From the NCBI GenBank assembly GCA_963713825.1, contig CAVQNG010000003.1:1728001-1792000 (forward strand): a stretch of 64,000 nt of DNA, written 5' to 3'. The DNA comes from an uncultured Acidobacteriota bacterium. GTDB taxonomy: Bacteria; Acidobacteriota; Thermoanaerobaculia; Multivoradales; JAHEKO01. Under the pieces are notes generated by a model that searched no databases, was not told the DNA's origin, and saw only the letters and a program-made list of their open reading frames with translations. The translations under genes were made by a program, and so were the position numbers. Shown here piece by piece: positions 1-64,000 of this stretch (the first letter of the stretch is position 1; the number at the start of each line of letters is the position of its first letter).

Positions 1-1371
1 GGGCCCTCCGATGCAAAGCGAGGGGTGATGAGCTGGGAGGATTTCCTGGACCAGGGCGCCGATGTCTCCGAAGAGGAGGTAGCGCAGAGGGGCGAAGAGC
101 TCGGTCCGGAAGATCTGGCCTCGATCGTCTATACCTCCGGCACTACGGGTGAGCCGAAGGGGGCCATGATCAGCCATGGAAACCTGGTTTTCACCAGTTG
201 GTCAGCGGGAGAGTCCCTCTACATGGAGCCATTCTTCAGCACTCTCCTATTTCTACCTCTGGCGCATGTCTTCGCGCGGCTCATCGTCTACGTCTGCCTG
301 CGAAAGGCCGTGCCCGTGGCATTCGCCGAGAGCTTCAACACAGTCGTACAGAATCTGCAGGAAATCCGTCCGCACTTCATCGCCAGCGTTCCCCGGGTCT
401 ACGAGAAGGCCTACGACAAGATCGTCTCGAATGCGGCTGACGCCGGCGGCATCAAGCTGAAGCTCTTCTACTGGGCTTTGGGCGTCGGCCGCAAGGTTGG
501 CGAGCTGCAGCAGAAGAAGCAACCCATCCCAGGCGGGCTGGCGCTCCAGCACCGCATTGCCCACAAGCTCGTACTGCACAAAGTCGTCGAGATCTTCGGC
601 GGGCGTATGGAGTGGTCGGTGTCTGGCGCAGCGCCGCTCAACAAGTCCATTGCCGAGTTCTTCCATGCCTGTGGTGTTCTGATTCTCGAAGGGATCGGCA
701 TGACCGAGAACACCTCCTTCACCCATGTGAACCGGTTCGACAACTACAAATTCGGCTCCGTCGGCCAGCTCGGTCCCGAGGTCGAGCACCTGATCGCCAC
801 AGATGGTGAGCTGCTGACGCGCGGCGCCAACACGATGCAGGGCTATTTCAAGAACCCCGAGGCAACCGCGGAGACCATTGACCAGGAGGGTTGGCTCCAC
901 ACCGGTGACATCGGGGAAGTCGATACGGAAGGGTTCCTACGGATTACCGATCGCAAGAAGGACTTGATCATCACGGCCGGTGGCAAGAACGTCGCGCCGC
1001 AGCACGTCGAGCAGGTCTTGCGTACATCCCACTACATCGGGCAGGTGGTTGCCATCGGCGACCGGAAGAAGTTCCTGTCGGCCATCATAACCCTCGATCC
1101 CGACACAGTGCCGGAGTGGGCTGCACAGAACGATCTCGGGGATTTGACCCTGGAGGAACTGGCCGTGCACCCCAAGGTGCACGAGCTGATCGAGATGGAG
1201 ATCGAGCAGCGTAACAAGAGCTTGGCCTCTTACGAGGGCATCAAGAAGTTCGAGATTCTGCCGCGGGACTTCTCAATCGAAGGCGGCGAGCTGACGCCGA
1301 CACTCAAGGTCAAGCGCAAAGCCGTCGTCGAGAAGTATAAGGACGAGATCGAATCGCTATACGAGACCTGA
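1..1371 (+). CDS. Long-chain fatty-acid--CoA ligase (AMP-dependent synthetase), 5'-truncated by the window edge
   Basis: AMP-binding motifs YTSGTTGEPKG, GIGMTE, GWLHTGDIG, DRKKDLIITAGGKN and LTPTLKVKR. Frame 1 is open from base 1. Confidence 0.93.
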   Translation, partial: GPSDAKRGVMSWEDFLDQGADVSEEEVAQRGEELGPEDLASIVYTSGTTGEPKGAMISHGNLVFTSWSAGESLYMEPFFSTLLFLPLAHVFARLIVYVCLRKAVPVAFAESFNTVVQNLQEIRPHFIASVPRVYEKAYDKIVSNAADAGGIKLKLFYWALGVGRKVGELQQKKQPIPGGLALQHRIAHKLVLHKVVEIFGGRMEWSVSGAAPLNKSIAEFFHACGVLILEGIGMTENTSFTHVNRFDNYKFGSVGQLGPEVEHLIATDGELLTRGANTMQGYFKNPEATAETIDQEGWLHTGDIGEVDTEGFLRITDRKKDLIITAGGKNVAPQHVEQVLRTSHYIGQVVAIGDRKKFLSAIITLDPDTVPEWAAQNDLGDLTLEELAVHPKVHELIEMEIEQRNKSLASYEGIKKFEILPRDFSIEGGELTPTLKVKRKAVVEKYKDEIESLYET

Positions 1372-1398
1372 GCACACAGCGGCTAGGCCACACAAAGC

Positions 1399-1995
1399 TC
1401 AGTCTTCCTCTGGCTGCGGCTCCGAGGGCTCTTCGCTGTCTTCTAGGGGAGGAGCGCAATCCCCATCTCTCAGGGTGGTGCGGGCAGCCTCGAGGTACTC
1501 ACCGAGTCCCTTCTCCGCCAGATCCTTGAGTAGGAGCAGGGGTGTACCGTAGTCCTCCTGAAGCACGGCCAACTCTTCCTTGAGACGCCGACAGAGGGGG
1601 GAATCATCGCCCTCTTCGCGGCAGATTCCGACGATCTCGGTGAGGCCGGGGCCTTCGAAGCCGTGGAGTGGCTGCTCTGCAGGGCTGGTCTGAAAAGGTT
1701 GGAGACGACCGGACTCCCGCTCCTCGGGCTCGAGGTAACGGCGAAAGATCAGGTCGTCCTTCGATCGCAGCAGAGCGTCGCCGTCACTATCCCTGACGAC
1801 GATGACCTCCTCTGGGCGATCAGCCAGTCGGACCTCCAGAATCTCCATGCCGTCGATCGGGCGATAGAGGACCTTGTTTCCGTTGTGTTCGAAGAAGCAC
1901 CCCTCATCGGCGACGGCGAGCGTGGAAGAACAGAGGCCCGCAACAGCCAAGATCAAGACAGAGACGATAGAGGGCGATTCAGTCATCGGACTCAC
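1399..1995 (-). CDS. Hypothetical secreted protein
   Basis: 198-aa ORF with a signal-peptide-like N-terminus (VSVLILAVAGLCSSTLAVA) and an acidic mature region. No family recognised. Confidence 0.6.
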   Translation of the reverse strand: MSPMTESPSIVSVLILAVAGLCSSTLAVADEGCFFEHNGNKVLYRPIDGMEILEVRLADRPEEVIVVRDSDGDALLRSKDDLIFRRYLEPEERESGRLQPFQTSPAEQPLHGFEGPGLTEIVGICREEGDDSPLCRRLKEELAVLQEDYGTPLLLLKDLAEKGLGEYLEAARTTLRDGDCAPPLEDSEEPSEPQPEED

Positions 1996-2048
1996 AGGTC
2001 GCGAGCCAAGATTCTACCTGGATCCTGGGCATAGTACCGATGTCTCAT

Positions 2049-2214
2049 AGAGGTCCGTCCGGGTGGTTCGCAGGCGGACGGCGGCGGCTACTCAGACTCT
2101 GGCGGGCTGGCCGCCACCTCGTCTCGTCGTCGCGCCCCATCTCCTGTGCCCTATCAGGGACCTTGCGCTGCGCTCGACTCGGCGCCCCCTGTCGAACCAC
2201 CCGAACGAACCTCT
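2049..2214. mobile_element. MITE-like 166-bp element with imperfect ~26-bp terminal inverted repeats
   Basis: The left end is AGAGGTCCGTCCGGGTGGTTCG-CAGG (2049-2074). The reverse complement of the right end is AGAGGTTCGTTCGGGTGGTTCGACAGG (2188-2214). The element is intergenic and non-coding. Confidence 0.55.
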
Positions 2215-2471
2215 GGCACTACTGATGGCAGTAGGGGCTTAGGGGAGTAGAGGCTTCGGGTTGGCTTATATTTGTGCCCTGGAAGTCAGGACCTGTCTCA
2301 CCAACGGTTGTACAGAGTTCGGCGTGGGGACCTCCAGGGGGTTGGTTGCTGTGGAAGGGAGAATAGCCCCCTGGGGGGCCCATGTCGGACCCTCCCACCA
2401 CAGTCATTGGAGCGGGACTCAAGCCCCCTGCGAACCATCCGGACTGACCTCTACGGGAAGAGGGTTAGACA

Positions 2472-2499
2472 CGCAAGACCCAGGTCCCGAGTCCCAGGA
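2472..2499 (+). repeat. Degenerate heptamer tandem repeat (CCCAGGA family), downstream of yceI
   Basis: CGCAAGA-CCCAGGT-CCCGAGT-CCCAGGA. The same unit recurs at 45795, 46076 and 48610. Confidence 0.55.
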
Positions 2500-2561
2500 C
2501 AAGCGAGAGCCGGGACCGCCCGGTTGGGCGAGCCCAGCTTGGATTGGCCAGGTGGTCGAGC

Positions 2562-3185
2562 CTACTTGCGGTGGGCTTCGAGAAGGATCTCGATGTTGAC
2601 GTCGCCACCTACGACCATTGTCGCTGCCCAATTGCCGACGCCGACGCCATAGTCGTTGCGGTCGATCGAAGTGGCGGCCTGGAAGCTCGCCACTTCCTTG
2701 GTTCCGCCCATCATTTGCTGCATCTGCTCGGGCAATTCCTGTTTGCCCAGGAGTGTGATCGGCAGGTCCACTTCTCTGGATTCACCCTTGATCGTCAGCT
2801 GTCCGCGAGCCACGATCTGATCGTTGCCGCTGGCCTTGACCGAGGTGCTCTTGAACGTGATGTAGGGGTACTTGTCGGCTTCGAAGAAGTCTGGCGACAT
2901 CAGATGACCGTCTCGCTTCTCGTTGCCGGTGTTGATGCTCGAGACCGGAATCTTGACTTCGACCGAGCTGGCGGAGGGGTTGTCCGCATTGTAGTCGAGC
3001 TTGATCTCGAACTCGTCGAAGCTACCCGTGACAGGAGTGAAGAAATGCTTTACCGAGAAGTTGACCTCGGTGTGGGCGGAGTCGACGCCCCAGGTCGCGG
3101 CTCCAGAGGGCGATCCAGCAACCAGGCTGAATGCGGCCGCCAGGGCCAGGGCTAGTAGGAACAGATTCCATTTTGGACTTCGCAT
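2562..3185 (-). CDS. yceI: YceI-family periplasmic lipid/polyisoprenoid-binding protein
   Basis: Signal peptide plus W.VD.AHT.V.F.VKH, SINTGNEKRDGHL.SPDFF...KYP.ITF and IDR.DYG motifs. Confidence 0.92.
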   Translation of the reverse strand: MRSPKWNLFLLALALAAAFSLVAGSPSGAATWGVDSAHTEVNFSVKHFFTPVTGSFDEFEIKLDYNADNPSASSVEVKIPVSSINTGNEKRDGHLMSPDFFEADKYPYITFKSTSVKASGNDQIVARGQLTIKGESREVDLPITLLGKQELPEQMQQMMGGTKEVASFQAATSIDRNDYGVGVGNWAATMVVGGDVNIEILLEAHRK

Positions 3186-3226
3186 TTCGTTCTCCTTTTT
3201 CTATGTTGAATCTTCGCTGCTTCTAT

Positions 3227-3276
3227 TAAACGTTCAAAACGTGCAAAACGATAACTCTAATTTGCTGTCTTGTCAA
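3227..3276 (-). promoter_or_regulatory. Sigma70-type promoter of yceI overlapped by three 9-bp direct repeats
   Basis: The minus strand reads TTGACA (3276-3271), N17, TATCGT (3253-3248). The plus strand has repeats TAAACGTTC/AAAACGTGC/AAAACGATA at 3227-3253. Confidence 0.65.
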
Positions 3277-3371
3277 GCACTCGGTTGATCGATCTGTATT
3301 GCGGGTCAGTCATTCTCATTTCCGTCATCTCAATACATGAGTGGGCCTGAGCCAGGGTTTCTTACACCTCC

Positions 3372-4700
3372 TTGGCTCGCTTGCCACACTCGGGAGGCCG
3401 CTTCAGGCCGTTTCCTGTAGAGTCCGGGCAAGACGCCCGATCGACATTGCTTCAGAATGGGTCAGTACAGAGGAGGTTCAGCCTGATCGCCGACAAAGGG
3501 CGCACCCTGACACTGCTTTCGATTGCGGTTCTGTTCTCCCTGTCACTGTGGTTCTCCGCCTCTGCGGTGCTGCCGCAGCTCATCGAGGAGTGGGAGCTGG
3601 ATGGAGCCGCCCAATCGTGGATGACCATGAGCGTCCAGGTCGGCTTCGTTCTGGGGGCCCTTCTGAGCGCCCTGTTGAATCTGGCTGATCGTTTTCCTCC
3701 GCACAGGTTGTTTGCCGCAAGTACGGTCCTTGCCGCAGCAGCCAATGCCGCGATACCGATGCTGGCTGACGGTCCCGGTTTCGCGTTGGTTTGTCGATTT
3801 CTTACCGGCGCCCTTCTTGCCGGGGTCTATCCGGTAGGCATGAAGATGGTGGCTACCTGGTGCAAGCGTGACCTGGGGCTATGGATCGGAATCTTGGTGG
3901 GAGCACTCACTGTGGGCGCCGGACTGCCACACCTGCTCAACGGGCTGGGGATCTTCGGCGAGGGAGGAATGCCTCCATGGAGGAACGTCCTTCTCACGAC
4001 CTCCGGTCAGGCGGTTCTAGCGGCGCTGATTGCGTGGTTCTTCGTACGACCAGGGCCCTATCTAGCTCGCTCGGCTCCCTTCGAATGGCGGGCGATGGGT
4101 CGTAGCCTGTCGGACAGACCGACGAGGCTGGCGAATTTCGGCTATCTGGGACACATGTGGGAGCTCTATGCCATGTGGGCCTGGGTACCGGCCCTCTTGA
4201 TAGCGAGCTATGGAGTCGCGGGTTGGGACCTGGCCAACGCCCGGATCGCCGCGTTTGCCGTCATCTCGATCGGCGCCTTCGGTTGTGTCCTGGCGGGCCG
4301 GGCGGCAGATCGCTATGGCCGGACGCTGGTGACCAGCTGGGCCATGATGCTCTCAGGGACTTGCGCTGTCTCGGTCGGGTTGTTTTTCGAGCGACCTGGC
4401 ATCCTGACAGCCCTATGCCTGATCTGGGGATTCACGGTTATCGCCGACAGTGCTCAGTTCAGTGCTGCTGTCAGCGAGCTGACGGATAGCCAGTACGTCG
4501 GAACGGCTCTGACTCTCCAGACCAGCATGGGATTTCTCTTGACCCTGGTGACGATTCGTTTGGTCCCGCCTCTAGTCGATCTCGTCGGGTGGCGCTACGG
4601 GTTCAGTTTCCTCGCGCTGGGCCCTGCCTTCGGGGTGTGGAGCATGCTGCGCTTGCGTAGCTTGCCGGAGGCCGAAAAGATGGCATCGGGCAACCGCTAA
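3372..4700 (+). CDS. MFS transporter (true start probably ~3483)
   Basis: About 12 hydrophobic segments with motifs NLADRF, GVYPVGMK, GYLGHMWELYAMW, GRAADRYGR and ADSAQFSA. A strong SD (GAGGAGG, ~3470) lies just before an in-frame CTG at 3483. Confidence 0.9.
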   Translation: MARLPHSGGRFRPFPVESGQDARSTLLQNGSVQRRFSLIADKGRTLTLLSIAVLFSLSLWFSASAVLPQLIEEWELDGAAQSWMTMSVQVGFVLGALLSALLNLADRFPPHRLFAASTVLAAAANAAIPMLADGPGFALVCRFLTGALLAGVYPVGMKMVATWCKRDLGLWIGILVGALTVGAGLPHLLNGLGIFGEGGMPPWRNVLLTTSGQAVLAALIAWFFVRPGPYLARSAPFEWRAMGRSLSDRPTRLANFGYLGHMWELYAMWAWVPALLIASYGVAGWDLANARIAAFAVISIGAFGCVLAGRAADRYGRTLVTSWAMMLSGTCAVSVGLFFERPGILTALCLIWGFTVIADSAQFSAAVSELTDSQYVGTALTLQTSMGFLLTLVTIRLVPPLVDLVGWRYGFSFLALGPAFGVWSMLRLRSLPEAEKMASGNR

Positions 4701-4759
4701 CACGCTTGAGTAGCAGATCACCCAGGAGAAAGCCCAGAAGCAAGGCCCATATAGAAGGG

Positions 4760-4781
4760 CAGCCCCGCTATTGCGGGGCTG
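4760..4781. terminator. GC-rich hairpin downstream of the MFS gene
   Basis: CAGCCCCGC-TATT-GCGGGGCTG forms a perfect 9-bp stem. There is no clear U-tract on the + strand. Confidence 0.4.
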
Positions 4782-4923
4782 GGAGGGGAGGGGGAAGACT
4801 GCGGCAGTGAGGTCTGATCAGGTGGGATCAACTGCGGTCATTGGTGAGTGGTTCGGGATGGAAATTCCTTACAGGTGTCTTGCATCGGATGTGCTACATT
4901 CCCCCTCACCCAAAGGAGGCCCA

Positions 4924-7428
4924 ATGAGTCCGTTAGCTCGCGTCGGTGCCAGGCACCGTCCGTCGAAATGTGCAGTGTTCCATCTGCTGACCCTGTTGAG
5001 TTTCGTGTCCCTGCTGACGTCCTGTTCGGCTCCGCCGGAAACAACGGCTGTGGCCTTGGTTGACCGGTTCTCGGAGGCAAGCATCGACGGCACCTTGGAG
5101 GACCAGGAGCCTCCGCCACGCACCGAATGGCGTTTCGACGGTGAGGCGACGGTCGCCATACCCGAAGATCACCCTGGCCTGATGGGCTGGGAGGCGCTGA
5201 ACGGCATCGAGGATCTCGAAGTCCGCGAGGGCCACCTGGCGGGCCGTTCCACCTCGAACCCCCTGTTGATCGTCTCGCCGCCGGAAGGCCAAGATCCCAA
5301 CGACTACTTCCATGCCCTAGAGATCCAGCTCCGGGTGTCGGCTGGCAACCGGCTGAGCGTGGCCTTCGAGTCGGAGGAGGAGCCCGACAGGGAGGAGGTG
5401 GTCGAAGATCTCGAGAGCGATGCCTTTCTCGACTTCAGCACCGAGCTCTTGCCAGGTGAGGACGTCCAGACCTACACCCTCACCAGCGCCAATGCCACGT
5501 TCAACACCTCCTATCCGCTATCGAGCCTCCGCCACATCGTCATTCGTCCGACCGATGTCGAGGGGGCCGAGTTCGAGGTCGTCTCAGCTCGCCTCGTCTC
5601 GCTCAAAGAGCATCTGACAGCGATTCCTTCGGGAGTCAGTTGGCAGGGGTTGAGTGATGTTTTCCAGGAAACGATCGTGGCCCGCTCGCCCGAGCGCCTG
5701 ACCTTCGACGTCGACTTGCCCTCGGAACCTTTCCTGGACCTGTCCATCGGAACCGTGGATAGCGGTGCGGTGACCTTTGGCGTTGAAGTGGAATCGGAGG
5801 GTTCCTCCAGCGAGCTGCTCACGCGCACCATCACCACCGCTGGTCGATGGCATTCCACACCAGTCGAGCTGGGTGAATTTGCAGGGCGCCGGGTGGCGCT
5901 TTCCCTCACCCTCCTGGCGGACCGCCCTGGTACGCCAGGGTTCTGGGGATCGCCGGTGATCCGCAACAGGGCCGGCCACCCAGAAGTCACTCCCAGCTCA
6001 CCCGCTCGGGCTGCCGTGACCGGTGACGACCCGCCTCCGCCTCAGGGTGTGATCCTGATCATTGCCGACACCTTGCGGCGAGATCATTTGCAGCCCTACG
6101 GCTACGAGCGTGACACTGCACCGGTTCTGAACAGCCTGGCCAGCGAGGGTGTCCTGTTTCAGGATGCCATCGCCCAGGGGACATGGACGAAAGTCTCGGT
6201 CTCGTCCATTGTCACCTCGCTCTATCCCACGACGCACGGCGTCAAGGACATGCCGGATCGACTGCCCGCTGGGGTGACGACCCTGGCTGAGGCCTATCGC
6301 ACAGGCGGGTATGCCACGTTCGCCACCTCGTCGGTGCCCTTCACGGGCAAGCTCACGAATATGCATCAAGGGGTCGAAGTGCTGCACGAGCGATCGTCGC
6401 TTCCGGAGGTCGATTTCAGCGAGTCCAAGACCTCGAGGACCTACACCGATCGACTTCTCGAGTGGATCGAGCTGCACCAGGACGTGCCCTTTTTCGCGTT
6501 TCTCCACGTCTTCGATCCACACAGTCCTTTCGAGCCCTACCTTCCCTACGATTCGGTCTGGCTGAGCGCCCAGGAGTCGGCCGAGCACCGTGAGCAGATG
6601 GAGCAGGTCAAGGAGTTCATCGACGACGACTTCAGGAAGGCAGAGGGCCTGCCCAACCCAGAGGAACTGGCCGAGGCGGGGATCGACCAGGAGACCTACG
6701 TATTCCGAGAGAAGGCCTGGTACGACGCCTCGATTCTGGCCATGGACGTCGAGCTCGGGCGACTGATGGAGCGGCTCGAGGAGATGGGGCTCGCCGAGGA
6801 CACCCTGATCGCCTTCGTCAGTGACCACGGGGAGGAGTTCCTGGAGCACGGCCGACACTTTCACGGTTACAGCACCTACGGTGAGATGCTCAACGTGCCC
6901 CTGATCCTGCACTGGCCGGCGGCGATCCCGGCGGGTGTCGAAGTCGAGCAGACCGTGCAGGCCATCGACTTGATGCCCACTCTTCTGGAGTTGAGTCGGC
7001 TGCCAGTGCCGGACCGGGCTCAGGGCCAGAGCCTGCTGCCACTCCTGGCGGAGTCCAACCCCAGCTCGCTGGGCTGGTCACCGCGGCCCGCCATCGCCGA
7101 GAGGGCCCTCGCCCCAGCGGCCTTCGAGAACGAGGACGATCCGGACCAGGTCGCGTCCTTCGCCATCGTTCACGACGGCTGGAAGCTGATCAAGAACACA
7201 ACTCGACCTGCGGACTGGCCGGAGTACGAGCTCTATGACCACGAGGCCGATCCGCTGAATGCGAACGACGTGGCTGACGATCACCCCGAGGTGGTCGAGC
7301 GTCTGGCCGGGTACCTGGAGAAGTGGCACGAGGCGGCACTGGAGGCCAAGGTCGAAGCCGAGGCGACAGCTGAATCCATGAGTGCCGAAGAGCTGCAGCA
7401 GCTTCGGAGCCTCGGGTATATCCAGTAG
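4924..7428 (+). CDS. Sulfatase-like (alkaline phosphatase superfamily) lipoprotein with long N-terminal beta domains
   Basis: SD AAAGGAGG before ATG 4924 and a lipobox-like LLTSC. Motifs IIADTLRRDHL, DPHSPF, SDHGEEFLEHG, VPLI, IDLMPTLL, ELYD...DP and a C-terminal QLRSLGYI. Confidence 0.88.
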   Translation: MSPLARVGARHRPSKCAVFHLLTLLSFVSLLTSCSAPPETTAVALVDRFSEASIDGTLEDQEPPPRTEWRFDGEATVAIPEDHPGLMGWEALNGIEDLEVREGHLAGRSTSNPLLIVSPPEGQDPNDYFHALEIQLRVSAGNRLSVAFESEEEPDREEVVEDLESDAFLDFSTELLPGEDVQTYTLTSANATFNTSYPLSSLRHIVIRPTDVEGAEFEVVSARLVSLKEHLTAIPSGVSWQGLSDVFQETIVARSPERLTFDVDLPSEPFLDLSIGTVDSGAVTFGVEVESEGSSSELLTRTITTAGRWHSTPVELGEFAGRRVALSLTLLADRPGTPGFWGSPVIRNRAGHPEVTPSSPARAAVTGDDPPPPQGVILIIADTLRRDHLQPYGYERDTAPVLNSLASEGVLFQDAIAQGTWTKVSVSSIVTSLYPTTHGVKDMPDRLPAGVTTLAEAYRTGGYATFATSSVPFTGKLTNMHQGVEVLHERSSLPEVDFSESKTSRTYTDRLLEWIELHQDVPFFAFLHVFDPHSPFEPYLPYDSVWLSAQESAEHREQMEQVKEFIDDDFRKAEGLPNPEELAEAGIDQETYVFREKAWYDASILAMDVELGRLMERLEEMGLAEDTLIAFVSDHGEEFLEHGRHFHGYSTYGEMLNVPLILHWPAAIPAGVEVEQTVQAIDLMPTLLELSRLPVPDRAQGQSLLPLLAESNPSSLGWSPRPAIAERALAPAAFENEDDPDQVASFAIVHDGWKLIKNTTRPADWPEYELYDHEADPLNANDVADDHPEVVERLAGYLEKWHEAALEAKVEAEATAESMSAEELQQLRSLGYIQ

Positions 7429-7445
7429 GGGGCTAGAGGCTCAGG

Positions 7446-8573
7446 TCAGATCTTGATGAAGATCTTGCGACGATAGAGCAGGGCCATGAGGGCCCACCAG
7501 AGCAGCAGATATGTCAGTGCGAAGGCGAGCGAGGCGATCGTGGGAGAGGCCCAGGAGGCGAAGAAAGTCTCATAGAGCCACTGTTTCAAGGTAATCGGGT
7601 CCGGATCTGCGGGTACATGGATCCGAATCATCAACCGGGCGACGAGCCCCGACAGCATGAATACGGCGATCGCGTTGAGGCCGAAGACCACGGCCGGCTG
7701 CGCCCACTTGCCGTGGCCCCTGACGTCGATCAGCCAATAGCAGGCTGCCAGGCAAACGAGGGCCGCACCCGAGCTGAAGAGCACATAGGAGCTGGTCCAG
7801 AGGTTCTTGTTGATGGGGAACCAGAGACCCCAGACGAGTCCCGCAGCCATTGCAAGACCGCCAGCGACAGCCATGCCTTGGGCGATCTGGACACGCTCGC
7901 GTCCCGAACGCAGCCAATAGCCGGTGAAGACCCCGCTGAGCGCAGTGGCGATGGCTGGGAATGTGCTCAAGAGTCCCTCGGGGTCCCAGGTCCCCTGGTA
8001 CAACCGACCCGGGAGCAGCACGCTGTCGATCCAGCCTGCGAGGTTTCCTTCCGGAGTCAGATCACCGGCTCCGAACCCTGGCACCGGTACCCATTTCATC
8101 AACCCCCAGTAGCCCAGCAGTAGACCTGCACAGACCCAGACCTGGGCTCGTTGCGAGAGATTCAGGACGATCAACGAGGTCGCCAGGTAGACCACGGCGA
8201 TGCGTGGCAACACCCCGACGTAGCGCAGGTTGCCGAGATCGAAGTCGGGAAAGGCACTGAGCAGCAGGCCGAGACCGTAGATGATGGCCGAGCGCCGGAA
8301 GATCTGGCGATACAGATGCGACCGATCCCCTTCCTCGAGTCGACTGGCGAAAGAGAAGGTCATCGACACCCCGACAATGAAGACAAAGAAGGGGAAGATG
8401 AGATCCGTCGGAGTCCACCCGTGCCATTCTGCGTGGGCGAGGGGAGGATAGATGTTCCCCCAGCTACCCGGGTTGTTGACCAGGATCATCGCGGCAATCG
8501 TCAAGCCCCGGAACGCATCCAGGGAGACCAGGCGTTGCGAAGACTCTGCGGGAGTCGCGCCGCTGCTCTCCAC
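7446..8573 (-). CDS. Heparan-alpha-glucosaminide N-acetyltransferase-like (HGSNAT/NagX-type) membrane acyltransferase
   Basis: Motifs RLVSLDAFRGLTIAAMILVNNPG, HAEWHGWTPTDLIFPFF, DPEGLLST and PINKNLWTSSYVL. Confidence 0.9.
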   Translation of the reverse strand: MESSGATPAESSQRLVSLDAFRGLTIAAMILVNNPGSWGNIYPPLAHAEWHGWTPTDLIFPFFVFIVGVSMTFSFASRLEEGDRSHLYRQIFRRSAIIYGLGLLLSAFPDFDLGNLRYVGVLPRIAVVYLATSLIVLNLSQRAQVWVCAGLLLGYWGLMKWVPVPGFGAGDLTPEGNLAGWIDSVLLPGRLYQGTWDPEGLLSTFPAIATALSGVFTGYWLRSGRERVQIAQGMAVAGGLAMAAGLVWGLWFPINKNLWTSSYVLFSSGAALVCLAACYWLIDVRGHGKWAQPAVVFGLNAIAVFMLSGLVARLMIRIHVPADPDPITLKQWLYETFFASWASPTIASLAFALTYLLLWWALMALLYRRKIFIKI

Positions 8574-11105
8574 TCAATCCTCCGCAGGAAGGAAGCCCTG
8601 AATCAGGCCGGCAGCCTGTCTCGCAGCCACGGCGAGGTTCTGGTCAGGATCTGTGTCAGCCAGGTCTTCGAGAAAGCCGATATCTTCGCTTCGATGCAGC
8701 TGCCCCAGCTTTTCGATGGCATCGCCTCGCACGGTCAGGCTCGAGTCGTAGGCCATCTCCCGCAGGCGCTGGGCGAGAGCAGGATCGTCGGGTGCGGCTC
8801 GCAGCCAGCCGTCCAGAGCAGCGAGTCGTGCCTGAATGGAATATCTGGAGTCGGTGTAGGGCCGAAAGATGGGGACGAAATCTCTATCCTCCAACTCTGC
8901 GAGACCCAGTAGCGCGCCGATGGTGATCACGTTGCCCCAGGGTGATTCTCTGGAAAGCTGATCTTCCAGGAAGCCACCTGCTCCGGTTGCGCGCATTCGG
9001 CCGAGAGCGAACGCTGCCACTCCTGCGACCTCCGCTGCGGTGTCGGTTTCGACGACGGTCCGCAGGAGCTCTGCCGCCGCGTCGCTACCGACGTCGGCCA
9101 GGGCGAGGGCGGCAGCCCGGCGCACGCGTCGGTCCTTGTTATCCAAGGCGCCTCTGAGGGCCCTTGTGGCCGTGTCACCGCCGATGGCCCCGAGGTCGAG
9201 AGCGACCTCCTGACGCAGCCCCCAGTGCGCGTCTTCGTCGGCCAGGAGCTCTGCCAGGGCTTCGACTGCGCTCATTCGTCGCGGAAAATCCGTTGTGACC
9301 TGACGCGCCGCCTGCAGCTTGGCGGCCAGGTCGCCCTGCTCGAGCTGAAATAGAACCTCATCGAGGGTGCGCGCAATCTCGATGTCGGCAACGAGCCAGT
9401 TTCCCTGGTCGAAGATCACTGCTTGTGGGTGGCTCGCGGAGGGCAGAGTGACCTGAGTCGTCCACTTGTCGAGCAGGATGGTATGTGTCTGGGCGCCCTC
9501 CGCGGTGAGAATCTGGATGTCCACCGGCAGCCGGAACAGGTCTTCGAAAGGCAGGTCGCCTTGCACTTGCTCGACCGTCAAGTCGATCTCCTGCCGCTCA
9601 GGCACCCAGAGATAGGAGACGCTGAGCGCAGGATGGCCGCCACCGCCGACGATCCAGTCCTCGAAGAACCAGGAGAGATTGCGCCCGCTGTGCCTCTCCA
9701 AGGCCCTTTGGAAATCCACTGAGTCCACCTCCGAAAAGGCATGAGATTCGAGATAAGCGCTGAGGGCGCCGAAGAAGATCTCGTCGCCGACGAAGTGGCG
9801 CAGCATATGGAGGACGAGTGACCCTTTGATGTAGGTCGTCTCTTCCTGGTAGATCTCTCCCGGCGCGCTGTACCGAAGGAACTCGAGCGGCCTCACCTCG
9901 CCTGTGCGTCGGACGAAGTCCAGGTAGGCGTGGCGATACCGCCAGCGCTGGTAGGTGAGATCGTCTTCCCCCCTCTCTTGCTCGGTCCACAGGGTATGAG
10001 CGAAAGAAGCGAAGGACTCGTTCAGCCAGATTGAACCGAGCGAGCGGCAGGTGACGAGGTCGCCGAACCAGTGGTGTGCCAGCTCATGGGCGATGGTGTC
10101 TTCGTAGTGCCAGATCGCGCTCGCCTGATCGAAGGTCAAAGAGAGGCTATCTGTAGGGTCGTCGGGATGCCGCGCTTCGGTCTCGCCGAACCCGACCATG
10201 GTCGCGGTCTCCATGGCCCAGTCGAACTCCCTGAGTAAAACCTGGTCGTACTTCGGCCAGGCGTAGGGATACCGGAAACGTTCGGAAAAGAACTCGACCA
10301 TCTTCGGGGTGTTCCGGAATGCGAATCGAGCGGCTTCCTCGCCACCGGCTTCGGTCCACACGCTCAAGGGAACGGCGCGCGAGCCCACTCGAGCTTCTTC
10401 GAGTGGGACTTCGACGAATTGGCCCACATTCAGGGCCAGAAGGTAGTTGGGAATCTCCTCGGTCTGAATCCAGTGAAACGTGCGGCTGCCGTCGGGGTTC
10501 TCGACGACCTCCTCGAGAGCTCCGTTCGAGAGCGCGACGAAGGGATCTGCGACCGTGATTCGGAAATCCACTGCGAAGCGATCGTTGGTGTCGTTGTAGA
10601 GGGGCAGCCAACCATAGTGGATCCCACCTTCCCCATAGTTCCAAGCCTGCGCTGAGCCCTTCTCGGACTCTGGGAAGAAGTACAGTCCCGATTTGGGCTT
10701 ACACGTGTAGGCAATACGAACGGTGAGCGAGTCTCCTGGTTGAGCAGCGCCTGGCATCTCGATGCGGAGTTGACGACCTTCGATCGAATATCGCAGCGTC
10801 GTCGGTTCCGCGGACGAAAGTGGTGACTCGAGAAGGTCGACGGATTCGATGTCGAGATCGGCGGCATCGAGAGAGAGTGACTGCAAGCCGACCCGCAGCG
10901 GGGTCAGTTCGACGCTGACAAGGCCCGCGATCCGCTGGTCTTGCATGTCGATGTCGAACGAACCGGAGAGCTTCCGGATATCGAACGTTCGCTCCCGCAC
11001 GGGCTGCTCGGGACCTTCCGGCAGGTGGTGGCCCGGTGTGACAGCCGCGAGTGGGATCGCGAAGACCAGGGACAGGACCGCAAACGACAAGTTTCGGCGA
11101 ATCAT
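8574..11105 (-). CDS. M1-family zinc aminopeptidase with C-terminal HEAT repeats, secreted
   Basis: HELAHHWFGDLVTC...WLNE (HEXXH-X18-E) and Y.KG.LVLHMLR. HEAT-like repeats (VRRAAALALA) and a signal peptide are present. Confidence 0.9.
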   Translation of the reverse strand: MIRRNLSFAVLSLVFAIPLAAVTPGHHLPEGPEQPVRERTFDIRKLSGSFDIDMQDQRIAGLVSVELTPLRVGLQSLSLDAADLDIESVDLLESPLSSAEPTTLRYSIEGRQLRIEMPGAAQPGDSLTVRIAYTCKPKSGLYFFPESEKGSAQAWNYGEGGIHYGWLPLYNDTNDRFAVDFRITVADPFVALSNGALEEVVENPDGSRTFHWIQTEEIPNYLLALNVGQFVEVPLEEARVGSRAVPLSVWTEAGGEEAARFAFRNTPKMVEFFSERFRYPYAWPKYDQVLLREFDWAMETATMVGFGETEARHPDDPTDSLSLTFDQASAIWHYEDTIAHELAHHWFGDLVTCRSLGSIWLNESFASFAHTLWTEQERGEDDLTYQRWRYRHAYLDFVRRTGEVRPLEFLRYSAPGEIYQEETTYIKGSLVLHMLRHFVGDEIFFGALSAYLESHAFSEVDSVDFQRALERHSGRNLSWFFEDWIVGGGGHPALSVSYLWVPERQEIDLTVEQVQGDLPFEDLFRLPVDIQILTAEGAQTHTILLDKWTTQVTLPSASHPQAVIFDQGNWLVADIEIARTLDEVLFQLEQGDLAAKLQAARQVTTDFPRRMSAVEALAELLADEDAHWGLRQEVALDLGAIGGDTATRALRGALDNKDRRVRRAAALALADVGSDAAAELLRTVVETDTAAEVAGVAAFALGRMRATGAGGFLEDQLSRESPWGNVITIGALLGLAELEDRDFVPIFRPYTDSRYSIQARLAALDGWLRAAPDDPALAQRLREMAYDSSLTVRGDAIEKLGQLHRSEDIGFLEDLADTDPDQNLAVAARQAAGLIQGFLPAED

Positions 11106-11229
11106 CAGGCCCTCCTCGACCGATGCTCGTTGGGATGGGTCGAGACTAAGGGAAGGAGTGCATTAGGGCAACACCTGCTACACTCGGCCGCCAAAATCTC
11201 GACTTTCGATTCGTTTCAGGAGGATTTCT

Positions 11230-12513
11230 ATGCGCCGTCGTGTCTCTGTGTCCAGCACACTGTTCGTGCTGTTGGTGATTGCCCATATCGTCGAAGCCGA
11301 GCCCATTGCAGTGCGGGCGAATCGGATGTTGGACGTCGAAAGCGGTCGGATTCTGGCGCATGCGACGGTTGTCATTGATGGGGACCGCATTGCCGCCGTC
11401 AATCCTGCCGTTGTTCCTCCGGGCACCCGAGTTGTCGAGCTGGGCGACGTCACCCTGCTGCCAGGCCTGATCGACACCCACGTTCACCTGACCGGTTCTG
11501 ATCCGAACTTCCGAGACCTGGTGTTCAGCGAGAACGGCGCCGCCGGGGCATTGCGCGGGGCGGCCAATGCCCAGACGACCTTGATGGCTGGCTTTACGAC
11601 GGTACGGGACCTGGCTCAGCTCCATCCGACGCTGGACCTGATCACCGTGGCGCTCGCAGAAGCCAGTGAGGCTGGGACCATCGCTGCGCCCCACATCATC
11701 GCCTGCGGACACGCCCTCAGCATCACGGGCGGCCATATCGACCCCGCCATGTTCGTCAGCAGCGCCGAGGGCGTGTTGGAGCTGGGTCCCGAGTTCGGGA
11801 TCGCCGATGGTGTCGAAGAGGTCGTCAAGGCGACCCGGTACCAGATCAAACACGGAGCGAAGGTCATCAAGATCTCCGCCACCGCCGGAGTCATGTCCCT
11901 GGAGGGCAGCGTCGGTGCCCAGCAGTACTCGGAGGCCGAGATGACAGCAATCGTCGAAGAAGCGACTCGCCACGGAATCAAAGTCGCGGCACACGCGCAC
12001 GGCATCGAGGGTATCAACGCGGCGATCCGGGCCGGCGTTGCATCGATCGAGCACGGCTCGCTGCTCGACGAGGAGAGCATCCGGATGATGAGGGAGCGGG
12101 GTACCTACCTGGTGCTCACCGCCGCGCTCGCCGACATCATGCAGCTCGACGGTCTGCCGACGCCAGTGCGCGAGAAGGCCGAATACGTGATGCCACTCGC
12201 CAAAGAGAATCACGCAGCCGCGATCGCTGCAGGGGTGAAGATCGCCATGGGCTCCGACGCACCGCTGGTGCCACACGGTGAGAACGGTCGAGAGATCGTC
12301 ACCATGGTCGACCTGGGGATGACACCGGCAGAGGCCCTGCGCGCGGCCACCGTGAACGCGGCGGATCTGCTCGGCACCCCCGACCGGGGACGTATCGAAG
12401 AGGGGCTACTGGCCGATCTGATTGCGGTCTCCGGCGACCCTCTACAGGATATCGAGCGGGTCCTCGATGTGCGGTTTGTGATGAAGGCCGGTGAGATCTA
12501 CGTCCAACCGTGA
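11230..12513 (+). CDS. Metal-dependent amidohydrolase (Xaa-Pro dipeptidase/prolidase-like), secreted
   Basis: Motifs [44 protein letters not shown] and G.LADLIAV.GDPL. Signal peptide present. Confidence 0.9.
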
Positions 12514-12545
12514 CGCTTTTTCCGGCGGCGAGTCGGTATCCGTTC

Positions 12546-13862
12546 TTAGTTTCCTGTCGGGTCCTTGATCGAGCTCAAGGCCTGGCGCACGAAGCGGGAC
12601 TTCACCTGCTCGGTGGCCAGGAGCTTCTGGCTCACAGGCAGCCGATTGAGTGTTTGCAACACCTGATTCAGGAACTGACTGCCCCTACCGCCGCCTTCGT
12701 CGAAGAGCAGGTGGGGCAGCTTGCCCCTTTCGATGGCCATCCTCAAGGCGCGCTCGAGGCTGTTGGCGGGAATGTAGCGGAGTCTGTCCGAGCGCTCCAT
12801 TCCCAGGGCATCGACCTTGCACGAATGGGAGCAGACGCCGCAGCCGATGCAGCGCTCTTCGTCGATCTCGGGCAGTAGCGCGCTTTTGCGTTGAGCACTG
12901 ACGCGCTCGGGGACCATGGTGATCGCTCCGACTGGACATTCCCTGGCACAGCGCGAGCACCCCTTGCAGAGCTCCTGGTCCAGCTCGGGAGCGAAGCCGC
13001 TGGGCACGACCGCAGGTAGGTCGAACTCGTTGATTGCACTGAGCTGGCCGCAACAGCAGCTGCAGCAGTTGCAGATGTAGGTCGGCCGATTGCGGACGTT
13101 GTCGGCGATCTGGACGAGCCCCTTATCGCGGGATTCGGTGAGAATCTGCTCAGCCTCTTCCTTCTCGATCTTGCGGCCGAAACCCCGCCGTACCACGAAG
13201 GTAGCTCCACCGTTGAGGGACAGGCAGACCTCCTTCGGAGCGTCGCAATCCGTTCCCAGATGTTCGGCCTTGTGACGGCAGTAGCAATAGGAGACGGCGA
13301 TCTCCTTGGCGTCGTCGATGACAGCCGTGGCGCGCTCCCAGTCGAGGACTTCCGGAAGCGGGTCGCCGGCGAGCTGGTCCTCGTTGACCATCGCACGGCC
13401 CATCACAGTCTCGCCCGAGAAGACCTCGCGGGCAAAGGTGTCGTCGCCGTGCATGTAGGCCTCCATCGCCTGCGCCAGCTCGTCTCGCGGGAAATCCTCG
13501 TGGGCGCGCATGAAGCTGAACTCGAAGAAGCCGATCACTGGGGGTGCCAGCAGGTATCGTGTCTCCCCGGTCTTGGGGTTCACCAGATCCATCACAAGTC
13601 CCTTGTCGCACAGCGGCTCCAGCTTCGGCTCCAACTCTGCGGGGGTCATGCCGACTCGCTTGGCAATTCCCTCCAGCTTGGCGGGACGTACCGGCATCTG
13701 CGCCGCCAGCGCCGCTTCCTCAGGTGTGAACAGGATCTCCAGAATCCGCTGCCAGCTGTCTCTCGCTTTCTCGTCAGTGGGCTCGGGCATACTCACCAAA
13801 CCGGCGTCGAGCCGATGCAGCAGCGATTGATATTCTGTCTTCAGGTGGCCGAGGTGCCCCAT
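12546..13862 (-). CDS. Multi-[4Fe-4S] ferredoxin-domain protein
   Basis: Two CxxCxxCxxxC motifs (CKGCSRCARECP, CIGCGVCSHSC), plus CYCRH and an ICNCCSCCCG cysteine cluster. The N-terminal segment is HTH-like. Confidence 0.85.
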   Translation of the reverse strand: MGHLGHLKTEYQSLLHRLDAGLVSMPEPTDEKARDSWQRILEILFTPEEAALAAQMPVRPAKLEGIAKRVGMTPAELEPKLEPLCDKGLVMDLVNPKTGETRYLLAPPVIGFFEFSFMRAHEDFPRDELAQAMEAYMHGDDTFAREVFSGETVMGRAMVNEDQLAGDPLPEVLDWERATAVIDDAKEIAVSYCYCRHKAEHLGTDCDAPKEVCLSLNGGATFVVRRGFGRKIEKEEAEQILTESRDKGLVQIADNVRNRPTYICNCCSCCCGQLSAINEFDLPAVVPSGFAPELDQELCKGCSRCARECPVGAITMVPERVSAQRKSALLPEIDEERCIGCGVCSHSCKVDALGMERSDRLRYIPANSLERALRMAIERGKLPHLLFDEGGGRGSQFLNQVLQTLNRLPVSQKLLATEQVKSRFVRQALSSIKDPTGN

Positions 13863-13968
13863 GGTGTCCTCCCGGGAACAAGCCGCGATTCAGCGCGGCG
13901 TTCAGGTGCGGATCACCTGATTTTCTATGCTGAACAGCTGGAAGGGAACACCCGTAAGGGTAGGACGC

Positions 13969-16650
<2,682 letters not shown>

Positions 16651-16752
16651 GTTCCGACTCCTCCTGCTCGTTCTGGTGCTCAGATTTCGGGAGTTGGTTC
16701 TCCCCCCAGCGACGGATTTCGCCAGCCCTTGTTGGGGCCTGACGAGATCTTC

Positions 16753-17031
16753 CTACCCGGTGTGGCTCGCCAGGATCTCGTCGACCTCTTCCATCGTGAA
16801 CTTTGTGAGCTGAACCACGTGAGCCTTCTCCCGATGCGGTGGAGGGACGATCATTCTCGCCTCTTCCCTGTCACTCGCGTCGACGATCAACCAGGCCCGG
16901 TGATCGCCATCCTTGCAGCCCCAGTCCGCATTCGTCAGGTAGTGGGAGCCTGTTTCCAGAAACGTCTGGACGACACGCGCGCAGGCGACGACTTCCTCTT
17001 CATGAGGTACCTCGATCAGGAACCGGTCCAT
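16753..17031 (-). CDS. Small hypothetical protein (His/Cys-containing, probable ferredoxin-like alpha/beta fold)
   Basis: 92-aa ORF with an SD-like AAAGGA upstream and a natural-looking sequence (FLIEVPH...C...WGCKDGDH.AW). Confidence 0.7.
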   Translation of the reverse strand: MDRFLIEVPHEEEVVACARVVQTFLETGSHYLTNADWGCKDGDHRAWLIVDASDREEARMIVPPPHREKAHVVQLTKFTMEEVDEILASHTG

Positions 17032-17139
17032 ACGGCAAGTCCTTTCTGTCGAAATCCGCTGGGACTATACACCCTGTCGCCATGGGGAACGAAACGCCGC
17101 TAGGCTCGCTGCCCGGCGCCGCTCACAACGGGTGAGGGG

Positions 17140-17469
17140 CTACTTGGAGGGAAGCGACCGGGCGAAGCGCACACCGCGATCGACCCAGGCCTGGAGGTCG
17201 CCCGGCGAATCGAAACCCCGCCGATCCACCATCACCATGCCCTTCAATGGCCGGCCGGTGAAATCGCATTCGCGGGCAAAGGGGACCCTGAGGGCATCTT
17301 CATAGTGGTCGGCGCCGACGCGGACGACGAGAATGTCGTTGCTGACTCCGCAGGCCATGTGGCCGTTGACCATGAAGGTCAATCCGCCGAACATCCTCTT
17401 CTCCTCGACCTCGACTCGATCTTCGAGAAGGTCACGGATTCGCGTCACGAGCTCTTCGTTGTAGGCCAT
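17140..17469 (-). CDS. TfoX/Sxy N-terminal domain protein
   Basis: MAYNEEL..RIR..L, EKRMFGGLTFMVNGHMACGV and FTGRPLKGMV.V. Confidence 0.88.
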   Translation of the reverse strand: MAYNEELVTRIRDLLEDRVEVEEKRMFGGLTFMVNGHMACGVSNDILVVRVGADHYEDALRVPFARECDFTGRPLKGMVMVDRRGFDSPGDLQAWVDRGVRFARSLPSK

Positions 17470-17746
17470 GTTTCGAGTGCTCTTGGTACCGACAGCTTCA
17501 GTAGGTGCTCTCGCATCAGACGGGAGCAATTCAGCCTCTGAATTCTGCTATCCGCCGCTAGGGCTCGCCCTGAGTCTACCGCATGGCCGCCAGGGCACTT
17601 TCGATCGCGATCGTGGACGGTGGGTGCAGGCAGACCTAGTCCAGCGAGAACCACGGTCCCCGCTGCTTGGTGTGGTCGAGGACAATCTCGGCGAAGCCTT
17701 CGACGACCATCCATCCACCGGTCTTCGTCGACTAGTATTGAAAGCC

Positions 17747-18211
17747 ATGTGGAACCTTCGGAATGGCATTCCATTTGGAAGAGGTCTCTTAGAGAGCTTT
17801 TCATGGGTCCTGGTGCTCATCGGCCTGGCTTGCAGTGCTCCTGCGGCGGACGAAACTCGGCATGCGGAGAATTCGGAGGAGGCCGTTATAGAGGAGTCGA
17901 GTCAGTACGATCCCGGATTGGAGCCGTTCGTGGTGATGGCCAAAGAAGACCTCGCGGAGCGGCTGGAGGTCGGTGTGGAAATCATCGAAGTTGTCGAGGC
18001 CGAGCTGGTCGTCTGGCCGGACGCCAGCATGGGGTGCCCCGATCCGGACATGATGTACATCCAGGTGCCACAGGACGGTAGCCGCATACGGCTACGAGTC
18101 GAGGAAGCAGTCTTCGAATACCACAGCGGTGGCGACCGGATGCCGTTTCTGTGTGAGGATCCCACTCCTCCCGCCACCTCGCCGAAGGAACCCGACGCCG
18201 AATCCAACTGA
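17747..18211 (+). CDS. Hypothetical lipoprotein (WPDASMGCP motif family)
   Basis: Lipobox-like IGLAC. A...LAERL, VVWPDASMGCP.P.MMY.QV...G.RI.L and EYH resemble a recurrent uncharacterised family. Confidence 0.75.
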   Translation: MWNLRNGIPFGRGLLESFSWVLVLIGLACSAPAADETRHAENSEEAVIEESSQYDPGLEPFVVMAKEDLAERLEVGVEIIEVVEAELVVWPDASMGCPDPDMMYIQVPQDGSRIRLRVEEAVFEYHSGGDRMPFLCEDPTPPATSPKEPDAESN

Positions 18212-18235
18212 GCTGGCCCCAGGATCGTCTTGGGA

Positions 18236-18271
18236 CAAAGAAACGCCCCCGGGAGGGTGGTCCCGGGGGCG
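18236..18271 (-). terminator. Intrinsic terminator of the subtilase gene (possibly bidirectional)
   Basis: CGCCCCCGGGA-GGGTGG-TCCCGGGGGCG forms an 11-bp stem, followed on the minus strand by TTTCTTTG. It lies between convergent genes. Confidence 0.75.
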
Positions 18272-18304
18272 ATAGGTTTCATGTTGCCAATTTCAGGACC
18301 GCGG

Positions 18305-21300
18305 CTACTTGCTTGGTCCGAACCCCGACTGTGGACGGGCCGTGGGAAACCTGAGATCGACATCGATCAGGGTCAGACACATCAGGCCTATGTCACCCGT
18401 GTGCGATACAGCGCCCAGGTGCCAATCGGCCAATGTTCCGTCCCAGAGATTGAACCAGCTCACATCGATGGTTCCCGTGGCACCGAGGGTCGCTGCCGAC
18501 GGAGCCGAATCGATCTTCAGGCTTCCACCCGAAGCGAGGGGAATATCCCAGGCATAGAGGTAGTAGTCCGAGTCTCCACCTGGAGTGGACCAACCGTGGA
18601 CCCAAACCGTCCAGGTGCCATCCATCGGCAGCAGAATATTGATTTGCTCATCGGTGCCACCCTCTGTGCTCGTTGCCGCGAGGTTTCCCAGCGGGTCGTA
18701 CAGGTAGAGGTCGAGATCTGCATCGGCCTCGGTCGCATCCGGTGGCATTGAGAACCGCAGGTAGGCAGAACCGCTCACTGGGAGTGGATGCGGATTGCTG
18801 AAGCCGTCACCTGGGTCGAAGGTCTGATCCGGGTCCTGCAGCACGTTGTCGTGAGTGACGATCGCCGGAATGAAACCGTGTGGGGCTGCGGTATAGCTGC
18901 CCGTGTAGCCGAACATCACGTCGAAACTCAGATCGCTTGTCGTGCCGTATCCCTCGAGCTCTTCGGGGCAATAGAACAGCGACGCGTTCACTGCGATCGG
19001 ACTGTAGACTTCGTAGTGTCCTGTCTTGTCCTTCCAGGTCAGCGAACCGAATCGCCACTCGCCGATCGGGGCACCCACGTTGGTGATGGTCACCTCGTAG
19101 GTGGCCGTCTGGCCACGCTTCAATTTGAATTTCGAAGGGCTGACAGTCACCTCGTAGCCGGGAGGTGCATCGACTTCTGCGTGGTACTTGCGCCATCCCT
19201 GTTCCATGGCCACGCTGGTCACGGTCCTTGTCACGGTCTGCCGTCCTGGCAGCTCGTAGATGCCGATGGAGGGAAGGTTCAGGTCGCTCGGGTCCGAGGG
19301 GACACCGATCGATTCCAAGAAGTCGCAGCTGCCAGGTGTGAAGACATCCCACTCCATGCCACACGTGAAGGCTGCGTACTCGAACAGGCCCGCGTCATAC
19401 GCCAGCCCCGGATGAACGATGGAGCCCTTCCTCCACTTGCCGCCCGGGTTGATGTGTCCCGCGCCCATGTCGAAGGGGTCGGCCGGGCTGACGCGGTCGT
19501 TGTCGACCACGTCCTGGTAGGCCGTCGTCATCATGGCCGACCTGGCCATGGCGGCGCTCCAGTGGGGTCTCGCCTGCTTGATCAGGGCGAAGATGCCAGC
19601 CACATGGGGGCTCGACATCGAGGTGCCCTGGATCGCCTGGAACAGCTCTCCTTGAATAGCCGAGCTTTCAAGGGGTGTTGGAGTGTTGCCGGCGAGGATC
19701 TGAACTCCCGGTGCGGTGATGTCGGGCTTGATGATGTCCGGGGACACCGGATTGGGTCCCCGCGAAGAGAAGTACGCCATCGACGGGGCATAGGGCCACT
19801 CGCTGTACTCCTCCGCTACGATCTCGGCAGTTGGGCTGGTTGCTGCGGCGATATAGGCCTTGATCGCCAGGCCCGGTGTTTGATCGATGTGGACCGTCGG
19901 GGTCCAATGCGAATCGCTGGCCAGATTGTCGACATCGCTGTTGTTGTAGAAGATCGTCCCGACTCCTCCTGCCATGTAGACAGCCTGGCTCTTTGCGGCG
20001 CGGGCGGAGCCCCCGCGGCGGCAGAGCACGATCTTGCCGGTAACATCAGCAGGATTCAGCGTTCCCGGAAGGCACAAGTCACCGCCGGCGAACTCGGCAT
20101 CCACCAATGGGGCCTCGGCCGCACCAGGCGTGATTGACGCACCCACGTACTCGGTTCCATCACCGAGCACCACCGTTGCCTGGAAGAAGCGACTCTGGGT
20201 GTTCGCTCCCACCGTGGTCATCCAGGGCATGGTGCCCGGGTTGCCCAGCGTTGCCGCGCCGGGTCCGGCATTGCCCGCCGACGTCGCAACGAACACGTCC
20301 GCTGCAGCGGCGAACAAGAAGGCTATTTCGTCAGCGCCGGGTGGCCCGGCCCCACCACCAACGGAGTAGTTGATTACGTCCACACCGTCGAACACGGCCT
20401 GATCGATCGCGGCCGCCAGATCCGATGTGAAACCGCCCAGATCGCCAAGTCCCTTGTAGGCCACGACATGAGCTCGGGGTGCCATGCCCGACACCAGTCC
20501 ACGGGGAATGCCGTAGATCGATGCAAAGACGCCGCCGTTTCCAGCTGCGGTCGAGGCGGTATGGGACCCGTGACCATTGTCGTCCCGGGCCGAGTCGTAC
20601 TCGGCCGGATCGGCACCGATAAGGGATCGATAGGTGTCCAGCATCTGGCGTGCGCCAATCAACTTGTTGTTGCAGGTAAAGGGCGCATCGTTGGGATTAT
20701 GGACGGTATTGCCAAATTCGCAGTTCGGCCTCGAATCGTCCAACTCGATCGGAGGCTCTGGAAAACTCCCGTCGTCCGCAAAGCTGGGATGCTCCGGCCA
20801 GATTCCGGAGTCGATGACGCCGACCACGACTCCCTCGCCGTCGAATCCCTTTAGCCAGGCACCTCCGGCGTCCGTCAAACCCAGGAAGCTCGGGCTGGAG
20901 TCGGTCTGCGCAAAGCGCATCACGTCGGGCTTGACCGCGAGAACGTCCTTCTGAGTCGCCACCGAAAGGGCCTGCTCATGGCTCATCATGGCGGCATAGC
21001 CGTTCAGTGCGACGGTGTAGCTGTGGATTTTGGCTCCCGGCCGGATCCCTGCGGCCTCAAGGGAAGCTTCGTGTGTCGCCTTCAGATGCTCAGCGTACTT
21101 TCCGACCCGAAAGCTCTTGGGATTCAGCTTCTTGCCCTTGCCGGGCTTCGTCGCCTTGAATCCGGCCTCGTCCCCTTTGTAGGCGATGACCGGATCCTGA
21201 GCCATCAAGACAATGTAGACACCGTACTCGCTCTTCTCGACGCCCTCCTGGCGTCCCAGCAGGTCGATGTCCGGGGCGTCGGTTTGCTCGGCGAGTACAG

Positions 21301-21361
21301 CCCCCGGTAGGAGGACCGCTACGGCGAGCAGCAGACTGAGCAACCGCGTGTTCCGGTTCAT
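18305..21361 (-). CDS. S8 subtilase, plant/cucumisin-like architecture (I9 propeptide, PA domain, Fn3-like, C-terminal PPC-like domain)
   Basis: Catalytic VGVIDSGIWPEHPSF, GHGSHTASTAAG and GTSMSSPHVAG. CNNKLIGAR and the PA motif GKIVLCRRG are present. Signal peptide, with SD AAAGGAGAGG before ATG 21361. Confidence 0.95.
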   Translation of the reverse strand: MNRNTRLLSLLLAVAVLLPGAVLAEQTDAPDIDLLGRQEGVEKSEYGVYIVLMAQDPVIAYKGDEAGFKATKPGKGKKLNPKSFRVGKYAEHLKATHEASLEAAGIRPGAKIHSYTVALNGYAAMMSHEQALSVATQKDVLAVKPDVMRFAQTDSSPSFLGLTDAGGAWLKGFDGEGVVVGVIDSGIWPEHPSFADDGSFPEPPIELDDSRPNCEFGNTVHNPNDAPFTCNNKLIGARQMLDTYRSLIGADPAEYDSARDDNGHGSHTASTAAGNGGVFASIYGIPRGLVSGMAPRAHVVAYKGLGDLGGFTSDLAAAIDQAVFDGVDVINYSVGGGAGPPGADEIAFLFAAAADVFVATSAGNAGPGAATLGNPGTMPWMTTVGANTQSRFFQATVVLGDGTEYVGASITPGAAEAPLVDAEFAGGDLCLPGTLNPADVTGKIVLCRRGGSARAAKSQAVYMAGGVGTIFYNNSDVDNLASDSHWTPTVHIDQTPGLAIKAYIAAATSPTAEIVAEEYSEWPYAPSMAYFSSRGPNPVSPDIIKPDITAPGVQILAGNTPTPLESSAIQGELFQAIQGTSMSSPHVAGIFALIKQARPHWSAAMARSAMMTTAYQDVVDNDRVSPADPFDMGAGHINPGGKWRKGSIVHPGLAYDAGLFEYAAFTCGMEWDVFTPGSCDFLESIGVPSDPSDLNLPSIGIYELPGRQTVTRTVTSVAMEQGWRKYHAEVDAPPGYEVTVSPSKFKLKRGQTATYEVTITNVGAPIGEWRFGSLTWKDKTGHYEVYSPIAVNASLFYCPEELEGYGTTSDLSFDVMFGYTGSYTAAPHGFIPAIVTHDNVLQDPDQTFDPGDGFSNPHPLPVSGSAYLRFSMPPDATEADADLDLYLYDPLGNLAATSTEGGTDEQINILLPMDGTWTVWVHGWSTPGGDSDYYLYAWDIPLASGGSLKIDSAPSAATLGATGTIDVSWFNLWDGTLADWHLGAVSHTGDIGLMCLTLIDVDLRFPTARPQSGFGPSK

Positions 21362-21409
21362 GGAAACCTCTCCTTTCTGTTGGTTGTCCGAAAAGACAGC
21401 TCTTCCCAC

Positions 21410-21512
21410 TGCCTTCGGTAGCCCGGCGGTCTTGGGATCCTAGGGGGATCGAGGAAGCGAGGATCCGTGGCTTTGTGCCCCCTGGTTTCCCAGGGTTTAC
21501 CCTTGTCGAGGT
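21410..21512 (-). ncRNA. c-di-GMP-I (GEMM) riboswitch upstream of the subtilase
   Basis: The minus strand reads ...CGACAAGGGTAAACCCTGG-GAAA-CCAGGGGGCACAAAGCCACGGATCC...GGATCCCAAGACCGCCGGGCTACCGAA. This shows the GYAAA motif, the GAAA-capped P2, the CAAAG junction and the CCGGG.TACCGA 3' end of the class I consensus, ~50 nt before the start codon. Confidence 0.85.
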
Positions 21513-21564
21513 ATGTAGAATCTACGCCTCTGGAAGGCGAAATTCAAGACCGAGGAGGTGATCC

Positions 21565-22368
21565 ATGGCAGATCTCGCGATCGCAGTCATCCATGGCATG
21601 GGCAGTCAGACGAGAGACTTCGCGGAACCGGTGATCGAGGAGCTCAGTCGGCGGGTCCAGAAGAGGGGAAAGGACCCGGCAAGGATTGCCTGGCAGCCGA
21701 TCTATTGGGCGGATCTTCTGGATGGCGCTGAGCTCGCCTACTTCAATCGGGCGAAGAACCGGGGCAGCCTCGACTATCTCCGGTTGCGAAGATTCGTGGT
21801 GACGGCTTTCGGGGATGCAGTCGCCTACCAACCCGTTGCGAGCCAGCACAACACGACCTACCAGGACGTTCACGGCCGGGTCCGTGAGGCGATTCACGAG
21901 CTGTACGTAGAGGGTCTGGGATCGAAGCCGAAGCCGCTGATCGTCCTCGCCCATTCCATGGGTGGGCACATCCTGTCCAACTACATCTGGGATGCACAGA
22001 AGGGTGGAGACACCAGCGTGCCGCCGTTCGAGCGCATGAGCTGGCTTTCTGGGATCGTGACCTTCGGTTGCAACATTCCTTTGTTCACCTTCGCCTACTC
22101 GCAGGTCGAGCCCATCGAGTTCCCGCCCTCGAGGCTACGCGACGATCTCAAGGAGAGGGCGAAGTGGCTCAACTTCTACGATCCCGACGACATCCTGGGC
22201 TATCCGCTGAAGCCGATCAGTGAAGGCTACGCCGAGGTCGTCACCAGAGACGTCGCGATCAATGCCGGAGGTGTCTTTTCGAGCTGGAACCCGCTCTCCC
22301 ACAATGGCTATTGGACAGACAACGACTTCACGAAGCCGGTAGCGCACTTCATCTCCAGCTTCCTCTAA
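21565..22368 (+). CDS. Alpha/beta-hydrolase-fold hypothetical protein
   Basis: Motifs VIHGMG, nucleophile elbow AHSMG, TFGCNIP, W.NFYD.DD.LGYPL and H..YW. SD GAGGAGG. Confidence 0.8.
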   Translation: MADLAIAVIHGMGSQTRDFAEPVIEELSRRVQKRGKDPARIAWQPIYWADLLDGAELAYFNRAKNRGSLDYLRLRRFVVTAFGDAVAYQPVASQHNTTYQDVHGRVREAIHELYVEGLGSKPKPLIVLAHSMGGHILSNYIWDAQKGGDTSVPPFERMSWLSGIVTFGCNIPLFTFAYSQVEPIEFPPSRLRDDLKERAKWLNFYDPDDILGYPLKPISEGYAEVVTRDVAINAGGVFSSWNPLSHNGYWTDNDFTKPVAHFISSFL

Positions 22369-22382
22369 CCTCGGGCTATCTC

Positions 22383-23915
22383 TCAGCCACCGTTGATGAA
22401 GTCCACGATGTCGTCCGACAGGGCCTCGAGCGAGGGCTGATAGAGGTACATCATGTGGCCGCCTTCGTAATTCTTGATGATGAGGCGCTCGGGGTCGATG
22501 CCGCTGTGCTGGAGCATGTACTCCGTGGCGAAATACGAGGTCGTCAAGTCGTGATAGCCGCCGGCTGAGAACACCCTTAGCGCCTCGTTGTCCTTTGTCC
22601 CCTGGGCCATCTGTCCGGTTACGTCCACATAGCCGGCAAAGGCTCCGGAGCGATTCGACGGCCGCTTCCAATTCTGGTTGGCCTCGCCGCTCTGCCCGAC
22701 ATAGCGTTTGACGAGATCGACTCCCAGGTCATTTCGCAGGTAGCTCTGGAAGGTGGAGACATAGATCGGTCCGGTCTTGGCGGAGAAGGGGTCGCCGTCC
22801 GGGAACTCGGCCACGTCGTCGAGCTCGTCCTGGGTATAGCGCCCGTCGAGAAGGCCGACCGACAACCCCTCGTCTCGCAGTAGCTCCTTGATGAACCGAA
22901 TCGCGTAGATCCGCAGATCGCTACGCAGAATGTAGCTCTCGGACAGTCCTGTGTAACGGGCCAACTTGGCTGCTACCCGTTGCTTCTCGGCGGTGTCCAG
23001 AGTGTCGCCTTTGAAGAGAGCTGCCAGATAGTCGTTACCTGCGAAGGTTTCCACCTCGGCTAGCAGGGTCTCCAGGTCGGGCCATTCATCGGGCAGCTTG
23101 CCGTGATAGTAGGCCGAAGCCGCATAGGCCGGTAGGTGAGTGGCGTAGGGCAGGTCGTTGCCGGTCACGAAGAACGGCAGGGTACCCATGTTGAGGGCTG
23201 GCGAGACCAGGATCAGCCCGTTGAGGCCAATATTGAGCTCCTGCTGCAAGCGCGGTACCAGCAACGCCGTGCGAATGCCACCATAGCTCTCGCCGAGGAT
23301 GTACTTCGGTGAATTCCAGCGATTGTGCTGTGTGATGAAGGTGCGGATGAACTCGGCGACCGAGTCGGCGTCCTCGTTGTAGCCCCAGAAGTCCTCGTTT
23401 TTCTTCTCACCCAGGGCTTTGCTGAAACCCGTGCCGACGGGATCGACGAAGACGAGATCAGTGGCTCGAAGGAGGGTCCAGGGGTTGTCCTTGAGCCGGT
23501 AGGGCGGGCCGCCCGGATCGGAGGCATCGCTGGGAATGTCGATCAGCTTTGGACCGACCAGGCCGAAGTGCAGCCAGATCGAAGACGACCCGGGCCCGCC
23601 GTTGAAGATGAAGGTCACCGGCCTGTCCTCCGGGTTCTCGACCCCGTCCTGGGCATAGGAGATCGTGAAGAAGCTCGCCGTCGGCTCGCCTTCTGCATCC
23701 TTGAGGTAGATGTCCTCGGCGGTGACCGTGTAGCCGATGTCTGTGCCAGCGCTCTGAAGGCGGTGGCTGCTCTCGAACTTCAGCGGCTCCGGCGGCGCCT
23801 TGGCTTCCTTTTTGGGCTCTTCGGCTCCCTTTTCCTCCTGGGCGTAGGTCACAGCGGCGAAAGCGGAACAAGCGAAGACCAGAGACCACGTGATGGCGAG
23901 ACTTCTTTTGAACAT
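22383..23915 (-). CDS. S10 serine carboxypeptidase, secreted
   Basis: Motifs FNGGPGSSS, DLVFVDPVGTGFS, GESYGG and YEGGHMMY. Signal peptide, with SD GGAGG before ATG 23915. Confidence 0.93.
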   Translation of the reverse strand: MFKRSLAITWSLVFACSAFAAVTYAQEEKGAEEPKKEAKAPPEPLKFESSHRLQSAGTDIGYTVTAEDIYLKDAEGEPTASFFTISYAQDGVENPEDRPVTFIFNGGPGSSSIWLHFGLVGPKLIDIPSDASDPGGPPYRLKDNPWTLLRATDLVFVDPVGTGFSKALGEKKNEDFWGYNEDADSVAEFIRTFITQHNRWNSPKYILGESYGGIRTALLVPRLQQELNIGLNGLILVSPALNMGTLPFFVTGNDLPYATHLPAYAASAYYHGKLPDEWPDLETLLAEVETFAGNDYLAALFKGDTLDTAEKQRVAAKLARYTGLSESYILRSDLRIYAIRFIKELLRDEGLSVGLLDGRYTQDELDDVAEFPDGDPFSAKTGPIYVSTFQSYLRNDLGVDLVKRYVGQSGEANQNWKRPSNRSGAFAGYVDVTGQMAQGTKDNEALRVFSAGGYHDLTTSYFATEYMLQHSGIDPERLIIKNYEGGHMMYLYQPSLEALSDDIVDFINGG

Positions 23916-24149
23916 GATGCTCCTCCGAATAGAGCCTTCTCTTGGGCAGAGACTTGACGGTGGAGTATACGTGCCTCGGCTGTCTGGGTTGCGCGACCCC
24001 CTATCGAGGTAGGCCATCCAATCAGGGGCGAAACGTTGAATCCCACCTGTTTGGGTGGCCCAATTTCGGCATCTCGAGACTAGACTGCGAACCTCAGCGT
24101 GCTACAGTCAAACGCACCCATCAAGACAAGACCCAAGGAGGCTCAAGTC

Positions 24150-26456
24150 ATGGCAGACCGATCGACACGGTGGTACTTAGTCGCAATCGCTCTCGCTCTG
24201 GTTCTCGTCGCATTTGGCGGACCCACGTTCGCTCAAGAGACGGCAGAGGATGCCGAGGAAGCTGCGGAAGAGGGCGACACTCTGGCAGCCGAAGAGGAAG
24301 CCATTCTGGACGAGATCGTCGTTACGGCACAGAAGCGTGAACAGAACATTCAGGAAGTGCCGATATCGATTACCAGCATGAACCGGGAGGAAATCGCGCT
24401 TCTCACGGTCAGCGCTCTCGATGTCCGCTTTCTTTCGGGTCGCGTTCCCAGCCTGCTGATCGAGTCCTCGTTCGGCCGCGCCTTTCCGCGGTTCTATATT
24501 CGCGGTCTCGGCAATACCGACTTCGACCTCAATGCCTCGCAGCCGGTCTCCATGGTCTATGACGAGATCGTCCTCGAGAACCCGGTCGTCAAAGGCATGC
24601 CGGTCTGGGATGTGGAGCAGATCGAAGTGTTGAGGGGTCCTCAGGGAACTCTGTTCGGGCGCAACACTCCCGCCGGCATCGTCAAGTTCGACTCGGTCAA
24701 GCCGTCACAGGAGTTCGACTCCTATGTCCGCGCCTCGTATGGCACCTTCGACAGCATCGATGTCAAAGGTGCAGTCGGTGGGCGGTTGACCGATACGTTC
24801 TCGGCTCGCTTCTCCGGCCTCTATCAGGGGCGTAGCGACTGGGTGGACAATGACTTCACTGGTGAGAAGAACGCTCTTGGTAGCAACGAGACCGTCGCCT
24901 ATCGGCTGCAGTTTCTTTGGGAGCCCAACGACCGGTTCGACGGCCTCATCAATCTTCATGGTTGGTCAGTGGATGGTACTGCGCGACTGTTCCGGGCCAA
25001 CGTCTTCGACAAGGGTTCCAACAGCGTCGTGGACAGCTTCAGTCGTGACAAGGTCGCCTACGACGGCCTCAACGACCAGCAGATCGACTCTTTCGGCGGC
25101 ATGATGAAGCTGAACTACGAGTTCGACTTCGGCACTCTGACTTCGGTCACTGGCTACGAAACTCTGGACATGTACAGCCGGGGCGACATCGATGGCGGCT
25201 TCGGAGCAGTCTTCGCGCCGCCGTCTGGGCCTGGTTTCATCCCGTTTCCATCGGAAAGCGCCGATGGCCTGCCGTATCTGGATCAGTTCACACAGGAGTT
25301 TCGACTCGCCAGCAACTCCGACCAGCGGCTGAGCTGGCTCGGTGGGCTCTACTTCTTCAACGAAGACCTGCAGGCAGATACATTCAGCTACAACACTCTC
25401 GGCGGCAACGAGCAGGACGGATACTCCTTCCAGAAGCAGACCTCCGACTCCTGGGCCGCCTTCGGTTCTCTGGATTACAATGCTACCGACCGGTTGAGCC
25501 TCCAGGGAGGGCTGCGCTACAGCAAGGACAAGAAGGACTTCTCTGCCGAGCGCCCGGACCCGACCTTCCAGACTCCAACCTTCGAGCCCATCACGGAGAA
25601 GACCGACTCCGATTTCACCAGCTGGGACCTGACGGCCAATTACATGGTGGGTGCCGACGTCAACGTCTACGGCCGGCTCGCCACCAGCTACCGGGCCCCC
25701 AGCATCCAGGGTCGTATCCTGTTCTGCGCCGACTTCGAGGGCGGTCTTAATCCCGACACCAACTGTGTGGACGTCGCCGATCAGGAGGAGATCTTCTCGG
25801 GTGAAGTGGGCGTCAAGACCGAGTTGCTCGATCGCACGCTGCGCTTGAACCTGGCGGCCTACACCTTCCAGCTCGACGGGCAGCAGATCGTGGCGGTCGG
25901 TGGTGTCACCAATACCGCTACGCTGCTCAATGCTGACAAGACCGATGGCTACGGATTCGAGGCTGACATCGATTGGGCCCCGAACCAATCGTGGCTGGCG
26001 ACCTTCGGCCTGAGCTACAACAGCACCGAGCTCAAAGACGACAATCTCACCGTGGCTGCCTGTGGTGGCGGTTGCACCATCACCGACCCGATCGCTGCCG
26101 ACGGCTCGGTGATCGTCAACGGCAACAGCCTGCCGCACGCTCCCGAGTGGATTTTCAACGGCATCGTCGACTACCGGAAGCCGCTCGGCAACAACCTCTT
26201 CCTGGCCGCTCTCGATTGGGCCTACAACAGCGAGAAGCGCTTCTTCCTCTACGAGTCGGAGGAGTTCAAGTCCGATTTCTTCGAGCTGGGTGTGCGGGTC
26301 GGTTACACTTTCGCTCAGGCCAAGTACGAGGTGGCGCTGTTTGGCCGCAACATCTTGGACGAGGTCATTGTCAACAACGGTATCGACTTCAACAACCTGA
26401 CGGGCATGGTCAACGAGCCCCGCATCTGGGGTCTCGAGTTCGTCGCCCGGTTCTAG
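24150..26456 (+). CDS. TonB-dependent outer-membrane receptor
   Basis: TonB box DEIVVTAQKREQ, plug motif IEVLRGPQGTLFGRNTPAG and a C-terminal aromatic residue (GLEFVARF). SD AAGGAGG. Confidence 0.95.
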   Translation: MADRSTRWYLVAIALALVLVAFGGPTFAQETAEDAEEAAEEGDTLAAEEEAILDEIVVTAQKREQNIQEVPISITSMNREEIALLTVSALDVRFLSGRVPSLLIESSFGRAFPRFYIRGLGNTDFDLNASQPVSMVYDEIVLENPVVKGMPVWDVEQIEVLRGPQGTLFGRNTPAGIVKFDSVKPSQEFDSYVRASYGTFDSIDVKGAVGGRLTDTFSARFSGLYQGRSDWVDNDFTGEKNALGSNETVAYRLQFLWEPNDRFDGLINLHGWSVDGTARLFRANVFDKGSNSVVDSFSRDKVAYDGLNDQQIDSFGGMMKLNYEFDFGTLTSVTGYETLDMYSRGDIDGGFGAVFAPPSGPGFIPFPSESADGLPYLDQFTQEFRLASNSDQRLSWLGGLYFFNEDLQADTFSYNTLGGNEQDGYSFQKQTSDSWAAFGSLDYNATDRLSLQGGLRYSKDKKDFSAERPDPTFQTPTFEPITEKTDSDFTSWDLTANYMVGADVNVYGRLATSYRAPSIQGRILFCADFEGGLNPDTNCVDVADQEEIFSGEVGVKTELLDRTLRLNLAAYTFQLDGQQIVAVGGVTNTATLLNADKTDGYGFEADIDWAPNQSWLATFGLSYNSTELKDDNLTVAACGGGCTITDPIAADGSVIVNGNSLPHAPEWIFNGIVDYRKPLGNNLFLAALDWAYNSEKRFFLYESEEFKSDFFELGVRVGYTFAQAKYEVALFGRNILDEVIVNNGIDFNNLTGMVNEPRIWGLEFVARF

Positions 26457-26493
26457 CTCGATTTCTGTGATCTGACGACAGCTACAATCCATC

Positions 26494-27954
26494 ATGGCTG
26501 TGACAAGGGATCTGGTGCGTACCTGCGCCAGATCCCTTTTTCTATCTCCGCTCCTCGCGCTGATGCTCGCGTGCCAGGCGCCGACGGCTGAAGCCCCGCC
26601 CGCTTCCGCGCGGGCCGACGCCACCGTGCTCCTGGTGATGGGCGGCACGATCGTCACCTTCGATCCCGACGGCAGGGTGATCGAGGATGGAGCAGTTGCA
26701 ATCGAGGACGGTCGAATTGCGGCTGTCGGTCCGGCGGCAGAGATCGAGGGCGCATACCCCGAGGCTCGGCGTATCGATGCCGAAGGCGGTCTCATTCTTC
26801 CCGGCCTGATCAACGCCCACACTCACGCTCCGATGGTCTTCTTCCGCGGGCTCGCGGATGACCTGGAGCTCATGGAGTGGCTCGAGGAAGTCGTGTTTCC
26901 GGCTGAGGCCGAGCACGTTGACGAAGGGCTCGTGCGGTGGGGCACCCGACTCGCCTGCCTTGAGATGCTCCGCGGTGGCATCACCACGTTTGTCGACATG
27001 TACTACTTTGACGACACGATCGCCGAGGAGGCCGAGCGCTGTGGGATGCGGGCCGTGGTCGGAGAGACGCTGATCGACTTTCCGGCTCCCGACAACAAGA
27101 GCTGGGAGGAGGCCATCGACTACACGCGGGCGTTCGTCGAGCGCTGGCGCGGGCACCCGAGGATCACCCCAGCGGTAGCACCGCACTCGCTGTACACGGT
27201 TTCGACAGAACACTGGCGCGAGGCTCATCAGCTGGCCGAAGAGCTGGACGTTCCACTCCTGACGCATCTGGCCGAGGGCCAGGCGGAAATCGACCGGGTG
27301 CTCGAGGCCACTGGGATGACCTCCATCGAGTACCTGGAGCACCTGGGCTTCCTGGACGATCGGCTGGTGGCCGCCCACGTGATCCTGCCAACACCCAACG
27401 AGATCGAGCTCCTGGCACAGCGCGGCGTCGGTGTGGCTCACTGCCCACAGTCGAACATGAAGATCGGCGCCGGGGTGGCACCAGTGCCAGCGATGATCGC
27501 GGCCGGCGTGGCCGTGGGGATCGGCACCGACGGCGCCGGCTCCAACAACGATCTGAACCTCTGGGAAGAAATCGACACAGCGGCAAAGCTGCACAAGCTC
27601 GAGAGTGGCGACCCAACCGTGCTGCCCGCCCGCCAGGCCTTGGGGATGGCCACCATCGAGGGTGCACGCGCCCTGAACATGGATGACGAGATCGGCTCAT
27701 TGGAAGTGGGGAAGCGGGCCGACCTGATCATCGTGGCAACCGATGGCCTTCACCAGCAGCCCCAGGATCCTGCCGCCAATCCATACGCCTTCCTCGTCTA
27801 TTCGACCAAGGCCTCTGATGTGAGGACCGTCATCATCGAGGGTCAGGTGGTTGTCGAGGACGGTGAGATCCTGACCCTGGACACCGCGGAAGTCCTCGAA
27901 AGGGCCGCCCACTACCGAGCCATTCTGACCGGTCCTCGAGATGAGCCCCGCTAG
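26494..27954 (+). CDS. Amidohydrolase, MTA/SAH (nucleoside) deaminase-like, with lipoprotein signal
   Basis: Motifs PGLINAHTH, FRGLADD, GITTFVDMY, APHSLYT, HLAE, HCPQSNMK, GTDGAGSNN and GSLEVGKRAD. Lipobox LMLAC. Confidence 0.88.
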   Translation: MAVTRDLVRTCARSLFLSPLLALMLACQAPTAEAPPASARADATVLLVMGGTIVTFDPDGRVIEDGAVAIEDGRIAAVGPAAEIEGAYPEARRIDAEGGLILPGLINAHTHAPMVFFRGLADDLELMEWLEEVVFPAEAEHVDEGLVRWGTRLACLEMLRGGITTFVDMYYFDDTIAEEAERCGMRAVVGETLIDFPAPDNKSWEEAIDYTRAFVERWRGHPRITPAVAPHSLYTVSTEHWREAHQLAEELDVPLLTHLAEGQAEIDRVLEATGMTSIEYLEHLGFLDDRLVAAHVILPTPNEIELLAQRGVGVAHCPQSNMKIGAGVAPVPAMIAAGVAVGIGTDGAGSNNDLNLWEEIDTAAKLHKLESGDPTVLPARQALGMATIEGARALNMDDEIGSLEVGKRADLIIVATDGLHQQPQDPAANPYAFLVYSTKASDVRTVIIEGQVVVEDGEILTLDTAEVLERAAHYRAILTGPRDEPR

Positions 27955-28097
27955 ATTGCGGGAATTTGCGATGGACCCGGAACTCACGACCGTGGCAAAC
28001 GAGGTCCCATCACTCTAGAATCCGGCCGCCACTCGGAGAAGTGTGGCTCCGACTATCCGGTCCCCGACCGGGGTTCGATCTTAGAGGGCACTTGACG

Positions 28098-28676
28098 ATG
28101 ATGATGCCAGACTCTGGTTTGTGGGCCCTTGTCGGGATTCCCGTCATGATCTTCTTCGCGCGGATCATGGACGTCACCCTTGGAACGATGCGGATCATCC
28201 TCGTTTCCAAGGGACAGCGAAGCATCGCACCGTTCGTAGGTTTCTTCGAGATTCTGGTTTGGTTGGTGGCGATCGGGCAGGTCGTCCAGAACCTGGACCG
28301 GCCGCTCAACTACTTCGCCTACGCCGGTGGGTATGCTGCAGGGACCTGGCTGGGCTTGGCTTTGGATGAGAAGCTTGCTCTGGGACTCCTCGCCGTGCGG
28401 ATTATCACGCGAAAAGACGCGCAGGAGCTCATCGAGAACCTCAAGGAGAGTCAGTTCGGTGTCACGAGCGTGGCGGCGCGGGGATTGACCGGGCGGGTTC
28501 GCTTGATCTTTACCGTGGTGCGGAGGCGTGAGCTGAAACAGGTGATGGCTGTCATCCGGGCCCACAACCCGCAGGCTTTTGTCTCGGTCTCCGATGTGCG
28601 CGTGGCGACCGAGGGGTATTTCTCACCAACCAGCTCGACCTACCCACGTCTACTAGACTCGCTGCGGAAGAAGTAG
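28098..28676 (+). CDS. DUF2179/UPF0316-type membrane protein with C-terminal PII-like domain
   Basis: IFFARIMDVTLGTMR, GFFEILVW, YAGGYAAG, FGVT...G..G and I...NP.AF..V.DVR. Confidence 0.88.
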   Translation: MMMPDSGLWALVGIPVMIFFARIMDVTLGTMRIILVSKGQRSIAPFVGFFEILVWLVAIGQVVQNLDRPLNYFAYAGGYAAGTWLGLALDEKLALGLLAVRIITRKDAQELIENLKESQFGVTSVAARGLTGRVRLIFTVVRRRELKQVMAVIRAHNPQAFVSVSDVRVATEGYFSPTSSTYPRLLDSLRKK

Positions 28677-28718
28677 CGCCTCCTGTCGGACGAAGAGCGC
28701 GGCAATCGCGCCCTGTGC

Positions 28719-30950
28719 TCAGACGAGCTTGCCGGCGAACTCTCCAGCGTTACGAACGAAGACGGTGGTGTTCAGGCCCTCTGTCAGCTGTTCCATTCGC
28801 TCCGCGTATGCGGCCTCACCACCAACCGCGGGATCCTGAAGGCCGAGGAAGACCAAGTCGGCACCGGCACTGCAGCGGCGGATGATATCGGCAATCGATT
28901 CGTTCGGCGGCTTCATGAGGATCTCTGTGTCCGCATGAATGCGAACCTCTTGCAGCAGGGACTGCAACCCCTCCTGCTGGAGCTTCATCTCCTCTTCACT
29001 CCTCGAAATCGAGCGAATCACGATTCTCGCGTCGCTCCACTCCAGGTTCAGGCTGAGCAGGTAGGCGAGCATCAACATCATGTCCCCGTTATTCTCCAGG
29101 CCACCCCACCACAAGTCGATGCGCTTTTCCTGCCCTGGTTCGTGGGCCCAGTTGAGCCGCGCTATCAGAGTGCTCTTGCCGACTTTCGACAAACCCCGCG
29201 TGATGCGCAGCCAGGCCTCCAGCCGGCCTGGTTTCTGGGGCCAGCCCACGAGGACGGTGTTCGATTGCAGCCCGGCGATGCCATTGGCCTGTACAGCATC
29301 GATAACGCCGTGCTCGAAGTCATGGACGACATTCACCTCGCTGAATGCGACAAGCGCATTGCTGTCGAGTGCCCGGTCCATCTCGTCGTGCCACTGCTCG
29401 ACGTCGAAGTCCTCCTTGGTCAGGTCGCCGACCACCAACTGACTCGCGGTGACGATGCCACGGCCCTGGTTGAACCAGTTGGCAAGGCGTACGAGCCCGA
29501 TTCTCTTGTCGGGATCGCCGACGAACACGAGGATGTGCGGGCGCCAGTTGCGAGGATCTCGCCCATGCGACCGCAACTTCAGCAATGCAACTCGGGCGAT
29601 CGACATCCACACGCCAGCCCTCGCGTCGCCCCAACGTCGCTGCAGGGAGCGCCGCCGCAAGTACAGGTACAGCGCAGACTCGAGGCCGATCGCGATCACG
29701 CAGGCGACAGGGCTGATCAGAAACATCACGATAATAGCGCTCGCTGATCCGAGCAGAGAGGCGGCCCACGGAACCTTGATGGTCGGACGGTAGGACGGGT
29801 CGCCGGAGATCTTCTCTGCGGCGGCGCTCAAGTTGATGGTCACATAGAGAGTCAGAAAGAGAATGGTGACGAACTGCGCGACGGCGTTCAGTCCCCCGAG
29901 GGCGACCGCGATGAGCGCGATTGCACCGCTGATCCAAGTAGCGATGGTCGGCTGACCGCTCCTCGACAGGCGTGCCAGGAATCGCGGGGCCAAGCCGTCC
30001 TTGGCCAGCGCCTGCAGCACTCGAGGCCCTCCTAGGGCACTGCCGAAAGCCGACGACAGGATGGCTCCCAGCATTCCAGGAAAGACGAGCCAGACACCGA
30101 GAAAAGCCACAGCAGTCCAGGCGCCGACTCCCGGAACCGCCAGTTGCTCCGGACTCAGTCCGACTGTCACCGCTAGCAGTATCGGTACCAGCAGGTAGAC
30201 CAGTGTACCGGTCAGAACTGCCAGCAAGGTGCCGGCAGGGATCGAGCGTCGCGGGTTCTTCAGATCACCGCTCAATCCGATACCAGCCGTGAAGCCCGTT
30301 ACGGCTGGGAAGAAGACCGCGAAGACGTACCAGAATCCACCGCCGGCGCTGCGATAGGAGGGGGTGAGTGACGGAGCGTGAAAACCGTGAGCCAGGACGC
30401 CGGCCGTCAGGGCAATGAGAGAAGCGCCAACGGCGATCATGATCGGTATCTGGAGGCGCAGTGCCAGCCCCGCACTCTTCCCGGCCACGGCGGTGATGAC
30501 CACCACCGTCAGGGCAGCGATCAGTTGAACCAGCCTCGGGGACCCACCGTCCATTTGTGCTGGCAGTAGGGCGACGATGGCCTCGGCCAGACCAAAGGCG
30601 TAGAAAGTGATGCTCAGCGTGCGGCAGAGATAGAGAGGAATGCCGATAGCGCCACCCAGCTCGAGACCGAGACTGTGGGCCACCATGTAGTACTCCCCAC
30701 CGACCCCAACCCGCATGTTGGTGGCCAGGGCCGAGGCGCTCAGGGCCGTGATGAAGGTAACCGAGCTGGCGAGGAGCACGATCAGGACGGTCAGGGGCAG
30801 ACCCACGTTGCCCACGACCCAGCCGAAGCGCAGGTACATGATGAGGCCGAGAATCGTCAGGACACTCGGAGTGAAGACACCGAGAAAAGTGCCGAACTTC
30901 TCAGCTGGTGGATGCTCTGTGGCGGGGCCGCTCAGCTCGTCGCTGTCCAT
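28719..30950 (-). CDS. Prokaryotic cation-chloride cotransporter (CCC/SLC12 family)
   Basis: Motifs KFGTFLGVFTP, LGLIMYLRFGWVVG, GGEYYM...LG...GGAIG, FAVFFPAVTG..AG..LSGDLK.P..SIP.GT, RNWRPHILV and IDLWWGG. Confidence 0.92.
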   Translation of the reverse strand: MDSDELSGPATEHPPAEKFGTFLGVFTPSVLTILGLIMYLRFGWVVGNVGLPLTVLIVLLASSVTFITALSASALATNMRVGVGGEYYMVAHSLGLELGGAIGIPLYLCRTLSITFYAFGLAEAIVALLPAQMDGGSPRLVQLIAALTVVVITAVAGKSAGLALRLQIPIMIAVGASLIALTAGVLAHGFHAPSLTPSYRSAGGGFWYVFAVFFPAVTGFTAGIGLSGDLKNPRRSIPAGTLLAVLTGTLVYLLVPILLAVTVGLSPEQLAVPGVGAWTAVAFLGVWLVFPGMLGAILSSAFGSALGGPRVLQALAKDGLAPRFLARLSRSGQPTIATWISGAIALIAVALGGLNAVAQFVTILFLTLYVTINLSAAAEKISGDPSYRPTIKVPWAASLLGSASAIIVMFLISPVACVIAIGLESALYLYLRRRSLQRRWGDARAGVWMSIARVALLKLRSHGRDPRNWRPHILVFVGDPDKRIGLVRLANWFNQGRGIVTASQLVVGDLTKEDFDVEQWHDEMDRALDSNALVAFSEVNVVHDFEHGVIDAVQANGIAGLQSNTVLVGWPQKPGRLEAWLRITRGLSKVGKSTLIARLNWAHEPGQEKRIDLWWGGLENNGDMMLMLAYLLSLNLEWSDARIVIRSISRSEEEMKLQQEGLQSLLQEVRIHADTEILMKPPNESIADIIRRCSAGADLVFLGLQDPAVGGEAAYAERMEQLTEGLNTTVFVRNAGEFAGKLV

Positions 30951-30966
30951 GGATGAGGTCCCTACT

Positions 30967-33183
30967 CTACCTGCTGCTGATGAGGATGACCGGACAGTTG
31001 GTGGCGTTGATCAGTTGCCGTGTCATCGCACCGAAGACCCTGCGTCGAGAGCTCTGGCGCTGAATCCCCAGAACCAATAGACCGCAATCCGAAGACTCGT
31101 TCGTGAGAGCGCCGATCACATCGTCGCTTTCGAGAACCTGGACTTCGGCTCCTCGTGAGACCTCGTCACTGGCCAATGCAGCGACCTCGCGCCGGGCTTT
31201 CTGCTTCGCAGCTTCGGGGGTTCCCTCAGCCAGGACCCTGAGATATACGACCTCTCGATCTCCGTCGCGGCACAGGCTGCCCAGCAAGCGGGCGCGAAGC
31301 TTGCTCTGGTCGCGACGCCCGCCGACTGGGACCAGGACCCGTCGAGCGTCAGACAACTTCCACCCTTCAGGAGCGCGAAGGATCACGACATCGGATCCGA
31401 CGGCGCTGATGAAGTCCTCGAGACGAGATTCGACGCTCTCGGCCGTGACGTTTCCCAACCCGAGGAGCAGGCTCTCGCAACGGTGAAGGCGTGCCACTCG
31501 CCGTATCTCCGCCCAGGGATCCGGCGCGATGGTGGTCAACCATTCGGGATTGGCTCCGGCCGACAGGGAAAGCGACAGAGACTGATTCAAAATGGCTTCG
31601 ACATCGAGCAACTGCTGCGCAAGATCACCTCGGTGCCAGTCGCCAGGTGGCTGGACGACCGAGAGAAGCAGCACGCGCCCCGACTTCTGAGGTGCCAGAG
31701 CGTTCGCAACTTCAACCAGGCCTGCAGCGCTGCCAGGCTTTGCGATGGGTACCAGGACCAGCGGTGAGCGGCCGCGAAGTCGGACGAGATCCGGCTCCAT
31801 ACCCTCTTGGGATGCGTCCACCACGCGGGCTCGTCTGGCGAAGAGAAAGAAGTAGAGAATGAAACCGAGGCCCAACCAGACCATCACGACCCAACCTGCT
31901 TCGGGTACCGCCAATCCCTGAAACGCCGCGAGAGCGAGGCAGGCGCAACCTCCCAGGATCGGCACGAGGGGAAACCAGGGAACTCGGAAAGACGTTGCCG
32001 AAACTCCGCCACGGGTCTGAGCCAGGATATTGGTGCCATGAGCGATGGCGAAGGACAGGAGAAAGACCAGGCTGGCTGCGGCTCCAGCGGTGGCCACGTC
32101 CGGAACGAGGAGAAGGACTGCCAGGACCACAGCGACCGTTGCCACGATTGCCGTCATCGGTGTGCCGCGAGTCGAGTGGATGAAGCCGATGCTCTCGGGC
32201 AGGCTTCGATCTCGAGCCATGGTCAACGCCACCCGTGAGGCGGCGAGGAGGTTGGCGTGGAGGGCGGACAGCATGGAGAGCACCGCAGCGACGATGACCA
32301 GCCAGAATCCGAAGGGGCCGAGAAAATTTCTTGCGGCCTGTGCCACCACCGTAGCGGGATTCTGCTGGCTCATCTCCAAGATCGAGCCGCCTGCGTCCAC
32401 TCCGACAGTCGTGATGACGAAAAGCAGGGGAAGGTAGGTGGCCAGGGCAATCGCGAGCGACAGGATCATTGCTCTTGGAATCGTCTTGCGGGCATCTCGA
32501 ACCTCGCCGCCGACGGCGGCGATCAGATCGAAGCCTTGCAGGGCGATGAAGGTGAAGCCCATGGCCTGAAACAGCCCCAGGGAGCCGCCGGGGAAGAAGG
32601 GCCTCAGATTCGTTACCGCCGCGTCGGGAGATCGCTGAGCCAGCGCCCACAGGCCTCCCGCGATCAAGACGACGAAGACCAGAATCTTGCCCACGGTGGC
32701 CCACTGTCGGCCTCCTGGGCTACTCCGCACCAGTCCGACGCCGTAGAAGAGGATCGCGCCAGTCGCTAGAACGACCAGGACTACCCGGTGGCTCACCCAT
32801 TCGAAGCTTCTACCGAAGCTGGCTTGCAAGATGGTGTCGACAGCAGTGGCAGCGTAGGCAGCGAAACCCAACGCGTAGAGGACTGCGGCGACGATCGACG
32901 CCATCCAGACCACCCAACCCACAAGAAAGGCCGCCTCGCCCTCGAGCACCTTCTTGGCGAAAGAGTAGGTGCCTCCCGATTCGGGAAAGGCTGACGACAT
33001 TTCGGCGAAGCTCAGCACCGTGAGGAACGCGATCAGGCCATTCAGGGCGAAGGCCAGCATTGCGCTGGGGCCGGTGGCTGAAAAAGCCACCCCTGCCAGA
33101 GCCAGGATTCCTCCCCCGACGATGGCACCCACACCGATACCGGTGGCTCCCCAGAAGCCGATGGATCTTTGGTCTTCCGACAC
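30967..33183 (-). CDS. APC-family amino acid permease fused to two USP-like domains
   Basis: GVGAIVGGGI, AEMSSAFPESGG.Y, GFDLIAAVGGEV and SR....MARD. The cytoplasmic tail has VLVPIA and RVLVPVGG USP-type beta strands. Confidence 0.9.
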   Translation of the reverse strand: MSEDQRSIGFWGATGIGVGAIVGGGILALAGVAFSATGPSAMLAFALNGLIAFLTVLSFAEMSSAFPESGGTYSFAKKVLEGEAAFLVGWVVWMASIVAAVLYALGFAAYAATAVDTILQASFGRSFEWVSHRVVLVVLATGAILFYGVGLVRSSPGGRQWATVGKILVFVVLIAGGLWALAQRSPDAAVTNLRPFFPGGSLGLFQAMGFTFIALQGFDLIAAVGGEVRDARKTIPRAMILSLAIALATYLPLLFVITTVGVDAGGSILEMSQQNPATVVAQAARNFLGPFGFWLVIVAAVLSMLSALHANLLAASRVALTMARDRSLPESIGFIHSTRGTPMTAIVATVAVVLAVLLLVPDVATAGAAASLVFLLSFAIAHGTNILAQTRGGVSATSFRVPWFPLVPILGGCACLALAAFQGLAVPEAGWVVMVWLGLGFILYFFLFARRARVVDASQEGMEPDLVRLRGRSPLVLVPIAKPGSAAGLVEVANALAPQKSGRVLLLSVVQPPGDWHRGDLAQQLLDVEAILNQSLSLSLSAGANPEWLTTIAPDPWAEIRRVARLHRCESLLLGLGNVTAESVESRLEDFISAVGSDVVILRAPEGWKLSDARRVLVPVGGRRDQSKLRARLLGSLCRDGDREVVYLRVLAEGTPEAAKQKARREVAALASDEVSRGAEVQVLESDDVIGALTNESSDCGLLVLGIQRQSSRRRVFGAMTRQLINATNCPVILISSR

Positions 33184-33246
33184 GGATGTTTCCTTCGAGC
33201 AGTGCTGGGAAGGGTTCTCGGAAGCCTCCAGCCCGCCCGTAATTGG

Positions 33247-34191
33247 TTACCTCAAGTTTCGCATTCGTTTGGAGATGAGGGAAGGCACAGAAAGGACGGG
33301 ACAACTCGCCGTCTGAATGACCCGCTTCGCTACGCTGCCCAGGAATTCTCGGCCAGCAGCGAACGAACCGCGTCCACCCAGTGCGATGACATCGACTTCT
33401 TCCTGATTCGCTGCCCGCACGATCTCCGCGGCCGGTATTCCGTCGCGCAACAGCACACGAGCTGCGGCCCCATCCAGTCCGAATGTGTTCGAGAGTACAG
33501 CCAGCCTCTCCTTCAGAAGAGCCCGGCATTCTGCGACGTACTCTCCCCACAACTGACTCACTGCGATGTCCCTGTCCAAGCCCTTCGGCGTGTGGAGGAC
33601 CGAAAGCAGCAACATGGACACGTCGCGCTCATGGACGCGGAAGATCTCCTGAGCCGCGATGGCTGCAGCGTCGGCTTCGATGGAGAAATCAGTAGCGACG
33701 AGAATTCGGTGGGGAAGAGAGGCTCCCAGCCTCGCCTTCGGCCCGACGCTCAGAACGGGACAACTCGCCCCTTCGGCCACGCGCTCGGTGGTGCTGCCCA
33801 CCAAAAGGTCGTCGACGCCCCCCTCACCTCGAGTGCCCATCACGATGAGACCAGCCCGCTCCCAATCCGCCACTTTCAAGATCGACACCGAGGGTCGATC
33901 GTGAAGGAGGTGGCTCTGCACAGGCTGATCCGGGCTCCGAATGCTTTCTGCCAACTCTGCCAGGCGACGATCTGCGTCCCCGATTGAGACCTCGGCGAGC
34001 GGAGACAAGATGTCGTGTCGGCTAAGCAGAGGTAACGTCCGGGACACCGCGTGGACCAAATGGAGTTGCGCCCCATGGGTGCGAGCGATCGTCATGGCCC
34101 ACGAGAGGGCCACATCCGATGGATCCGAGAAGTCGGTAGCGGAGACGATCGACCGCAGGGTGCGGGCGGACGGTTGGTTCACAGATTCCAT
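33247..34191 (-). CDS. Universal stress protein, tandem USP domains
   Basis: Two repeats of ATDFS and G..G......GS...RV...A.CPVL.V. Confidence 0.92.
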   Translation of the reverse strand: MESVNQPSARTLRSIVSATDFSDPSDVALSWAMTIARTHGAQLHLVHAVSRTLPLLSRHDILSPLAEVSIGDADRRLAELAESIRSPDQPVQSHLLHDRPSVSILKVADWERAGLIVMGTRGEGGVDDLLVGSTTERVAEGASCPVLSVGPKARLGASLPHRILVATDFSIEADAAAIAAQEIFRVHERDVSMLLLSVLHTPKGLDRDIAVSQLWGEYVAECRALLKERLAVLSNTFGLDGAAARVLLRDGIPAAEIVRAANQEEVDVIALGGRGSFAAGREFLGSVAKRVIQTASCPVLSVPSLISKRMRNLR

Positions 34192-34221
34192 TCAGATTCC
34201 TTAGCGCCGACCGTCTCGGAT

Positions 34222-36597
34222 TCAGACCTTCTGCTCGTGGATCTCGGCAAGAGTCAACTCCTTGAGGTGTTCCACCAGAGACACCAAGTGACGAATCTGT
34301 ATCTCCCAGATCGCCCTGCCCTTTTCCGCGGTGGCGAGGGTCGGATCGCCAAAAACGCCTGACTTCGAGATGTGCTCCGTTCTAGCGTACCAGCCAACGC
34401 TGTACTTGGAGGTGAAGTCCAGATACTTGGAGGAGAACTTCGGCACGAGTGCCTTCGCCTTCTTCATGTCGACCAACTCGGGCCGAACGGCGAGCGATGT
34501 GCTGGTCTCGATCTCGCCGGCGTGGACGTCATTCTTGGTCTCGGTGATGGCATAGATGTCCGTATCGCTAGTCTCGCCGCTGTCGACGCAGGTGAAGATC
34601 CGGGTGTCGCGGTTGATCATCTGAGCCGCATGGTGCAGGGTCGCCGAGTTTCCGCCGTGGCCGTTGATGATGATCAACTTGGCAATGCCGTTGCGCGCCG
34701 CACTGACTCCGACATCGTAAACGAACCTGGCCAAAGACTCGTTCGACACGCTCAGCGTGCCTGGAAAGCTGTCGTGATGATACGAAACACCATATGGGAT
34801 CAACGGAAGGACCAGGGGCCGAGGTTCTTGACAGGCCTTGGCCACCTCGTGGGCGAGATAGTCGGCGTCGAACGCATCGGTGTCCACGGGCAGGTGAGGG
34901 CCGTGCTGCTCGATCGCTCCAACCGGGAGCAGCGCTATGTCCACGCCCCGCAGGATCTTCTTCGCTTCCGGCCACGAGAGCTGGGCCCATTCATATCGTC
35001 CGTCGGCTGGCCTAGCGTTCTTGAGGCGTGGTCCCGAAGCGGGGTTTGGACCCGGCTTGGCGAGTAGGTTCTTGGCATTCAGGGCTGGATCGCCCAGCAG
35101 ATCGAATGGCACCCACTGTTTGCCATGATGCCGAAGAGACCCTTCGGCGTGCGACAGGAGAATCTCGTACAGGCGCCTCCGAATAGGCAAGGGCACCTCA
35201 TCGATCGGCGAGCGGTCCCTGTGGAAGCGCAGCATCAGCGGCTCGCGGCGGCGAGCGGCGCGGACATTGCCGATTCGGGGCTCGGAGATCAGCTGCTTTT
35301 CATGGAGTAGGGCCCCCATGTGCTCGACAGCAGCTCGTTCTTGGTGCACTCCCTTGTCGACCAAGCTTCTCAGGATTCCCTCCACCTGATCGGCTCGGTA
35401 GCCTGCCAGCGATGGGTTCAGATCGCAGGCCAGCAGCATCCCGGCGATCCGGCGGCACTTCTCGCACTTGCCGCAGGGGAGCATCTTGCCATCCACCTCA
35501 TGGGCCGCATGGCAGGAGACCTGCAGCTCGAGCAAGGATGGGTAGCGCTCGGCCAGGGTCTTCTGGATGAGGAGCTCCGACATGGGCCTCAGAGCGGAAA
35601 GCTGCCGGACTCCCCAGTGCTTTTTCGCGTAGTAGCGGCTCAGAGCATGGTCGAAGTAGCGGCTCTGATCATAGAGGCCATCGAAGTGCGGAACTCCCCT
35701 ATGGGAGGCCTTGACAGTGGTGTCGTATTCGTCGCCGATCAGCAGGTGACCGATTCCCCGCTTGCGGAGCAATGGAAGTGCTCCGAAAAGGAACACAGCG
35801 ACGGTCCACAGACGAATCGGATACTCGTCCGATCGCAGACGTTGAAAGTCGGGGCGTACGAGGGACAAATGCCGCAGCATCCAGTTGAAGATCCGGTCCG
35901 AGTTGGTCCAGACCCGGGAGGTGTTTGGCACTGTCCGCCTGAACTCGCGGAAAGCGTTGATGGCGGTGAACCAGTGACGGCCCGACTCGTTGATGTAGAT
36001 CGGATGCACGTCGCACTCCAGCTCACGGAGCAGGCCAAAGGTAAGGAGGCTGTCCTTGCCGCCGCTGGAGAGAACCGAGTACAGGTCCGAGTCGCCCTGC
36101 CAGCCAGTGAAGGTTCCGGCGACTGCGGGCTCGAAGAGGACCCGAGCGTTTACGTAGTTGTCTCGTCGCTCGAGGGGCAGGCCAGCAAACTCGGGCGTCA
36201 AGAAGGCGTTGGGCTGTTGGATCTTCTTGACGTAGATCTCGCGTGCGGTATTGGCGAGCATCTCCTGGACGAATCGTCGATCCGTAGCATCGAAGTGGCC
36301 ATCAAACACGATCTCCTTGCAGAACAGACCGTAGTTCAGAGCCACCTGAACCGCGATCATGCTCGCCAGGTTCGAGCTGGCGGGATCCTCCGGGTCGAAG
36401 ACCTCCTCTTCGTAGCGGTACGTAAGCCTCTCTTCGTAGGTGTTCCCGTCTCTGGATACGACGAATGGTGCGATGAGCTGATTCGGCTTCGTGATGACCG
36501 GACCAACGGTCAGCTTGTCGATAACCTGGAGAACCGAAAGGGGATCCTCTTTCCCGATCGCTCGGCCTTGCTGGAGGTGGGCTTCGGTGGCGGACAT
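34222..36597 (-). CDS. Fusion of a MurL-like PP-loop (adenylating) domain and a creatininase-family amidohydrolase
   Basis: The N-terminal ~510 aa carry SGGKDS at ~aa 178, LRPMSEL and SCH...PCGKCEKC. The C-terminal ~260 aa carry PVGAIEQHGPHLP.DTD, FPGT, NGHGGN and HAGEIETS. SD AAGGAGAG. Confidence 0.82.
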   Translation of the reverse strand: MSATEAHLQQGRAIGKEDPLSVLQVIDKLTVGPVITKPNQLIAPFVVSRDGNTYEERLTYRYEEEVFDPEDPASSNLASMIAVQVALNYGLFCKEIVFDGHFDATDRRFVQEMLANTAREIYVKKIQQPNAFLTPEFAGLPLERRDNYVNARVLFEPAVAGTFTGWQGDSDLYSVLSSGGKDSLLTFGLLRELECDVHPIYINESGRHWFTAINAFREFRRTVPNTSRVWTNSDRIFNWMLRHLSLVRPDFQRLRSDEYPIRLWTVAVFLFGALPLLRKRGIGHLLIGDEYDTTVKASHRGVPHFDGLYDQSRYFDHALSRYYAKKHWGVRQLSALRPMSELLIQKTLAERYPSLLELQVSCHAAHEVDGKMLPCGKCEKCRRIAGMLLACDLNPSLAGYRADQVEGILRSLVDKGVHQERAAVEHMGALLHEKQLISEPRIGNVRAARRREPLMLRFHRDRSPIDEVPLPIRRRLYEILLSHAEGSLRHHGKQWVPFDLLGDPALNAKNLLAKPGPNPASGPRLKNARPADGRYEWAQLSWPEAKKILRGVDIALLPVGAIEQHGPHLPVDTDAFDADYLAHEVAKACQEPRPLVLPLIPYGVSYHHDSFPGTLSVSNESLARFVYDVGVSAARNGIAKLIIINGHGGNSATLHHAAQMINRDTRIFTCVDSGETSDTDIYAITETKNDVHAGEIETSTSLAVRPELVDMKKAKALVPKFSSKYLDFTSKYSVGWYARTEHISKSGVFGDPTLATAEKGRAIWEIQIRHLVSLVEHLKELTLAEIHEQKV

Positions 36598-37682
36598 GAA
36601 CCTCTCTCCTTGGAGTTCAAGAAGGGCTGAAGCGCGTCAATGACGGCTCCACACCCTTCGCGTAAGGGATAGCAGGCAGGTAGTCCCGTTCTCTGTTGGG
36701 TACTCTTCTTTGCAGACGATGCTGCGTGTGTCGCTAGATGCTCGTCGTTCAGTGTGATCGCAACCACTGGCTTTCCAGAGATCAACTCGATGGCCTCGAT
36801 CTGGGTTTCCAGCGGGTGAATTGGATAGCCCGGAAAGCCGTCGTACTCGGCTCGGGCCGGAGCATGCTGCAACACGACGACGTCTGGTCGCCCGGCTGCC
36901 AGAAGCTCGAAGCCTCCAGGATAGGCGGGGTTCATCAAGCTGCCCTGTCCTTCCAACAGGATCACATCTGGGCGCTCTTCGTTCCATGCCGTCCATACGG
37001 CATGCTCGATTTCACCGGTTACAAAGTCGTTGACCAGGGAGTCCAGGATGACCCCGTATCGAGCCCCTTGCATCCAGGCGGTCTGTCCGGTACCCACTAG
37101 TTCTGTAGAGCGGCCTCGGATTTCCAGTCCGTCTCGCAACATCCAGGCGGTTGTACGTTTTCCGACAGCCGAGTCCGTTCCCAGCACAGCGACCTTCAGG
37201 CACGCGACTTCCTCGATCTTGCCGCTGAAGAAGTGCATATTCTTGATTGGAGGGGGCTTTCGCACATCACGAATCTTCACACCACGCTCAGCTGCGGCAG
37301 CCGAAATCTCGGCATCGTCGCTCAGGAATTCGTGCAACCCCGAGTCGATATTCAACCCTGCATGGATGGCATCAAGAACGTTCCGTCGTCCAGATTCTGG
37401 CAAGCGACCTCCGTCTGGTGCCAACCCGACGACGAAGTGGGTGGCAGGAGCGCCCTGCAACCGAGCTTTCAAGAGCGCCTCGGAAAGATCCTCAGTAATC
37501 CGGATTCCGTTCCAGTTGTGGTCGAGAACCTCTCCTGCATCGCGCCCGGCCAGGCCGGAATCAACAACGGCCAGGATTCGATATCGCGCAGAGCGGCGAA
37601 CCAGTCCGTGGGCCGTTTTCCCGTAGGTAGTGCCAAATGCACCTTCGCAATACACGATTGCATTGCCTTCTGGATGTTTCAT
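36510..37682 (-). CDS. DUF1611 protein (DgcN-like D-glutamate N-acetyltransferase family)
   Basis: GKTAHGLVR, G.APDGGRLP, GLHEFL.DD, P-loop-like GTDSAVGKRTT, GTGQT and EGQGSL..PAY. Confidence 0.88.
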   Translation of the reverse strand: MKHPEGNAIVYCEGAFGTTYGKTAHGLVRRSARYRILAVVDSGLAGRDAGEVLDHNWNGIRITEDLSEALLKARLQGAPATHFVVGLAPDGGRLPESGRRNVLDAIHAGLNIDSGLHEFLSDDAEISAAAAERGVKIRDVRKPPPIKNMHFFSGKIEEVACLKVAVLGTDSAVGKRTTAWMLRDGLEIRGRSTELVGTGQTAWMQGARYGVILDSLVNDFVTGEIEHAVWTAWNEERPDVILLEGQGSLMNPAYPGGFELLAAGRPDVVVLQHAPARAEYDGFPGYPIHPLETQIEAIELISGKPVVAITLNDEHLATHAASSAKKSTQQRTGLPACYPLREGCGAVIDALQPFLNSKERGSCPPPKPTSSKAERSGKRIPFRFSRLSTS

Positions 37683-38755
37683 TTCTTCCTCCCTGTGAGG
37701 ATTGCTACGTATCGGTCGCCTGAGAACGGGTCTTCAGAATGTCTCTCGAGTAGAGAGATCAGGCCAGCGGTCGCTGCCGGCAGTACATTCAGACTCTCCT
37801 CCTCCGCCAGCTTGCGAGTCGTCTGGAGCATCGCTTTGTCACTGACATTGGATGCCCAGCCACCGCTCGATCGGATCGCGTCGAGGGCGAGATCGCCGTC
37901 CAGAGAGTTCCAATTGATCAGGGGCTCGTTGACAGCGGTTTCGCGAATCTTCTCCGGACTTAGTGGCTCACAGTGGAGCAGATTCTTGCGGTAGGAGCGA
38001 ACAATGGGATTCTTGCCGTAGGTGGAGCCCGCCGCCATGCGAGGAATGCGCGACGTCTTACCCCTTCTGTAGAGGCTGATGAAACCCTTGTGGATTCCCG
38101 CCAGGGTCGTTCCGTTCGAAACTGGAACTGCTACCACTGCGGGTGCGTCCCTCAGCTCGTCGTAGATCTCGTAGGCGATCTGTCCGTAGGCGCTGAGCTG
38201 AATCGCGGTGTTGGCGCCGCCCGGATTGGCATCGTAGAACTCGTGTTGGTCCGCCAGCTGTTGCGAGGCTTCGACCGCACGTTCGTAGTCGCCCGGCACC
38301 CGGCGAATCGTGGCCCTCTCGGATTCGATCTCCTGGATCCGTCGTGTTTGGTACCCGGCTGGAATCAGAATCACCGCTTCGAGCCCGGCCAGTCGAGCTG
38401 CCTCGGCGACGGCTACTCCGTAGTTACCGCAGGTGGCCACGGTGACGGTGTCGAAACCACGGCGCAGCGCATCCATGACCTGAGCGAAGGCGATGCGGTC
38501 CTTCTGGGTGCCGCTGGGGTTCGCGCCTTCGAACTTCAGGAACAGCTGGCGCAGGCCGGTCTCCCGCTCGAGGTGGCGGCCGCGGGTCAACGCTGTATCA
38601 CCGACCTCCGACTCGAAGATGTCCTCGTACCATTCGAGACGCTCCTCGATTGAGAGCTCCGGATCGGCGGCGCTCTCCATGGCCTTGCGGATACGAGGTC
38701 CTTGTAGCGGTTGGCCCACCGCGCCGTCCAGCAGGTTGAAACTCTGCTCGCTCAT
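37679..38755 (-). CDS. PLP-dependent enzyme, threonine-synthase-like (fold type II), atypical subfamily
   Basis: LFLKFEGANPSGTQKDR (PLP lysine), ATCGNYG, PVSNGTT and VAILTG. Its stop overlaps the DUF1611 start (ATGA coupling). Confidence 0.87.
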   Translation of the reverse strand: MSEQSFNLLDGAVGQPLQGPRIRKAMESAADPELSIEERLEWYEDIFESEVGDTALTRGRHLERETGLRQLFLKFEGANPSGTQKDRIAFAQVMDALRRGFDTVTVATCGNYGVAVAEAARLAGLEAVILIPAGYQTRRIQEIESERATIRRVPGDYERAVEASQQLADQHEFYDANPGGANTAIQLSAYGQIAYEIYDELRDAPAVVAVPVSNGTTLAGIHKGFISLYRRGKTSRIPRMAAGSTYGKNPIVRSYRKNLLHCEPLSPEKIRETAVNEPLINWNSLDGDLALDAIRSSGGWASNVSDKAMLQTTRKLAEEESLNVLPAATAGLISLLERHSEDPFSGDRYVAILTGRKK

Positions 38756-38780
38756 CGACCTGATCTCGGGGGTAGGATGC

Positions 38781-39320
38781 CTAGCGTTTTGGGCCGCCCC
38801 GCGGGCGGTGAATCCGTCTGTCGACAATGACCGAAGGGTTGTCGTACTCGAAGTCGTCATCCGGCAGATCGTCATCGATCTCGTCGAATCCGAGATCCTC
38901 GCTCACGTCGGGCCCTGTCGATATCCAATCAACTCGAGCCGGTCGCTCCTGTCTCAAGGTCGATTTAAGCTCCTCAAAGGACTCGCAGAGCTGGTCCCAG
39001 GAGTCACCGATGCGCTCGACGACATCCTCTCGGGAGGCGTTGCCCTGCGCAAAGCAGCTCCTGATCTCCATGCGAAGCATGAGGGCTTCGCGGTAGATCT
39101 CCTCGGCCTCCACGGCGAGATTGGGGAGCTCGTTCGCATCGTCATAGGTGGAACGGGCTTCGAGCCCGGCCACTCGGGCCATGAAGCGCTTGAGCTCTCG
39201 GTCGAGATCCTTGAGGTATCTCTTCCCGGATCTCGCGGCAGATCTCTCGCTGCTGTGGGCTCCGACAACCCATTCATCCTGCTGTCGATCACGGTGCCTG
39301 GGCGTTGCCTTCTTGCTCAT
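38781..39320 (-). CDS. Hypothetical protein, helical/coiled-coil with an acidic C-terminal region; first gene of the sigma54 operon
   Basis: 179-aa ORF with SD GGAGGAAGGA. It lies directly downstream of the sigma54 box and carries a DEIDDDLPDDDFEYD tract. Confidence 0.65.
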   Translation of the reverse strand: MSKKATPRHRDRQQDEWVVGAHSSERSAARSGKRYLKDLDRELKRFMARVAGLEARSTYDDANELPNLAVEAEEIYREALMLRMEIRSCFAQGNASREDVVERIGDSWDQLCESFEELKSTLRQERPARVDWISTGPDVSEDLGFDEIDDDLPDDDFEYDNPSVIVDRRIHRPRGGPKR

Positions 39321-39383
39321 GTTCCTTCCTCCAGTGGTTCGTCCTGTGCTCGAATTTGTGGAGCGTAGACGAGGAGTCCAAAG

Positions 39384-39398
39384 GCAAATTGGATGCCA
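39384..39398 (-). promoter_or_regulatory. Sigma54 (RpoN) -24/-12 promoter
   Basis: The minus strand reads TGGCA-TCCAAT-TTGC, with exact consensus spacing (TGGCA-N6-TTGC). It sits ~64 bp upstream of ATG 39320, next to a divergent bEBP gene. Confidence 0.8.
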
Positions 39399-39493
39399 AT
39401 TCCGCCCAGGCGCTCCAGAACCTGAAGAGAGTAGTCATTCTGCTGCGATTTCCAGTATTGGAGGATTTCGAATCAGGGGGGCGGCGGTATGTT

Positions 39494-39552
39494 TCGGAAT
39501 AAGAATACCGACAAGAAAAGAATTGATTTACCGATCGGAAATAGAATACAGT
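39494..39552. promoter_or_regulatory. Candidate paired upstream activator sequences for the bEBP
   Basis: TCGGAATAAGAATACCGA (39494-39511, imperfect palindrome) and TCGGAAATAGAATACAGT (39535-39552) are 41 bp apart. They lie ~100-150 bp upstream of the sigma54 box in an AT-rich stretch. Confidence 0.55.
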
Positions 39553-39573
39553 TTCAGTCGGGAGGACGACCCT

Positions 39574-41016
39574 ATGCTAATTCGCCTTCTTCTTCTCGTC
39601 GAAACGAGCGACCTGCGCGGTCGCCTCGCAGAGTCCTTGGCTGAGCTTGGAGCGCTGGTGTTCGTCGAGTCCGAACCCGACAGGCTCTGGGGTCGCCTCG
39701 GGGAAGATTCCTTCGATCTCGTGGTAGCCACCCGGTCGATGCTTCCTACCGATGTCGAAAGATCGATCGAAGAGATTCGCGAGCTGCCGTACCGGCCGGA
39801 GGTGATCGTCTTGGCGGATCTCGCCGAGGCGGAAGAGCGGACAGCCCTCCAGAAGGGCGGCGCTTTTGCCGTGATCGACAAGACGCTGTCGCCGGAGCCT
39901 CTGATCCAGACCCTCCGCACGGTTCTATTGCGTTTTCAAGAGCTCGGTGTCAGTCGATTGAGAGAGTCTCGTTCGCAGCGCTCGAGACTCGATGACTTCG
40001 CCTCCGAGAGCCCAGCCATGCGGCGACTCCTCGAGCTTGCTCGGCGTGTCTCCAATACCGACACATCGTTGTTGGTTCTCGGGGAAACGGGTGTCGGCAA
40101 GGAATGGTTGGCGCGGGCGATCCACTCGGAAGGTGCCCGCAGCGCTTTGCCCTTCATTGCGGTCAACTGCGCTGCAGTACCGGAGACCCTTTTGGAGAGC
40201 GAGCTTTTCGGGCACGAGAGGGGGGCCTTCACCGGCGCTGTCCGCGCCCGCCGAGGTTGCTTCGAGCTCGCTCATCGCGGCACCCTGTTCCTGGACGAGA
40301 TCGGTGACATTCCGGTCCATCTTCAGGCCAAGCTGCTACGGGCCCTTCAGGAGAGAGAGATCCAGCGCCTGGGTGCGGAGAGCTCGATGCGGGTGGACGT
40401 TCGGGTTATCGCGGCCACGAACCAGAATCTGGAACTGGCGATCGAAGATGGGCTGTTCCGGCCGGATCTCTTCTACCGGCTGAGCGTGGTGACCCTGACC
40501 ATACCTCCACTTCGAGAAAGACGAGAGGACATTGTGCCACTGATCGAGAACTACCTGGAGGATTTCCGTCAGCAGATGGGTCGCTTGGACATCGAGGGGA
40601 TCGAAGAGTCAGCGCTCGAAGCCATGTGCAACTACGAATGGCCGGGCAATGTCCGCGAGCTCATCAACGTCGTGGAGCGGGCCACGTTGCTGTGTGATGG
40701 AGAGGTGATCACGGACGAGCACCTTCCTGATGCCATAGCCGGCGGTTTGCACCCCTACCTGCAGACGGAGGGTTCCGGCGATCCGTCCTCTGCCTTCGAG
40801 CCTCTTCTGGGCGGGGCCTTGGCGGCAGGCAGGAACCAACTGGTGGAGTCGTTCGAGCGAGAGTATCTCTCGAGGCTACTCGAACGGACTTCCGGCAACA
40901 TCGCGGAAACGGCTCGTACCGCAGGCATCGATCCACGCACCCTCTACAACAAGATGAAGGCCTACGATCTGCGCAAGGAAGACTTCCGAGCGTCGCCGCG
41001 TCGGCCTCGACAGTAG
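39574..41016 (+). CDS. Sigma54-dependent enhancer-binding activator (NtrC family) with degenerate receiver domain
   Basis: Motifs GETGVGKE, ESELFGHERGAFTGA, GTLFLDEIG, FRPDLFYRL and WPGNVREL, plus a Fis-type HTH. SD GGGAGG before ATG 39574. Confidence 0.93.
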   Translation: MLIRLLLLVETSDLRGRLAESLAELGALVFVESEPDRLWGRLGEDSFDLVVATRSMLPTDVERSIEEIRELPYRPEVIVLADLAEAEERTALQKGGAFAVIDKTLSPEPLIQTLRTVLLRFQELGVSRLRESRSQRSRLDDFASESPAMRRLLELARRVSNTDTSLLVLGETGVGKEWLARAIHSEGARSALPFIAVNCAAVPETLLESELFGHERGAFTGAVRARRGCFELAHRGTLFLDEIGDIPVHLQAKLLRALQEREIQRLGAESSMRVDVRVIAATNQNLELAIEDGLFRPDLFYRLSVVTLTIPPLRERREDIVPLIENYLEDFRQQMGRLDIEGIEESALEAMCNYEWPGNVRELINVVERATLLCDGEVITDEHLPDAIAGGLHPYLQTEGSGDPSSAFEPLLGGALAAGRNQLVESFEREYLSRLLERTSGNIAETARTAGIDPRTLYNKMKAYDLRKEDFRASPRRPRQ

Positions 41017-41031
41017 TCCGGTCTGCCCTTG

Positions 41032-42102
41032 CTACGGTTCGACGACGAGAACGCTCGACGCCAGATCTTCGGACACCCGATCCTCGAGGCCGACGGCCTC
41101 GGAGCGCAGCCGTAGCAACTGGGAAGGCTTGACTCCCTTGGGCAACTTGCCGAGATTGCAGACCGGCTCACCCGGACTGATCGCGGGTAGCGTCGTCATG
41201 CCGATGACGGCAGCATTGAAAGGGGCGGTCAGAAAGCTGCGCTCGCGTCCGAGCAGGGTCGTATTCGTCGCAATCGGGTCGTCCTTGTCGATGATGTCTC
41301 CTGGATGGACATGGAACCGAAGAAATCCGCCCAGCTCAGCGCGAATCCACTTCGACTTCTCGATGACGAGCTGATATTTGGGGCGTTCCAGGTCACCGTC
41401 GAGCATGTCGAGGCTGCGAAGAACGTTCTTGATTCCCCGCTCCGCGGATTCGACGATGGCGGGCTCGACCTTCCAGACCTCGCCGCCTTCCATGATGATG
41501 GTCGGGCAACCGGCTCGACAGGCAGCACGGCGAAAGGCACCCTTGGGGCCGATTCCGTTCATGATGATCTCCGATCCGAACGCCTCCGCGAGCCGTCGCA
41601 CCTCAGGGTCGCTCATATCGGCGCGCACATTTGGATAGTTCGTGCGACGAACGGCCGCGGTATGCAGGTCGATGCCATAGTCGCACCGCATTACGATCTC
41701 ATCGAAGATCGCGTGTGCCATCCGGCTGGCGAGACTTCCTGTCGAGGATCCAGGAAACGACCGGTTCAGGTCGCGCCGATCCGGCAGATAGCGGGAATGC
41801 CGTTCAAAGGCGGGGAGGTTGAGCACGGGCACGAGAATGACTGCACCACGTCGTAGCTGGAATTCTTCGTCCTTGATCAAGTGACGAACCGCTCCTGTTC
41901 CATTGATCTCGTCCCCGTGAAGAGCGGCCGTGACGAAAACGACCGGACCGTCCTCGGTTGCGCGGCGAATGTGAATTGGAATTTGTACCGTCATGCTGCT
42001 GTAGCTTTCGCCCACAGCGAGATAGACGTCGCGTGACTCACCCGCCGCAATGGCCATGCCGTTCCACTCGTCGATCGGCTTTCGTTGGCGAGGCTCGGTC
42101 AT
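41032..42102 (-). CDS. Succinylglutamate desuccinylase/aspartoacylase-family (M14-like) deacylase
   Basis: Motifs AALHGDEING, SRYLPDRRDLNRSFPG, GIDLHT and EGGE, with a C-terminal barrel-sandwich segment. Confidence 0.92.
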   Translation of the reverse strand: MTEPRQRKPIDEWNGMAIAAGESRDVYLAVGESYSSMTVQIPIHIRRATEDGPVVFVTAALHGDEINGTGAVRHLIKDEEFQLRRGAVILVPVLNLPAFERHSRYLPDRRDLNRSFPGSSTGSLASRMAHAIFDEIVMRCDYGIDLHTAAVRRTNYPNVRADMSDPEVRRLAEAFGSEIIMNGIGPKGAFRRAACRAGCPTIIMEGGEVWKVEPAIVESAERGIKNVLRSLDMLDGDLERPKYQLVIEKSKWIRAELGGFLRFHVHPGDIIDKDDPIATNTTLLGRERSFLTAPFNAAVIGMTTLPAISPGEPVCNLGKLPKGVKPSQLLRLRSEAVGLEDRVSEDLASSVLVVEP

Positions 42103-42109
42103 GGCTGTC

Positions 42110-43360
42110 TCAGCCCGCTACCGGTGTGTCTGAATCGTCAGGCGATGGGCTCGGGGTGGTCAGGACCTCATCGGCTACCGGCAGGTCGGGTAGTTCCTGG
42201 GTCTTGGGGCGTCGACTGCGGCGCACCTTGGCCGGAATCAGCCCCCGCATCAGGTCGAGCTTGCCGAAGCAGAGCAGCCGATCGCCAGCTTCCAGCAGCC
42301 GATGCGATCGCGGATTCGGAATGACGGTCGTGCCACGGTAGAGCGTCAGCACGTTGATGTCCCTATCGCGCAAACCCGACTCGTTGATCGCCTTACCGAC
42401 GTACTCCGAACCTTCTGGAATATGAATCTCGGTAACACCATAGCCCCGACTCACGGTCAGGCGCTGGCGCAGGTCGATCTCCGGAAAGTCGACTTGAGCG
42501 GCAATGTAGTCGATGATCGCCCCGGCCACATCGAGCTGTGTGGCCCCCTCGATGCCTTCCAGACCGGGCGAGGAATTCACTTCCATGATCTGAGGTCCAT
42601 CGCGGCCCTCGAGCATGTCCACGCCAGCAACTCGTAGCCCCATGATCTGGGCGGCTCTCACGGCGGTCTCACTGTAGGTCGGATCGAGAGTGAGGGGTTC
42701 GGTTCGACCGCCACGATGGACATTGCTGCGGAACTCCTGACCCTGTGCGACCCGGCGCATGGCGGCAACCACCTGGTCGCCCACAACAAAGGCCCGGATG
42801 TCCCGACCCTTGCTCTCGGCGACGAACTTCTGGATCAGCACGTTCTGCTTTTGGAGTTGGAGCAGCTCGATAATCGCTTCAGCCGAGCTGGCGGACTCGG
42901 CGAGCAGCACGCCGATGCCCTGCGTGCCTTCCAGCAGCTTGATGACGACCGGCGCCCCTCCCACTCTGTCGATTGCCGGCAATACATCTCTCTTGTCGCG
43001 AACGAAGGTCGTCTCCGGGATACCGATCTGATGTCGGCTCAGGATCTGCAAACTGCGGAGCTTGTCTCGAGAGTTGGTGATGCCCGCCGACGAGTTAGCG
43101 CAAAAGACATCCATCTGCTCGAACTGTCGCACCACTGCTGTTCCGAAGTAGGTGATGGACGCGCCGATTCGCGGCAGCACTGCATCATATTGAGACAGAT
43201 GCTTTTGCCGGAAAAAAAGGTCCGGAGCGCCTGCCCGCAAGTCAATCGCGAACTTCAAGGTGTCGAGGACCTTGATCTGGTGCCCTCGTTGCTCCGCCGC
43301 CTCGCGGAGTCGTCGTGTGCTGTAGCAGCGTGGGCTGCACGACAGGATTCCAAGTTTCAT
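42110..43360 (-). CDS. rimK: RimK-family ATP-grasp alpha-L-glutamate ligase with C-terminal TrkA-C (RCK_C) domain
   Basis: YSTRRL.EAA..RGH, PRIGAS.T, SRDKLRSLQIL, KLLEGTQGIGV, EFRSNVHRGG and EVNSSPGLEGIE. The C-terminal EIHIPEGSEYVGK.I....LR...INVL...RG...PNP.....LEAGDRL matches RCK_C. Confidence 0.93.
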   Translation of the reverse strand: MKLGILSCSPRCYSTRRLREAAEQRGHQIKVLDTLKFAIDLRAGAPDLFFRQKHLSQYDAVLPRIGASITYFGTAVVRQFEQMDVFCANSSAGITNSRDKLRSLQILSRHQIGIPETTFVRDKRDVLPAIDRVGGAPVVIKLLEGTQGIGVLLAESASSAEAIIELLQLQKQNVLIQKFVAESKGRDIRAFVVGDQVVAAMRRVAQGQEFRSNVHRGGRTEPLTLDPTYSETAVRAAQIMGLRVAGVDMLEGRDGPQIMEVNSSPGLEGIEGATQLDVAGAIIDYIAAQVDFPEIDLRQRLTVSRGYGVTEIHIPEGSEYVGKAINESGLRDRDINVLTLYRGTTVIPNPRSHRLLEAGDRLLCFGKLDLMRGLIPAKVRRSRRPKTQELPDLPVADEVLTTPSPSPDDSDTPVAG

Positions 43361-43383
43361 GGGTAGTCCATATCTTGAGAGAT

Positions 43384-43875
43384 TTAGCTGCGGTGCCGAC
43401 CCGCAAGCCTGGATTTCGACTTCTTTCGTTTCGGTTTGCCGCCGTAGTAGGAGTTCCCACCGTCGACGAGAAAGCGCCGCCGGAAGGCCTGGCGACCCAG
43501 CAACATGCGGAAGCCCATGGCATCTCGATTGGCAAGAGTCAGCTCGACCGGCCAGGTAGACCCGAGCAGCGTGATGTTGGTGACGATGACCGGCCGCAGC
43601 GTAGCTTTGCCACTCGAGCTGCGGACCGAGCGGAAGTCCAGGACCGCTGCCTCCGCCCGCACCTCCTGGACCGTGCTTCGCTGGATGGGATGAACCTTGA
43701 AACGCACCCAGTTGGCTCCCCTTCGGTCGCAGTACTGCAGATCGTAGGCATGTAGCGATGACGAGCGAGCGCCAGTGTCGACCTTCGCCTTGATCCTCTC
43801 GATTCCCATGTCAGGTAGCCGGACCCATTCACGCCAGCCGACGATCAGCCTGTCTGACCTTGCATCCTTCGCCAT
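43384..43875 (-). CDS. RimK-associated retropepsin-like protease (RimB-like)
   Basis: GWREWV.LPD, KAKVDTGARSSSLHA, VRSSSG...RPVI and LTL.NRD.MGFRMLLGR. It lies immediately upstream of rimK. Confidence 0.92.
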   Translation of the reverse strand: MAKDARSDRLIVGWREWVRLPDMGIERIKAKVDTGARSSSLHAYDLQYCDRRGANWVRFKVHPIQRSTVQEVRAEAAVLDFRSVRSSSGKATLRPVIVTNITLLGSTWPVELTLANRDAMGFRMLLGRQAFRRRFLVDGGNSYYGGKPKRKKSKSRLAGRHRS

Positions 43876-43980
43876 ATCTCTGCTCTCGATCGCGGCTCCT
43901 GCCGCGCAGGGCTCCTAGCTTACACGTGATGGTCCACACGCTGTCCGGGACCATTTCTACCCTCGGCCCCAGAGCCTTGC

Positions 43981-44904
43981 TTACTCTTCCAGTCTTGCGA
44001 GGAACTCGAGAATGCTCGAGGTGAAGGCCTCTGTCCCATCCACAAAGAGCCAGTGGCCAGATCCTTCCACTGTCACGAGTTCTGAGCCGAACATGCTCTC
44101 GTGGATCCTTTCGGCGTATTCGACCGGCATTGGGTCGGCCTCACCGTGGATGATCAGGGTCGGGCAGTGGATGGCCTGGAGGTCGTCGTGCAGGTCGAAC
44201 TCTCCGACAGAATGGAGCATCAGCTCTGCCACCGTGTTGCTGTGTTGGATGGTGTTCTCGGTAAACGTCAGGTCCATCTTGGAGACGAGGGATTGGTCTG
44301 CGAAATAGGGTTTGAAGAACACTCGCCAGAACCTCTCGACCGCTTGGGGATCGCCAGCTTGATAGTCGTCCGAGGAGTAGATCTCCTCGAGCAGAGCGGC
44401 GTCTTCCGGGAGGCGATCGGCCTGGTATCGGGCACGCATCTCGTCGAAGCTCTCGTGTGAGGCGGCCGTCGAGGCGAGAACTAGGGATCTCAGGTTGTCT
44501 GGGTGGCGAATGCCGTAGTGCATCGCCAGGATCCCACCCCAGGAATGCCCTAATAGGTTCATCTTCTCGATACCGAACGCTTCCCGAACTGCTTCGATGT
44601 CGGCGATGAAGGTGTCGATGGAAATCGATTCAGCGTTGACAGGGCCGGAAGAGAGGCCGGTGCCACGCTGGTCGTAGAGGATGACTTTGTGCTGCTCCGC
44701 AAGCTCCCAAATGTAGGGTAAGAACTGGCGGTGATCGAATCCGGGTCCTCCATGGAGAACGACGAGTGGCTCCCCGGATCCCATGGTCTTGAAGAACAGC
44801 GACGTTCCATTGACCTCCAGGAAGCCTTCCTCGATGATTGGCGCGCCGGCGCAGGGTACAGATGCGAATGCGACGAGAAACACGATCAGCGTGAGTTGTT
44901 TCAC
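43981..44904 (-). CDS. Alpha/beta hydrolase, proline iminopeptidase-like, secreted
   Basis: Motifs LHGGPG, YDQRGTG.S, GHSWGG, PTLIIHG..D and SGHW. Signal peptide present. Confidence 0.88.
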   Translation of the reverse strand: MKQLTLIVFLVAFASVPCAGAPIIEEGFLEVNGTSLFFKTMGSGEPLVVLHGGPGFDHRQFLPYIWELAEQHKVILYDQRGTGLSSGPVNAESISIDTFIADIEAVREAFGIEKMNLLGHSWGGILAMHYGIRHPDNLRSLVLASTAASHESFDEMRARYQADRLPEDAALLEEIYSSDDYQAGDPQAVERFWRVFFKPYFADQSLVSKMDLTFTENTIQHSNTVAELMLHSVGEFDLHDDLQAIHCPTLIIHGEADPMPVEYAERIHESMFGSELVTVEGSGHWLFVDGTEAFTSSILEFLARLEE

Positions 44905-45105
44905 CTTGGCCTCCAGGCGCTCGCTCTCGGAACTGGTAATCGAGGGCGGATGGCCTCACCAGATGGGTACGGATCTGCTCGCTGCACGTTTCAGAATCGA
45001 GGCCTCCCCCGGACGAACTGTTACACCGCAGAATCTTGAATCGCGTCAGCGACAGGAGTAGCGTGGCGGTGAGGCCACGACTTTTCGGTCCAAAAGGAGG
45101 AGCGG

Positions 45106-45714
45106 GTGAAGAAGGTCCGCTCGGTGAGGCCGACGATTTTCCTTGTGGTGTTGGCCCTCGTGTCGGCATCGTGCGCGACGTCCGATCCGTATCCCGAGGA
45201 TTGGTCACCGATCATCACAGCCGAGAAGGGCGACTGTTCCGCATTCATCGGCACCTTCGACAATGGCTATTCGGCGTCGAGCCATGATGCGATTCCGATG
45301 ATAGGTGGCCTGATCGCACTGTTGATCGGAACGGCGAAGCCAGCCGGGACCTCAGGTGCCAAACCCGTCACTCGCGTAACGATCGAACGCCCTTTGCCCG
45401 ATCTTCTGGTGGTGAGCGGCCTCAACTACAGTGAGCCCGTCCGTCAAGGAGAGCGTCGTACCTCTCGCACATCCTGCTCTGAGAAGGGTCTGTCCATCGC
45501 GGGGAAATTCAGCGGCACGAACGCTGAGAATGTCGTCGGATTCGTCTCCGCTAGCGGTCATCTGCAGAGAGCAGCGAACGGTGATCTGGTAGGGCGGATC
45601 CGATCGACGTTCACCGGGATCGCACTTCTCGTACCCATGACGTCTTCGGCCACCAGCTGGTACAGATTCCGTCAGATCGAGCCTGAGCCGACACCTGACG
45701 ACCCGGTGCAGTAG
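45106..45714 (+). CDS. Hypothetical lipoprotein
   Basis: Basic N-terminus, hydrophobic stretch and lipobox SASC. SD AAAGGAGGAG before GTG. Confidence 0.7.
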   Translation: MKKVRSVRPTIFLVVLALVSASCATSDPYPEDWSPIITAEKGDCSAFIGTFDNGYSASSHDAIPMIGGLIALLIGTAKPAGTSGAKPVTRVTIERPLPDLLVVSGLNYSEPVRQGERRTSRTSCSEKGLSIAGKFSGTNAENVVGFVSASGHLQRAANGDLVGRIRSTFTGIALLVPMTSSATSWYRFRQIEPEPTPDDPVQ

Positions 45715-45794
45715 AATCGCCCCACTCATCGCTCTGAATGTAGGGCTGGCACCTGGGGGAGCAGGGTTGAATTGCCTTGTCCGGTATGACCCTC

Positions 45795-45822
45795 TCCAGG
45801 ACCCAGGACCCAGGACCCAAGG
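45795..45822 (+). repeat. Heptamer tandem repeat (CCCAGGA)n just upstream of the kinase start
   Basis: TCCAGGA-CCCAGGA-CCCAGGA-CCCAAGG. The last unit supplies the SD-like AAGGA. Confidence 0.75.
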
Positions 45823-45830
45823 ACTTGTTC

Positions 45831-48587
45831 ATGATTGGATCGACACTCTCCCATTTCAAGATCACAGACAAGCTGGGTGAAGGTGGCATGGGCGAGGTCT
45901 ATCTCGCCGAAGACACCAAGCTCGGTCGCGAGGTTGCCATCAAGGTCCTGCCCGAGGCCGTGGCCGCCGATCCCGAGCGCCTGGCCCGCTTCGAGCGCGA
46001 AGCCAAGGTCCTGGCGTCACTCAACCACTCCAATATCGCCGGCATTTTCTCCTTCGAACATGCCGAACGGGAGGGCCCAGGACCCGAGCCCCAAGCCCCA
46101 GGACCCCAAGACCCCACGACCTCGAGACCTTCCATTCACTTCCTCGTCATGGAACTGGCCTCCGGCGAGGACCTGTCTCAGCGATTGGCCCGCGGCGCGA
46201 TGTCAGTCGACGAGGCCGTGCCCATCGCTCGGCAGATCGCCGAGGCGCTGGAAGCGGCACACGAGCAGGGCATCATCCACCGAGACTTGAAGCCCGGCAA
46301 TATCAAGGTCACACCCGAGGGGCAGGTCAAGGTCCTCGACTTCGGGCTCGCCAAAGCGCTCGAGTCTCAGAACGCAGGTTCCGAAAGGCAGAACCTGTCC
46401 ATGTCTCCCACGCTCACAGCTCAGATGACCACCGCTGGAATGCTCTTGGGCACGGCGGCGTACATGAGCCCGGAGCAGGCCAAGGGGCTCGAGGCCGACC
46501 GCCGAGCAGACGTCTGGGCCTTCGGCGTGGTCTTCTGGGAGATGCTGACCGGCCAGCGCCTCTTCCAAGGCGACTCGGTGTCCGACACACTGGCGGCTGT
46601 TCTCCGGGACGAGATCGATGGTGAATCTCTGCCAGAGAACGTGCCACCGACGACCAGGGCACTGCTGGCTCGTTGCCTCGATCGGGACCCCAGGTCTCGC
46701 CTGCGAGACATCGGTGAGGCCCGGGTAGCGTTGGCGACGCTCGAGTCGGGCGGCGAAACGTCGACGCTGTTGAGCTCCTTCGGAGCCATTGCACCTCGGG
46801 AAGCAGTGGCGGCACCTTCTTCGAAGCTACCCTGGATGGTTGCCGGACTGGCGATCCTGGCTGCCGTTGCGCTTGGAGCGATGTGGCTGGGAAGGAAGGA
46901 CACGCCAAGACCTCTGGTCCAGAGTGCGATCCTGGCGCCTGAAGGCACGACCCTCGATGTTGGCAACGGGCTGGCACTATCCCCGGACGGCACCGAGTTG
47001 GCCCTCATCGCAGTGGGCGAGGATGGAGTTCGCCACTTGTGGGTTCGTCCGTTGGCGAGTTCGACGCCCAGGCTCCTGGAGGGGACGGATGGAGCCATGT
47101 ATCCGTTCTGGTCGCCCGATGCCCGGAATCTCGGCTTCATAGGTGAGGGAAATCTGAAGCGGATCGCAGCTAACGGAGGCCCCGTCCAGACTCTGGCACC
47201 GGTCAAGGAAGGCCGGGGTGGAGTCTGGAGCCCAGACGGGAAGATCATCTACGCGCCTGATTTTCGGGGTGGACTCTCGGTTGTACCTGCCGCGGGCGGT
47301 GAGTCGGTGGAGTTGACCGAGGTCGACATGGAGCGAGGCGAGACCGCCCATCGATTCCCAGTCTTGCTTCCCGATGGCGAGCACGTGCTGTTCCTGTCCC
47401 AAACGGCCGAGGGCGGAAGTCGTTTCGACGACAGCCGGATCGAAGTCGTTTCCATCGAGACAGGCGAGCGAAGACCTGTGTTGGACGCGAATTCGTCGGT
47501 GACCTACTCCTCCTCTGGTCACTTGCTGTTCTGGAGAGATGGCAGCCTCATGGTCGTGGCGTTCGACGCCGGTTCGGCCAGTGTCGAGGGGGATCCAGTA
47601 CCCGTGGCGGAAGACATCGCCTACACGGGCAATGAGTATGCGGTGTTTTCGATCTCGCAGACGGATCATCTCGTTTACTGGGCTGGGGCCAGCACGGGGG
47701 CACAGACTAGGCTCTACGTCATGGATAGGGAGGGTAATCAGATCGGTGATCCATCCCCTCCTGACCTCCACGGTCAGGTGGCGGTCAGTCACGACGGCAG
47801 GCGAGCCGCCTATAGGGGTGCCGATAATACGACCCTGTGGATTCGTGACCTGTCGAGAGGAACGTCGACGCGATTCACCTTCGAGGATGGCGATCACTTT
47901 TCGCCGCTCTGGTCGCCCGATGACAAATCGATCGTCTACACGACGAACCGGAGTGGAATTCACCAGGTCTTTCGCAAGCTCTCCTCGGGTCTCGGTGGCG
48001 AGGAGTTGATCGTCGAGCTGGAGGAGGAGAACTCCCCCGATCTGGCAGACCTGGCGACTTGGGACTGGTCAAAGGATGGTCGCTATCTGAGCATGGATAT
48101 CCAGAACCGGGACACCGATGTCGATATCTCGCTCTTCGACCTCCAGGAACAGAAGCTGACGACCCTGATTCAGAGCCCGTTCTTCGAGTCCCAGGGTCAC
48201 TTCTCGCCCGAAGGTGGGTGGCTCGCCTATTCCTCCGGAGAATCCGGGCAGTTTCAGGTTTTCATCGTTCCTCTGTCCGGACAGGGGGGCAAGTTCCAGG
48301 TCTCCACCGATGGAGGACTGCACCCGCAGTGGCATCCGAGTGGCAGGTCACTCTTCTTTCTGAGCCCCCAGATCGAGCTGATGGAAGTCGAGTTGGAGCT
48401 CGGCGAGGAAGTCGAGATCGGTTTGCCAAAGAGTCTGTTCCGCATTCGGCATCCGTTCAATAGCGATGCTCCCTACCAGGTGATGCCCGACGGTGAGACC
48501 TTCCTGGTCAATCAGTTCGACGAAGCAGGGGCGGCCGCGCCGATGACCCTGGTGCAGAAGTGGACCGCGCTCCTGCAGGACGAGTAG
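45831..48587 (+). CDS. Hanks-type Ser/Thr kinase with TM helix and TolB/PD40 beta-propeller; 21-aa repeat-derived insertion in the N-lobe
   Basis: LGEGGMGEV, VAIK, HRDLKPGN, DFGLAK and GTAAYMSPEQ, followed by WSPD repeats. Confidence 0.94.
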   Translation: MIGSTLSHFKITDKLGEGGMGEVYLAEDTKLGREVAIKVLPEAVAADPERLARFEREAKVLASLNHSNIAGIFSFEHAEREGPGPEPQAPGPQDPTTSRPSIHFLVMELASGEDLSQRLARGAMSVDEAVPIARQIAEALEAAHEQGIIHRDLKPGNIKVTPEGQVKVLDFGLAKALESQNAGSERQNLSMSPTLTAQMTTAGMLLGTAAYMSPEQAKGLEADRRADVWAFGVVFWEMLTGQRLFQGDSVSDTLAAVLRDEIDGESLPENVPPTTRALLARCLDRDPRSRLRDIGEARVALATLESGGETSTLLSSFGAIAPREAVAAPSSKLPWMVAGLAILAAVALGAMWLGRKDTPRPLVQSAILAPEGTTLDVGNGLALSPDGTELALIAVGEDGVRHLWVRPLASSTPRLLEGTDGAMYPFWSPDARNLGFIGEGNLKRIAANGGPVQTLAPVKEGRGGVWSPDGKIIYAPDFRGGLSVVPAAGGESVELTEVDMERGETAHRFPVLLPDGEHVLFLSQTAEGGSRFDDSRIEVVSIETGERRPVLDANSSVTYSSSGHLLFWRDGSLMVVAFDAGSASVEGDPVPVAEDIAYTGNEYAVFSISQTDHLVYWAGASTGAQTRLYVMDREGNQIGDPSPPDLHGQVAVSHDGRRAAYRGADNTTLWIRDLSRGTSTRFTFEDGDHFSPLWSPDDKSIVYTTNRSGIHQVFRKLSSGLGGEELIVELEEENSPDLADLATWDWSKDGRYLSMDIQNRDTDVDISLFDLQEQKLTTLIQSPFFESQGHFSPEGGWLAYSSGESGQFQVFIVPLSGQGGKFQVSTDGGLHPQWHPSGRSLFFLSPQIELMEVELELGEEVEIGLPKSLFRIRHPFNSDAPYQVMPDGETFLVNQFDEAGAAAPMTLVQKWTALLQDE
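46076..46127 (+). repeat. Intragenic heptamer/octamer tandem repeat inside the kinase domain
   Basis: CCCAGGA-CCCGAGC-CCCAAGC-CCCAGGA-CCCCAAGA-CCCCACGA-CCTCGAGA, encoding PGPEPQAPGPQDPTTSR. Confidence 0.7.
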
Positions 48588-48609
48588 GTCAACGTCGGTG
48601 CGTCGACCG

Positions 48610-48630
48610 TCCTGGGGCTTGGGTCCTGGG
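48610..48630 (-). repeat. Heptamer tandem repeat downstream of the kinase, inverted relative to the upstream copy
   Basis: The minus strand reads CCCAGGA-CCCAAGC-CCCAGGA. Confidence 0.65.
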
Positions 48631-48710
48631 CGCTGAAGCGGCCGCCGCCTCTGGCGGCCGGAGTGAGGTAAGGTTCTGAGCTACCGATTCCCCTCCTCGA
48701 GGATCTTCCA

Positions 48711-49628
48711 ATGAGAGCCATGATTCTGATTGTTGTCGCCTGCCTACTCCTGGTGCCGGTAGCGTCCACTGCGGAGGAGGCTCCCGCCGCGCCACCTACG
48801 ATGCCGGAGGTTCTGGAGAGCTCTGCTACCTCTGATTGGCAGCCTCTCGACCCTGCAAACACCCTGGTTCTGGATCTGTCGGGCGGTCGGGTGATCATGG
48901 CGCTGGCGCCCGACTTTGCGCCCGATCATGTCGACAACATCAAGGCCCTGGTTGCGGAGCGGTTCTACGATGATCTGGTCGTGGTGCGGTCGCAGGACAA
49001 CTACGTCGTGCAGTGGGGCGACCCGGCCGAGGATCCTGAAGACCGCAAGCCCGTCAAGAAGGCCCGCGCCTCACTTGCCCCAGAGTTCGATCGGGCCCTG
49101 AGCGATGATCTGCCGGTCACGCTGCTCGCCGATGGTGATGTCTATGCGCCACAGGTGGGATTCGCTGGTGGATTTCCGGTGGCTGTCGACCCGAAGGCCG
49201 GGCGCATGTGGCTGACACACTGCTACGGCATGGTCGGCGTGGGTCGCGATGTCGCACTCGACTCAGGCAACGGTGGCGAGATGTACGTCGTCATCGGCCA
49301 GGCACCTCGCCACCTGGATCTCAATGTCACCCTGGTCGGCAGGGTCGTGAAGGGGATCGAGCATCTCTCGACCCTGCCTCGAGGCACTGGGCCGTTGGGT
49401 TTCTATGAAGAACCCGAGCAGTTTGTCGAGATCGAATCGATGCGCCTCGGCAGCGAGATCCCGAGGTCCGACTGGCAAGACTGGGAGATCCTGCGGACTG
49501 ACACGCCGACCTTCGAGGCCCTCGTCGAGTCACGACGCAATCGCCACGAGTCGTGGTTTGCCTCACCGACTGGCCACATCGGGCTCTGCAACGTCCCCCT
49601 GCCCGTGCGGCCAGTCGCCGAGAACTGA
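48711..49628 (+). CDS. Cyclophilin-type peptidyl-prolyl cis-trans isomerase, periplasmic
   Basis: LAPDFAP.HV.NI, R.QDNYVVQWGD, HCYGMVGVGR and IGQAPRHLD.N.T..GRV..G. Signal peptide present. Confidence 0.88.
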   Translation: MRAMILIVVACLLLVPVASTAEEAPAAPPTMPEVLESSATSDWQPLDPANTLVLDLSGGRVIMALAPDFAPDHVDNIKALVAERFYDDLVVVRSQDNYVVQWGDPAEDPEDRKPVKKARASLAPEFDRALSDDLPVTLLADGDVYAPQVGFAGGFPVAVDPKAGRMWLTHCYGMVGVGRDVALDSGNGGEMYVVIGQAPRHLDLNVTLVGRVVKGIEHLSTLPRGTGPLGFYEEPEQFVEIESMRLGSEIPRSDWQDWEILRTDTPTFEALVESRRNRHESWFASPTGHIGLCNVPLPVRPVAEN

Positions 49629-49641
49629 GTTTCTTCGCGAA

Positions 49642-50880
49642 TCAGCCTTCGTGGTGGATCCTCATCTCTTCCGCCATCTTCTGGATGTCGGCGAGGTCGC
49701 GGACCATCTCACTCCAGCCGTACCAGAGCGCGTAGTCGGGGTTGGCGTGGAACGCGCCCTGGAATGCCCGCATCCGATGCTTCAGATGCATCTCGAACAG
49801 GGTCTGCTCGATCGGCGTCGGGGCATCGTGGAACGTCAGCAGATCCGGAAAGGCGTAGGCATAACCTTCGGGCTTCTCGAGAATGCCGTCGGCATAGAGG
49901 CCGGTAATGACGCGGATCGCCTCGGCCAGCAGATGGTCCACTTCGCGAATCAGGTCATCACCCTTGGCCATTTCGGCCTTGGCGAAGCTCTCGGAGTGAC
50001 AGTCGCTGCAAGCCTCCAGAATCTTGGCCCGCTCGGCGTCGAACTCCTCCTGGGTCAGGCGCGCGACCTGAGCCGCCTTGACGACTTCCAGGCGGGCAGT
50101 CGGATTGCCCTCCGGATCGAGCACGCCCAGAGCCTGCAGAATCGTGATCTGGTCGGCCTTCCACTGCGGGTCCTCGGGAAGCGGCAGCCGGACCGCGAGG
50201 AAGCCCCACGGGGTGCGGACCTCATGATCACCGTTGCGCATGTGGCAGGTCTGGCAGGTCGGGGCGGCCGCGGTCTCGGGCAGGATGCCGTTCTGTTTCA
50301 GGAGATAGCGCACACCGTGCTTCGAAGCGGAGTACATCTCCCACTGCGGATGGTCGAAGCCCATGTGGCAGGTCTGGCAGGCCTGGGGCTGCCGAGCTTC
50401 CTCGAGAGAGAAGGCGTGTCTTGTATGGCAGGCGTCGCAGGAGGCGTGGCCGAATTTCGAACCCTCGTCCTTGAGCTGCTGGATGACCTCTTCGGATTTG
50501 ATGCCCAGCTTATGACAACCGCCGCAGCCCTTCATGCCCTGGGTCAGCGCCATCGGCAGTGCATGGGTGGTGGGCATGGCTTCCATGGCCGCCCAGGCCA
50601 GTGCGTGCTTGCCGGCGGAGAACTGCGTCACCTGGTCGGAATGACATTCGTTACAGGTGTTGAGCGTCGGCAATGAGACTTTGTCGATGTCGTCGGCACT
50701 CGAATGTCCATCTCCGTGGCAGGCGTCGCAGGCGATATCGGCCTCCGAGTGCTTGCTCAGATTCCAGTCGTCGACGATATTGGGCGTGACCTCCGTGTGG
50801 CAGTCCACACAAACGTTGGCCGCGGATGGAGCCGCCAAGAGGACAAAGCTGCACAGGGTTAGCAGTATGGCTCGAGACAT
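49642..50880 (-). CDS. Octaheme cytochrome c, hydroxylamine-oxidoreductase (HAO)-like
   Basis: Eight CxxCH motifs (CVDCH, CDACH, CNECH, CGGCH, CDACH, CQTCH, CQTCH, CSDCH). HAO-type CH.RH.FS..EAR.P..C..CHMGFDHPQWEMY..SKHG and H.NPDY are present. Signal peptide. Confidence 0.88.
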   Translation of the reverse strand: MSRAILLTLCSFVLLAAPSAANVCVDCHTEVTPNIVDDWNLSKHSEADIACDACHGDGHSSADDIDKVSLPTLNTCNECHSDQVTQFSAGKHALAWAAMEAMPTTHALPMALTQGMKGCGGCHKLGIKSEEVIQQLKDEGSKFGHASCDACHTRHAFSLEEARQPQACQTCHMGFDHPQWEMYSASKHGVRYLLKQNGILPETAAAPTCQTCHMRNGDHEVRTPWGFLAVRLPLPEDPQWKADQITILQALGVLDPEGNPTARLEVVKAAQVARLTQEEFDAERAKILEACSDCHSESFAKAEMAKGDDLIREVDHLLAEAIRVITGLYADGILEKPEGYAYAFPDLLTFHDAPTPIEQTLFEMHLKHRMRAFQGAFHANPDYALWYGWSEMVRDLADIQKMAEEMRIHHEG

Positions 50881-51106
50881 GGTCTTTCCTCCCCGAGTTG
50901 GCGCACATGCCGAGCGGATTTGCGGAGTTCGCCCCAGTGTGCGAATCGATGGTTACTGCTTGAAATCATTCTAGTGCAATTTACTGGTGAGACGGGGTGG
51001 ATGGACATGATAGGCGTCATGTCATGGCTCGTTCGAGATGAGTCAGCCGCTCGAACCTCGGATCTCGGCTAGAATCTCCGCACCACTTTGGAAAGGAGAA
51101 GTTGCG

Positions 51107-51679
51107 ATGCGTGGAACTGCTTTGCTCGTCTGTCTGGTGCTGTCTCTGGCCGCTCCGGCTCTCGCCGAACATCACGAGGGCGATGGCTCGATGTTCACGG
51201 GCACCATGGCCGGCAATTTCGAGTTCGTTTCAGGTCGGTTGGTGCAATTGGCCGAGGCGATGCCAGAAGAGCTTTTCACCTGGCGGCCTGCCGAAGGCGT
51301 TCGATCGACTTCGGAGACCCTGATGCACGTGGTGGGCGCCAATTTCGGGTTGCCCATGATGCTTGGTGTGGCCCCGCCGGACGGGATGGAGATGTCCGAG
51401 GACATGAGGGCGAAGATGCAGGAGATGGAGAAGAACGTGACGGCCAAGGCGGATGTCATCGCCAAGCTCCAGAAGTCGATCGCTTACGGTAAGGGCGCCA
51501 TCGGTGATTTTCCCACCGCCAACCTTGGTGATGAGGTCGAGTTCTTCGGGATGAAGATGACGAAAGGCGGCGTGCTACTGATCCTTCTCAGTCACTCCCA
51601 CGAACACCTTGGCCAGCTGATAGCCTACGCCCGAAGCAACGATGTCGTGCCGCCCTGGAGCGAGCCGAAGCCCGAGTAA
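51107..51679 (+). CDS. DinB-family protein, secreted
   Basis: LAEAMPEE...WRP..GVRS..E.L.HV and H..EHLGQLIAYAR...VVPPWS. SD AAAGGAG. Confidence 0.88.
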   Translation: MRGTALLVCLVLSLAAPALAEHHEGDGSMFTGTMAGNFEFVSGRLVQLAEAMPEELFTWRPAEGVRSTSETLMHVVGANFGLPMMLGVAPPDGMEMSEDMRAKMQEMEKNVTAKADVIAKLQKSIAYGKGAIGDFPTANLGDEVEFFGMKMTKGGVLLILLSHSHEHLGQLIAYARSNDVVPPWSEPKPE

Positions 51680-51702
51680 CCCGAGTACAAGGAGGAGGCA
51701 CC

Positions 51703-52998
51703 ATGAGATCTATGGGTGTCGCTTTGGTGATGTTGGTCGCGTTGTCCCCAGCGGTCGTGAGCGGGGCTACGTTCACCGTCACTTCAACCGCTGACAGTGG
51801 TGTAGGGACGCTACGGCAGGCGATCATCGATGCCAACGCGAATCCGGGTGAGGACAGGATCGAGTTCGCAATCCCCGAGGGAGAATGCTCGGCGGCGGGC
51901 GTCTGCACGATCGACCTCCTCGCCTTTCCGGAGGCGATCGATGAGGCTGTCGTCGTCGATGGCACGACTCAGCCCCGGTATGGCACGGCTCCAGCCAACG
52001 TGTGTGCCACGGAGACAGCCCCTTCCTATATGCGGGTCGAGATTCTGGGGGACCCTTCGGGCTTCTTCTCCCGCCACACGTTCCAGGTCGTCAGTGGGGA
52101 TCCGAGCACTATTCGCGGGCTTGCGTTGAGTCGGGGATATCCCATTGGCTTGAGATCCTCCGGTGCTCACCGTGTCCAGTGCACCCACATCGGGGTATCC
52201 GCCGATGGTTTCACCAGGGTCAGCACTTCCTCCGGAATTGTCATCGACCAGGGTGGCAATGGGGCCATCATCGGCCTCGACGGTGACGGTGTCGACGACC
52301 TGGCCGAGCGCAACGTCATCGCTGCGGGGATCGGCGTCTATATCAATGGGAACCGGAACAATGTCGTTGCCGGGAATTACTTCGGATTGGGGGCTGACGG
52401 GGTGACATCTCTGGGGTCGTCCCTGGGTGTGTACATTCGACAGGGCTCCTCGAACAACCTGGTAGGCACCAACGAGGACGATGTCTCGGATGACCTGGAG
52501 CGCAATGTGATCGGCAATTGCACCACTGGGATCAATCTCGATTCGAATGCCGGTAGTGGGGATGGGAACCTCGTCGTCGGGAATTGGATCGGGGTGGATG
52601 CCACAGGTGCCATGGCGCCAAACACGACCGCGATCTGGCTCACAGAAGGCGGCATCGATCACGAGATCCGCGACAACCAGATTCGGTGGAGCGCTGTCGG
52701 CATCAAGATCGAAGAGGATTCGTCGATGGGTGCCCTGTCGACCGGCAATTGCGTGGAAGACAACGTCGATGGTGTCATTCACGAGGGCACGGGTGTGGCG
52801 ACCTTTGAAAACAACTGGTGGGGAGCCGCGGACGGTCCCACCGGCGATGGTGCGGGGTCGGGCGACAGCGTCTCGGTTACGGGCACCGGCAGCCTGGACT
52901 TCGATCCCTGGCTCTCGAGCGTGCCGCCCCAATGCGAGATCTTCTCCGACGGCTTCGAGTCGGGAGACACCGATGCCTGGTCAGGCTCGATGCCCTGA
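51703..52998 (+). CDS. Secreted right-handed beta-helix protein with C-terminal IFSDGFESGD motif
   Basis: Signal peptide, TFTVT.TADSG.GTLRQAI..AN, repeated RNVI / GN.(F/I)G / GN.V.GN.IG units, and NNWWG..DGP. Confidence 0.8.
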   Translation: MRSMGVALVMLVALSPAVVSGATFTVTSTADSGVGTLRQAIIDANANPGEDRIEFAIPEGECSAAGVCTIDLLAFPEAIDEAVVVDGTTQPRYGTAPANVCATETAPSYMRVEILGDPSGFFSRHTFQVVSGDPSTIRGLALSRGYPIGLRSSGAHRVQCTHIGVSADGFTRVSTSSGIVIDQGGNGAIIGLDGDGVDDLAERNVIAAGIGVYINGNRNNVVAGNYFGLGADGVTSLGSSLGVYIRQGSSNNLVGTNEDDVSDDLERNVIGNCTTGINLDSNAGSGDGNLVVGNWIGVDATGAMAPNTTAIWLTEGGIDHEIRDNQIRWSAVGIKIEEDSSMGALSTGNCVEDNVDGVIHEGTGVATFENNWWGAADGPTGDGAGSGDSVSVTGTGSLDFDPWLSSVPPQCEIFSDGFESGDTDAWSGSMP

Positions 52999-53051
52999 CG
53001 AGACTCCGACTTGAAGAGATTCCAGCTAGCCTGCAGGCAAAGTAGAGGGAC

Positions 53052-53309
53052 TTACTTGGGCTCGATCGGTGGTGGGGCTTCGCTCCTGCCAGGAGCGGTG
53101 AAGCGCTTCTCTTTCAGGGTGCTGATCAACGTGTCGAAGTCCGTCATGGGACCGCCTTCTGTTTCGGTGGTCTCTGTCGTCTGGGGCGGCCTCTGGACTG
53201 GGACCTCGTCCTCATCGCTTTTCTTCCCACGAAACAAGCGAGGCAGAACTCTGGTGACAACGACGAAGATCGCAATGATGAGCCAGGCCCAGCTACCAAT
53301 ATCTTCCAT
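53052..53309 (-). CDS. Small single-TM hypothetical protein
   Basis: 85 aa with an N-terminal TM helix (WAWLIIAIFVVV). It fills the gap between longer genes. Confidence 0.6.
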   Translation of the reverse strand: MEDIGSWAWLIIAIFVVVTRVLPRLFRGKKSDEDEVPVQRPPQTTETTETEGGPMTDFDTLISTLKEKRFTAPGRSEAPPPIEPK

Positions 53310-53365
53310 GATCTTCCTACATCATACCTCCCCACCGGGCATGCGCTACAATGCGCCTACCTTTT

Positions 53366-56047
53366 ATGACACTTGAAGCTGGAAGCAAGCTCGGCCCGTA
53401 CGAGATCGTCGAGCCCCTGGGTGCTGGGGGCATGGGTGAGGTGTATCGGGCTCGAGATACGCGTCTCGAGCGCGAGGTAGCGATCAAGGTCCTGCCCGAG
53501 CATCTTTCCGAAAGCCCAGAGCTGCGCCAGAGGCTGGAGCGCGAGGCGCGGGTCGTGTCGAGCCTTCAACACCCGAATATCTGCACACTGCACGACATCG
53601 GCTCCGAGAACGGGATCGACTTCCTGGTCATGGAGTACCTGGACGGCGACACCCTCGCGGCACGGCTCGAGAAGGGCCCGGTGCCGATGCACGAGCTGTT
53701 TCCGATTGCGACATCGATCGCCGACGCACTCGACAAGGCGCATCGCCAGGGACTCGTGCACCGCGATCTGAAGCCCGGCAACATCATGCTGACTCGCACT
53801 GGTGCCAAGCTCCTCGACTTCGGGCTGGCCAAGGGCTCTGCGGCGCTGTCGGATCCCACAGCTCCGACCCAATCGCCAACGATGAGCCCGCTCACCACCG
53901 AGGGAATGCTGGTGGGTACGTTTCAGTACATGGCCCCCGAACAGCTCGAAGGCAAGGAAGCCGACGCCAGAAGCGACCTGTTCGCCTTCGGCTCGGTGCT
54001 GTACGAGATGGCGACCGGTCAGCGGGCTTTCCAGGGCGAGACCCAGGCGAGCTTGATCGCGTCGGTTCTGGACCGTGAGCCGGCTCCGTTGACCGAGTTG
54101 CAGCCTCTGGCACCACCTGCCCTCGACAGGGTCATCCGTACCTGTCACGCGAAGGATCCCGACGACCGCTTCCAGAGCGCCCATGATCTGAAACTGCAGA
54201 TGGAGTGGATTCGAGACGCCGGTTCTCAGGCCGGCGTGCCGATGCCTGTCGCCACGCGTCGCAAGACTCGCGAGCGGCTCGCCTGGGGCGTGGCCGCGAT
54301 TTTCGCAATCGCTGCGCTCGCCGCCGGCGCCCTACTGATGCGCGACACCTCTCCCGAGCAGCGCGTCCTCCGAGCCGAGATTGCTCCCGCGGCAGATACC
54401 GTCTTCAGCCTCAGCCCCTCAGCGCCAGGCCCCGTGACTGTCTCGCCAGACGGGCGGAAGCTCGCCTGGGCCGCGGTCGGAAGGAACGGTAACACCATGC
54501 TGTGGGTCCGTTCGCTCGACGAGACCACATCGCGGGAGATCGAAGGCAGCGAGAGTGCTTCTTATCCCTTTTGGTCGCCGGACAGTCGCCAGGTGGGGTA
54601 CTTCGCCGAAGGCAAGTTGAAGAAAGTCGATGCCGTCGGTGGCCCTTCCATCGCCCTCACCGATGCCACGAATCCCAAAGGGGGGACTTGGAACGAAGAC
54701 GGCGTGATTCTCTTCACTCCTGTTCACAACGGCCCGATCCACAAGGTCTCTGCTAACGGAGGGCCGTCGGAACCCATCACGGAGCTCAGTGCAGAAAGAC
54801 AGGAGAACAGCCACCGTCATCCTCGATTCCTTCCTGATGGCCGACACTTCGCTTACTTCACCAGAGTGGGAGCCATGGGCACGGCCGTCGCAGGCAGTGG
54901 TATCTGGATCGCTTCGCTCGACGGCGGGGAGCCACAGCGCCTGGCCAACTCCTCCTCCCAGGCCGAGTACGCCTCTGGGCACCTGCTATTCGCTCGAGGT
55001 GACGCTCTCCTTGCTCAGCGATTCGATCTCGACCGACTCGAATTCGACGGTGAACCAAAACCACTGGTCGAAGGTGTGGTTGCCATGTCGGGTGCCGCGA
55101 TTGCGGCCTTTTCCGTTTCGCAGCAGGGACTGCTGGCCTACCAGATCGGTGGTGGGGACTTGACGACCCAGCTCGCGTGGTACAACCGCGAGGGGGCCCG
55201 TCTCAAGTCCGTGGGCGACCCGGCCTTTCACAGCGGACCGGCGCTCTCCCCAGATCAGACACGAGCGGCTGTCACGGTTGGTGATAGCGAGACCGGTGCG
55301 GGCGACATCTGGATCTACGATCTCGATCGAGATGTTCGCAGCCGCTTTACGTTCGACCCCTCCGAAGATGTCGGTGCCATCTGGTCGCCAGACGGCAAGC
55401 GAATCATCTGGGCCTCTTCTCGGGTGGCGGACTTCGACCTGTTCGGCAAAGACGTGGAAGGAGCTGGCACGGACGAAGAGCTCTTGGTCGAAGCAGTTGT
55501 CAATCTTCCCATGAGCGTTTCTCCGGACGGGCGCTACGTGGTCTACGTCAAGGGACTTGGCGGCGGCGTCAGTCATTCGGATCTCAGGATTCTGCCTCTC
55601 GAGCAGGGGGCTGAGCCGTATGATTTCGTTGCCACCGAGTTCAACGAGTGGGCGGCGCAGTTCTCACCCAATGGGCGGTGGATCGCCTACCAGTCGGACG
55701 AGTCAGGTCGTCCTGAGATCTATGTCACGACCTTCCCGGATGCGGGTCGCAAGTGGCAGGTGTCGACGGATGGCGGCGCCCAGCCTCGATGGAGAGGTGA
55801 CGGCCGTGAGCTCTATTACCTGACGCCCGCCGCCACTCTCATGGTGGCCGAAGTCGATCCAACCGGTGAGGGATTTCAGATCGGCGAGCTCATCGAGCTC
55901 TTCGACACCCCTCGACTGCAGAACGGAGTCTTCGACTACGACGTTACCTCCGACGGTGAGGGTTTCCTGATGAACACCGTCGGCGACAGCGCCTTCGAGC
56001 CCATCACCCTGGTCGTCAACTGGACCGCCGAGCTCGAGAACCGCTGA
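53366..56047 (+). CDS. Hanks-type Ser/Thr kinase with TM helix and TolB/PD40 beta-propeller
   Basis: LGPYEI..PLGAGGMGEVY, HRDLKPGN, DFGLAK and GTFQYMAPEQ, followed by WSPD repeats and a C-terminal LVVNW. Confidence 0.94.
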   Translation: MTLEAGSKLGPYEIVEPLGAGGMGEVYRARDTRLEREVAIKVLPEHLSESPELRQRLEREARVVSSLQHPNICTLHDIGSENGIDFLVMEYLDGDTLAARLEKGPVPMHELFPIATSIADALDKAHRQGLVHRDLKPGNIMLTRTGAKLLDFGLAKGSAALSDPTAPTQSPTMSPLTTEGMLVGTFQYMAPEQLEGKEADARSDLFAFGSVLYEMATGQRAFQGETQASLIASVLDREPAPLTELQPLAPPALDRVIRTCHAKDPDDRFQSAHDLKLQMEWIRDAGSQAGVPMPVATRRKTRERLAWGVAAIFAIAALAAGALLMRDTSPEQRVLRAEIAPAADTVFSLSPSAPGPVTVSPDGRKLAWAAVGRNGNTMLWVRSLDETTSREIEGSESASYPFWSPDSRQVGYFAEGKLKKVDAVGGPSIALTDATNPKGGTWNEDGVILFTPVHNGPIHKVSANGGPSEPITELSAERQENSHRHPRFLPDGRHFAYFTRVGAMGTAVAGSGIWIASLDGGEPQRLANSSSQAEYASGHLLFARGDALLAQRFDLDRLEFDGEPKPLVEGVVAMSGAAIAAFSVSQQGLLAYQIGGGDLTTQLAWYNREGARLKSVGDPAFHSGPALSPDQTRAAVTVGDSETGAGDIWIYDLDRDVRSRFTFDPSEDVGAIWSPDGKRIIWASSRVADFDLFGKDVEGAGTDEELLVEAVVNLPMSVSPDGRYVVYVKGLGGGVSHSDLRILPLEQGAEPYDFVATEFNEWAAQFSPNGRWIAYQSDESGRPEIYVTTFPDAGRKWQVSTDGGAQPRWRGDGRELYYLTPAATLMVAEVDPTGEGFQIGELIELFDTPRLQNGVFDYDVTSDGEGFLMNTVGDSAFEPITLVVNWTAELENR

Positions 56048-56133
56048 CCGCGATTCAAGATAGGGGAGGTTCTTGTGCTCCCGTCACGTCCTTGTTTTGA
56101 AGCGGCCGGCGCCCCTGCCGGCCTGAGACCGGT

Positions 56134-57090
56134 CTAGAGCCCCACCCGCTCGCCCTCCTCCGCCAATCGAAAACCCTTCTCGACTACCGCCTCGTACGCC
56201 TCGCTATCGGGCCAAAGGGCCGGGTTGGTGTGGTTGAGGTGGATGAAGCGGACCTTCGCCTTGTCTTCGGGTGCCAGCCCATCGAAGCGGTTCATGGAGT
56301 GGGTGATGAAGGGGTGAGGGAAGCCGCTCATGTCTCGACCAGGGATCTCGCCGTTGGCGAAGAAGGTGCCATCCAGGTAGGCGATGTCGACCGTCGCTAG
56401 GACCTCCTCGATGCGGGTGCCCATCTCGTCCCACTCCTCCCAGCTGTCGATGTCGGGGATGAAGAGAGCGGAGCGATTTGGGCCCTCGATCTGGAATCCG
56501 ACGACTTCGGAGTATTCCTGACGGTGAGGCACCAGGAAGGGCGTGACGGAAAGCCGCTCATTCAGCTGAGCGGCAGCGCCGTCTTCCAGCGGCTTCAGCT
56601 CGATGTTGTCGTAGGAGACGAGCTGACTCCACGGTCCGTTGGTGCGAAGGTACTCTCGCATTCGAGGCATGGCGAAGACCGGGACACCCTTGGAGCCCAT
56701 GGCCTCGTAGCCAAGGTGCATCAGTCCGGGGTAGTGCCCCATGTGTGCATGAGTCAGGAAGATTCCATCTAGCCCAGGCTTGCCCTCGGCGGGTGCAATC
56801 ACGTCGAGCCGGTGAAGTTGCTCTCGGAAGTCGGGTGTGGCGTCGAAGATCCACCGCTGCTGGCTGACCGGATCGACGAGAGCCAGGCTCGTTGCCAGCC
56901 TGCGGTGTGCCGGGTCCGACCAGCCCGGATGCTCCTTCGTGCCGGCCTGAGGGACGCCCCCGTCCTGGGAGATGCCGAGCACGACGAGATAGGGTGTGGT
57001 CTCTCCGGTCGCTGATTCCGGTCGGTCCACTGCCCAAACGAGGGCCGCGGCCAGGAGCAGGGTGCTACCGATTCCGACACGAATCACCAT
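56134..57090 (-). CDS. PqqB-like metallo-beta-lactamase-fold hydrolase, stand-alone, with signal peptide
   Basis: VLG..QDGG.PQ, FDATPD, IFLTHAHMGHY, VPHR.EYSE.VG, FIPDID.W, LDGTFF and FIHLNHTNP. Confidence 0.85.
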   Translation of the reverse strand: MVIRVGIGSTLLLAAALVWAVDRPESATGETTPYLVVLGISQDGGVPQAGTKEHPGWSDPAHRRLATSLALVDPVSQQRWIFDATPDFREQLHRLDVIAPAEGKPGLDGIFLTHAHMGHYPGLMHLGYEAMGSKGVPVFAMPRMREYLRTNGPWSQLVSYDNIELKPLEDGAAAQLNERLSVTPFLVPHRQEYSEVVGFQIEGPNRSALFIPDIDSWEEWDEMGTRIEEVLATVDIAYLDGTFFANGEIPGRDMSGFPHPFITHSMNRFDGLAPEDKAKVRFIHLNHTNPALWPDSEAYEAVVEKGFRLAEEGERVGL

Positions 57091-57164
57091 TCGGGGAGCT
57101 CCTTTCGAGATCTCCCTTCCATCTTCTCATTTGGCGAAGTGATGGGGCCGCTTGGGCTTCGGCT

Positions 57165-59795
57165 TCACTCCTGGCGGAGAACGTCGATCGGACTGACTCG
57201 CGTGGCTCTCCACGCCGGCAGGAAGCAGGCGGAGGCCGCCACGAGAGCAAGGATCAGGACTGTGCCTAGATAGGAGGCTACGCTAACCGTTTGCGCCTCG
57301 AACGGCAGCCGCTCGAGGGCTAGAGTCACCAGCAGGGCCCCGGCCGCACCAAGGAGAAGTCCGAACCCCACCAGGATCAAGCCCCGTTTCAAGACCATCC
57401 GGAGTAGGTTGCCTCGGGTTGCACCCATGGCCAGGCGAATGCCGATCTCGTTGAGGCGTTGATTGACGGAATGCGCGAGCAGTCCGTACAGGCCGATCGC
57501 CGCGAGCGCCAACGCGATCGCCGAGAAGACGCCGGACGAAAGCGTTACGACCTGGAAGCCCGCCATCGATCGGTCGACGACGGATTGCAGGCTCGTCGGA
57601 TCGGCGAACAGCACGTCCTCGTCCATCTCTCTCACGATCTGGCTGATGGGTTCCTCGAATAGCAGGGGGTTGTCCGCAGTGCGGACAGCAAGCTGCATTT
57701 GCCGGGGAGCGAGCTGGAAGGTGCTCATGTACATCGCCGGATCAGGACCGAGGAAGACCTGATTGACCCGTGCGTCGGCCACCACACCGATCACCTCGTG
57801 CGGAGGCCACTCGGTGGAGCCGACAACAACGGTCTCACCGAGGGGGTTACGGCCCGGGAACAGCTTCCGAGCGACGCTCTCGGTGATCACCAGGACCCGC
57901 GGAGAGTCCCTGTCATCCGTAGTGGCGATATCCCTTCCTTGCAGCAATGGCATTTCCATCGTTTGGAAGTAGCCAGGAGGGACCCACCTCGCCATCGCCG
58001 ACTGGAGGTCGTTGTGTTGGGGCCTTTCTTGGCCGGCGGGCCAGACGGCCCAGTTCTGCCATGGGCTGGCGATCGGCAGCTTATTGATCATGCTCGCCGA
58101 CTCGACTCCGGGAACGGCCTCGATCTGATCGAGCAGTGATGCGAAGAACTGGTTTCGTTCCTCGTGCGACGGATACTTGGCTTCCGGGATGCTGACCGAG
58201 CCGGTGAGCAGGTTGGCGGACTCGAATCCCAGATCGGTGGTAACGAGCTTGACCAGGTTGCTGATGAGCAGTGCCGAGCCGACCAGGAGAAGGGTGGAGA
58301 CTGCTACTTGGACAATCACGAGGCCGCCCCACAGCCGACTGCTGCGTGCGTCTTGGGACAGCTGCCGCCCCGACTTCAGATAGAGACTGGGGTCTACCGC
58401 GGTCGCCCTCAGGGCCGGAACCACCCCGACGAGTACTCCCGTCGCGAGCGACAGGAGGAGGGCGAACAGAAGAGCACCATGGTCGATGCTGGAGCCTTCG
58501 ATTCCCAGCTCGCCGACCGGGAGCGCTCTCAGGAGAAACCGATGGAGCCCGAACGCCACACCGATCCCCGCCAGGCCCGCCAACAGCGAGACGATGACGC
58601 TCTCGGTCATCAGTTGGCGGATCAAGCGCCGGCGAGGAGCGCCCAACGCAATCCGCGTAGCGATCTCCGGCAGGCGTCGGTGGCCACGGGCCAGCAGGAG
58701 GCCAGCGACGTTGCTGCTGGCGATGAGGAGCACCAGAACTCCGGTCGCCATGAGCATGAGCAGACTGAGGCGGACCCTGGCCACCATGGCGTCGTGAAGG
58801 CCTGTGAGCGCCAGACCCTTGCTCTCGTTGCTGACGGGATGCTGCTCCTCCAAGCTGCGGGAGATCGCGTCCACTTCCTGTTGAGCCTGCCGCAGTGAGA
58901 CTCCGGGCTGGAGCCGACCGACCAGAAGATGGCTGTGGGAGTCCCGTTGTAGGTCGAACGGGCCATCCCTGTCCACCAAACGCCACAGGTCCACATCGAG
59001 CAGCGCCTGGAAGCCCTCGGGCATGACGCCGACAATTGTCGTGCTCTCTCCGTCGAGCCTCAGGGTCTTGCCTACCGCGCTCGTGGATCCACCGAGGCGG
59101 CCTTGCCAGAATTCGTAGCTGACCAGAGCGACCCCTGCACCGCCCTGATCCTCCTCCTCCATGAATGGCCGACCGACGATCGGGGTCACCCTGAGTGCGG
59201 GGAACAAGTTCCAGGTCACGAAGCCGGTGTCCACAATCTCGGCCTGGCCTTCCCCAGTGAGGGTCTGCTCCATGGTGATGTCGGCCATGGCGGCAAGGTG
59301 CTCGAACGAGCTGCTGAGCTCGAGGTAGTCGTAATAGTCCACCCTGGACACCGCGCCGGCTCGGGTGCCCGCATAGGTCTTGAAGCCGGCCACGAGCTGA
59401 TCGGGATCGGAGTAGGGGATCTGGGTCAGAAGGGCGGCGCTGACGGTGCTGAACAAGGCCGTGGTGGCACCGATGCCGAGTGCGAGGACGAGAACGGCGA
59501 CAAACGTGAAGCCGGGATTCTTGCGCAAGGTCCGGAAAGCGAGGCGGGCGTCTCGGATCAACGTGTCGAGCGCGGCGCCCGCCCTCGTTTCGCGGACCTG
59601 CTCCTTGACCTGCTCGGTGCCTCCGAGCTCGAGGCGCGCCTCACGCAGGGCGTCCTCAGGACTCATTCCCTGCTGGACCTTCTCTTCTACCAGCAGCTCG
59701 AGATAGGCCCGCAGCTCCTCGTCGAGATCTTGATCGAGCTGCTTTCTCTTCGCCAGCGACTGAAACGTGCTCCGGAGCCAGGGTAGGGCGGGCAT
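57165..59795 (-). CDS. Acidobacterial duplicated orphan ABC permease (ADOP; MacB/FtsX domains)
   Basis: DLDEEL..YLE....E....GM...A.R.AR..LGG, LRKNPGF..VAVL.LALGIGA, two EI..R.A(L/M)GA motifs and PA.RATRV.P...LR.E. Confidence 0.92.
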   Translation of the reverse strand: MPALPWLRSTFQSLAKRKQLDQDLDEELRAYLELLVEEKVQQGMSPEDALREARLELGGTEQVKEQVRETRAGAALDTLIRDARLAFRTLRKNPGFTFVAVLVLALGIGATTALFSTVSAALLTQIPYSDPDQLVAGFKTYAGTRAGAVSRVDYYDYLELSSSFEHLAAMADITMEQTLTGEGQAEIVDTGFVTWNLFPALRVTPIVGRPFMEEEDQGGAGVALVSYEFWQGRLGGSTSAVGKTLRLDGESTTIVGVMPEGFQALLDVDLWRLVDRDGPFDLQRDSHSHLLVGRLQPGVSLRQAQQEVDAISRSLEEQHPVSNESKGLALTGLHDAMVARVRLSLLMLMATGVLVLLIASSNVAGLLLARGHRRLPEIATRIALGAPRRRLIRQLMTESVIVSLLAGLAGIGVAFGLHRFLLRALPVGELGIEGSSIDHGALLFALLLSLATGVLVGVVPALRATAVDPSLYLKSGRQLSQDARSSRLWGGLVIVQVAVSTLLLVGSALLISNLVKLVTTDLGFESANLLTGSVSIPEAKYPSHEERNQFFASLLDQIEAVPGVESASMINKLPIASPWQNWAVWPAGQERPQHNDLQSAMARWVPPGYFQTMEMPLLQGRDIATTDDRDSPRVLVITESVARKLFPGRNPLGETVVVGSTEWPPHEVIGVVADARVNQVFLGPDPAMYMSTFQLAPRQMQLAVRTADNPLLFEEPISQIVREMDEDVLFADPTSLQSVVDRSMAGFQVVTLSSGVFSAIALALAAIGLYGLLAHSVNQRLNEIGIRLAMGATRGNLLRMVLKRGLILVGFGLLLGAAGALLVTLALERLPFEAQTVSVASYLGTVLILALVAASACFLPAWRATRVSPIDVLRQE

Positions 59796-59805
59796 GCGAC
59801 TCTCC

Positions 59806-60138
59806 TCAGGAGGCCTCGAGAAGCTTCGTTATGGCAACGACGACCTGGGACCAGTTCTCTTTCTCTTCGCCCAGTCGAAGTCGGCCAGCTCGGGTCAACT
59901 CGTAGTACTTGGCGCGCCGGTTGTTCTCCGACTCACCCCAATCGCCCTGGATCCAGCCGCGCTCCTCGAGGCGATGGAGTGCGGGGAACAGGGACCCGGG
60001 CTTCACCTGGAACACCCCCTCAGTGACCTGGTCGATGCGTCGTGAGATGCCCAGCCCGTGCATGGGCTGGAGTGCCAGCGTCTTCAAGATGAGCATGTCC
60101 AGCGTTCCGCGAAGAAGATCAGCTTTGGTGGCACCCAT
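59806..60138 (-). CDS. PadR-family transcriptional regulator (acidobacterial type)
   Basis: LLRGTLDMLILKTL, MHGLGI..RI, GSLFPALHRLE..GWI...WG.SENNRRAKYY.LT. It lies directly upstream of the ADOP permease. Confidence 0.94.
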   Translation of the reverse strand: MGATKADLLRGTLDMLILKTLALQPMHGLGISRRIDQVTEGVFQVKPGSLFPALHRLEERGWIQGDWGESENNRRAKYYELTRAGRLRLGEEKENWSQVVVAITKLLEAS

Positions 60139-60166
60139 TCGAACCTCCGGACGGTTTGGGTTGGAT

Positions 60167-60198
60167 CTGTTCCTACAGAAAGTCTATACGAGTAACAG
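60167..60198. promoter_or_regulatory. Candidate PadR autoregulatory operator
   Basis: Imperfect palindrome TACAGA-AAG-TCTATA (60174-60188), flanked by CTGTT...AACAG, 30-60 bp upstream of padR. Confidence 0.5.
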
Positions 60199-60285
60199 GT
60201 ATTGATGTTTCACCTGTCATCGGAGATGAAGTTGAAGCGGCGGGCGCCCCTGCGGGCCGTGAGCCGGCCAATCTGGCCTGGAGGT

Positions 60286-60357
60286 GGTTTGGTGGGAGAT
60301 TCCAGGGGGTTCTTGCAGCGGAAGGGAGGAAAGCCCCCTGGGATCTCCCACCAAACC
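60286..60357. repeat. Long inverted repeat (24-bp arms), terminator- or REP-like
   Basis: GGTTTGGTGGGAGATTCCAGGGGG / CCCCCTGGGATCTCCCACCAAACC with one mismatch, 3' of the 60390-61823 gene. Confidence 0.7.
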
Positions 60358-60389
60358 CCGTCTACTACTGTCTCGAGGTTTGAGGCCCC

Positions 60390-61823
60390 TCAGTCTTCGT
60401 CGTCGACCCAGGTCGAGGTGTCGCCCGTCTCGAAGCTGCTGGCGAAGATCACATCGATGCCTTCGGCGAATCCGATATCGACGATTCCGTCGACGACTCG
60501 TGAGCTGTTTTCGATGTCGACGGGGCTGAGGCCGCCGGGAGGATAGTTGTCTCCCATGTTTTCAGCAGGCGAGCCCGCGGTGAGGAAATAGTCGAGATTC
60601 AGGGGGTCCAGGAAGAGCGGATCGACTCCGATAAGGTTGGAGCCGGTGTCCACCGTGCCCGAGGTGGTGAGGTCGGTGCCGTTGCCGTAGGCGATGGTGT
60701 TGTAGATCGCCAGGGTGCTGGAGCCCTCACGGGTCGCGACGATTCCGGTTCCCGGATTGTCGGCGACGGTCAGGTTCACCAGATGGACAGTTCCGTTATC
60801 TTTGGTGGTCACATCCAACCCGCCACCGTCTCCCTGGGCGAGTCCAGAGTCGGTCATTCGGAACGTGTGCGAGCCGGCCTCCGTCGTATAGACCAACTGT
60901 GCAGTTGCGTCGCCTGCAACGACCTCGTTGGCCGCCCAGCCGGTTCGGACTACATGGAGTGTGGCGGCGTTCGAGGTCCTGAGGTATCCACCGCTACCAA
61001 GTGAGGTCCCGGTACCCAAGACGGAGTTCTCGAACACGAAGGTGTCGTAGAACACGCCCTTCGCATCGTCTTCCGAGAAGAGGTAGAGGCCACCACCAGC
61101 GCGTTCGCCTCCGTCACTACCCACCGAGTTTTCGAGAATGTCGCAACCGTCGATCAAGAAGGTCGAGTTGTTGCGGCCATGGATGAAAAGCCCCCCACCT
61201 CTGGCGTTACCCTGATTCCAGGTGCTCGATGTGTTTCCCTGGATCAGGCTCCCGAGGACTTCGAGTCGTTGGGTGCCTCGGAGCAATGCGTAAAGGCCGC
61301 CCCCCTGGGCTGATGGCGACTCTGTCAGGTGATTCTCGACGATCCAGAGGCTTCTCAGCACCACCTTCGCACTGTTGGTGACGTTGTTCGAAAAGACGCG
61401 AACGCCGGCACCATCTCGCGTGCCGTTTGTGAGGGTGAATCCCTCCAGCAGGAACGAACCTCCCTCGATGAGGATATTGATCGCTCTCCCGCTCGCATCC
61501 GCATCGATCACGGTGTGCTCGGGGTCTGGATCTTGGGTCGTAAAGGTCGGATCCCAGCCACCGAGAATCGAGAGACTCCCACTGTCGAAAGTGGCTGGCA
61601 CCTCGAGGTTCTCGGTGTAGGTGAGGTTCTGTTCAACCCGAATCTCTGTGTCGGCGCCGTTGACCACGGCGTCGATTGCGCTCTGAATTGTTGTATAGGT
61701 GGCACCGGGACCGACCTCGAGCACAGTCACCTGCGATGAGGCGAGCGGAGCGATCAGAACCCAGAACGCCAGGGGAGCAAACCACGGTCCGACGACGCGA
61801 GCTGCAGACAAGGAGTGAGCCAT
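60390..61823 (-). CDS. Secreted pectin-lyase-like beta-helix protein with C-terminal IFASSFETGD motif
   Basis: Signal peptide, YTTIQSAIDA, I.GGW...F, repeated GGGL(Y/F) units, DPLF......L..GSPA...G and R.......DIG..E. Confidence 0.8.
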   Translation of the reverse strand: MAHSLSAARVVGPWFAPLAFWVLIAPLASSQVTVLEVGPGATYTTIQSAIDAVVNGADTEIRVEQNLTYTENLEVPATFDSGSLSILGGWDPTFTTQDPDPEHTVIDADASGRAINILIEGGSFLLEGFTLTNGTRDGAGVRVFSNNVTNSAKVVLRSLWIVENHLTESPSAQGGGLYALLRGTQRLEVLGSLIQGNTSSTWNQGNARGGGLFIHGRNNSTFLIDGCDILENSVGSDGGERAGGGLYLFSEDDAKGVFYDTFVFENSVLGTGTSLGSGGYLRTSNAATLHVVRTGWAANEVVAGDATAQLVYTTEAGSHTFRMTDSGLAQGDGGGLDVTTKDNGTVHLVNLTVADNPGTGIVATREGSSTLAIYNTIAYGNGTDLTTSGTVDTGSNLIGVDPLFLDPLNLDYFLTAGSPAENMGDNYPPGGLSPVDIENSSRVVDGIVDIGFAEGIDVIFASSFETGDTSTWVDDED

Positions 61824-61974
61824 GGCAATTCCTCCATCGTGCCATTGTCGAGTACATGTAAAACCCTACTCCTCTGGAAAGCAGGCCGCAACACCCGTTT
61901 CGAAGGTAGAATCTCGGTACTCGGACCAGACAAGGGTGGTTGGCCCCATTTGGCAGGAATCCAGGTAGGACTCG

Positions 61975-64000
61975 ATGATCGGCGAGACCCTCTCTCACTA
62001 TCGGATACTCGACAAGCTCGGCAAGGGTGGGATGGGTGAGGTCTTTCTGGCCGAGGACACCACCCTCAAGCGCAAAGTTGCCCTGAAGGTGCTGCCGCCC
62101 GAGCTCGCGACGAGCCAGGAACGGCTGGAGCGGTTCCAGCGCGAAGCCGAGTCGCTGGCCTCCCTCAACCATCCCAACATCGTCACGATCCACACCGTGG
62201 AAGAGGACGGGGGTGTCCGCTTCCTGACCATGGAGTGGGTGGAGGGCCAGACCCTGGCCGAGCTGGTGGAGAAGGGGGGGCTACCCCTGGAGCGGATCTT
62301 CGAGATCGCCACCCCGCTGGCCGATGCCCTGGCCGTGGCCCACACGAAGGGCGTCGTGCACCGTGACTTGAAACCGGGCAACGTGATGGTGACGGAGGAC
62401 GGCCGGGTCAAGGTCCTCGACTTCGGCCTGGCGAAGCTCCTCGAGGAAGAGCCAGATCTTGTGGCCACCGAGATGGCCACGGAGGCCCTGACCCGGGACG
62501 GCGTCGCCATGGGCACGATCCCGTACATGTCGCCGGAGCAGGTGCAGGGCAAGGCGGTGGATCACCGCTCGGACATCTTCTCGCTGGGCATCGTTCTCTA
62601 CGAGATGTCCACCGGACAGTTGCCCTTCGAAGGTGAGACCTCGGCGGATCTGATCTCCTCGATACTGCGTGACAACCCCGATTCGGTTACCGATCTCCGA
62701 CTGGAGCTGCCTCGCCACTTCGGTCGCATCATTCGCCACTGTCTGGAGAAGGACCCACAGCGCCGGTATCAATCGGCCCTGGATGTTCGCAACGAGATCG
62801 AGGGCCTGCAAAGGGAAGTCGAATCAGGCGAGGTCCCGGTCTCGAGTATGAGTGGAGCGACTCCGGTCGCCGGAGCGGGCGGCAGCCGCAAGTGGCTGGC
62901 ACTCGTGGCCCTGGTGGTCGCCATCGCCGTGATCGGGGGGCTGGTCTGGTGGATGGGTCGGGATGGTGATCCCGAAACGAGCGAGACGGCCGCAGCGCCT
63001 GCCGAGGTCGGTCGCCAGATGATGGTCGTGCTGCCCTTCGAGAACCTCGGAGCGGCCGAGGATGAGTACTTCGCAGCCGGCATGACCGAGGAGATCACCA
63101 CCCGTCTGGCGGCGGTGAGTGGCCTCGGGGTGATCTCTCGCAAGAGTGCCATGCGATACGCGGGCACCGACAAGACCATCCAGCAGATCGGTGATGAGCT
63201 CGGCGTCCAGTATGTCCTCGAAGGGACCGTGCGTTGGGCCAGGAACGACGACGGCAGCCGGGTCCGGATCTCGCCCCAGCTCATCCAGGTCGCGGACGAC
63301 ACGAATCTCTGGGCCGACACCTACGACCGGGTCATCGACGACGTCTTCGAAGTCCAGAGCGAGATCGCTGGTGAGGTGATCCAACAACTCGGCGTTACTC
63401 TTCTCGAGCCCGAGCAAGCCTCGATCGAGGCCAGGCCCACCGAGAACATGGAGGCCTATCAGGCCTACCTGCGGGGCCTCGACCAGACCGGCCATCTGAC
63501 CTATTCCGAAGAACACCGCCTGCTCGAGATCGAGATGTTCGAGCGGGCCGTGGAGCTCGATCCCGAGTTCGCACTGGCCTGGGCGGAGCTGTCGATGGCG
63601 CACTCCGGTCTCATCAACCTCGGGATGGACAAGTCACCCGAGAGGCTGGCTCTTGCCAAGGCGGCCGTCGACCGCGCGCTAGAGCTCGACCCGGACCTTC
63701 CTGATGCTCACCTCGCAATGGCCTACTACTACTACTGGGGCCTACGCGACTATGAGCCGGCGCTCGAGGCCCTCGCCATCGCCGAGAAGAGCATGCCTGA
63801 AGATCAAGATGTCCTGATCGCCAACTTCGCGATCCGTCGGCGCCAGGGTCAGCTGGACAAGTCGCTCGAGTCCGTCGAGAGGGCCTTCGAGCTGAGCCCA
63901 CTCGAAGACGACCTGCCGAGGGAGATCGGTGTCATCCACATGATGAACCGAGATGCCAAAAGGGCCCTAGAGTCCTACGACGAGTCCATCGCGCTGGCCC
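61975..64000 (+). CDS. Hanks-type Ser/Thr kinase with TM helix, TolB-N-like (VLPFENL) domain and TPR repeats; 3'-truncated and absent from the ORF track
   Basis: My translation from ATG 61975 gives MIGETLSHYRILDKLGKGGMGEV, HRDLKPGN, DFGLAK, GTIPYMSPEQ, VLPFENLG...DEYFAAGMTEEI, AYQAYLRG and RAVELDPEFALAW. I saw no stop before the window end. Confidence 0.92.
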   Translation, partial: MIGETLSHYRILDKLGKGGMGEVFLAEDTTLKRKVALKVLPPELATSQERLERFQREAESLASLNHPNIVTIHTVEEDGGVRFLTMEWVEGQTLAELVEKGGLPLERIFEIATPLADALAVAHTKGVVHRDLKPGNVMVTEDGRVKVLDFGLAKLLEEEPDLVATEMATEALTRDGVAMGTIPYMSPEQVQGKAVDHRSDIFSLGIVLYEMSTGQLPFEGETSADLISSILRDNPDSVTDLRLELPRHFGRIIRHCLEKDPQRRYQSALDVRNEIEGLQREVESGEVPVSSMSGATPVAGAGGSRKWLALVALVVAIAVIGGLVWWMGRDGDPETSETAAAPAEVGRQMMVVLPFENLGAAEDEYFAAGMTEEITTRLAAVSGLGVISRKSAMRYAGTDKTIQQIGDELGVQYVLEGTVRWARNDDGSRVRISPQLIQVADDTNLWADTYDRVIDDVFEVQSEIAGEVIQQLGVTLLEPEQASIEARPTENMEAYQAYLRGLDQTGHLTYSEEHRLLEIEMFERAVELDPEFALAWAELSMAHSGLINLGMDKSPERLALAKAAVDRALELDPDLPDAHLAMAYYYYWGLRDYEPALEALAIAEKSMPEDQDVLIANFAIRRRQGQLDKSLESVERAFELSPLEDDLPREIGVIHMMNRDAKRALESYDESIALA

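Follow-up and report, generated by a model that had tools for sequence, protein, structure and literature searches.

MurD2 and MurL form an alternative D-glutamate route of peptidoglycan synthesis in Xanthomonas and some actinobacteria. Published accounts describe a ligase, MurD2, that adds L-Glu, and an ATP-dependent epimerase, MurL, that then inverts this C-terminal residue in a one-way, L-to-D reaction converting ATP to AMP (PMC5808125, PMC8788868). The DgcN-DgcA pair (NF041892, NF042940), catabolic according to its NCBIfam names, combines a DUF1611 protein with an enolase-superfamily racemase/epimerase. QueC and the QueC-like, amide-forming enzymes QatC and Cap9 share the ATP-dependent activation of a carboxylate. 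In the RimABK system, RimK glutamylates ribosomal protein S6 and RimB is a peptidase.

We compared these systems with a locus in a 64,000-nucleotide stretch of DNA from an uncultured Acidobacteriota bacterium (hereafter the window; features are on its minus strand unless stated otherwise). Every gene listed in a preliminary description of the locus was recovered with ORF, Pfam and NCBIfam analyses. That description had assigned the genes to a single glutamate pathway; we favor, with a probability of about 0.55, a reading of the region as two units, namely a sigma-54-dependent operon with a cassette at its core and an optional Rim module that was recently relocated to this site. The genes of the operon are separated by -88 to +63 nt. 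Its core, made of a pyridoxal phosphate (PLP) enzyme, a DUF1611 protein and a fusion protein referred to here as FUS, is a cassette common to many lineages, for which literature searches returned no description, and its enzymes all score far below the cut-offs of characterised families.

The PLP enzyme (37679-38755; PALP, 181.4 bits) is a ThrC-like protein of fold type II. It exceeded the cut-off of NF004996 (413.7 versus 266 bits) and its nearest solved structures were short threonine synthases (E=1.3e-25); the PLP lysine is retained and the ThrC stretch NSVNP.R.EGQKT is not. We preferred the start at 38755 to an alternative ATG at 38875; alignments with orthologues begin at residues 25-69 of the long ORF. 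The DUF1611 protein (36510-37682; PF07755, 211.8 bits; PF17396, 89.6 bits) has 2obn, 2g0t and 7xrj as solved relatives and two further paralogues in the genome. With 156.8 bits against the DgcN model NF041892, whose cut-off is 480, it was rejected as a DgcN orthologue and is a DgcN-like paralogue.

FUS (34222-36597; 791 amino acids) carries a creatininase domain (PF02633, residues 538-775, 238.6 bits), which MurL lacks. Its first 500 or so residues comprise a MurL-like N-terminal domain and a QueC-fold PP-loop adenylating domain with a Cys/His cluster, and an SGGKDS motif is readable in the translation. Residues 1-532 gave no Pfam match even at E<=10, and the score against the NCBIfam MurL model was 14.9 bits for a cut-off of 700. 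In a profile alignment, hhalign related FUS to MurL-like ORFs with a probability of 98.6% (E=1.4e-15, 366 columns), the profile being built from sequences that are themselves below the MurL cut-off (best 299.7 versus 700 bits). The homology extends over about 400 residues (approximately 27-441) and both MurL domains, and 27 of 30 matches in an Atlas search with FUS fell in MurL_N/MurL_epimerase_C clusters. Foldseek matched FUS to a creatininase and, through the PP-loop core and Cys/His cluster fold, to QatC (E=7e-5), QueC (E=5e-4) and Cap9 (E=1e-2, probability 1.00). FUS differs from these last proteins in having no sequence-level membership of their families and in being surrounded by amino-acid enzymes rather than deazapurine or defence genes. 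The DgcN-like and MurL-like affinities put forward in the preliminary description stand; the DgcN and MurL cut-offs themselves are not reached.

These affinities make acylation or ligation, together with ATP-driven stereo-inversion, a reasonable chemistry, and the cassette probably uses ATP to activate an amino acid or dipeptide, whose handedness it inverts. In the scheme that we propose, the core of the first unit would be the local form of a widespread cassette processing such a substrate. The PLP enzyme would make or consume the amino acid, DUF1611 would N-acylate or ligate it, the MurL-like domain would adenylate the alpha-carboxylate and invert the alpha-carbon, and the creatininase domain would hydrolyse an amide or cyclic intermediate, freeing the product. 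The order of these steps follows the analogy with DgcN-DgcA and MurD2-MurL.

All 10 loci examined in relatives have the genes in the order PLP-DUF1611-FUS. The cassette also keeps this order in a set of 160 fetched loci, 80 from genomes and 80 from metagenomes, many of them on incomplete contigs. FUS was present in all 80 genome loci, DUF1611 in 71, the PLP enzyme in 69 and an epimerase in 65; the corresponding numbers for the metagenome loci were 80, 65, 54 and 66. The hosts belong to more than 10 phyla and include Acidobacteriota, Desulfobacterota, Ignavibacteria, Gemmatimonadota, Planctomycetota, Latescibacterota, Calditrichota, Zixibacteria and others. Seven Desulfobacterales loci encode the PLP enzyme, FUS and YitT with neither DUF1611 nor the epimerase; therefore the acylation step is not universal. 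Within the phylum of our bacterium, 14 of 301 sampled genomes have the cassette, which is accessory and not part of cell-wall housekeeping. In being accessory and stress-regulated it departs from MurD2/MurL, as does the operon in having no Mur ligase. An estuary RNA library contained two short contigs that match almost exactly, one to FUS and the other to DUF1611; they are a weak hint of expression and could represent DNA carry-over.

The usual fourth and last gene of the cassette encodes an enolase-superfamily dipeptide epimerase, so that in most lineages DUF1611 and an epimerase share an operon as in DgcN-DgcA, to which the cassette adds the PLP enzyme and FUS. There, the epimerase and a DUF2179 membrane protein would complete the set. 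No epimerase match was found in the window; three MR_MLE paralogues are located elsewhere in the genome. The epimerase is absent from this genus, in which the USP, APC-USP permease and CCC genes described below are found instead. The epimerases of other lineages nevertheless bear, indirectly given this absence, on what the cassette acts upon. We aligned 77 of them with the Bacillus subtilis L-Ala-D/L-Glu epimerase YkfB, in which Arg24 binds a carboxylate. At this position we found E in 66 rows, Q in 6, D in 4 and A in 1, and Arg or Lys in none of the 77. The predominance of an acidic residue (70 of 77) argues against a glutamate substrate, and the Asp-x-Asp motif that binds the free amine of the dipeptide is retained in the one orthologue that we checked (L028). 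The argument is weakened by another solved dipeptide epimerase, 3rit, which binds cationic dipeptides and has an Arg at the aligned position. Against the DgcA model NF042940 the cassette epimerases reached 147-170 bits (cut-off 400), and they matched dipeptide epimerases better. Given these residues and the low DgcN and MurL scores of DUF1611 and FUS, glutamate, the substrate originally proposed, is probably not the substrate of the cassette, as judged from sequence.

An unlikely alternative is that the locus serves the catabolism or salvage of D-amino acids, or of dipeptides containing them, derived from sediment necromass, with uptake through the APC and DUF2179 proteins, conversion to L-forms by acylation, racemisation and deacylation as in DgcN-DgcA, and degradation by the PLP enzyme. 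The pairing of DUF1611 with an epimerase does copy that of the catabolic DgcN-DgcA, the permease is of an amino-acid importer type, and the organism inhabits freshwater to marine sediments. Moreover, one of the MR_MLE paralogues elsewhere in the genome forms a pair with a DUF1611 of its own, and the pair adjoins an M20 peptidase and a beta-lactamase/amidohydrolase fusion, as is typical of D-peptide degradation. The genes around the cassette, however, encode chaperones, USPs and cation channels and not peptidases or peptide ABC importers, and its regulation involves sigma-54 and stress-type activators. The racemase that catabolic logic requires is missing from the window, and the N-terminal part of FUS has a single characterised relative, MurL, which works in one direction, from L to D.

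The first gene of the operon is a 179-aa acidic ORF (38781-39320) restricted to this genus and the genus of genome G024. It had no family match even at E<=10. Its structural model has a basic N-terminal tail, a three-helix bundle (residues 29-60, 66-92 and 98-124; mean pLDDT of 91-97 for 10-residue blocks of the core) and an acidic C-terminal tail, both tails being disordered; the model gave no fold match at E<=0.001. Downstream of FUS, a tandem USP (33247-34191; Usp, 161.5 bits in 2 stretches) occupies the place of the epimerase gene of other lineages, an arrangement also seen in G004 and G024. It is followed by an APC permease with a C-terminal USP domain (30967-33183; AA_permease_2, AA_permease and Usp), whose closest solved relatives are GkApcT, ApcT and SLC7 transporters (E=1.2e-25). 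The last gene (28719-30950) encodes an SLC12/CCC cation-chloride cotransporter with AA_permease and SLC12 C-terminal domains; it scored 399.9 bits against TIGR00930, below the cut-off of 953, and its best solved relatives were KCC2-4 (E=1.6e-86).

Convergent with the end of the operon, a plus-strand gene (27966-28676) encodes a UPF0316-type DUF5698+DUF2179 membrane protein (PF18955, 82 bits; PF10035, 45 bits; NF003191, 223 bits for a cut-off of 179). Only 2 DUF2179 genes exist in this 5.4-Mb genome, and such proteins flank the cassette in 33 of 160 loci (23/80 genome, 10/80 metagenome) across phyla, which upholds the proposal that the gene belongs with the cassette; its product is likely a transporter or sensor partner. 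The proposed connection to cation transport and stress genes likewise recurred, through Mg2+ channels and chaperones: CorA (9), MgtE (6), Cpn60 (9) and HSP20 (6) were neighbours in 85 clustered loci. These and the other neighbour counts were drawn from related genomes and are not independent. A general link to CCC was not borne out, since CCC and cassette are co-localised mainly in this bacterial family.

Could the cassette, the USP/APC/CCC block and the Rim unit simply be independent occupants of a rearrangement-prone stress island, with no shared metabolic meaning? Close relatives do differ in structure here: L120 fuses USP to the 3' end of CCC, skipping about 4.0 kb; contig L119 lacks most of USP and the entire Rim/hydrolase block, which genome G004 carries elsewhere; and the orthologous CCC is confined to this family. 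Yet the cassette, USP, APC and CCC follow one sigma-54 box on the same strand with intergenic gaps of 16-63 nt, which argues for their co-transcription. The CCC gene adjoins the cassette in 3 of the 10 relatives' loci and in three genera of this family with differing gene orders, and the recurrence of DUF2179 proteins also speaks against independence. We consider this explanation very doubtful.

Sigma-54 control of the operon, as initially suggested, is supported by the presence of a box, a GAFTGA activator and rpoN. The -24/-12 type box TGGCATCCAATTTGCC (39383-39398) is located 62 nt upstream of the ATG of the acidic ORF. Within the window the motif was not above chance (5 matches, shuffle mean 2.43; 9 of 100 shuffles reached 5); the call is supported by the position of the box between a divergent activator and the operon and because strong boxes recur at orthologous loci. 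Of 67 regions upstream of PLP genes, 15 contained such a box in the sense orientation, compared to 1 of 67 in the antisense control, and L023 has a box identical to TGGCATCCAATTTGCC. The divergent gene (39574-41016, plus strand) encodes a sigma-54 enhancer-binding activator with Sigma54_activat (229.7 bits), AAA_lid_14 and HTH_8 domains and the GAFTGA motif. Its receiver is degenerate (Response_reg, 21.4 bits for a cut-off of 30.2); the expected acceptor position, placed by eye rather than by alignment, reads ...DLVVATRS.... Sigma-54 activators are near the cassette in 18 of 80 genome and 10 of 80 metagenome loci.

Beyond the activator lies the second unit, which we regard as a candidate self-contained glutamate-ligase and peptidase module. 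The RimK-family alpha-L-glutamate ligase (42110-43360; RimK 197.7, Rimk_N 126.4, TrkA_C 39.6 bits) exceeds the cut-off of TIGR00768 (260 versus 143 bits) and adjoins, in the same order as in RimABK, a RimB-like retropepsin-type peptidase (43384-43875; PF05618, 118.5 bits). Unlike in RimABK, RimK here has a C-terminal TrkA_C (RCK_C) domain, and the scores for the S6-ligase equivalog NF007764 (321.9 bits, just under 331) and the RimB model NF052261 (123.5 versus 200 bits) are below cut-off. The third member is an AstE/AspA-family, M14-like deacylase or carboxypeptidase-like protein (41032-42102; PF24827, 132.7 bits; best NCBIfam match DoeB, 88 bits for a cut-off of 402), and no RimA-type gene was present among the ORFs scanned. 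The ribosomal S6 of the genome ends in ...SEEEN.

Rim genes were near the cassette in 8 of 160 loci (about 5%). The unit directly adjoined the cassette in at least six further loci (G467, L016, L054, L101, L122 and L077), from two phyla and in differing arrangements, and RimK was nearby in 4 of 160 loci versus approximately 0.3 expected by chance, a rough estimate from its presence in 8 of 13 genomes. The AstE-RimK-RimB block is missing from this site in metagenome contig L119 and in the congeneric genome G004, which has it on another contig with different upstream flanks. The Rim unit is thus a loose, optional companion of the cassette, placed beside it above chance. Least probable of all is the single pathway first proposed, in which RimK would ligate L-Glu, the MurL-like enzyme invert it, and RimB and AstE free the product, an N-acyl amino acid or short peptide containing D-Glu, built or recycled as an osmolyte or glutamate store tied to Cl-/cation flux: a Glu ligase beside the cassette in a minority of loci would mirror MurD2 beside MurL, and a RimB paralogue elsewhere in the genome (80% identical) has CorA, MscS and a soluble SLC12 C-terminal domain as neighbours, but some 95% of cassette loci have no nearby Rim gene, the units are under separate promoters with no sigma-54 box upstream of rimB, and neither the Arg24 position nor the DUF1611 and FUS scores fit.

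In the two-unit reading, this genus would have given up the epimerase and gained the USP, the APC-USP permease, the CCC and a lineage-specific acidic first gene, gains suggesting that the cassette has been wired into a stress and ion-homeostasis regulon. The locus would then be the form that a widespread enzyme cassette takes in one lineage, where it is combined with stress proteins and with ion or amino-acid transporters.

ORF mapping and family scans recovered every gene named in the preliminary description within the window. The minus-strand operon runs from 39320 down to 28719 and encodes, in this order, a 179-aa acidic ORF, a ThrC-like PLP enzyme, a DUF1611 protein, the 791-aa PP-loop/creatininase fusion protein (FUS), a tandem USP, an APC-USP permease and an SLC12-type cation-chloride cotransporter (CCC). 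The intergenic gaps are -88 to +63 nt, and a gene for a DUF5698+DUF2179 membrane protein is convergent with the end of the operon. The first ATG is preceded at 62 nt by a sigma-54-type box, TGGCATCCAATTTGCC, with one mismatch to our search pattern, TGGCAYNNNNNTTGCW. This pattern is not rarer than chance across the window (5 matches versus 2.43 expected); the operon box is supported instead by its location between the operon and the divergent sigma-54 activator gene (bEBP; 39574-41016, plus strand), by the presence of rpoN in the genome (217.3 bits) and by its recurrence, strong sigma-54 boxes preceding the PLP orthologue at 15 of 67 loci as against 1 of 67 in the antisense control. The activator scores 229.7 bits on Sigma54_activat and carries the GAFTGA motif. 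With a -24/-12 box, a GAFTGA activator and rpoN all present, the operon is predicted to be sigma-54-dependent, and this element of the preliminary description stands. The receiver domain of the activator is degenerate (21.4 bits, cut-off 30.2); within this receiver-like stretch (39574-39950) the expected phospho-acceptor Asp position reads FDLVVATRSMLP, with seemingly a Thr in its place. The window also encodes, at 45777-48587, a Ser/Thr kinase with PD40 repeats. No sigma-54 box was found upstream of rimB, and a scan of sigma-70 promoters and terminators was uninformative (8 terminator-like sites versus 10.0 expected).

The PLP, DUF1611 and FUS genes are adjacent in all ten loci examined from relatives. 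When the best 80 of 474 matches in species genomes were inspected, FUS was present in all 80, DUF1611 in 71, the PLP enzyme in 69 and an enolase-superfamily gene directly downstream in 65; in 80 independent metagenome contigs carrying FUS the corresponding counts were 65 for DUF1611, 54 for the PLP enzyme and 66 for the epimerase. Many contigs end within the cassette, so these counts are lower bounds. The fourth gene encodes a dipeptide-epimerase-like MR_MLE protein. A conserved 449-aa neighbor (the "U449" cluster) was rejected as an antisense shadow of this epimerase gene. The hosts belong to more than 10 phyla and are mostly sediment MAGs, together with the cultured delta proteobacterium NaphS2, and the cassette proteins are about 55-65% identical between phyla. 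Since only 14 of 301 sampled genomes of Acidobacteriota carry it, the cassette is accessory in this phylum. Seven Desulfobacterales loci have a PLP-FUS-YitT arrangement without DUF1611 or epimerase, which identifies the PLP enzyme and FUS as the minimal core; in one genome carrying such a locus, an orthologous DUF1611 was absent anywhere. One Desulfobacterales MAG holds three PLP-FUS-YitT loci on three contigs (L077, L080 and L081), none with DUF1611 or epimerase.

None of the cassette enzymes is a close match to a characterized family. The PLP enzyme exceeds the cut-off of NF004996 (413.7 bits, cut-off 266) and falls below that of TIGR00260 (111-113 bits, cut-off 167). It keeps the PLP lysine, and the ThrC stretch "NSVNP.R.EGQKT" around Arg160, which we take to be the phosphate-binding stretch, is aligned with "PGGANTAIQLSAYGQIA" and so is not kept. 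The DUF1611 protein has the DUF1611 Pfam domains and reaches 156.8 bits on the DgcN equivalog NF041892, for which the cut-off is 480. The cassette epimerase has as its best NCBIfam match the Thermotoga-type L-Ala-D/L-Glu epimerase (241.7 bits, cut-off 500) and scores 147-170 bits on the DgcA model (cut-off 400); among solved structures, the dipeptide epimerases 3jva, 1jpm/1tkk and 3rit match it best. The MurD2/MurL pathway needs a Mur-type ligase adding L-Glu, whereas a Pfam scan of the ORFs of 24-48 kb found no Mur ligase domain. The DgcN-DgcA pathway needs an adjacent DgcA-type racemase (NF042940, cut-off 400), whereas the window has no MR_MLE gene.

Residues 538-775 of FUS form a full creatininase domain (PF02633, 238.6 bits, cut-off 31.3, profile positions 1-238 covered), with a PDB sequence match at E=9e-17 and a Foldseek match to creatininase 1q3k at E=4.9e-10; FUS is below the cut-offs of both the MftE and the creatininase equivalogs. 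No Pfam model matched residues 1-532. In this N-terminal part an SGGKDS motif and a Cys/His cluster are invariant in 20 homologues. The AlphaFold model of FUS (mean pLDDT 75.9) matches creatininase in fold, and the N-terminal part matches QatC, QueC and Cap9 and, more weakly, YcfA and NcsA. A language-model search with FUS placed 27 of 30 matches in MurL_N/MurL_epimerase_C clusters. On the MurL equivalog FUS scores 14.9 bits (E=0.0069, cut-off 700; 12.1 bits in the genome search), and none of five cassette-carrying genomes yielded a member of the MurL family (NF041275). We compared a profile of FUS residues 1-530 with nine MurL-family relatives from a sample of 301 genomes, all of which are themselves below the NCBIfam cut-off (best 299.7 of 700 bits); the alignment spans 366 columns with a probability of 98.6% (E=1.4e-15). 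Pairwise BLAST alignments with these relatives are weak but collinear, and the homology is visible only at the profile level. The profile alignment, the language-model clusters and the fold matches together place FUS far from MurL but within its superfamily, fused to an amidohydrolase, and not as a MurL orthologue. For MurL itself, the discoverers' reports (PMC5808125, PMC8788868) propose adenylation of the alpha-carboxylate. From the PP-loop motif SGGKDS and the modeled fold, an ATP-dependent, AMP-forming, one-way L-to-D epimerization is a candidate activity of FUS. At least 2,865 relatives of the FUS N-terminal part were found when 8,000 candidates were scored. The majority have 770-800 aa and include a creatininase domain, which is lacking in some shorter ones of 470-545 aa.

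The preliminary description took glutamate to be the common substrate of these enzymes. The family names do point to glutamate, but the scores on the DgcN, MurL and DoeB models (156.8/480, 14.9/700 and 88/402 bits) do not. In the B. subtilis dipeptide epimerase YkfB, according to a preprint (bioRxiv 10.1101/2022.05.01.490185), Arg24 forms a salt bridge with the substrate carboxylate, and Asp321 and Asp323 hold the ammonium group of the dipeptide. At the Arg24-aligned position, 66 of the 77 rows of cassette epimerases, some of which repeat the same locus, have E, 6 have Q, 4 have D and 1 has A, and none has R or K. The Asp-x-Asp motif is kept (one orthologue checked, from locus L028), and the alignment suggests a dipeptide with a free amine, rather than an N-acyl acid, as the putative substrate. 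The acidic residue at the Arg24 position argues against a C-terminal Glu, although it is not proof; Arg is found at this position in the solved epimerase 3rit as well. With no Arg or Lys at this position and with the DgcN and MurL cut-offs failed, the proposed glutamate substrate is not upheld, and the product of the cassette is probably not glutamate.

The operon in the window departs from the common cassette in several ways. It has no epimerase; the three MR_MLE paralogues of the genome lie elsewhere, and in this genus and in one other (that of genome G024) a USP gene follows FUS in place of the epimerase. The best of the three paralogues is paired with its own DUF1611 gene, beside an M20 peptidase and a beta-lactamase/amidohydrolase fusion. 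This second DUF1611+MR_MLE pair is located on another contig of the same genome (C4:49875-52085; L106 6875-9085), with an arginine-deiminase-like gene also nearby. Because the position of YkfB Arg24 is occupied by Arg in this DgcA-like epimerase, the pair looks like a DgcN-DgcA-type unit, putatively for D-Glu or D-peptide catabolism. The acidic ORF is restricted to the same two genera (jackhmmer search of the fetched loci) and has no family match, even at E<=10. Its protein is modeled as a three-helix bundle between basic and acidic disordered tails, and a fold search gave nothing at E<=0.001 and generic helical bundles only. The CCC is closest to KCC transporters (E=1.6e-86); both the permease and the SLC12 C-terminal domain are present (PF00324, 139.5 bits; PF03522, 54.4 bits), and TIGR00930 is below its cut-off. 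We assign it to the SLC12 cation-chloride cotransporters, with a predicted K+/Cl--type ion specificity. Three genera of this family have a CCC adjoining the cassette, with only about 40% identity and differing gene orders, and candidate CCC-like matches of 26-32% identity occur in three metagenome loci. The nearest solved relatives of the APC-USP permease are amino-acid carriers, namely GkApcT, ApcT and SLC7 transporters. Two metagenome contigs differ from the window in this part. L119 is without most of the USP gene. In L120, USP is joined to the 3' end of CCC (its final ~170 codons) and ~4.0 kb are skipped (APC-USP and most of CCC; window 29224-33224). The nucleotide identity of L120 to the window differs across the joint (84% versus 96.5%), and the contig reflects either recombination in a strain or a chimeric assembly.

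The second unit (41032-43875, minus strand) consists of AstE-like, RimK+TrkA_C and RimB-like genes, which are transcribed towards the 3' end of the activator gene. RimK is above the cut-off of TIGR00768 (260.2 bits, cut-off 143.4) and below that of the S6-specific NF007764 (321.9 bits, cut-off 331). The RimB-like protein matches PF05618 and scores 123.5 bits on NF052261 (cut-off 200), and the AstE-like protein scores highest on DoeB, with 88 bits (cut-off 402). Ribosomal protein S6 of this genome (C1:260886-261278; L118 1495-1887) ends in ...AAVSEEEN, the last residue being Asn and not a Glu-Glu end; as an indicator of RimK action on S6, this C-terminus does not settle the matter. The preliminary description had joined both units in one glutamate pathway. 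RimK or RimB (at least 35% identity) was found within the fetched flanks of 5 of the 80 genome loci and 3 of the 80 metagenome loci, and RimK itself in 4 of the 160, roughly 13-fold more than our rough chance estimate of ~0.3 loci. A Rim unit is contiguous with the cassette in genome G467 (same strand, downstream) and at loci L016, L054, L101, L077 and L122, from Acidobacteriota and Desulfobacterota. In a same-genus genome (G004) and in metagenome contig L119, synteny with the window runs from the amidohydrolase to the activator and then jumps to ~45054, so that AstE, RimK, RimB and an alpha/beta hydrolase are skipped (41002-45053). In G004 the Rim block is found on another contig (C161) with different upstream DNA, downstream of a homologue of window 59476-63998. 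We conclude that the Rim unit is an optional companion and a recent arrival here, not part of an obligate pathway, and the idea of one pathway spanning both units is not supported. Rim units occur in 2 of 14 epimerase-less loci versus 6 of 131 others, too few to claim a preference. The G467 locus (L200 9663-11636) is epimerase-less and has DUF3124, DUF4258 and a LysE-type translocator fragment between FUS and RimB, with CorA divergent from the PLP gene. Elsewhere in the genome of the window (C3:1640499-1644230; L117 4500-8234) four genes follow one another, for an MscS-type channel, CorA, a RimB paralogue with 80% identity to that of the window and a soluble protein that matches only the CCC C-terminal domain (87% identity to residues 355-743); a RimB-like peptidase thus lies beside ion-homeostasis genes for a second time in this genome.

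Genes for ion transport and stress recur beside the cassette in other organisms, in loci that come from related organisms and are not independent. A DUF2179-domain membrane protein (YitT or DUF5698 type) was found in 23/80 and 10/80 loci, 21% in all, and a sigma-54 activator in 18/80 and 10/80; in 85 clustered loci we counted glycogen phosphorylase in 10, CorA and Cpn60 in 9 each, MgtE and HSP20 in 6 each and agmatinase in 5. The genome of the window has only two DUF2179 genes. Positions and orientations of the neighbors vary between phyla. Consequently, despite the kinship of the loci, the salt and stress connection of the preliminary description is supported in a general form, as Mg2+ channels and chaperones elsewhere and as the CCC in this genome. 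DNA near-identical to the window is present in freshwater-sediment, salt-marsh and marine-sediment metagenomes. In an estuary RNA library (X20), FUS and DUF1611 are each matched almost exactly by one short contig, which is a weak hint that the operon is transcribed; the uncovered rest of the operon is uninformative.

In our reading, the region carries a stress-wired form, without the epimerase, of a hitherto undescribed cassette for an amino acid or dipeptide, with putative ATP activation and stereochemical inversion; an optional RimK module stands beside it. A more speculative reading, to which we give a probability of only about 0.15, is that the cassette would make an ATP-locked, D-configured amino acid or dipeptide, probably cationic or neutral. 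Since it would resist normal metabolism, this product might serve as a stress solute or as an organic counter-ion. Sigma-54 would switch on its synthesis along with chaperones, and this synthesis would be balanced against the flux of K+/Cl- (through the CCC of this genome) or of Mg2+ (through CorA and MgtE in other genomes); the DUF2179 protein would be its own transporter or sensor. Where Rim genes are linked to the cassette, L-Glu attached to a C-terminus by RimK would be turned by FUS into a D-Glu cap that shields the tail from RimB and AstE; RimK and a MurL-like enzyme would in this way repeat the MurD2/MurL logic.

The carriers of the cassette number in the hundreds, are for the most part uncultured sediment bacteria and span more than 10 phyla, and a literature search (supplementary files lay outside it) found no description or function for it. 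That the Rim unit is optional and glutamate unlikely leaves a smaller set of candidate substrates and partners. In the window the cassette is accompanied by a sigma-54 promoter, USPs, an amino-acid permease and a K+/Cl--type cotransporter, in an organism that spans freshwater to marine sediments, and these links, with this habitat, point to salinity or ion stress as a candidate condition. To our knowledge, MurL is the only known ATP-driven one-way peptide epimerase. The chemistry of the FUS family would define a new enzyme family and, probably, a new small molecule of anaerobic sediment microbes.

What the first reader, a model, noticed from the sequence alone, without database searches (positions are those of the whole stretch)
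34222..36597. MurL-like ATP-dependent epimerase domain fused to a creatininase-family amidohydrolase, possibly replacing DgcA/DgcH
Seen: the PP-loop SGGKDS sits ~178 aa into the protein (36049-36066), followed by IGDE, LRPMSEL and SCH-x9-PCGKCEKC. A complete creatininase domain (E-x-H, D, H, E metal ligands) follows. The internal PP-loop and the S.LRP.SEL...SC...CG.C.KC order match my recollection of MurL, the glycopeptidyl-glutamate epimerase of Xanthomonas, better than QueC. There are no mur genes nearby, and the gene directly follows a DgcN-like gene while the usual enolase-family DgcA is absent from the window. Inference: DUF1611 N-acetylates D-Glu, the MurL-like domain epimerises the N-acyl-Glu by adenylation, and the creatininase domain deacylates it. 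That would be a new route between D- and L-Glu, or between D- and L-terminal Glu in RimK products.
Basis: partly seen in the sequence, partly recalled or inferred. Interest (0 to 1): 0.87.

Follow-up and report, generated by a model that had tools for sequence, protein, structure and literature searches.

The report
MurL-like ATP enzyme fused to creatininase
This gene joins a relative of MurL, the only known ATP-driven peptide epimerase, to a metal-dependent amide hydrolase, and it belongs to an undescribed enzyme operon found in hundreds of mostly uncultured bacteria that probably reshapes an acylated amino acid.

Summary
34222-36597(-) is one 791-aa ORF with SGGKDS at aa 178-183, IGDE, LRPMSEL, SCH-x10-PCGKCEKC (not x9) and a complete creatininase domain (aa 538-775).

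The MurL call is supported.
- The N-terminal ~480 aa align with a MurL-family profile over 433 columns (hhalign 97.7%, E 2.5e-12).
- A QueC control gives 26.8% over 186 columns.
- All 37 family members scanned hit NCBIfam MurL and none hits QueC.
- The nearest solved folds are QueC, QatC and Cap9. No MurL structure was in the PDB copy.

The gene is the third of a conserved cassette: ThrC-like PLP enzyme, DUF1611 (DgcN-like), then this fusion. At least 575 species genomes from many phyla carry a relative.

The idea that it replaces DgcA fails as a general rule. In 69 of the 75 loci with enough downstream sequence, an enolase-type epimerase follows the fusion directly. The window's Thermoanaerobaculia clade has none there; the tree suggests a loss. 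It carries Usp and permease genes there instead.

Nothing ties the substrate to glutamate or to RimK products.

Best reading, with all chemistry inferred: ATP-dependent carboxylate adenylation of an N-acyl amino acid or small peptide, with stereo-inversion, followed by amide hydrolysis. A ligase or cyclase role is a serious rival. No paper describing the cassette was found.

The parts
34222..36597 (-). 791-aa fusion protein: MurL-family domain (about aa 19-500), a linker modelled with low confidence (pLDDT <50 at aa 514-530) and a creatininase-family domain (aa 538-775)
35008..36597 (-). N-terminal 530 aa used as the query: MurL-like domain with a QueC-like PP-loop core. AF2 model pLDDT 87.9, pTM 0.87
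36049..36066 (-). PP-loop SGGKDS (aa 178-183), the ATP pyrophosphatase signature. Five of the six residues are invariant in 37 homologues; D182 is kept in >=90%
35455..35517 (-). SCH-x10-PCGKCEKC (aa 361-381). Four invariant Cys align with the QueC Cys cluster and with the MurL SCN...WC..C.KC motif
34222..34986 (-). Creatininase-family metal amidohydrolase domain. E563, H565, D574, H647, H692 and E697 are kept; GHGGN subtype
36510..37682 (-). DUF1611 protein (Rossmann-like N domain plus P-loop C domain), DgcN-like but below the equivalog cut-off (157 vs 480 bits)
37679..38875 (-). ThrC-like fold-type-II PLP enzyme. PRK06381 gives 414 bits (cut-off 266). The real start is probably the ATG at 38755
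38781..39320 (-). 179-aa acidic ORF with no family, conserved only in the closest Thermoanaerobaculia loci. Probably the first gene of the operon
39383..39398 (-). Sigma-54-type -24/-12 element TGGCAT-N5-TTGCC, 63 nt upstream of the 179-aa ORF. The GG and GC cores are invariant in 5 related loci
39148..41016 (+). Divergent NtrC-type sigma-54 activator (receiver, AAA+ and HTH_8 domains). The real start is probably the ATG at 39574
33247..34191 (-). Tandem universal stress protein (Usp) gene, 31 nt after the fusion. It sits where most cassettes carry the enolase-type epimerase
28719..33183 (-). Two APC-type permease genes (one with a Usp tail, one with an SLC12-like tail), closely spaced on the same strand. 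Likely co-transcribed in this clade only

Best explanation
The gene encodes a two-domain enzyme.

Domain 1 (aa ~19-500) is a full-length member of the MurL superfamily. It has a QueC-like PP-loop ATP-pyrophosphatase core with a four-Cys site, flanked by the N- and C-terminal parts that MurL has and QueC lacks. Domain 2 (aa 538-775) is a creatininase-family metal amidohydrolase.

It is the third enzyme of a cassette made of a ThrC-like PLP enzyme, DUF1611 and this fusion. Here the cassette sits behind a sigma-54 promoter, next to an NtrC-type activator.

Proposed mechanism:
1. DUF1611, by analogy with DgcN, makes an N-acylated amino acid or small peptide.
2. The MurL-like domain adenylates its free alpha-carboxylate (ATP to AMP + PPi). 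This makes the alpha-proton exchangeable, directly or through an oxazolone-type ring, and inverts the centre, as proposed for MurL.
3. The fused creatininase domain hydrolyses the amide or ring and releases the product.
4. The PLP enzyme makes the substrate or consumes the product.

What is shown: homology, motifs, fold, gene order and its conservation. What is inferred: every chemical step, the direction of the reaction and the substrate. The substrate is unknown and is not shown to be glutamate.
For: MurL relationship:
- hhalign of the family (A1) against MurL-family sequences (A2): 97.7%, E 2.5e-12, 433 columns, query aa 19-494.
- Two of the A2 sequences score ~300 bits over nearly the whole MurL model and are each followed by a Mur-ligase gene, as murL-murD2 is.
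- BLASTP against one of them: 23% identity over 335 aa, E 1e-6.
- NCBIfam MurL is hit by 37 of 37 members at E<=0.1, and QueC by 0 of 37.
- QueC control by hhalign: 26.8%, 186 columns.
- ESM Atlas: 27 of the 30 nearest clusters carry the MurL Pfam families.
- Fold search: QueC is best, TM 0.68-0.72 on the target.
- Residues shared by both families: the PP-loop, E290, H304 and the SC...C..C.KC motif.

MurL chemistry: it needs ATP and Mg2+, releases AMP and converts L to D only (passages of PMC5808125 and PMC8788868).

Linkage:
- Of 80 loci, DUF1611 is adjacent in 79 and the PLP gene in 69, in the same order and on the same strand.
- A DUF1611::MurL-like fusion protein exists (P0128).
- In this genome all three DUF1611 genes sit next to a racemase- or epimerase-type gene: an enolase type on contig 4, an Orr-like type on contig 34, and the MurL-like one here.

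Creatininase domain: the metal ligands are intact. Its best named match is the peptidase MftE at 148 bits.
Against: - 69 of the 75 informative cassettes also encode an enolase-type epimerase, so an epimerase role for the MurL-like domain looks redundant there.
- The score against the MurL equivalog model is 14.9 bits against a cut-off of 700, with 23% identity. Function need not be conserved at that distance.
- The other characterised enzymes with this core (QueC, Cap9, QatC) form amide bonds rather than epimerise. This is recalled and rests only on the entry titles.
- The acyltransferase role of DUF1611 rests on DgcN alone, at 157 of 480 bits. I did not see the primary DgcN paper.
- Standalone MurL-like relatives without a creatininase Pfam hit exist: 13 of the 120 proteins listed. 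The hydrolase is therefore not obligatory.
- No substrate evidence of any kind.
Confidence: 0.4

Rival explanations
1. The MurL-like domain is an ATP-dependent ligase or cyclase rather than an epimerase. It adenylates a carboxylate, and an amine (free or within the same molecule) attacks it, giving an amide, lactam or amidine, as QueC, Cap9 and QatC do. The enolase-type enzyme does the epimerisation, and the creatininase domain opens or trims an amide. The cassette would then build or remodel a small amino-acid amide or dipeptide-like compound.
For: - The nearest solved folds are QueC, QatC and Cap9.
- 69 of 75 informative cassettes carry their own epimerase.
- The enzyme that names the creatininase family hydrolyses a cyclic amide (established knowledge).
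- Recurrent neighbours are membrane or ion-transport genes (YitT/DUF2179 in 10 and 7 loci, MgtE in 8, CorA in 6 of 80) rather than catabolic genes.
Against: - By profile the domain is far closer to MurL than to QueC (97.7% against 26.8%).
- It shares MurL's extra N- and C-terminal parts.
- The window's clade keeps the cassette without the enolase epimerase.
- All three DUF1611 genes of this genome pair with racemase-type genes.
Confidence: 0.3
2. One reading: DUF1611 N-acetylates D-Glu, the MurL-like domain epimerises N-acetyl-Glu in place of DgcA, and the creatininase domain deacetylates it in place of DgcH. Alternatively, the system acts on terminal Glu of RimK products.
For: - The domain order and the DgcN-like neighbour.
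- No enolase epimerase in the window.
- RimK and AstE-like genes lie 4.4-6.8 kb upstream.
Against: - DgcA-type genes co-occur with the fusion in 69 of 75 informative loci.
- DgcN scores 157 bits against a cut-off of 480.
- RimK is near the cassette in 4 of 80 loci and AstE in 3 of 80.
- The conserved PLP enzyme has no role in this scheme.
- The genome has a separate DUF1611 plus enolase pair.
Confidence: 0.08
3. In this Thermoanaerobaculia clade the cassette supplies D-glutamate (or another D-amino acid) for the cell wall. It would be a free-amino-acid counterpart of the MurD2/MurL route, making up for the missing glutamate racemase.
For: - MurI (TIGR00067) was not found in G000 (96% complete) or in G119 (100% complete).
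- Among 25 relatives, 9 of the 13 genomes without MurI have the cassette, against 2 of the 12 with MurI.
- MurL works from L to D only.
Against: - These genomes are close kin, so the association may be one event.
- 4 genomes without MurI also lack the cassette (completeness 75-96%; one of them, G606, is unpublished).
- 5 of the 10 cassette-positive genomes in the phylum sample do have MurI.
- G000 has a D-amino-acid-transaminase-like gene (PRK06680, 210 bits against a cut-off of 320), which is the classical alternative source.
- Sigma-54 control, and presence in only 10 of 201 genomes of the phylum, fit an accessory function.
Confidence: 0.07

Closest known systems
[quoted passage not shown]
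   Same: - Homologous along the whole MurL length (hhalign 97.7%, 433 columns).
- Same order of motifs: PP-loop GGKDS, an acidic-residue motif, a conserved His, xSxLRPxSEx, and SC...C..C.KC.
- Presumably the same ATP to AMP carboxylate activation.
   Different: - 23% identity and 14.9 bits against a cut-off of 700.
- Not next to a murD2-type ligase; no Mur ligase within about 155 kb.
- Fused to a creatininase domain.
- Embedded in a PLP-DUF1611 cassette.
- The substrate cannot be the UDP-MurNAc dipeptide on the evidence of gene context.
QueC (7-cyano-7-deazaguanine synthase) and the QueC-like ligases QatC and Cap9
   Same: - Best structural matches: 2pg3 and 3bl5 at E 2.5e-5 to 1.6e-4 with TM 0.68-0.72 on the target, then 9y01 and 9nto.
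- Shares the PP-loop and the C-terminal Cys cluster, which align in hhalign.
   Different: - Only the ~190-residue core aligns (26.8% probability).
- None of 37 family members hits TIGR00364.
- This protein has about 150 extra residues before the core and about 120 after it, which it shares with MurL.
DgcN-DgcA D-glutamate catabolic pathway (DUF1611 N-acetyltransferase plus an enolase-type N-acetyl-D-Glu racemase)
   Same: - A DUF1611 protein is encoded next to a stereo-inverting enzyme.
- In most genomes the cassette also has an enolase-type epimerase.
- The logic is acylate, invert, deacylate.
   Different: - The DUF1611 protein here scores 157 of 480 bits for DgcN.
- The cassette epimerases score higher for the Thermotoga L-Ala-D/L-Glu epimerase (209-247 bits) than for DgcA (149-162 bits).
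- The cassette adds a PLP enzyme, an ATP-dependent MurL-like domain and a creatininase domain.
- I saw the pathway only as passages in citing papers.
Creatininase family (creatinine amidohydrolase, MftE peptidase, ArfB deformylase)
   Same: - Full-length PF02633 match, E 8.5e-71.
- Metal ligands conserved.
   Different: - Below every equivalog cut-off: MftE 148 of 172, creatininase 106 of 235, IolN 72 of 245.
- Fused to an ATP-dependent domain, an arrangement not in any paper found.

Membership tests
MurL family (NCBIfam NF041275; Pfam MurL_N and MurL_epimerase_C as named by the ESM Atlas) | Homology over the whole length of MurL, not only the PP-loop core | tested here: met
   - hhalign A1 vs A2: 97.7%, E 2.5e-12, 433 columns, query aa 19-494.
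- 37 of 37 members hit NF041275 at E<=0.1, best 3.3e-9.
- 27 of the 30 nearest Atlas clusters carry the MurL Pfam families.
MurL family (NCBIfam NF041275) | Score above the curated equivalog cut-off (700 bits) | tested here: not met
   14.9 bits, E 0.0069, aa 330-383 only. It is therefore not an equivalog of MurL.
MurL family | Encoded beside a MurD2-type Mur ligase | tested here: not met
   The 7 Mur_ligase_M matches in the genome all lie outside the window; the nearest is about 155 kb away. The reference MurL-like genes L094 and L095 do have a Mur-ligase gene next to them.
MurL family | ATP- and Mg-dependent, AMP-forming, one-way L-to-D epimerisation of a C-terminal residue | not testable with these tools
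   The activity is known for MurL from passages of PMC5808125. Testing it here needs an enzyme assay.
QueC (TIGR00364) | Match to the family model above its cut-off (150.3 bits) | tested here: not met
   0 of 37 members hit it at E<=0.1. hhalign against a QueC alignment gives 26.8% over 186 columns.
QueC-like PP-loop fold | PP-loop ATP-pyrophosphatase fold with a C-terminal Cys cluster | tested here: met
   Foldseek's best hits are QueC 2pg3 and 3bl5, with TM 0.68-0.72 on the target. SGGKDS and four invariant Cys are present.
Creatininase family (PF02633) | Pfam gathering score and metal-binding residues | tested here: met
   238.6 bits against 31.3, over profile positions 1-238 of 238. E563, H565, D574, H647, H692 and E697 align with those of creatininase 1q3k.
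Creatininase proper (TIGR04448) and MftE (TIGR03964) | Equivalog cut-offs (235 and 172 bits) | tested here: not met
   106.4 and 147.9 bits.
DgcN-DgcA system | DgcN equivalog score (480 bits) | tested here: not met
   156.8 bits. Both DUF1611 Pfam domains are present.
DgcN-DgcA system | An adjacent enolase-superfamily N-acyl amino acid racemase | tested here: not met
   None in the window. It is present after the fusion in 69 of 80 related loci, and beside another DUF1611 gene on contig 4 of the same genome.
Threonine synthase (for the neighbouring PLP gene) | Curated cut-offs of the threonine synthase models | tested here: inconclusive
   PRK06381 is met (413.7 against 266), but TIGR00260 is not (111 against 167). 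The solved threonine synthases match only at E 1e-25 to 1e-22.

The most novel reading that the evidence does not exclude
The cassette is an ATP-driven, one-way machine that inverts a free amino acid: acylate, adenylate and invert, then deacylate. In the glutamate-racemase-less Thermoanaerobaculia clade of this window, which has also lost the reversible enolase epimerase from the cassette, it would make D-glutamate for the cell wall. That would be a third, undescribed route to D-Glu, working on a free amino acid, beside MurI/Dat and MurD2/MurL.
Probability: 0.07. Interest if true: 0.85.

Novelty: new variant of a known kind. Interest (0 to 1): 0.6.

Why it matters
MurL is the only described ATP-dependent peptide epimerase. 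The reviews I read say it has no recognisable domains and that its mechanism is unknown.

This work places MurL and a much larger sister family in the QueC-like PP-loop fold, and it names candidate catalytic residues shared by both: E290, H304 and the Cys4 site. The sister family has relatives in at least 575 species genomes, from Acidobacteriota, Desulfobacterota, Planctomycetota, Ignavibacteriota, Gemmatimonadota, Latescibacterota and other phyla.

The family sits in a tightly conserved cassette for which I found no paper. The cassette is common in sediment and anaerobic bacteria, where the turnover of D-amino acids and peptides matters.

The window's three-gene variant lacks the enolase epimerase. 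It is a natural test case for what the MurL-like domain does on its own.

Tried and rejected
- **Complex prediction, DUF1611 with the MurL-like domain.** No verdict (score 0.00, controls not run). It says nothing either way.
- **Pfam on the N-terminal 530 aa.** No family even at E<=10. This Pfam copy seems not to hold the MurL models.
- **PDB by sequence or profile.** Nothing significant for the N-terminal part; only PP-loop scraps at E~1.
- **True MurL equivalogs.** None above 700 bits in 401 genomes sampled from the phylum of one related genome (G201, the genome of locus L073; its phylum is not given). The MurL profile therefore rests on two ~300-bit murD2-linked genes and seven more distant ones.
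- **QueC from the window's own genome as a control.** None was found in it or in 12 relatives, so the QueC sequences came from other genomes of the phylum. The locus from the unpublished genome G024 was left out.
- **IQ-TREE-type tree.** It did not finish. The tree used is FastTree only, on fusions of at least 700 aa, so L016 and other short or broken copies were dropped.
- **RimK/AstE link.** Rejected on co-occurrence: 4 and 3 of 80 loci.
- **Small 179-aa ORF.** No family in NCBIfam and no usable Atlas hit.
- **Literature.** Seven searches found no paper on the fusion or the cassette. Supplements were not consulted.
- **Earlier notes of this scan.** They describe the same cassette in other genomes. 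I used them as leads only.
Full report
**The observation.** The ORF at 34222-36597 on the minus strand encodes 791 residues.
- SGGKDS is at aa 178-183, nt 36049-36066, exactly as reported.
- IGDE is at aa 287-290 and LRPMSEL at aa 336-342.
- The Cys motif is at aa 361-381. The spacer is ten residues, not nine.
- Pfam finds a complete creatininase domain at aa 538-775, profile positions 1-238 of 238, E 8.5e-71. It finds nothing in the first 530 residues, even at E<=10.
- Aligned with Pseudomonas creatininase, the domain keeps E563-x-H565, D574, H647, H692 and E697. It is of the GHGGN subtype also seen in 3no4 and 3lub.
- In an alignment of 37 homologues, five of the six PP-loop residues (D182 in >=90%), D289-E290, H304 and all four Cys are invariant.

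**What the N-terminal part is.** Several independent tests agree that it belongs with MurL.
- NCBIfam gives a single weak hit to MurL: NF041275, 14.9 bits, E 0.007, against a cut-off of 700.
- All 37 scanned members of the family hit that model at E<=0.1 (best 3.3e-9). None hits QueC.
- The ESM Atlas feature search puts MurL-family clusters in 27 of the 30 nearest hits, at a score of 0.94. Two unnamed clusters score 0.96 and 0.95.
- I collected MurL-family genes from 401 genomes with the NCBIfam model. Nine genomes matched at E<=1e-10, and none passed the 700-bit cut-off.
- Two of these genes score about 300 bits over nearly the whole model. Each is followed by a Mur-ligase-family gene, the murL-murD2 arrangement.
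- A profile of these nine sequences aligns with the family profile at 97.7% probability, E 2.5e-12, over 433 columns (query aa 19-494). That is essentially all of MurL.
- Direct BLASTP against one murD2-linked MurL gives 23% identity over 335 residues, E 1e-6.
- As a control, a QueC profile built from nine genomes of the window's phylum aligns at only 26.8%, E 6.9e-4, over the 186-column core.
- An AlphaFold2 model of aa 1-530 (pLDDT 87.9, pTM 0.87) finds QueC as the nearest solved structure (2pg3 and 3bl5, E 2.5e-5 to 1.6e-4, TM 0.68-0.72 on the target). QatC, Cap9 and YcfA follow. No MurL structure appeared.

So the core is a QueC-like PP-loop ATP pyrophosphatase. The extra N- and C-terminal parts and the profile evidence place it with MurL.

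The reviews I read in passages say MurL needs ATP and Mg2+, releases AMP and works from L to D only. They also say it 'lacks known conserved domains' (PMC5808125; PMC8788868).

**The context.** On the same strand, directly upstream, lie two genes.
- A DUF1611 gene at 36510-37682. It scores 157 bits for DgcN against a cut-off of 480.
- A ThrC-like PLP gene at 37679-38875. It scores 414 bits for PRK06381 against a cut-off of 266.

The family is large.
- A word-based protein search found 2865 relatives among 8000 scored candidates.
- Of the 120 listed, 107 carry the creatininase Pfam domain. The other 13, of 472-545 aa, do not.
- A scan of one genome per species found 575 loci that encode a relative. 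They come from Acidobacteriota, Desulfobacterota, Planctomycetota, Ignavibacteriota, Gemmatimonadota, Latescibacterota, Calditrichota and other phyla.

In the 80 loci kept from that scan:
- The creatininase part follows the MurL-like part in all 80.
- DUF1611 precedes it in 79. L020 is the exception.
- The PLP gene precedes DUF1611 in 69. In 10 of the other 11, the contig ends within 250 nt ahead of the DUF1611 match. L050 has room but no match.
- A fusion-length ORF is present in 73 of the 80.

A protein that joins DUF1611 to the MurL-like domain also exists (P0128, 855 aa). Within the window's phylum the cassette is patchy: 10 of 201 sampled genomes have it.

**The fourth gene.** Earlier notes of this scan describe the cassette with a dipeptide-epimerase gene as its fourth member, so I tested that.
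- A ~355-aa enolase-superfamily gene (MR_MLE_N plus MR_MLE_C) follows the fusion in 69 of 80 loci, mostly within 66 nt.
- 5 loci have too little downstream sequence to tell.
- 6 lack it despite having at least 1.2 kb downstream: L013, L014, L015, L016, L018 and L066.
- Its best NCBIfam match is the Thermotoga L-Ala-D/L-Glu epimerase (209-247 bits), ahead of DgcA (149-162 bits). Both are below their cut-offs.
- The window itself has no such gene.

I built a FastTree tree of 74 fusion proteins, rooted with two divergent fusions.
- Only fusions of at least 700 aa were used, so L016 and other short or broken copies were dropped.
- The window groups with L013, L014, L015 and L018 (SH-like support 100), nested among Acidobacteriota sequences. 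Of the two nearest rows, L042 has the four-gene form; L052 has too little downstream sequence to tell.
- Absence of the epimerase is therefore probably a secondary loss in this Thermoanaerobaculia clade. There a tandem Usp gene takes its place, and in part of the clade two APC-type permease genes follow.

This genome has three DUF1611 genes, and each sits beside a different racemase- or epimerase-type gene:
- an enolase-type epimerase on contig 4, together with a D-aminopeptidase/amidohydrolase fusion;
- an ornithine-racemase-like PLP enzyme on contig 34;
- the MurL-like domain here.

**Regulation in this window.**
- A 179-aa acidic ORF (38781-39320) lies ahead of the PLP gene. The PLP gene's real start is probably the ATG at 38755.
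- This ORF is conserved in L013, L016, L015 and L018 at 62%, 59%, 35% and 42% identity. It has no family.
- Sixty-three nt upstream of it is a sigma-54-type element, TGGCAT-N5-TTGCC, at 39383-39398. Its GG and GC cores are invariant in five related loci.
- The divergent gene is an NtrC-type activator. It probably starts at 39574 rather than 39148.
- A homologue of that activator lies near the cassette in 23 of 80 loci.

Other recurrent neighbours are few:
- YitT/DUF2179 proteins in 10 loci, and DUF5698-DUF2179 proteins in 7;
- MgtE in 8 loci and CorA in 6;
- amino-acid permease with a Usp tail in 7.

RimK and AstE-like genes occur near the cassette in only 4 and 3 of 80 loci.

**How it most likely works.** These points are shown:
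- It is a MurL-family PP-loop domain with intact nucleotide and Cys4 motifs.
- It is fused to an intact creatininase-type hydrolase.
- It is locked in a cassette with DUF1611 and a ThrC-like PLP enzyme.

The rest is inferred.
1. DUF1611 produces an N-acyl amino acid or small peptide, by analogy with DgcN. I know DgcN only from passages in citing papers and from recall.
2. The MurL-like domain adenylates the alpha-carboxylate and inverts the alpha-carbon.
3. The hydrolase domain cleaves the amide or a ring intermediate.
4. The PLP enzyme feeds or drains the pathway.

I put this reading at about 0.4. The main rival, at about 0.3, is that the domain is a ligase or cyclase like QueC, Cap9 or QatC, and that the enolase enzyme is the epimerase. 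The presence of both enzymes in most cassettes is the strongest argument for that rival. The substrate is unknown, and nothing points specifically to glutamate.

**A lead noticed on the way.**
- Glutamate racemase (TIGR00067) was not found in this genome (96% complete) or in its congener G119 (100% complete).
- Among 25 relatives, 13 lack a MurI match above the cut-off, and 9 of those 13 have the cassette. Of the 12 with MurI, 2 have it.
- The four genomes with neither include the unpublished genome G606.
- These genomes are close kin.
- Five of the ten cassette-positive genomes of the phylum sample do have MurI.
- The genome has a D-amino-acid-transaminase-like gene: PRK06680, 210 bits against a cut-off of 320.

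I therefore give the idea that the cassette supplies D-Glu only about 0.07.

**Novelty.** Seven literature searches found no description of the fusion or the cassette. Databases call the protein a 'creatininase family protein'. It is a new variant of a known kind: a MurL-superfamily enzyme in a new architecture and pathway. This scan has met the same cassette several times before, so the find is not new to the scan. What this window adds:
- the quantitative MurL-against-QueC test;
- the epimerase-less, Usp/permease-linked, sigma-54-controlled variant;
- the pattern that every DUF1611 gene in this genome has a racemase-type partner.

Noticed in passing
window 38781-39320 (-): A 179-aa acidic ORF with no family lies between the sigma-54 promoter and the PLP gene. 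It is conserved as protein only in the closest Thermoanaerobaculia loci (62, 59, 35 and 42% identity in L013, L016, L015 and L018).
   Followed up: partly
window 39383-39398 (-) and 39148-41016 (+): A conserved sigma-54 -24/-12 element lies in front of the operon. The divergent NtrC-type activator ORF is probably over-extended at its 5' end: an ATG with a GGAGGA Shine-Dalgarno-like sequence sits at 39574, and relatives align only from about residue 129-143 onward.
   Followed up: partly
genome G000, contig 4 (L113 5875-8082) and contig 34 (L115 1670-4023): There are two more DUF1611 genes in the genome. One lies next to an enolase-type dipeptide epimerase and an 864-aa D-aminopeptidase/amidohydrolase fusion. 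The other lies next to an ornithine-racemase-like PLP enzyme (345 bits against a cut-off of 480).
   Followed up: partly
genome G000 and relatives: No glutamate racemase (TIGR00067) was found in G000, in G119 or in most sampled genomes of the same family. A D-amino-acid-transaminase-like gene lies at contig 3, 850328-851125 (PRK06680, 210 bits, below the 320 cut-off).
   Followed up: partly
genome G000 and 12 relatives: No QueC (TIGR00364) was found at E<=1e-20 in any of 13 genomes. By contrast, 38 of 41 genomes sampled from the phylum have it. De novo queuosine synthesis may be missing in this lineage.
   Followed up: no
window 41032-43360 (-): A RimK-type ATP-grasp ligase with a TrkA_C tail lies next to an AstE/AspA-like deacylase. 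The pair recurs in a few Acidobacteriota loci (L033, L038) but is not part of the cassette.
   Followed up: partly
window 27966-28676 (+); loci L063, L083 and others: A DUF5698-DUF2179 membrane protein gene lies at the end of the permease run. YitT/DUF2179 or DUF5698-DUF2179 genes occur near the cassette in 10 and 7 of 80 loci, MgtE in 8 and CorA in 6. The meaning of this is unknown.
   Followed up: no
L020 and L050: Two cassette variants. L020 has no DUF1611 gene between the PLP gene and the fusion. L050 has no PLP gene match despite 8.8 kb of upstream sequence.
   Followed up: no
P0162 and P0170: Two MurL-like::creatininase fusions are only 28-35% identical to this one. The fusion is therefore old or arose more than once.
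   Followed up: no
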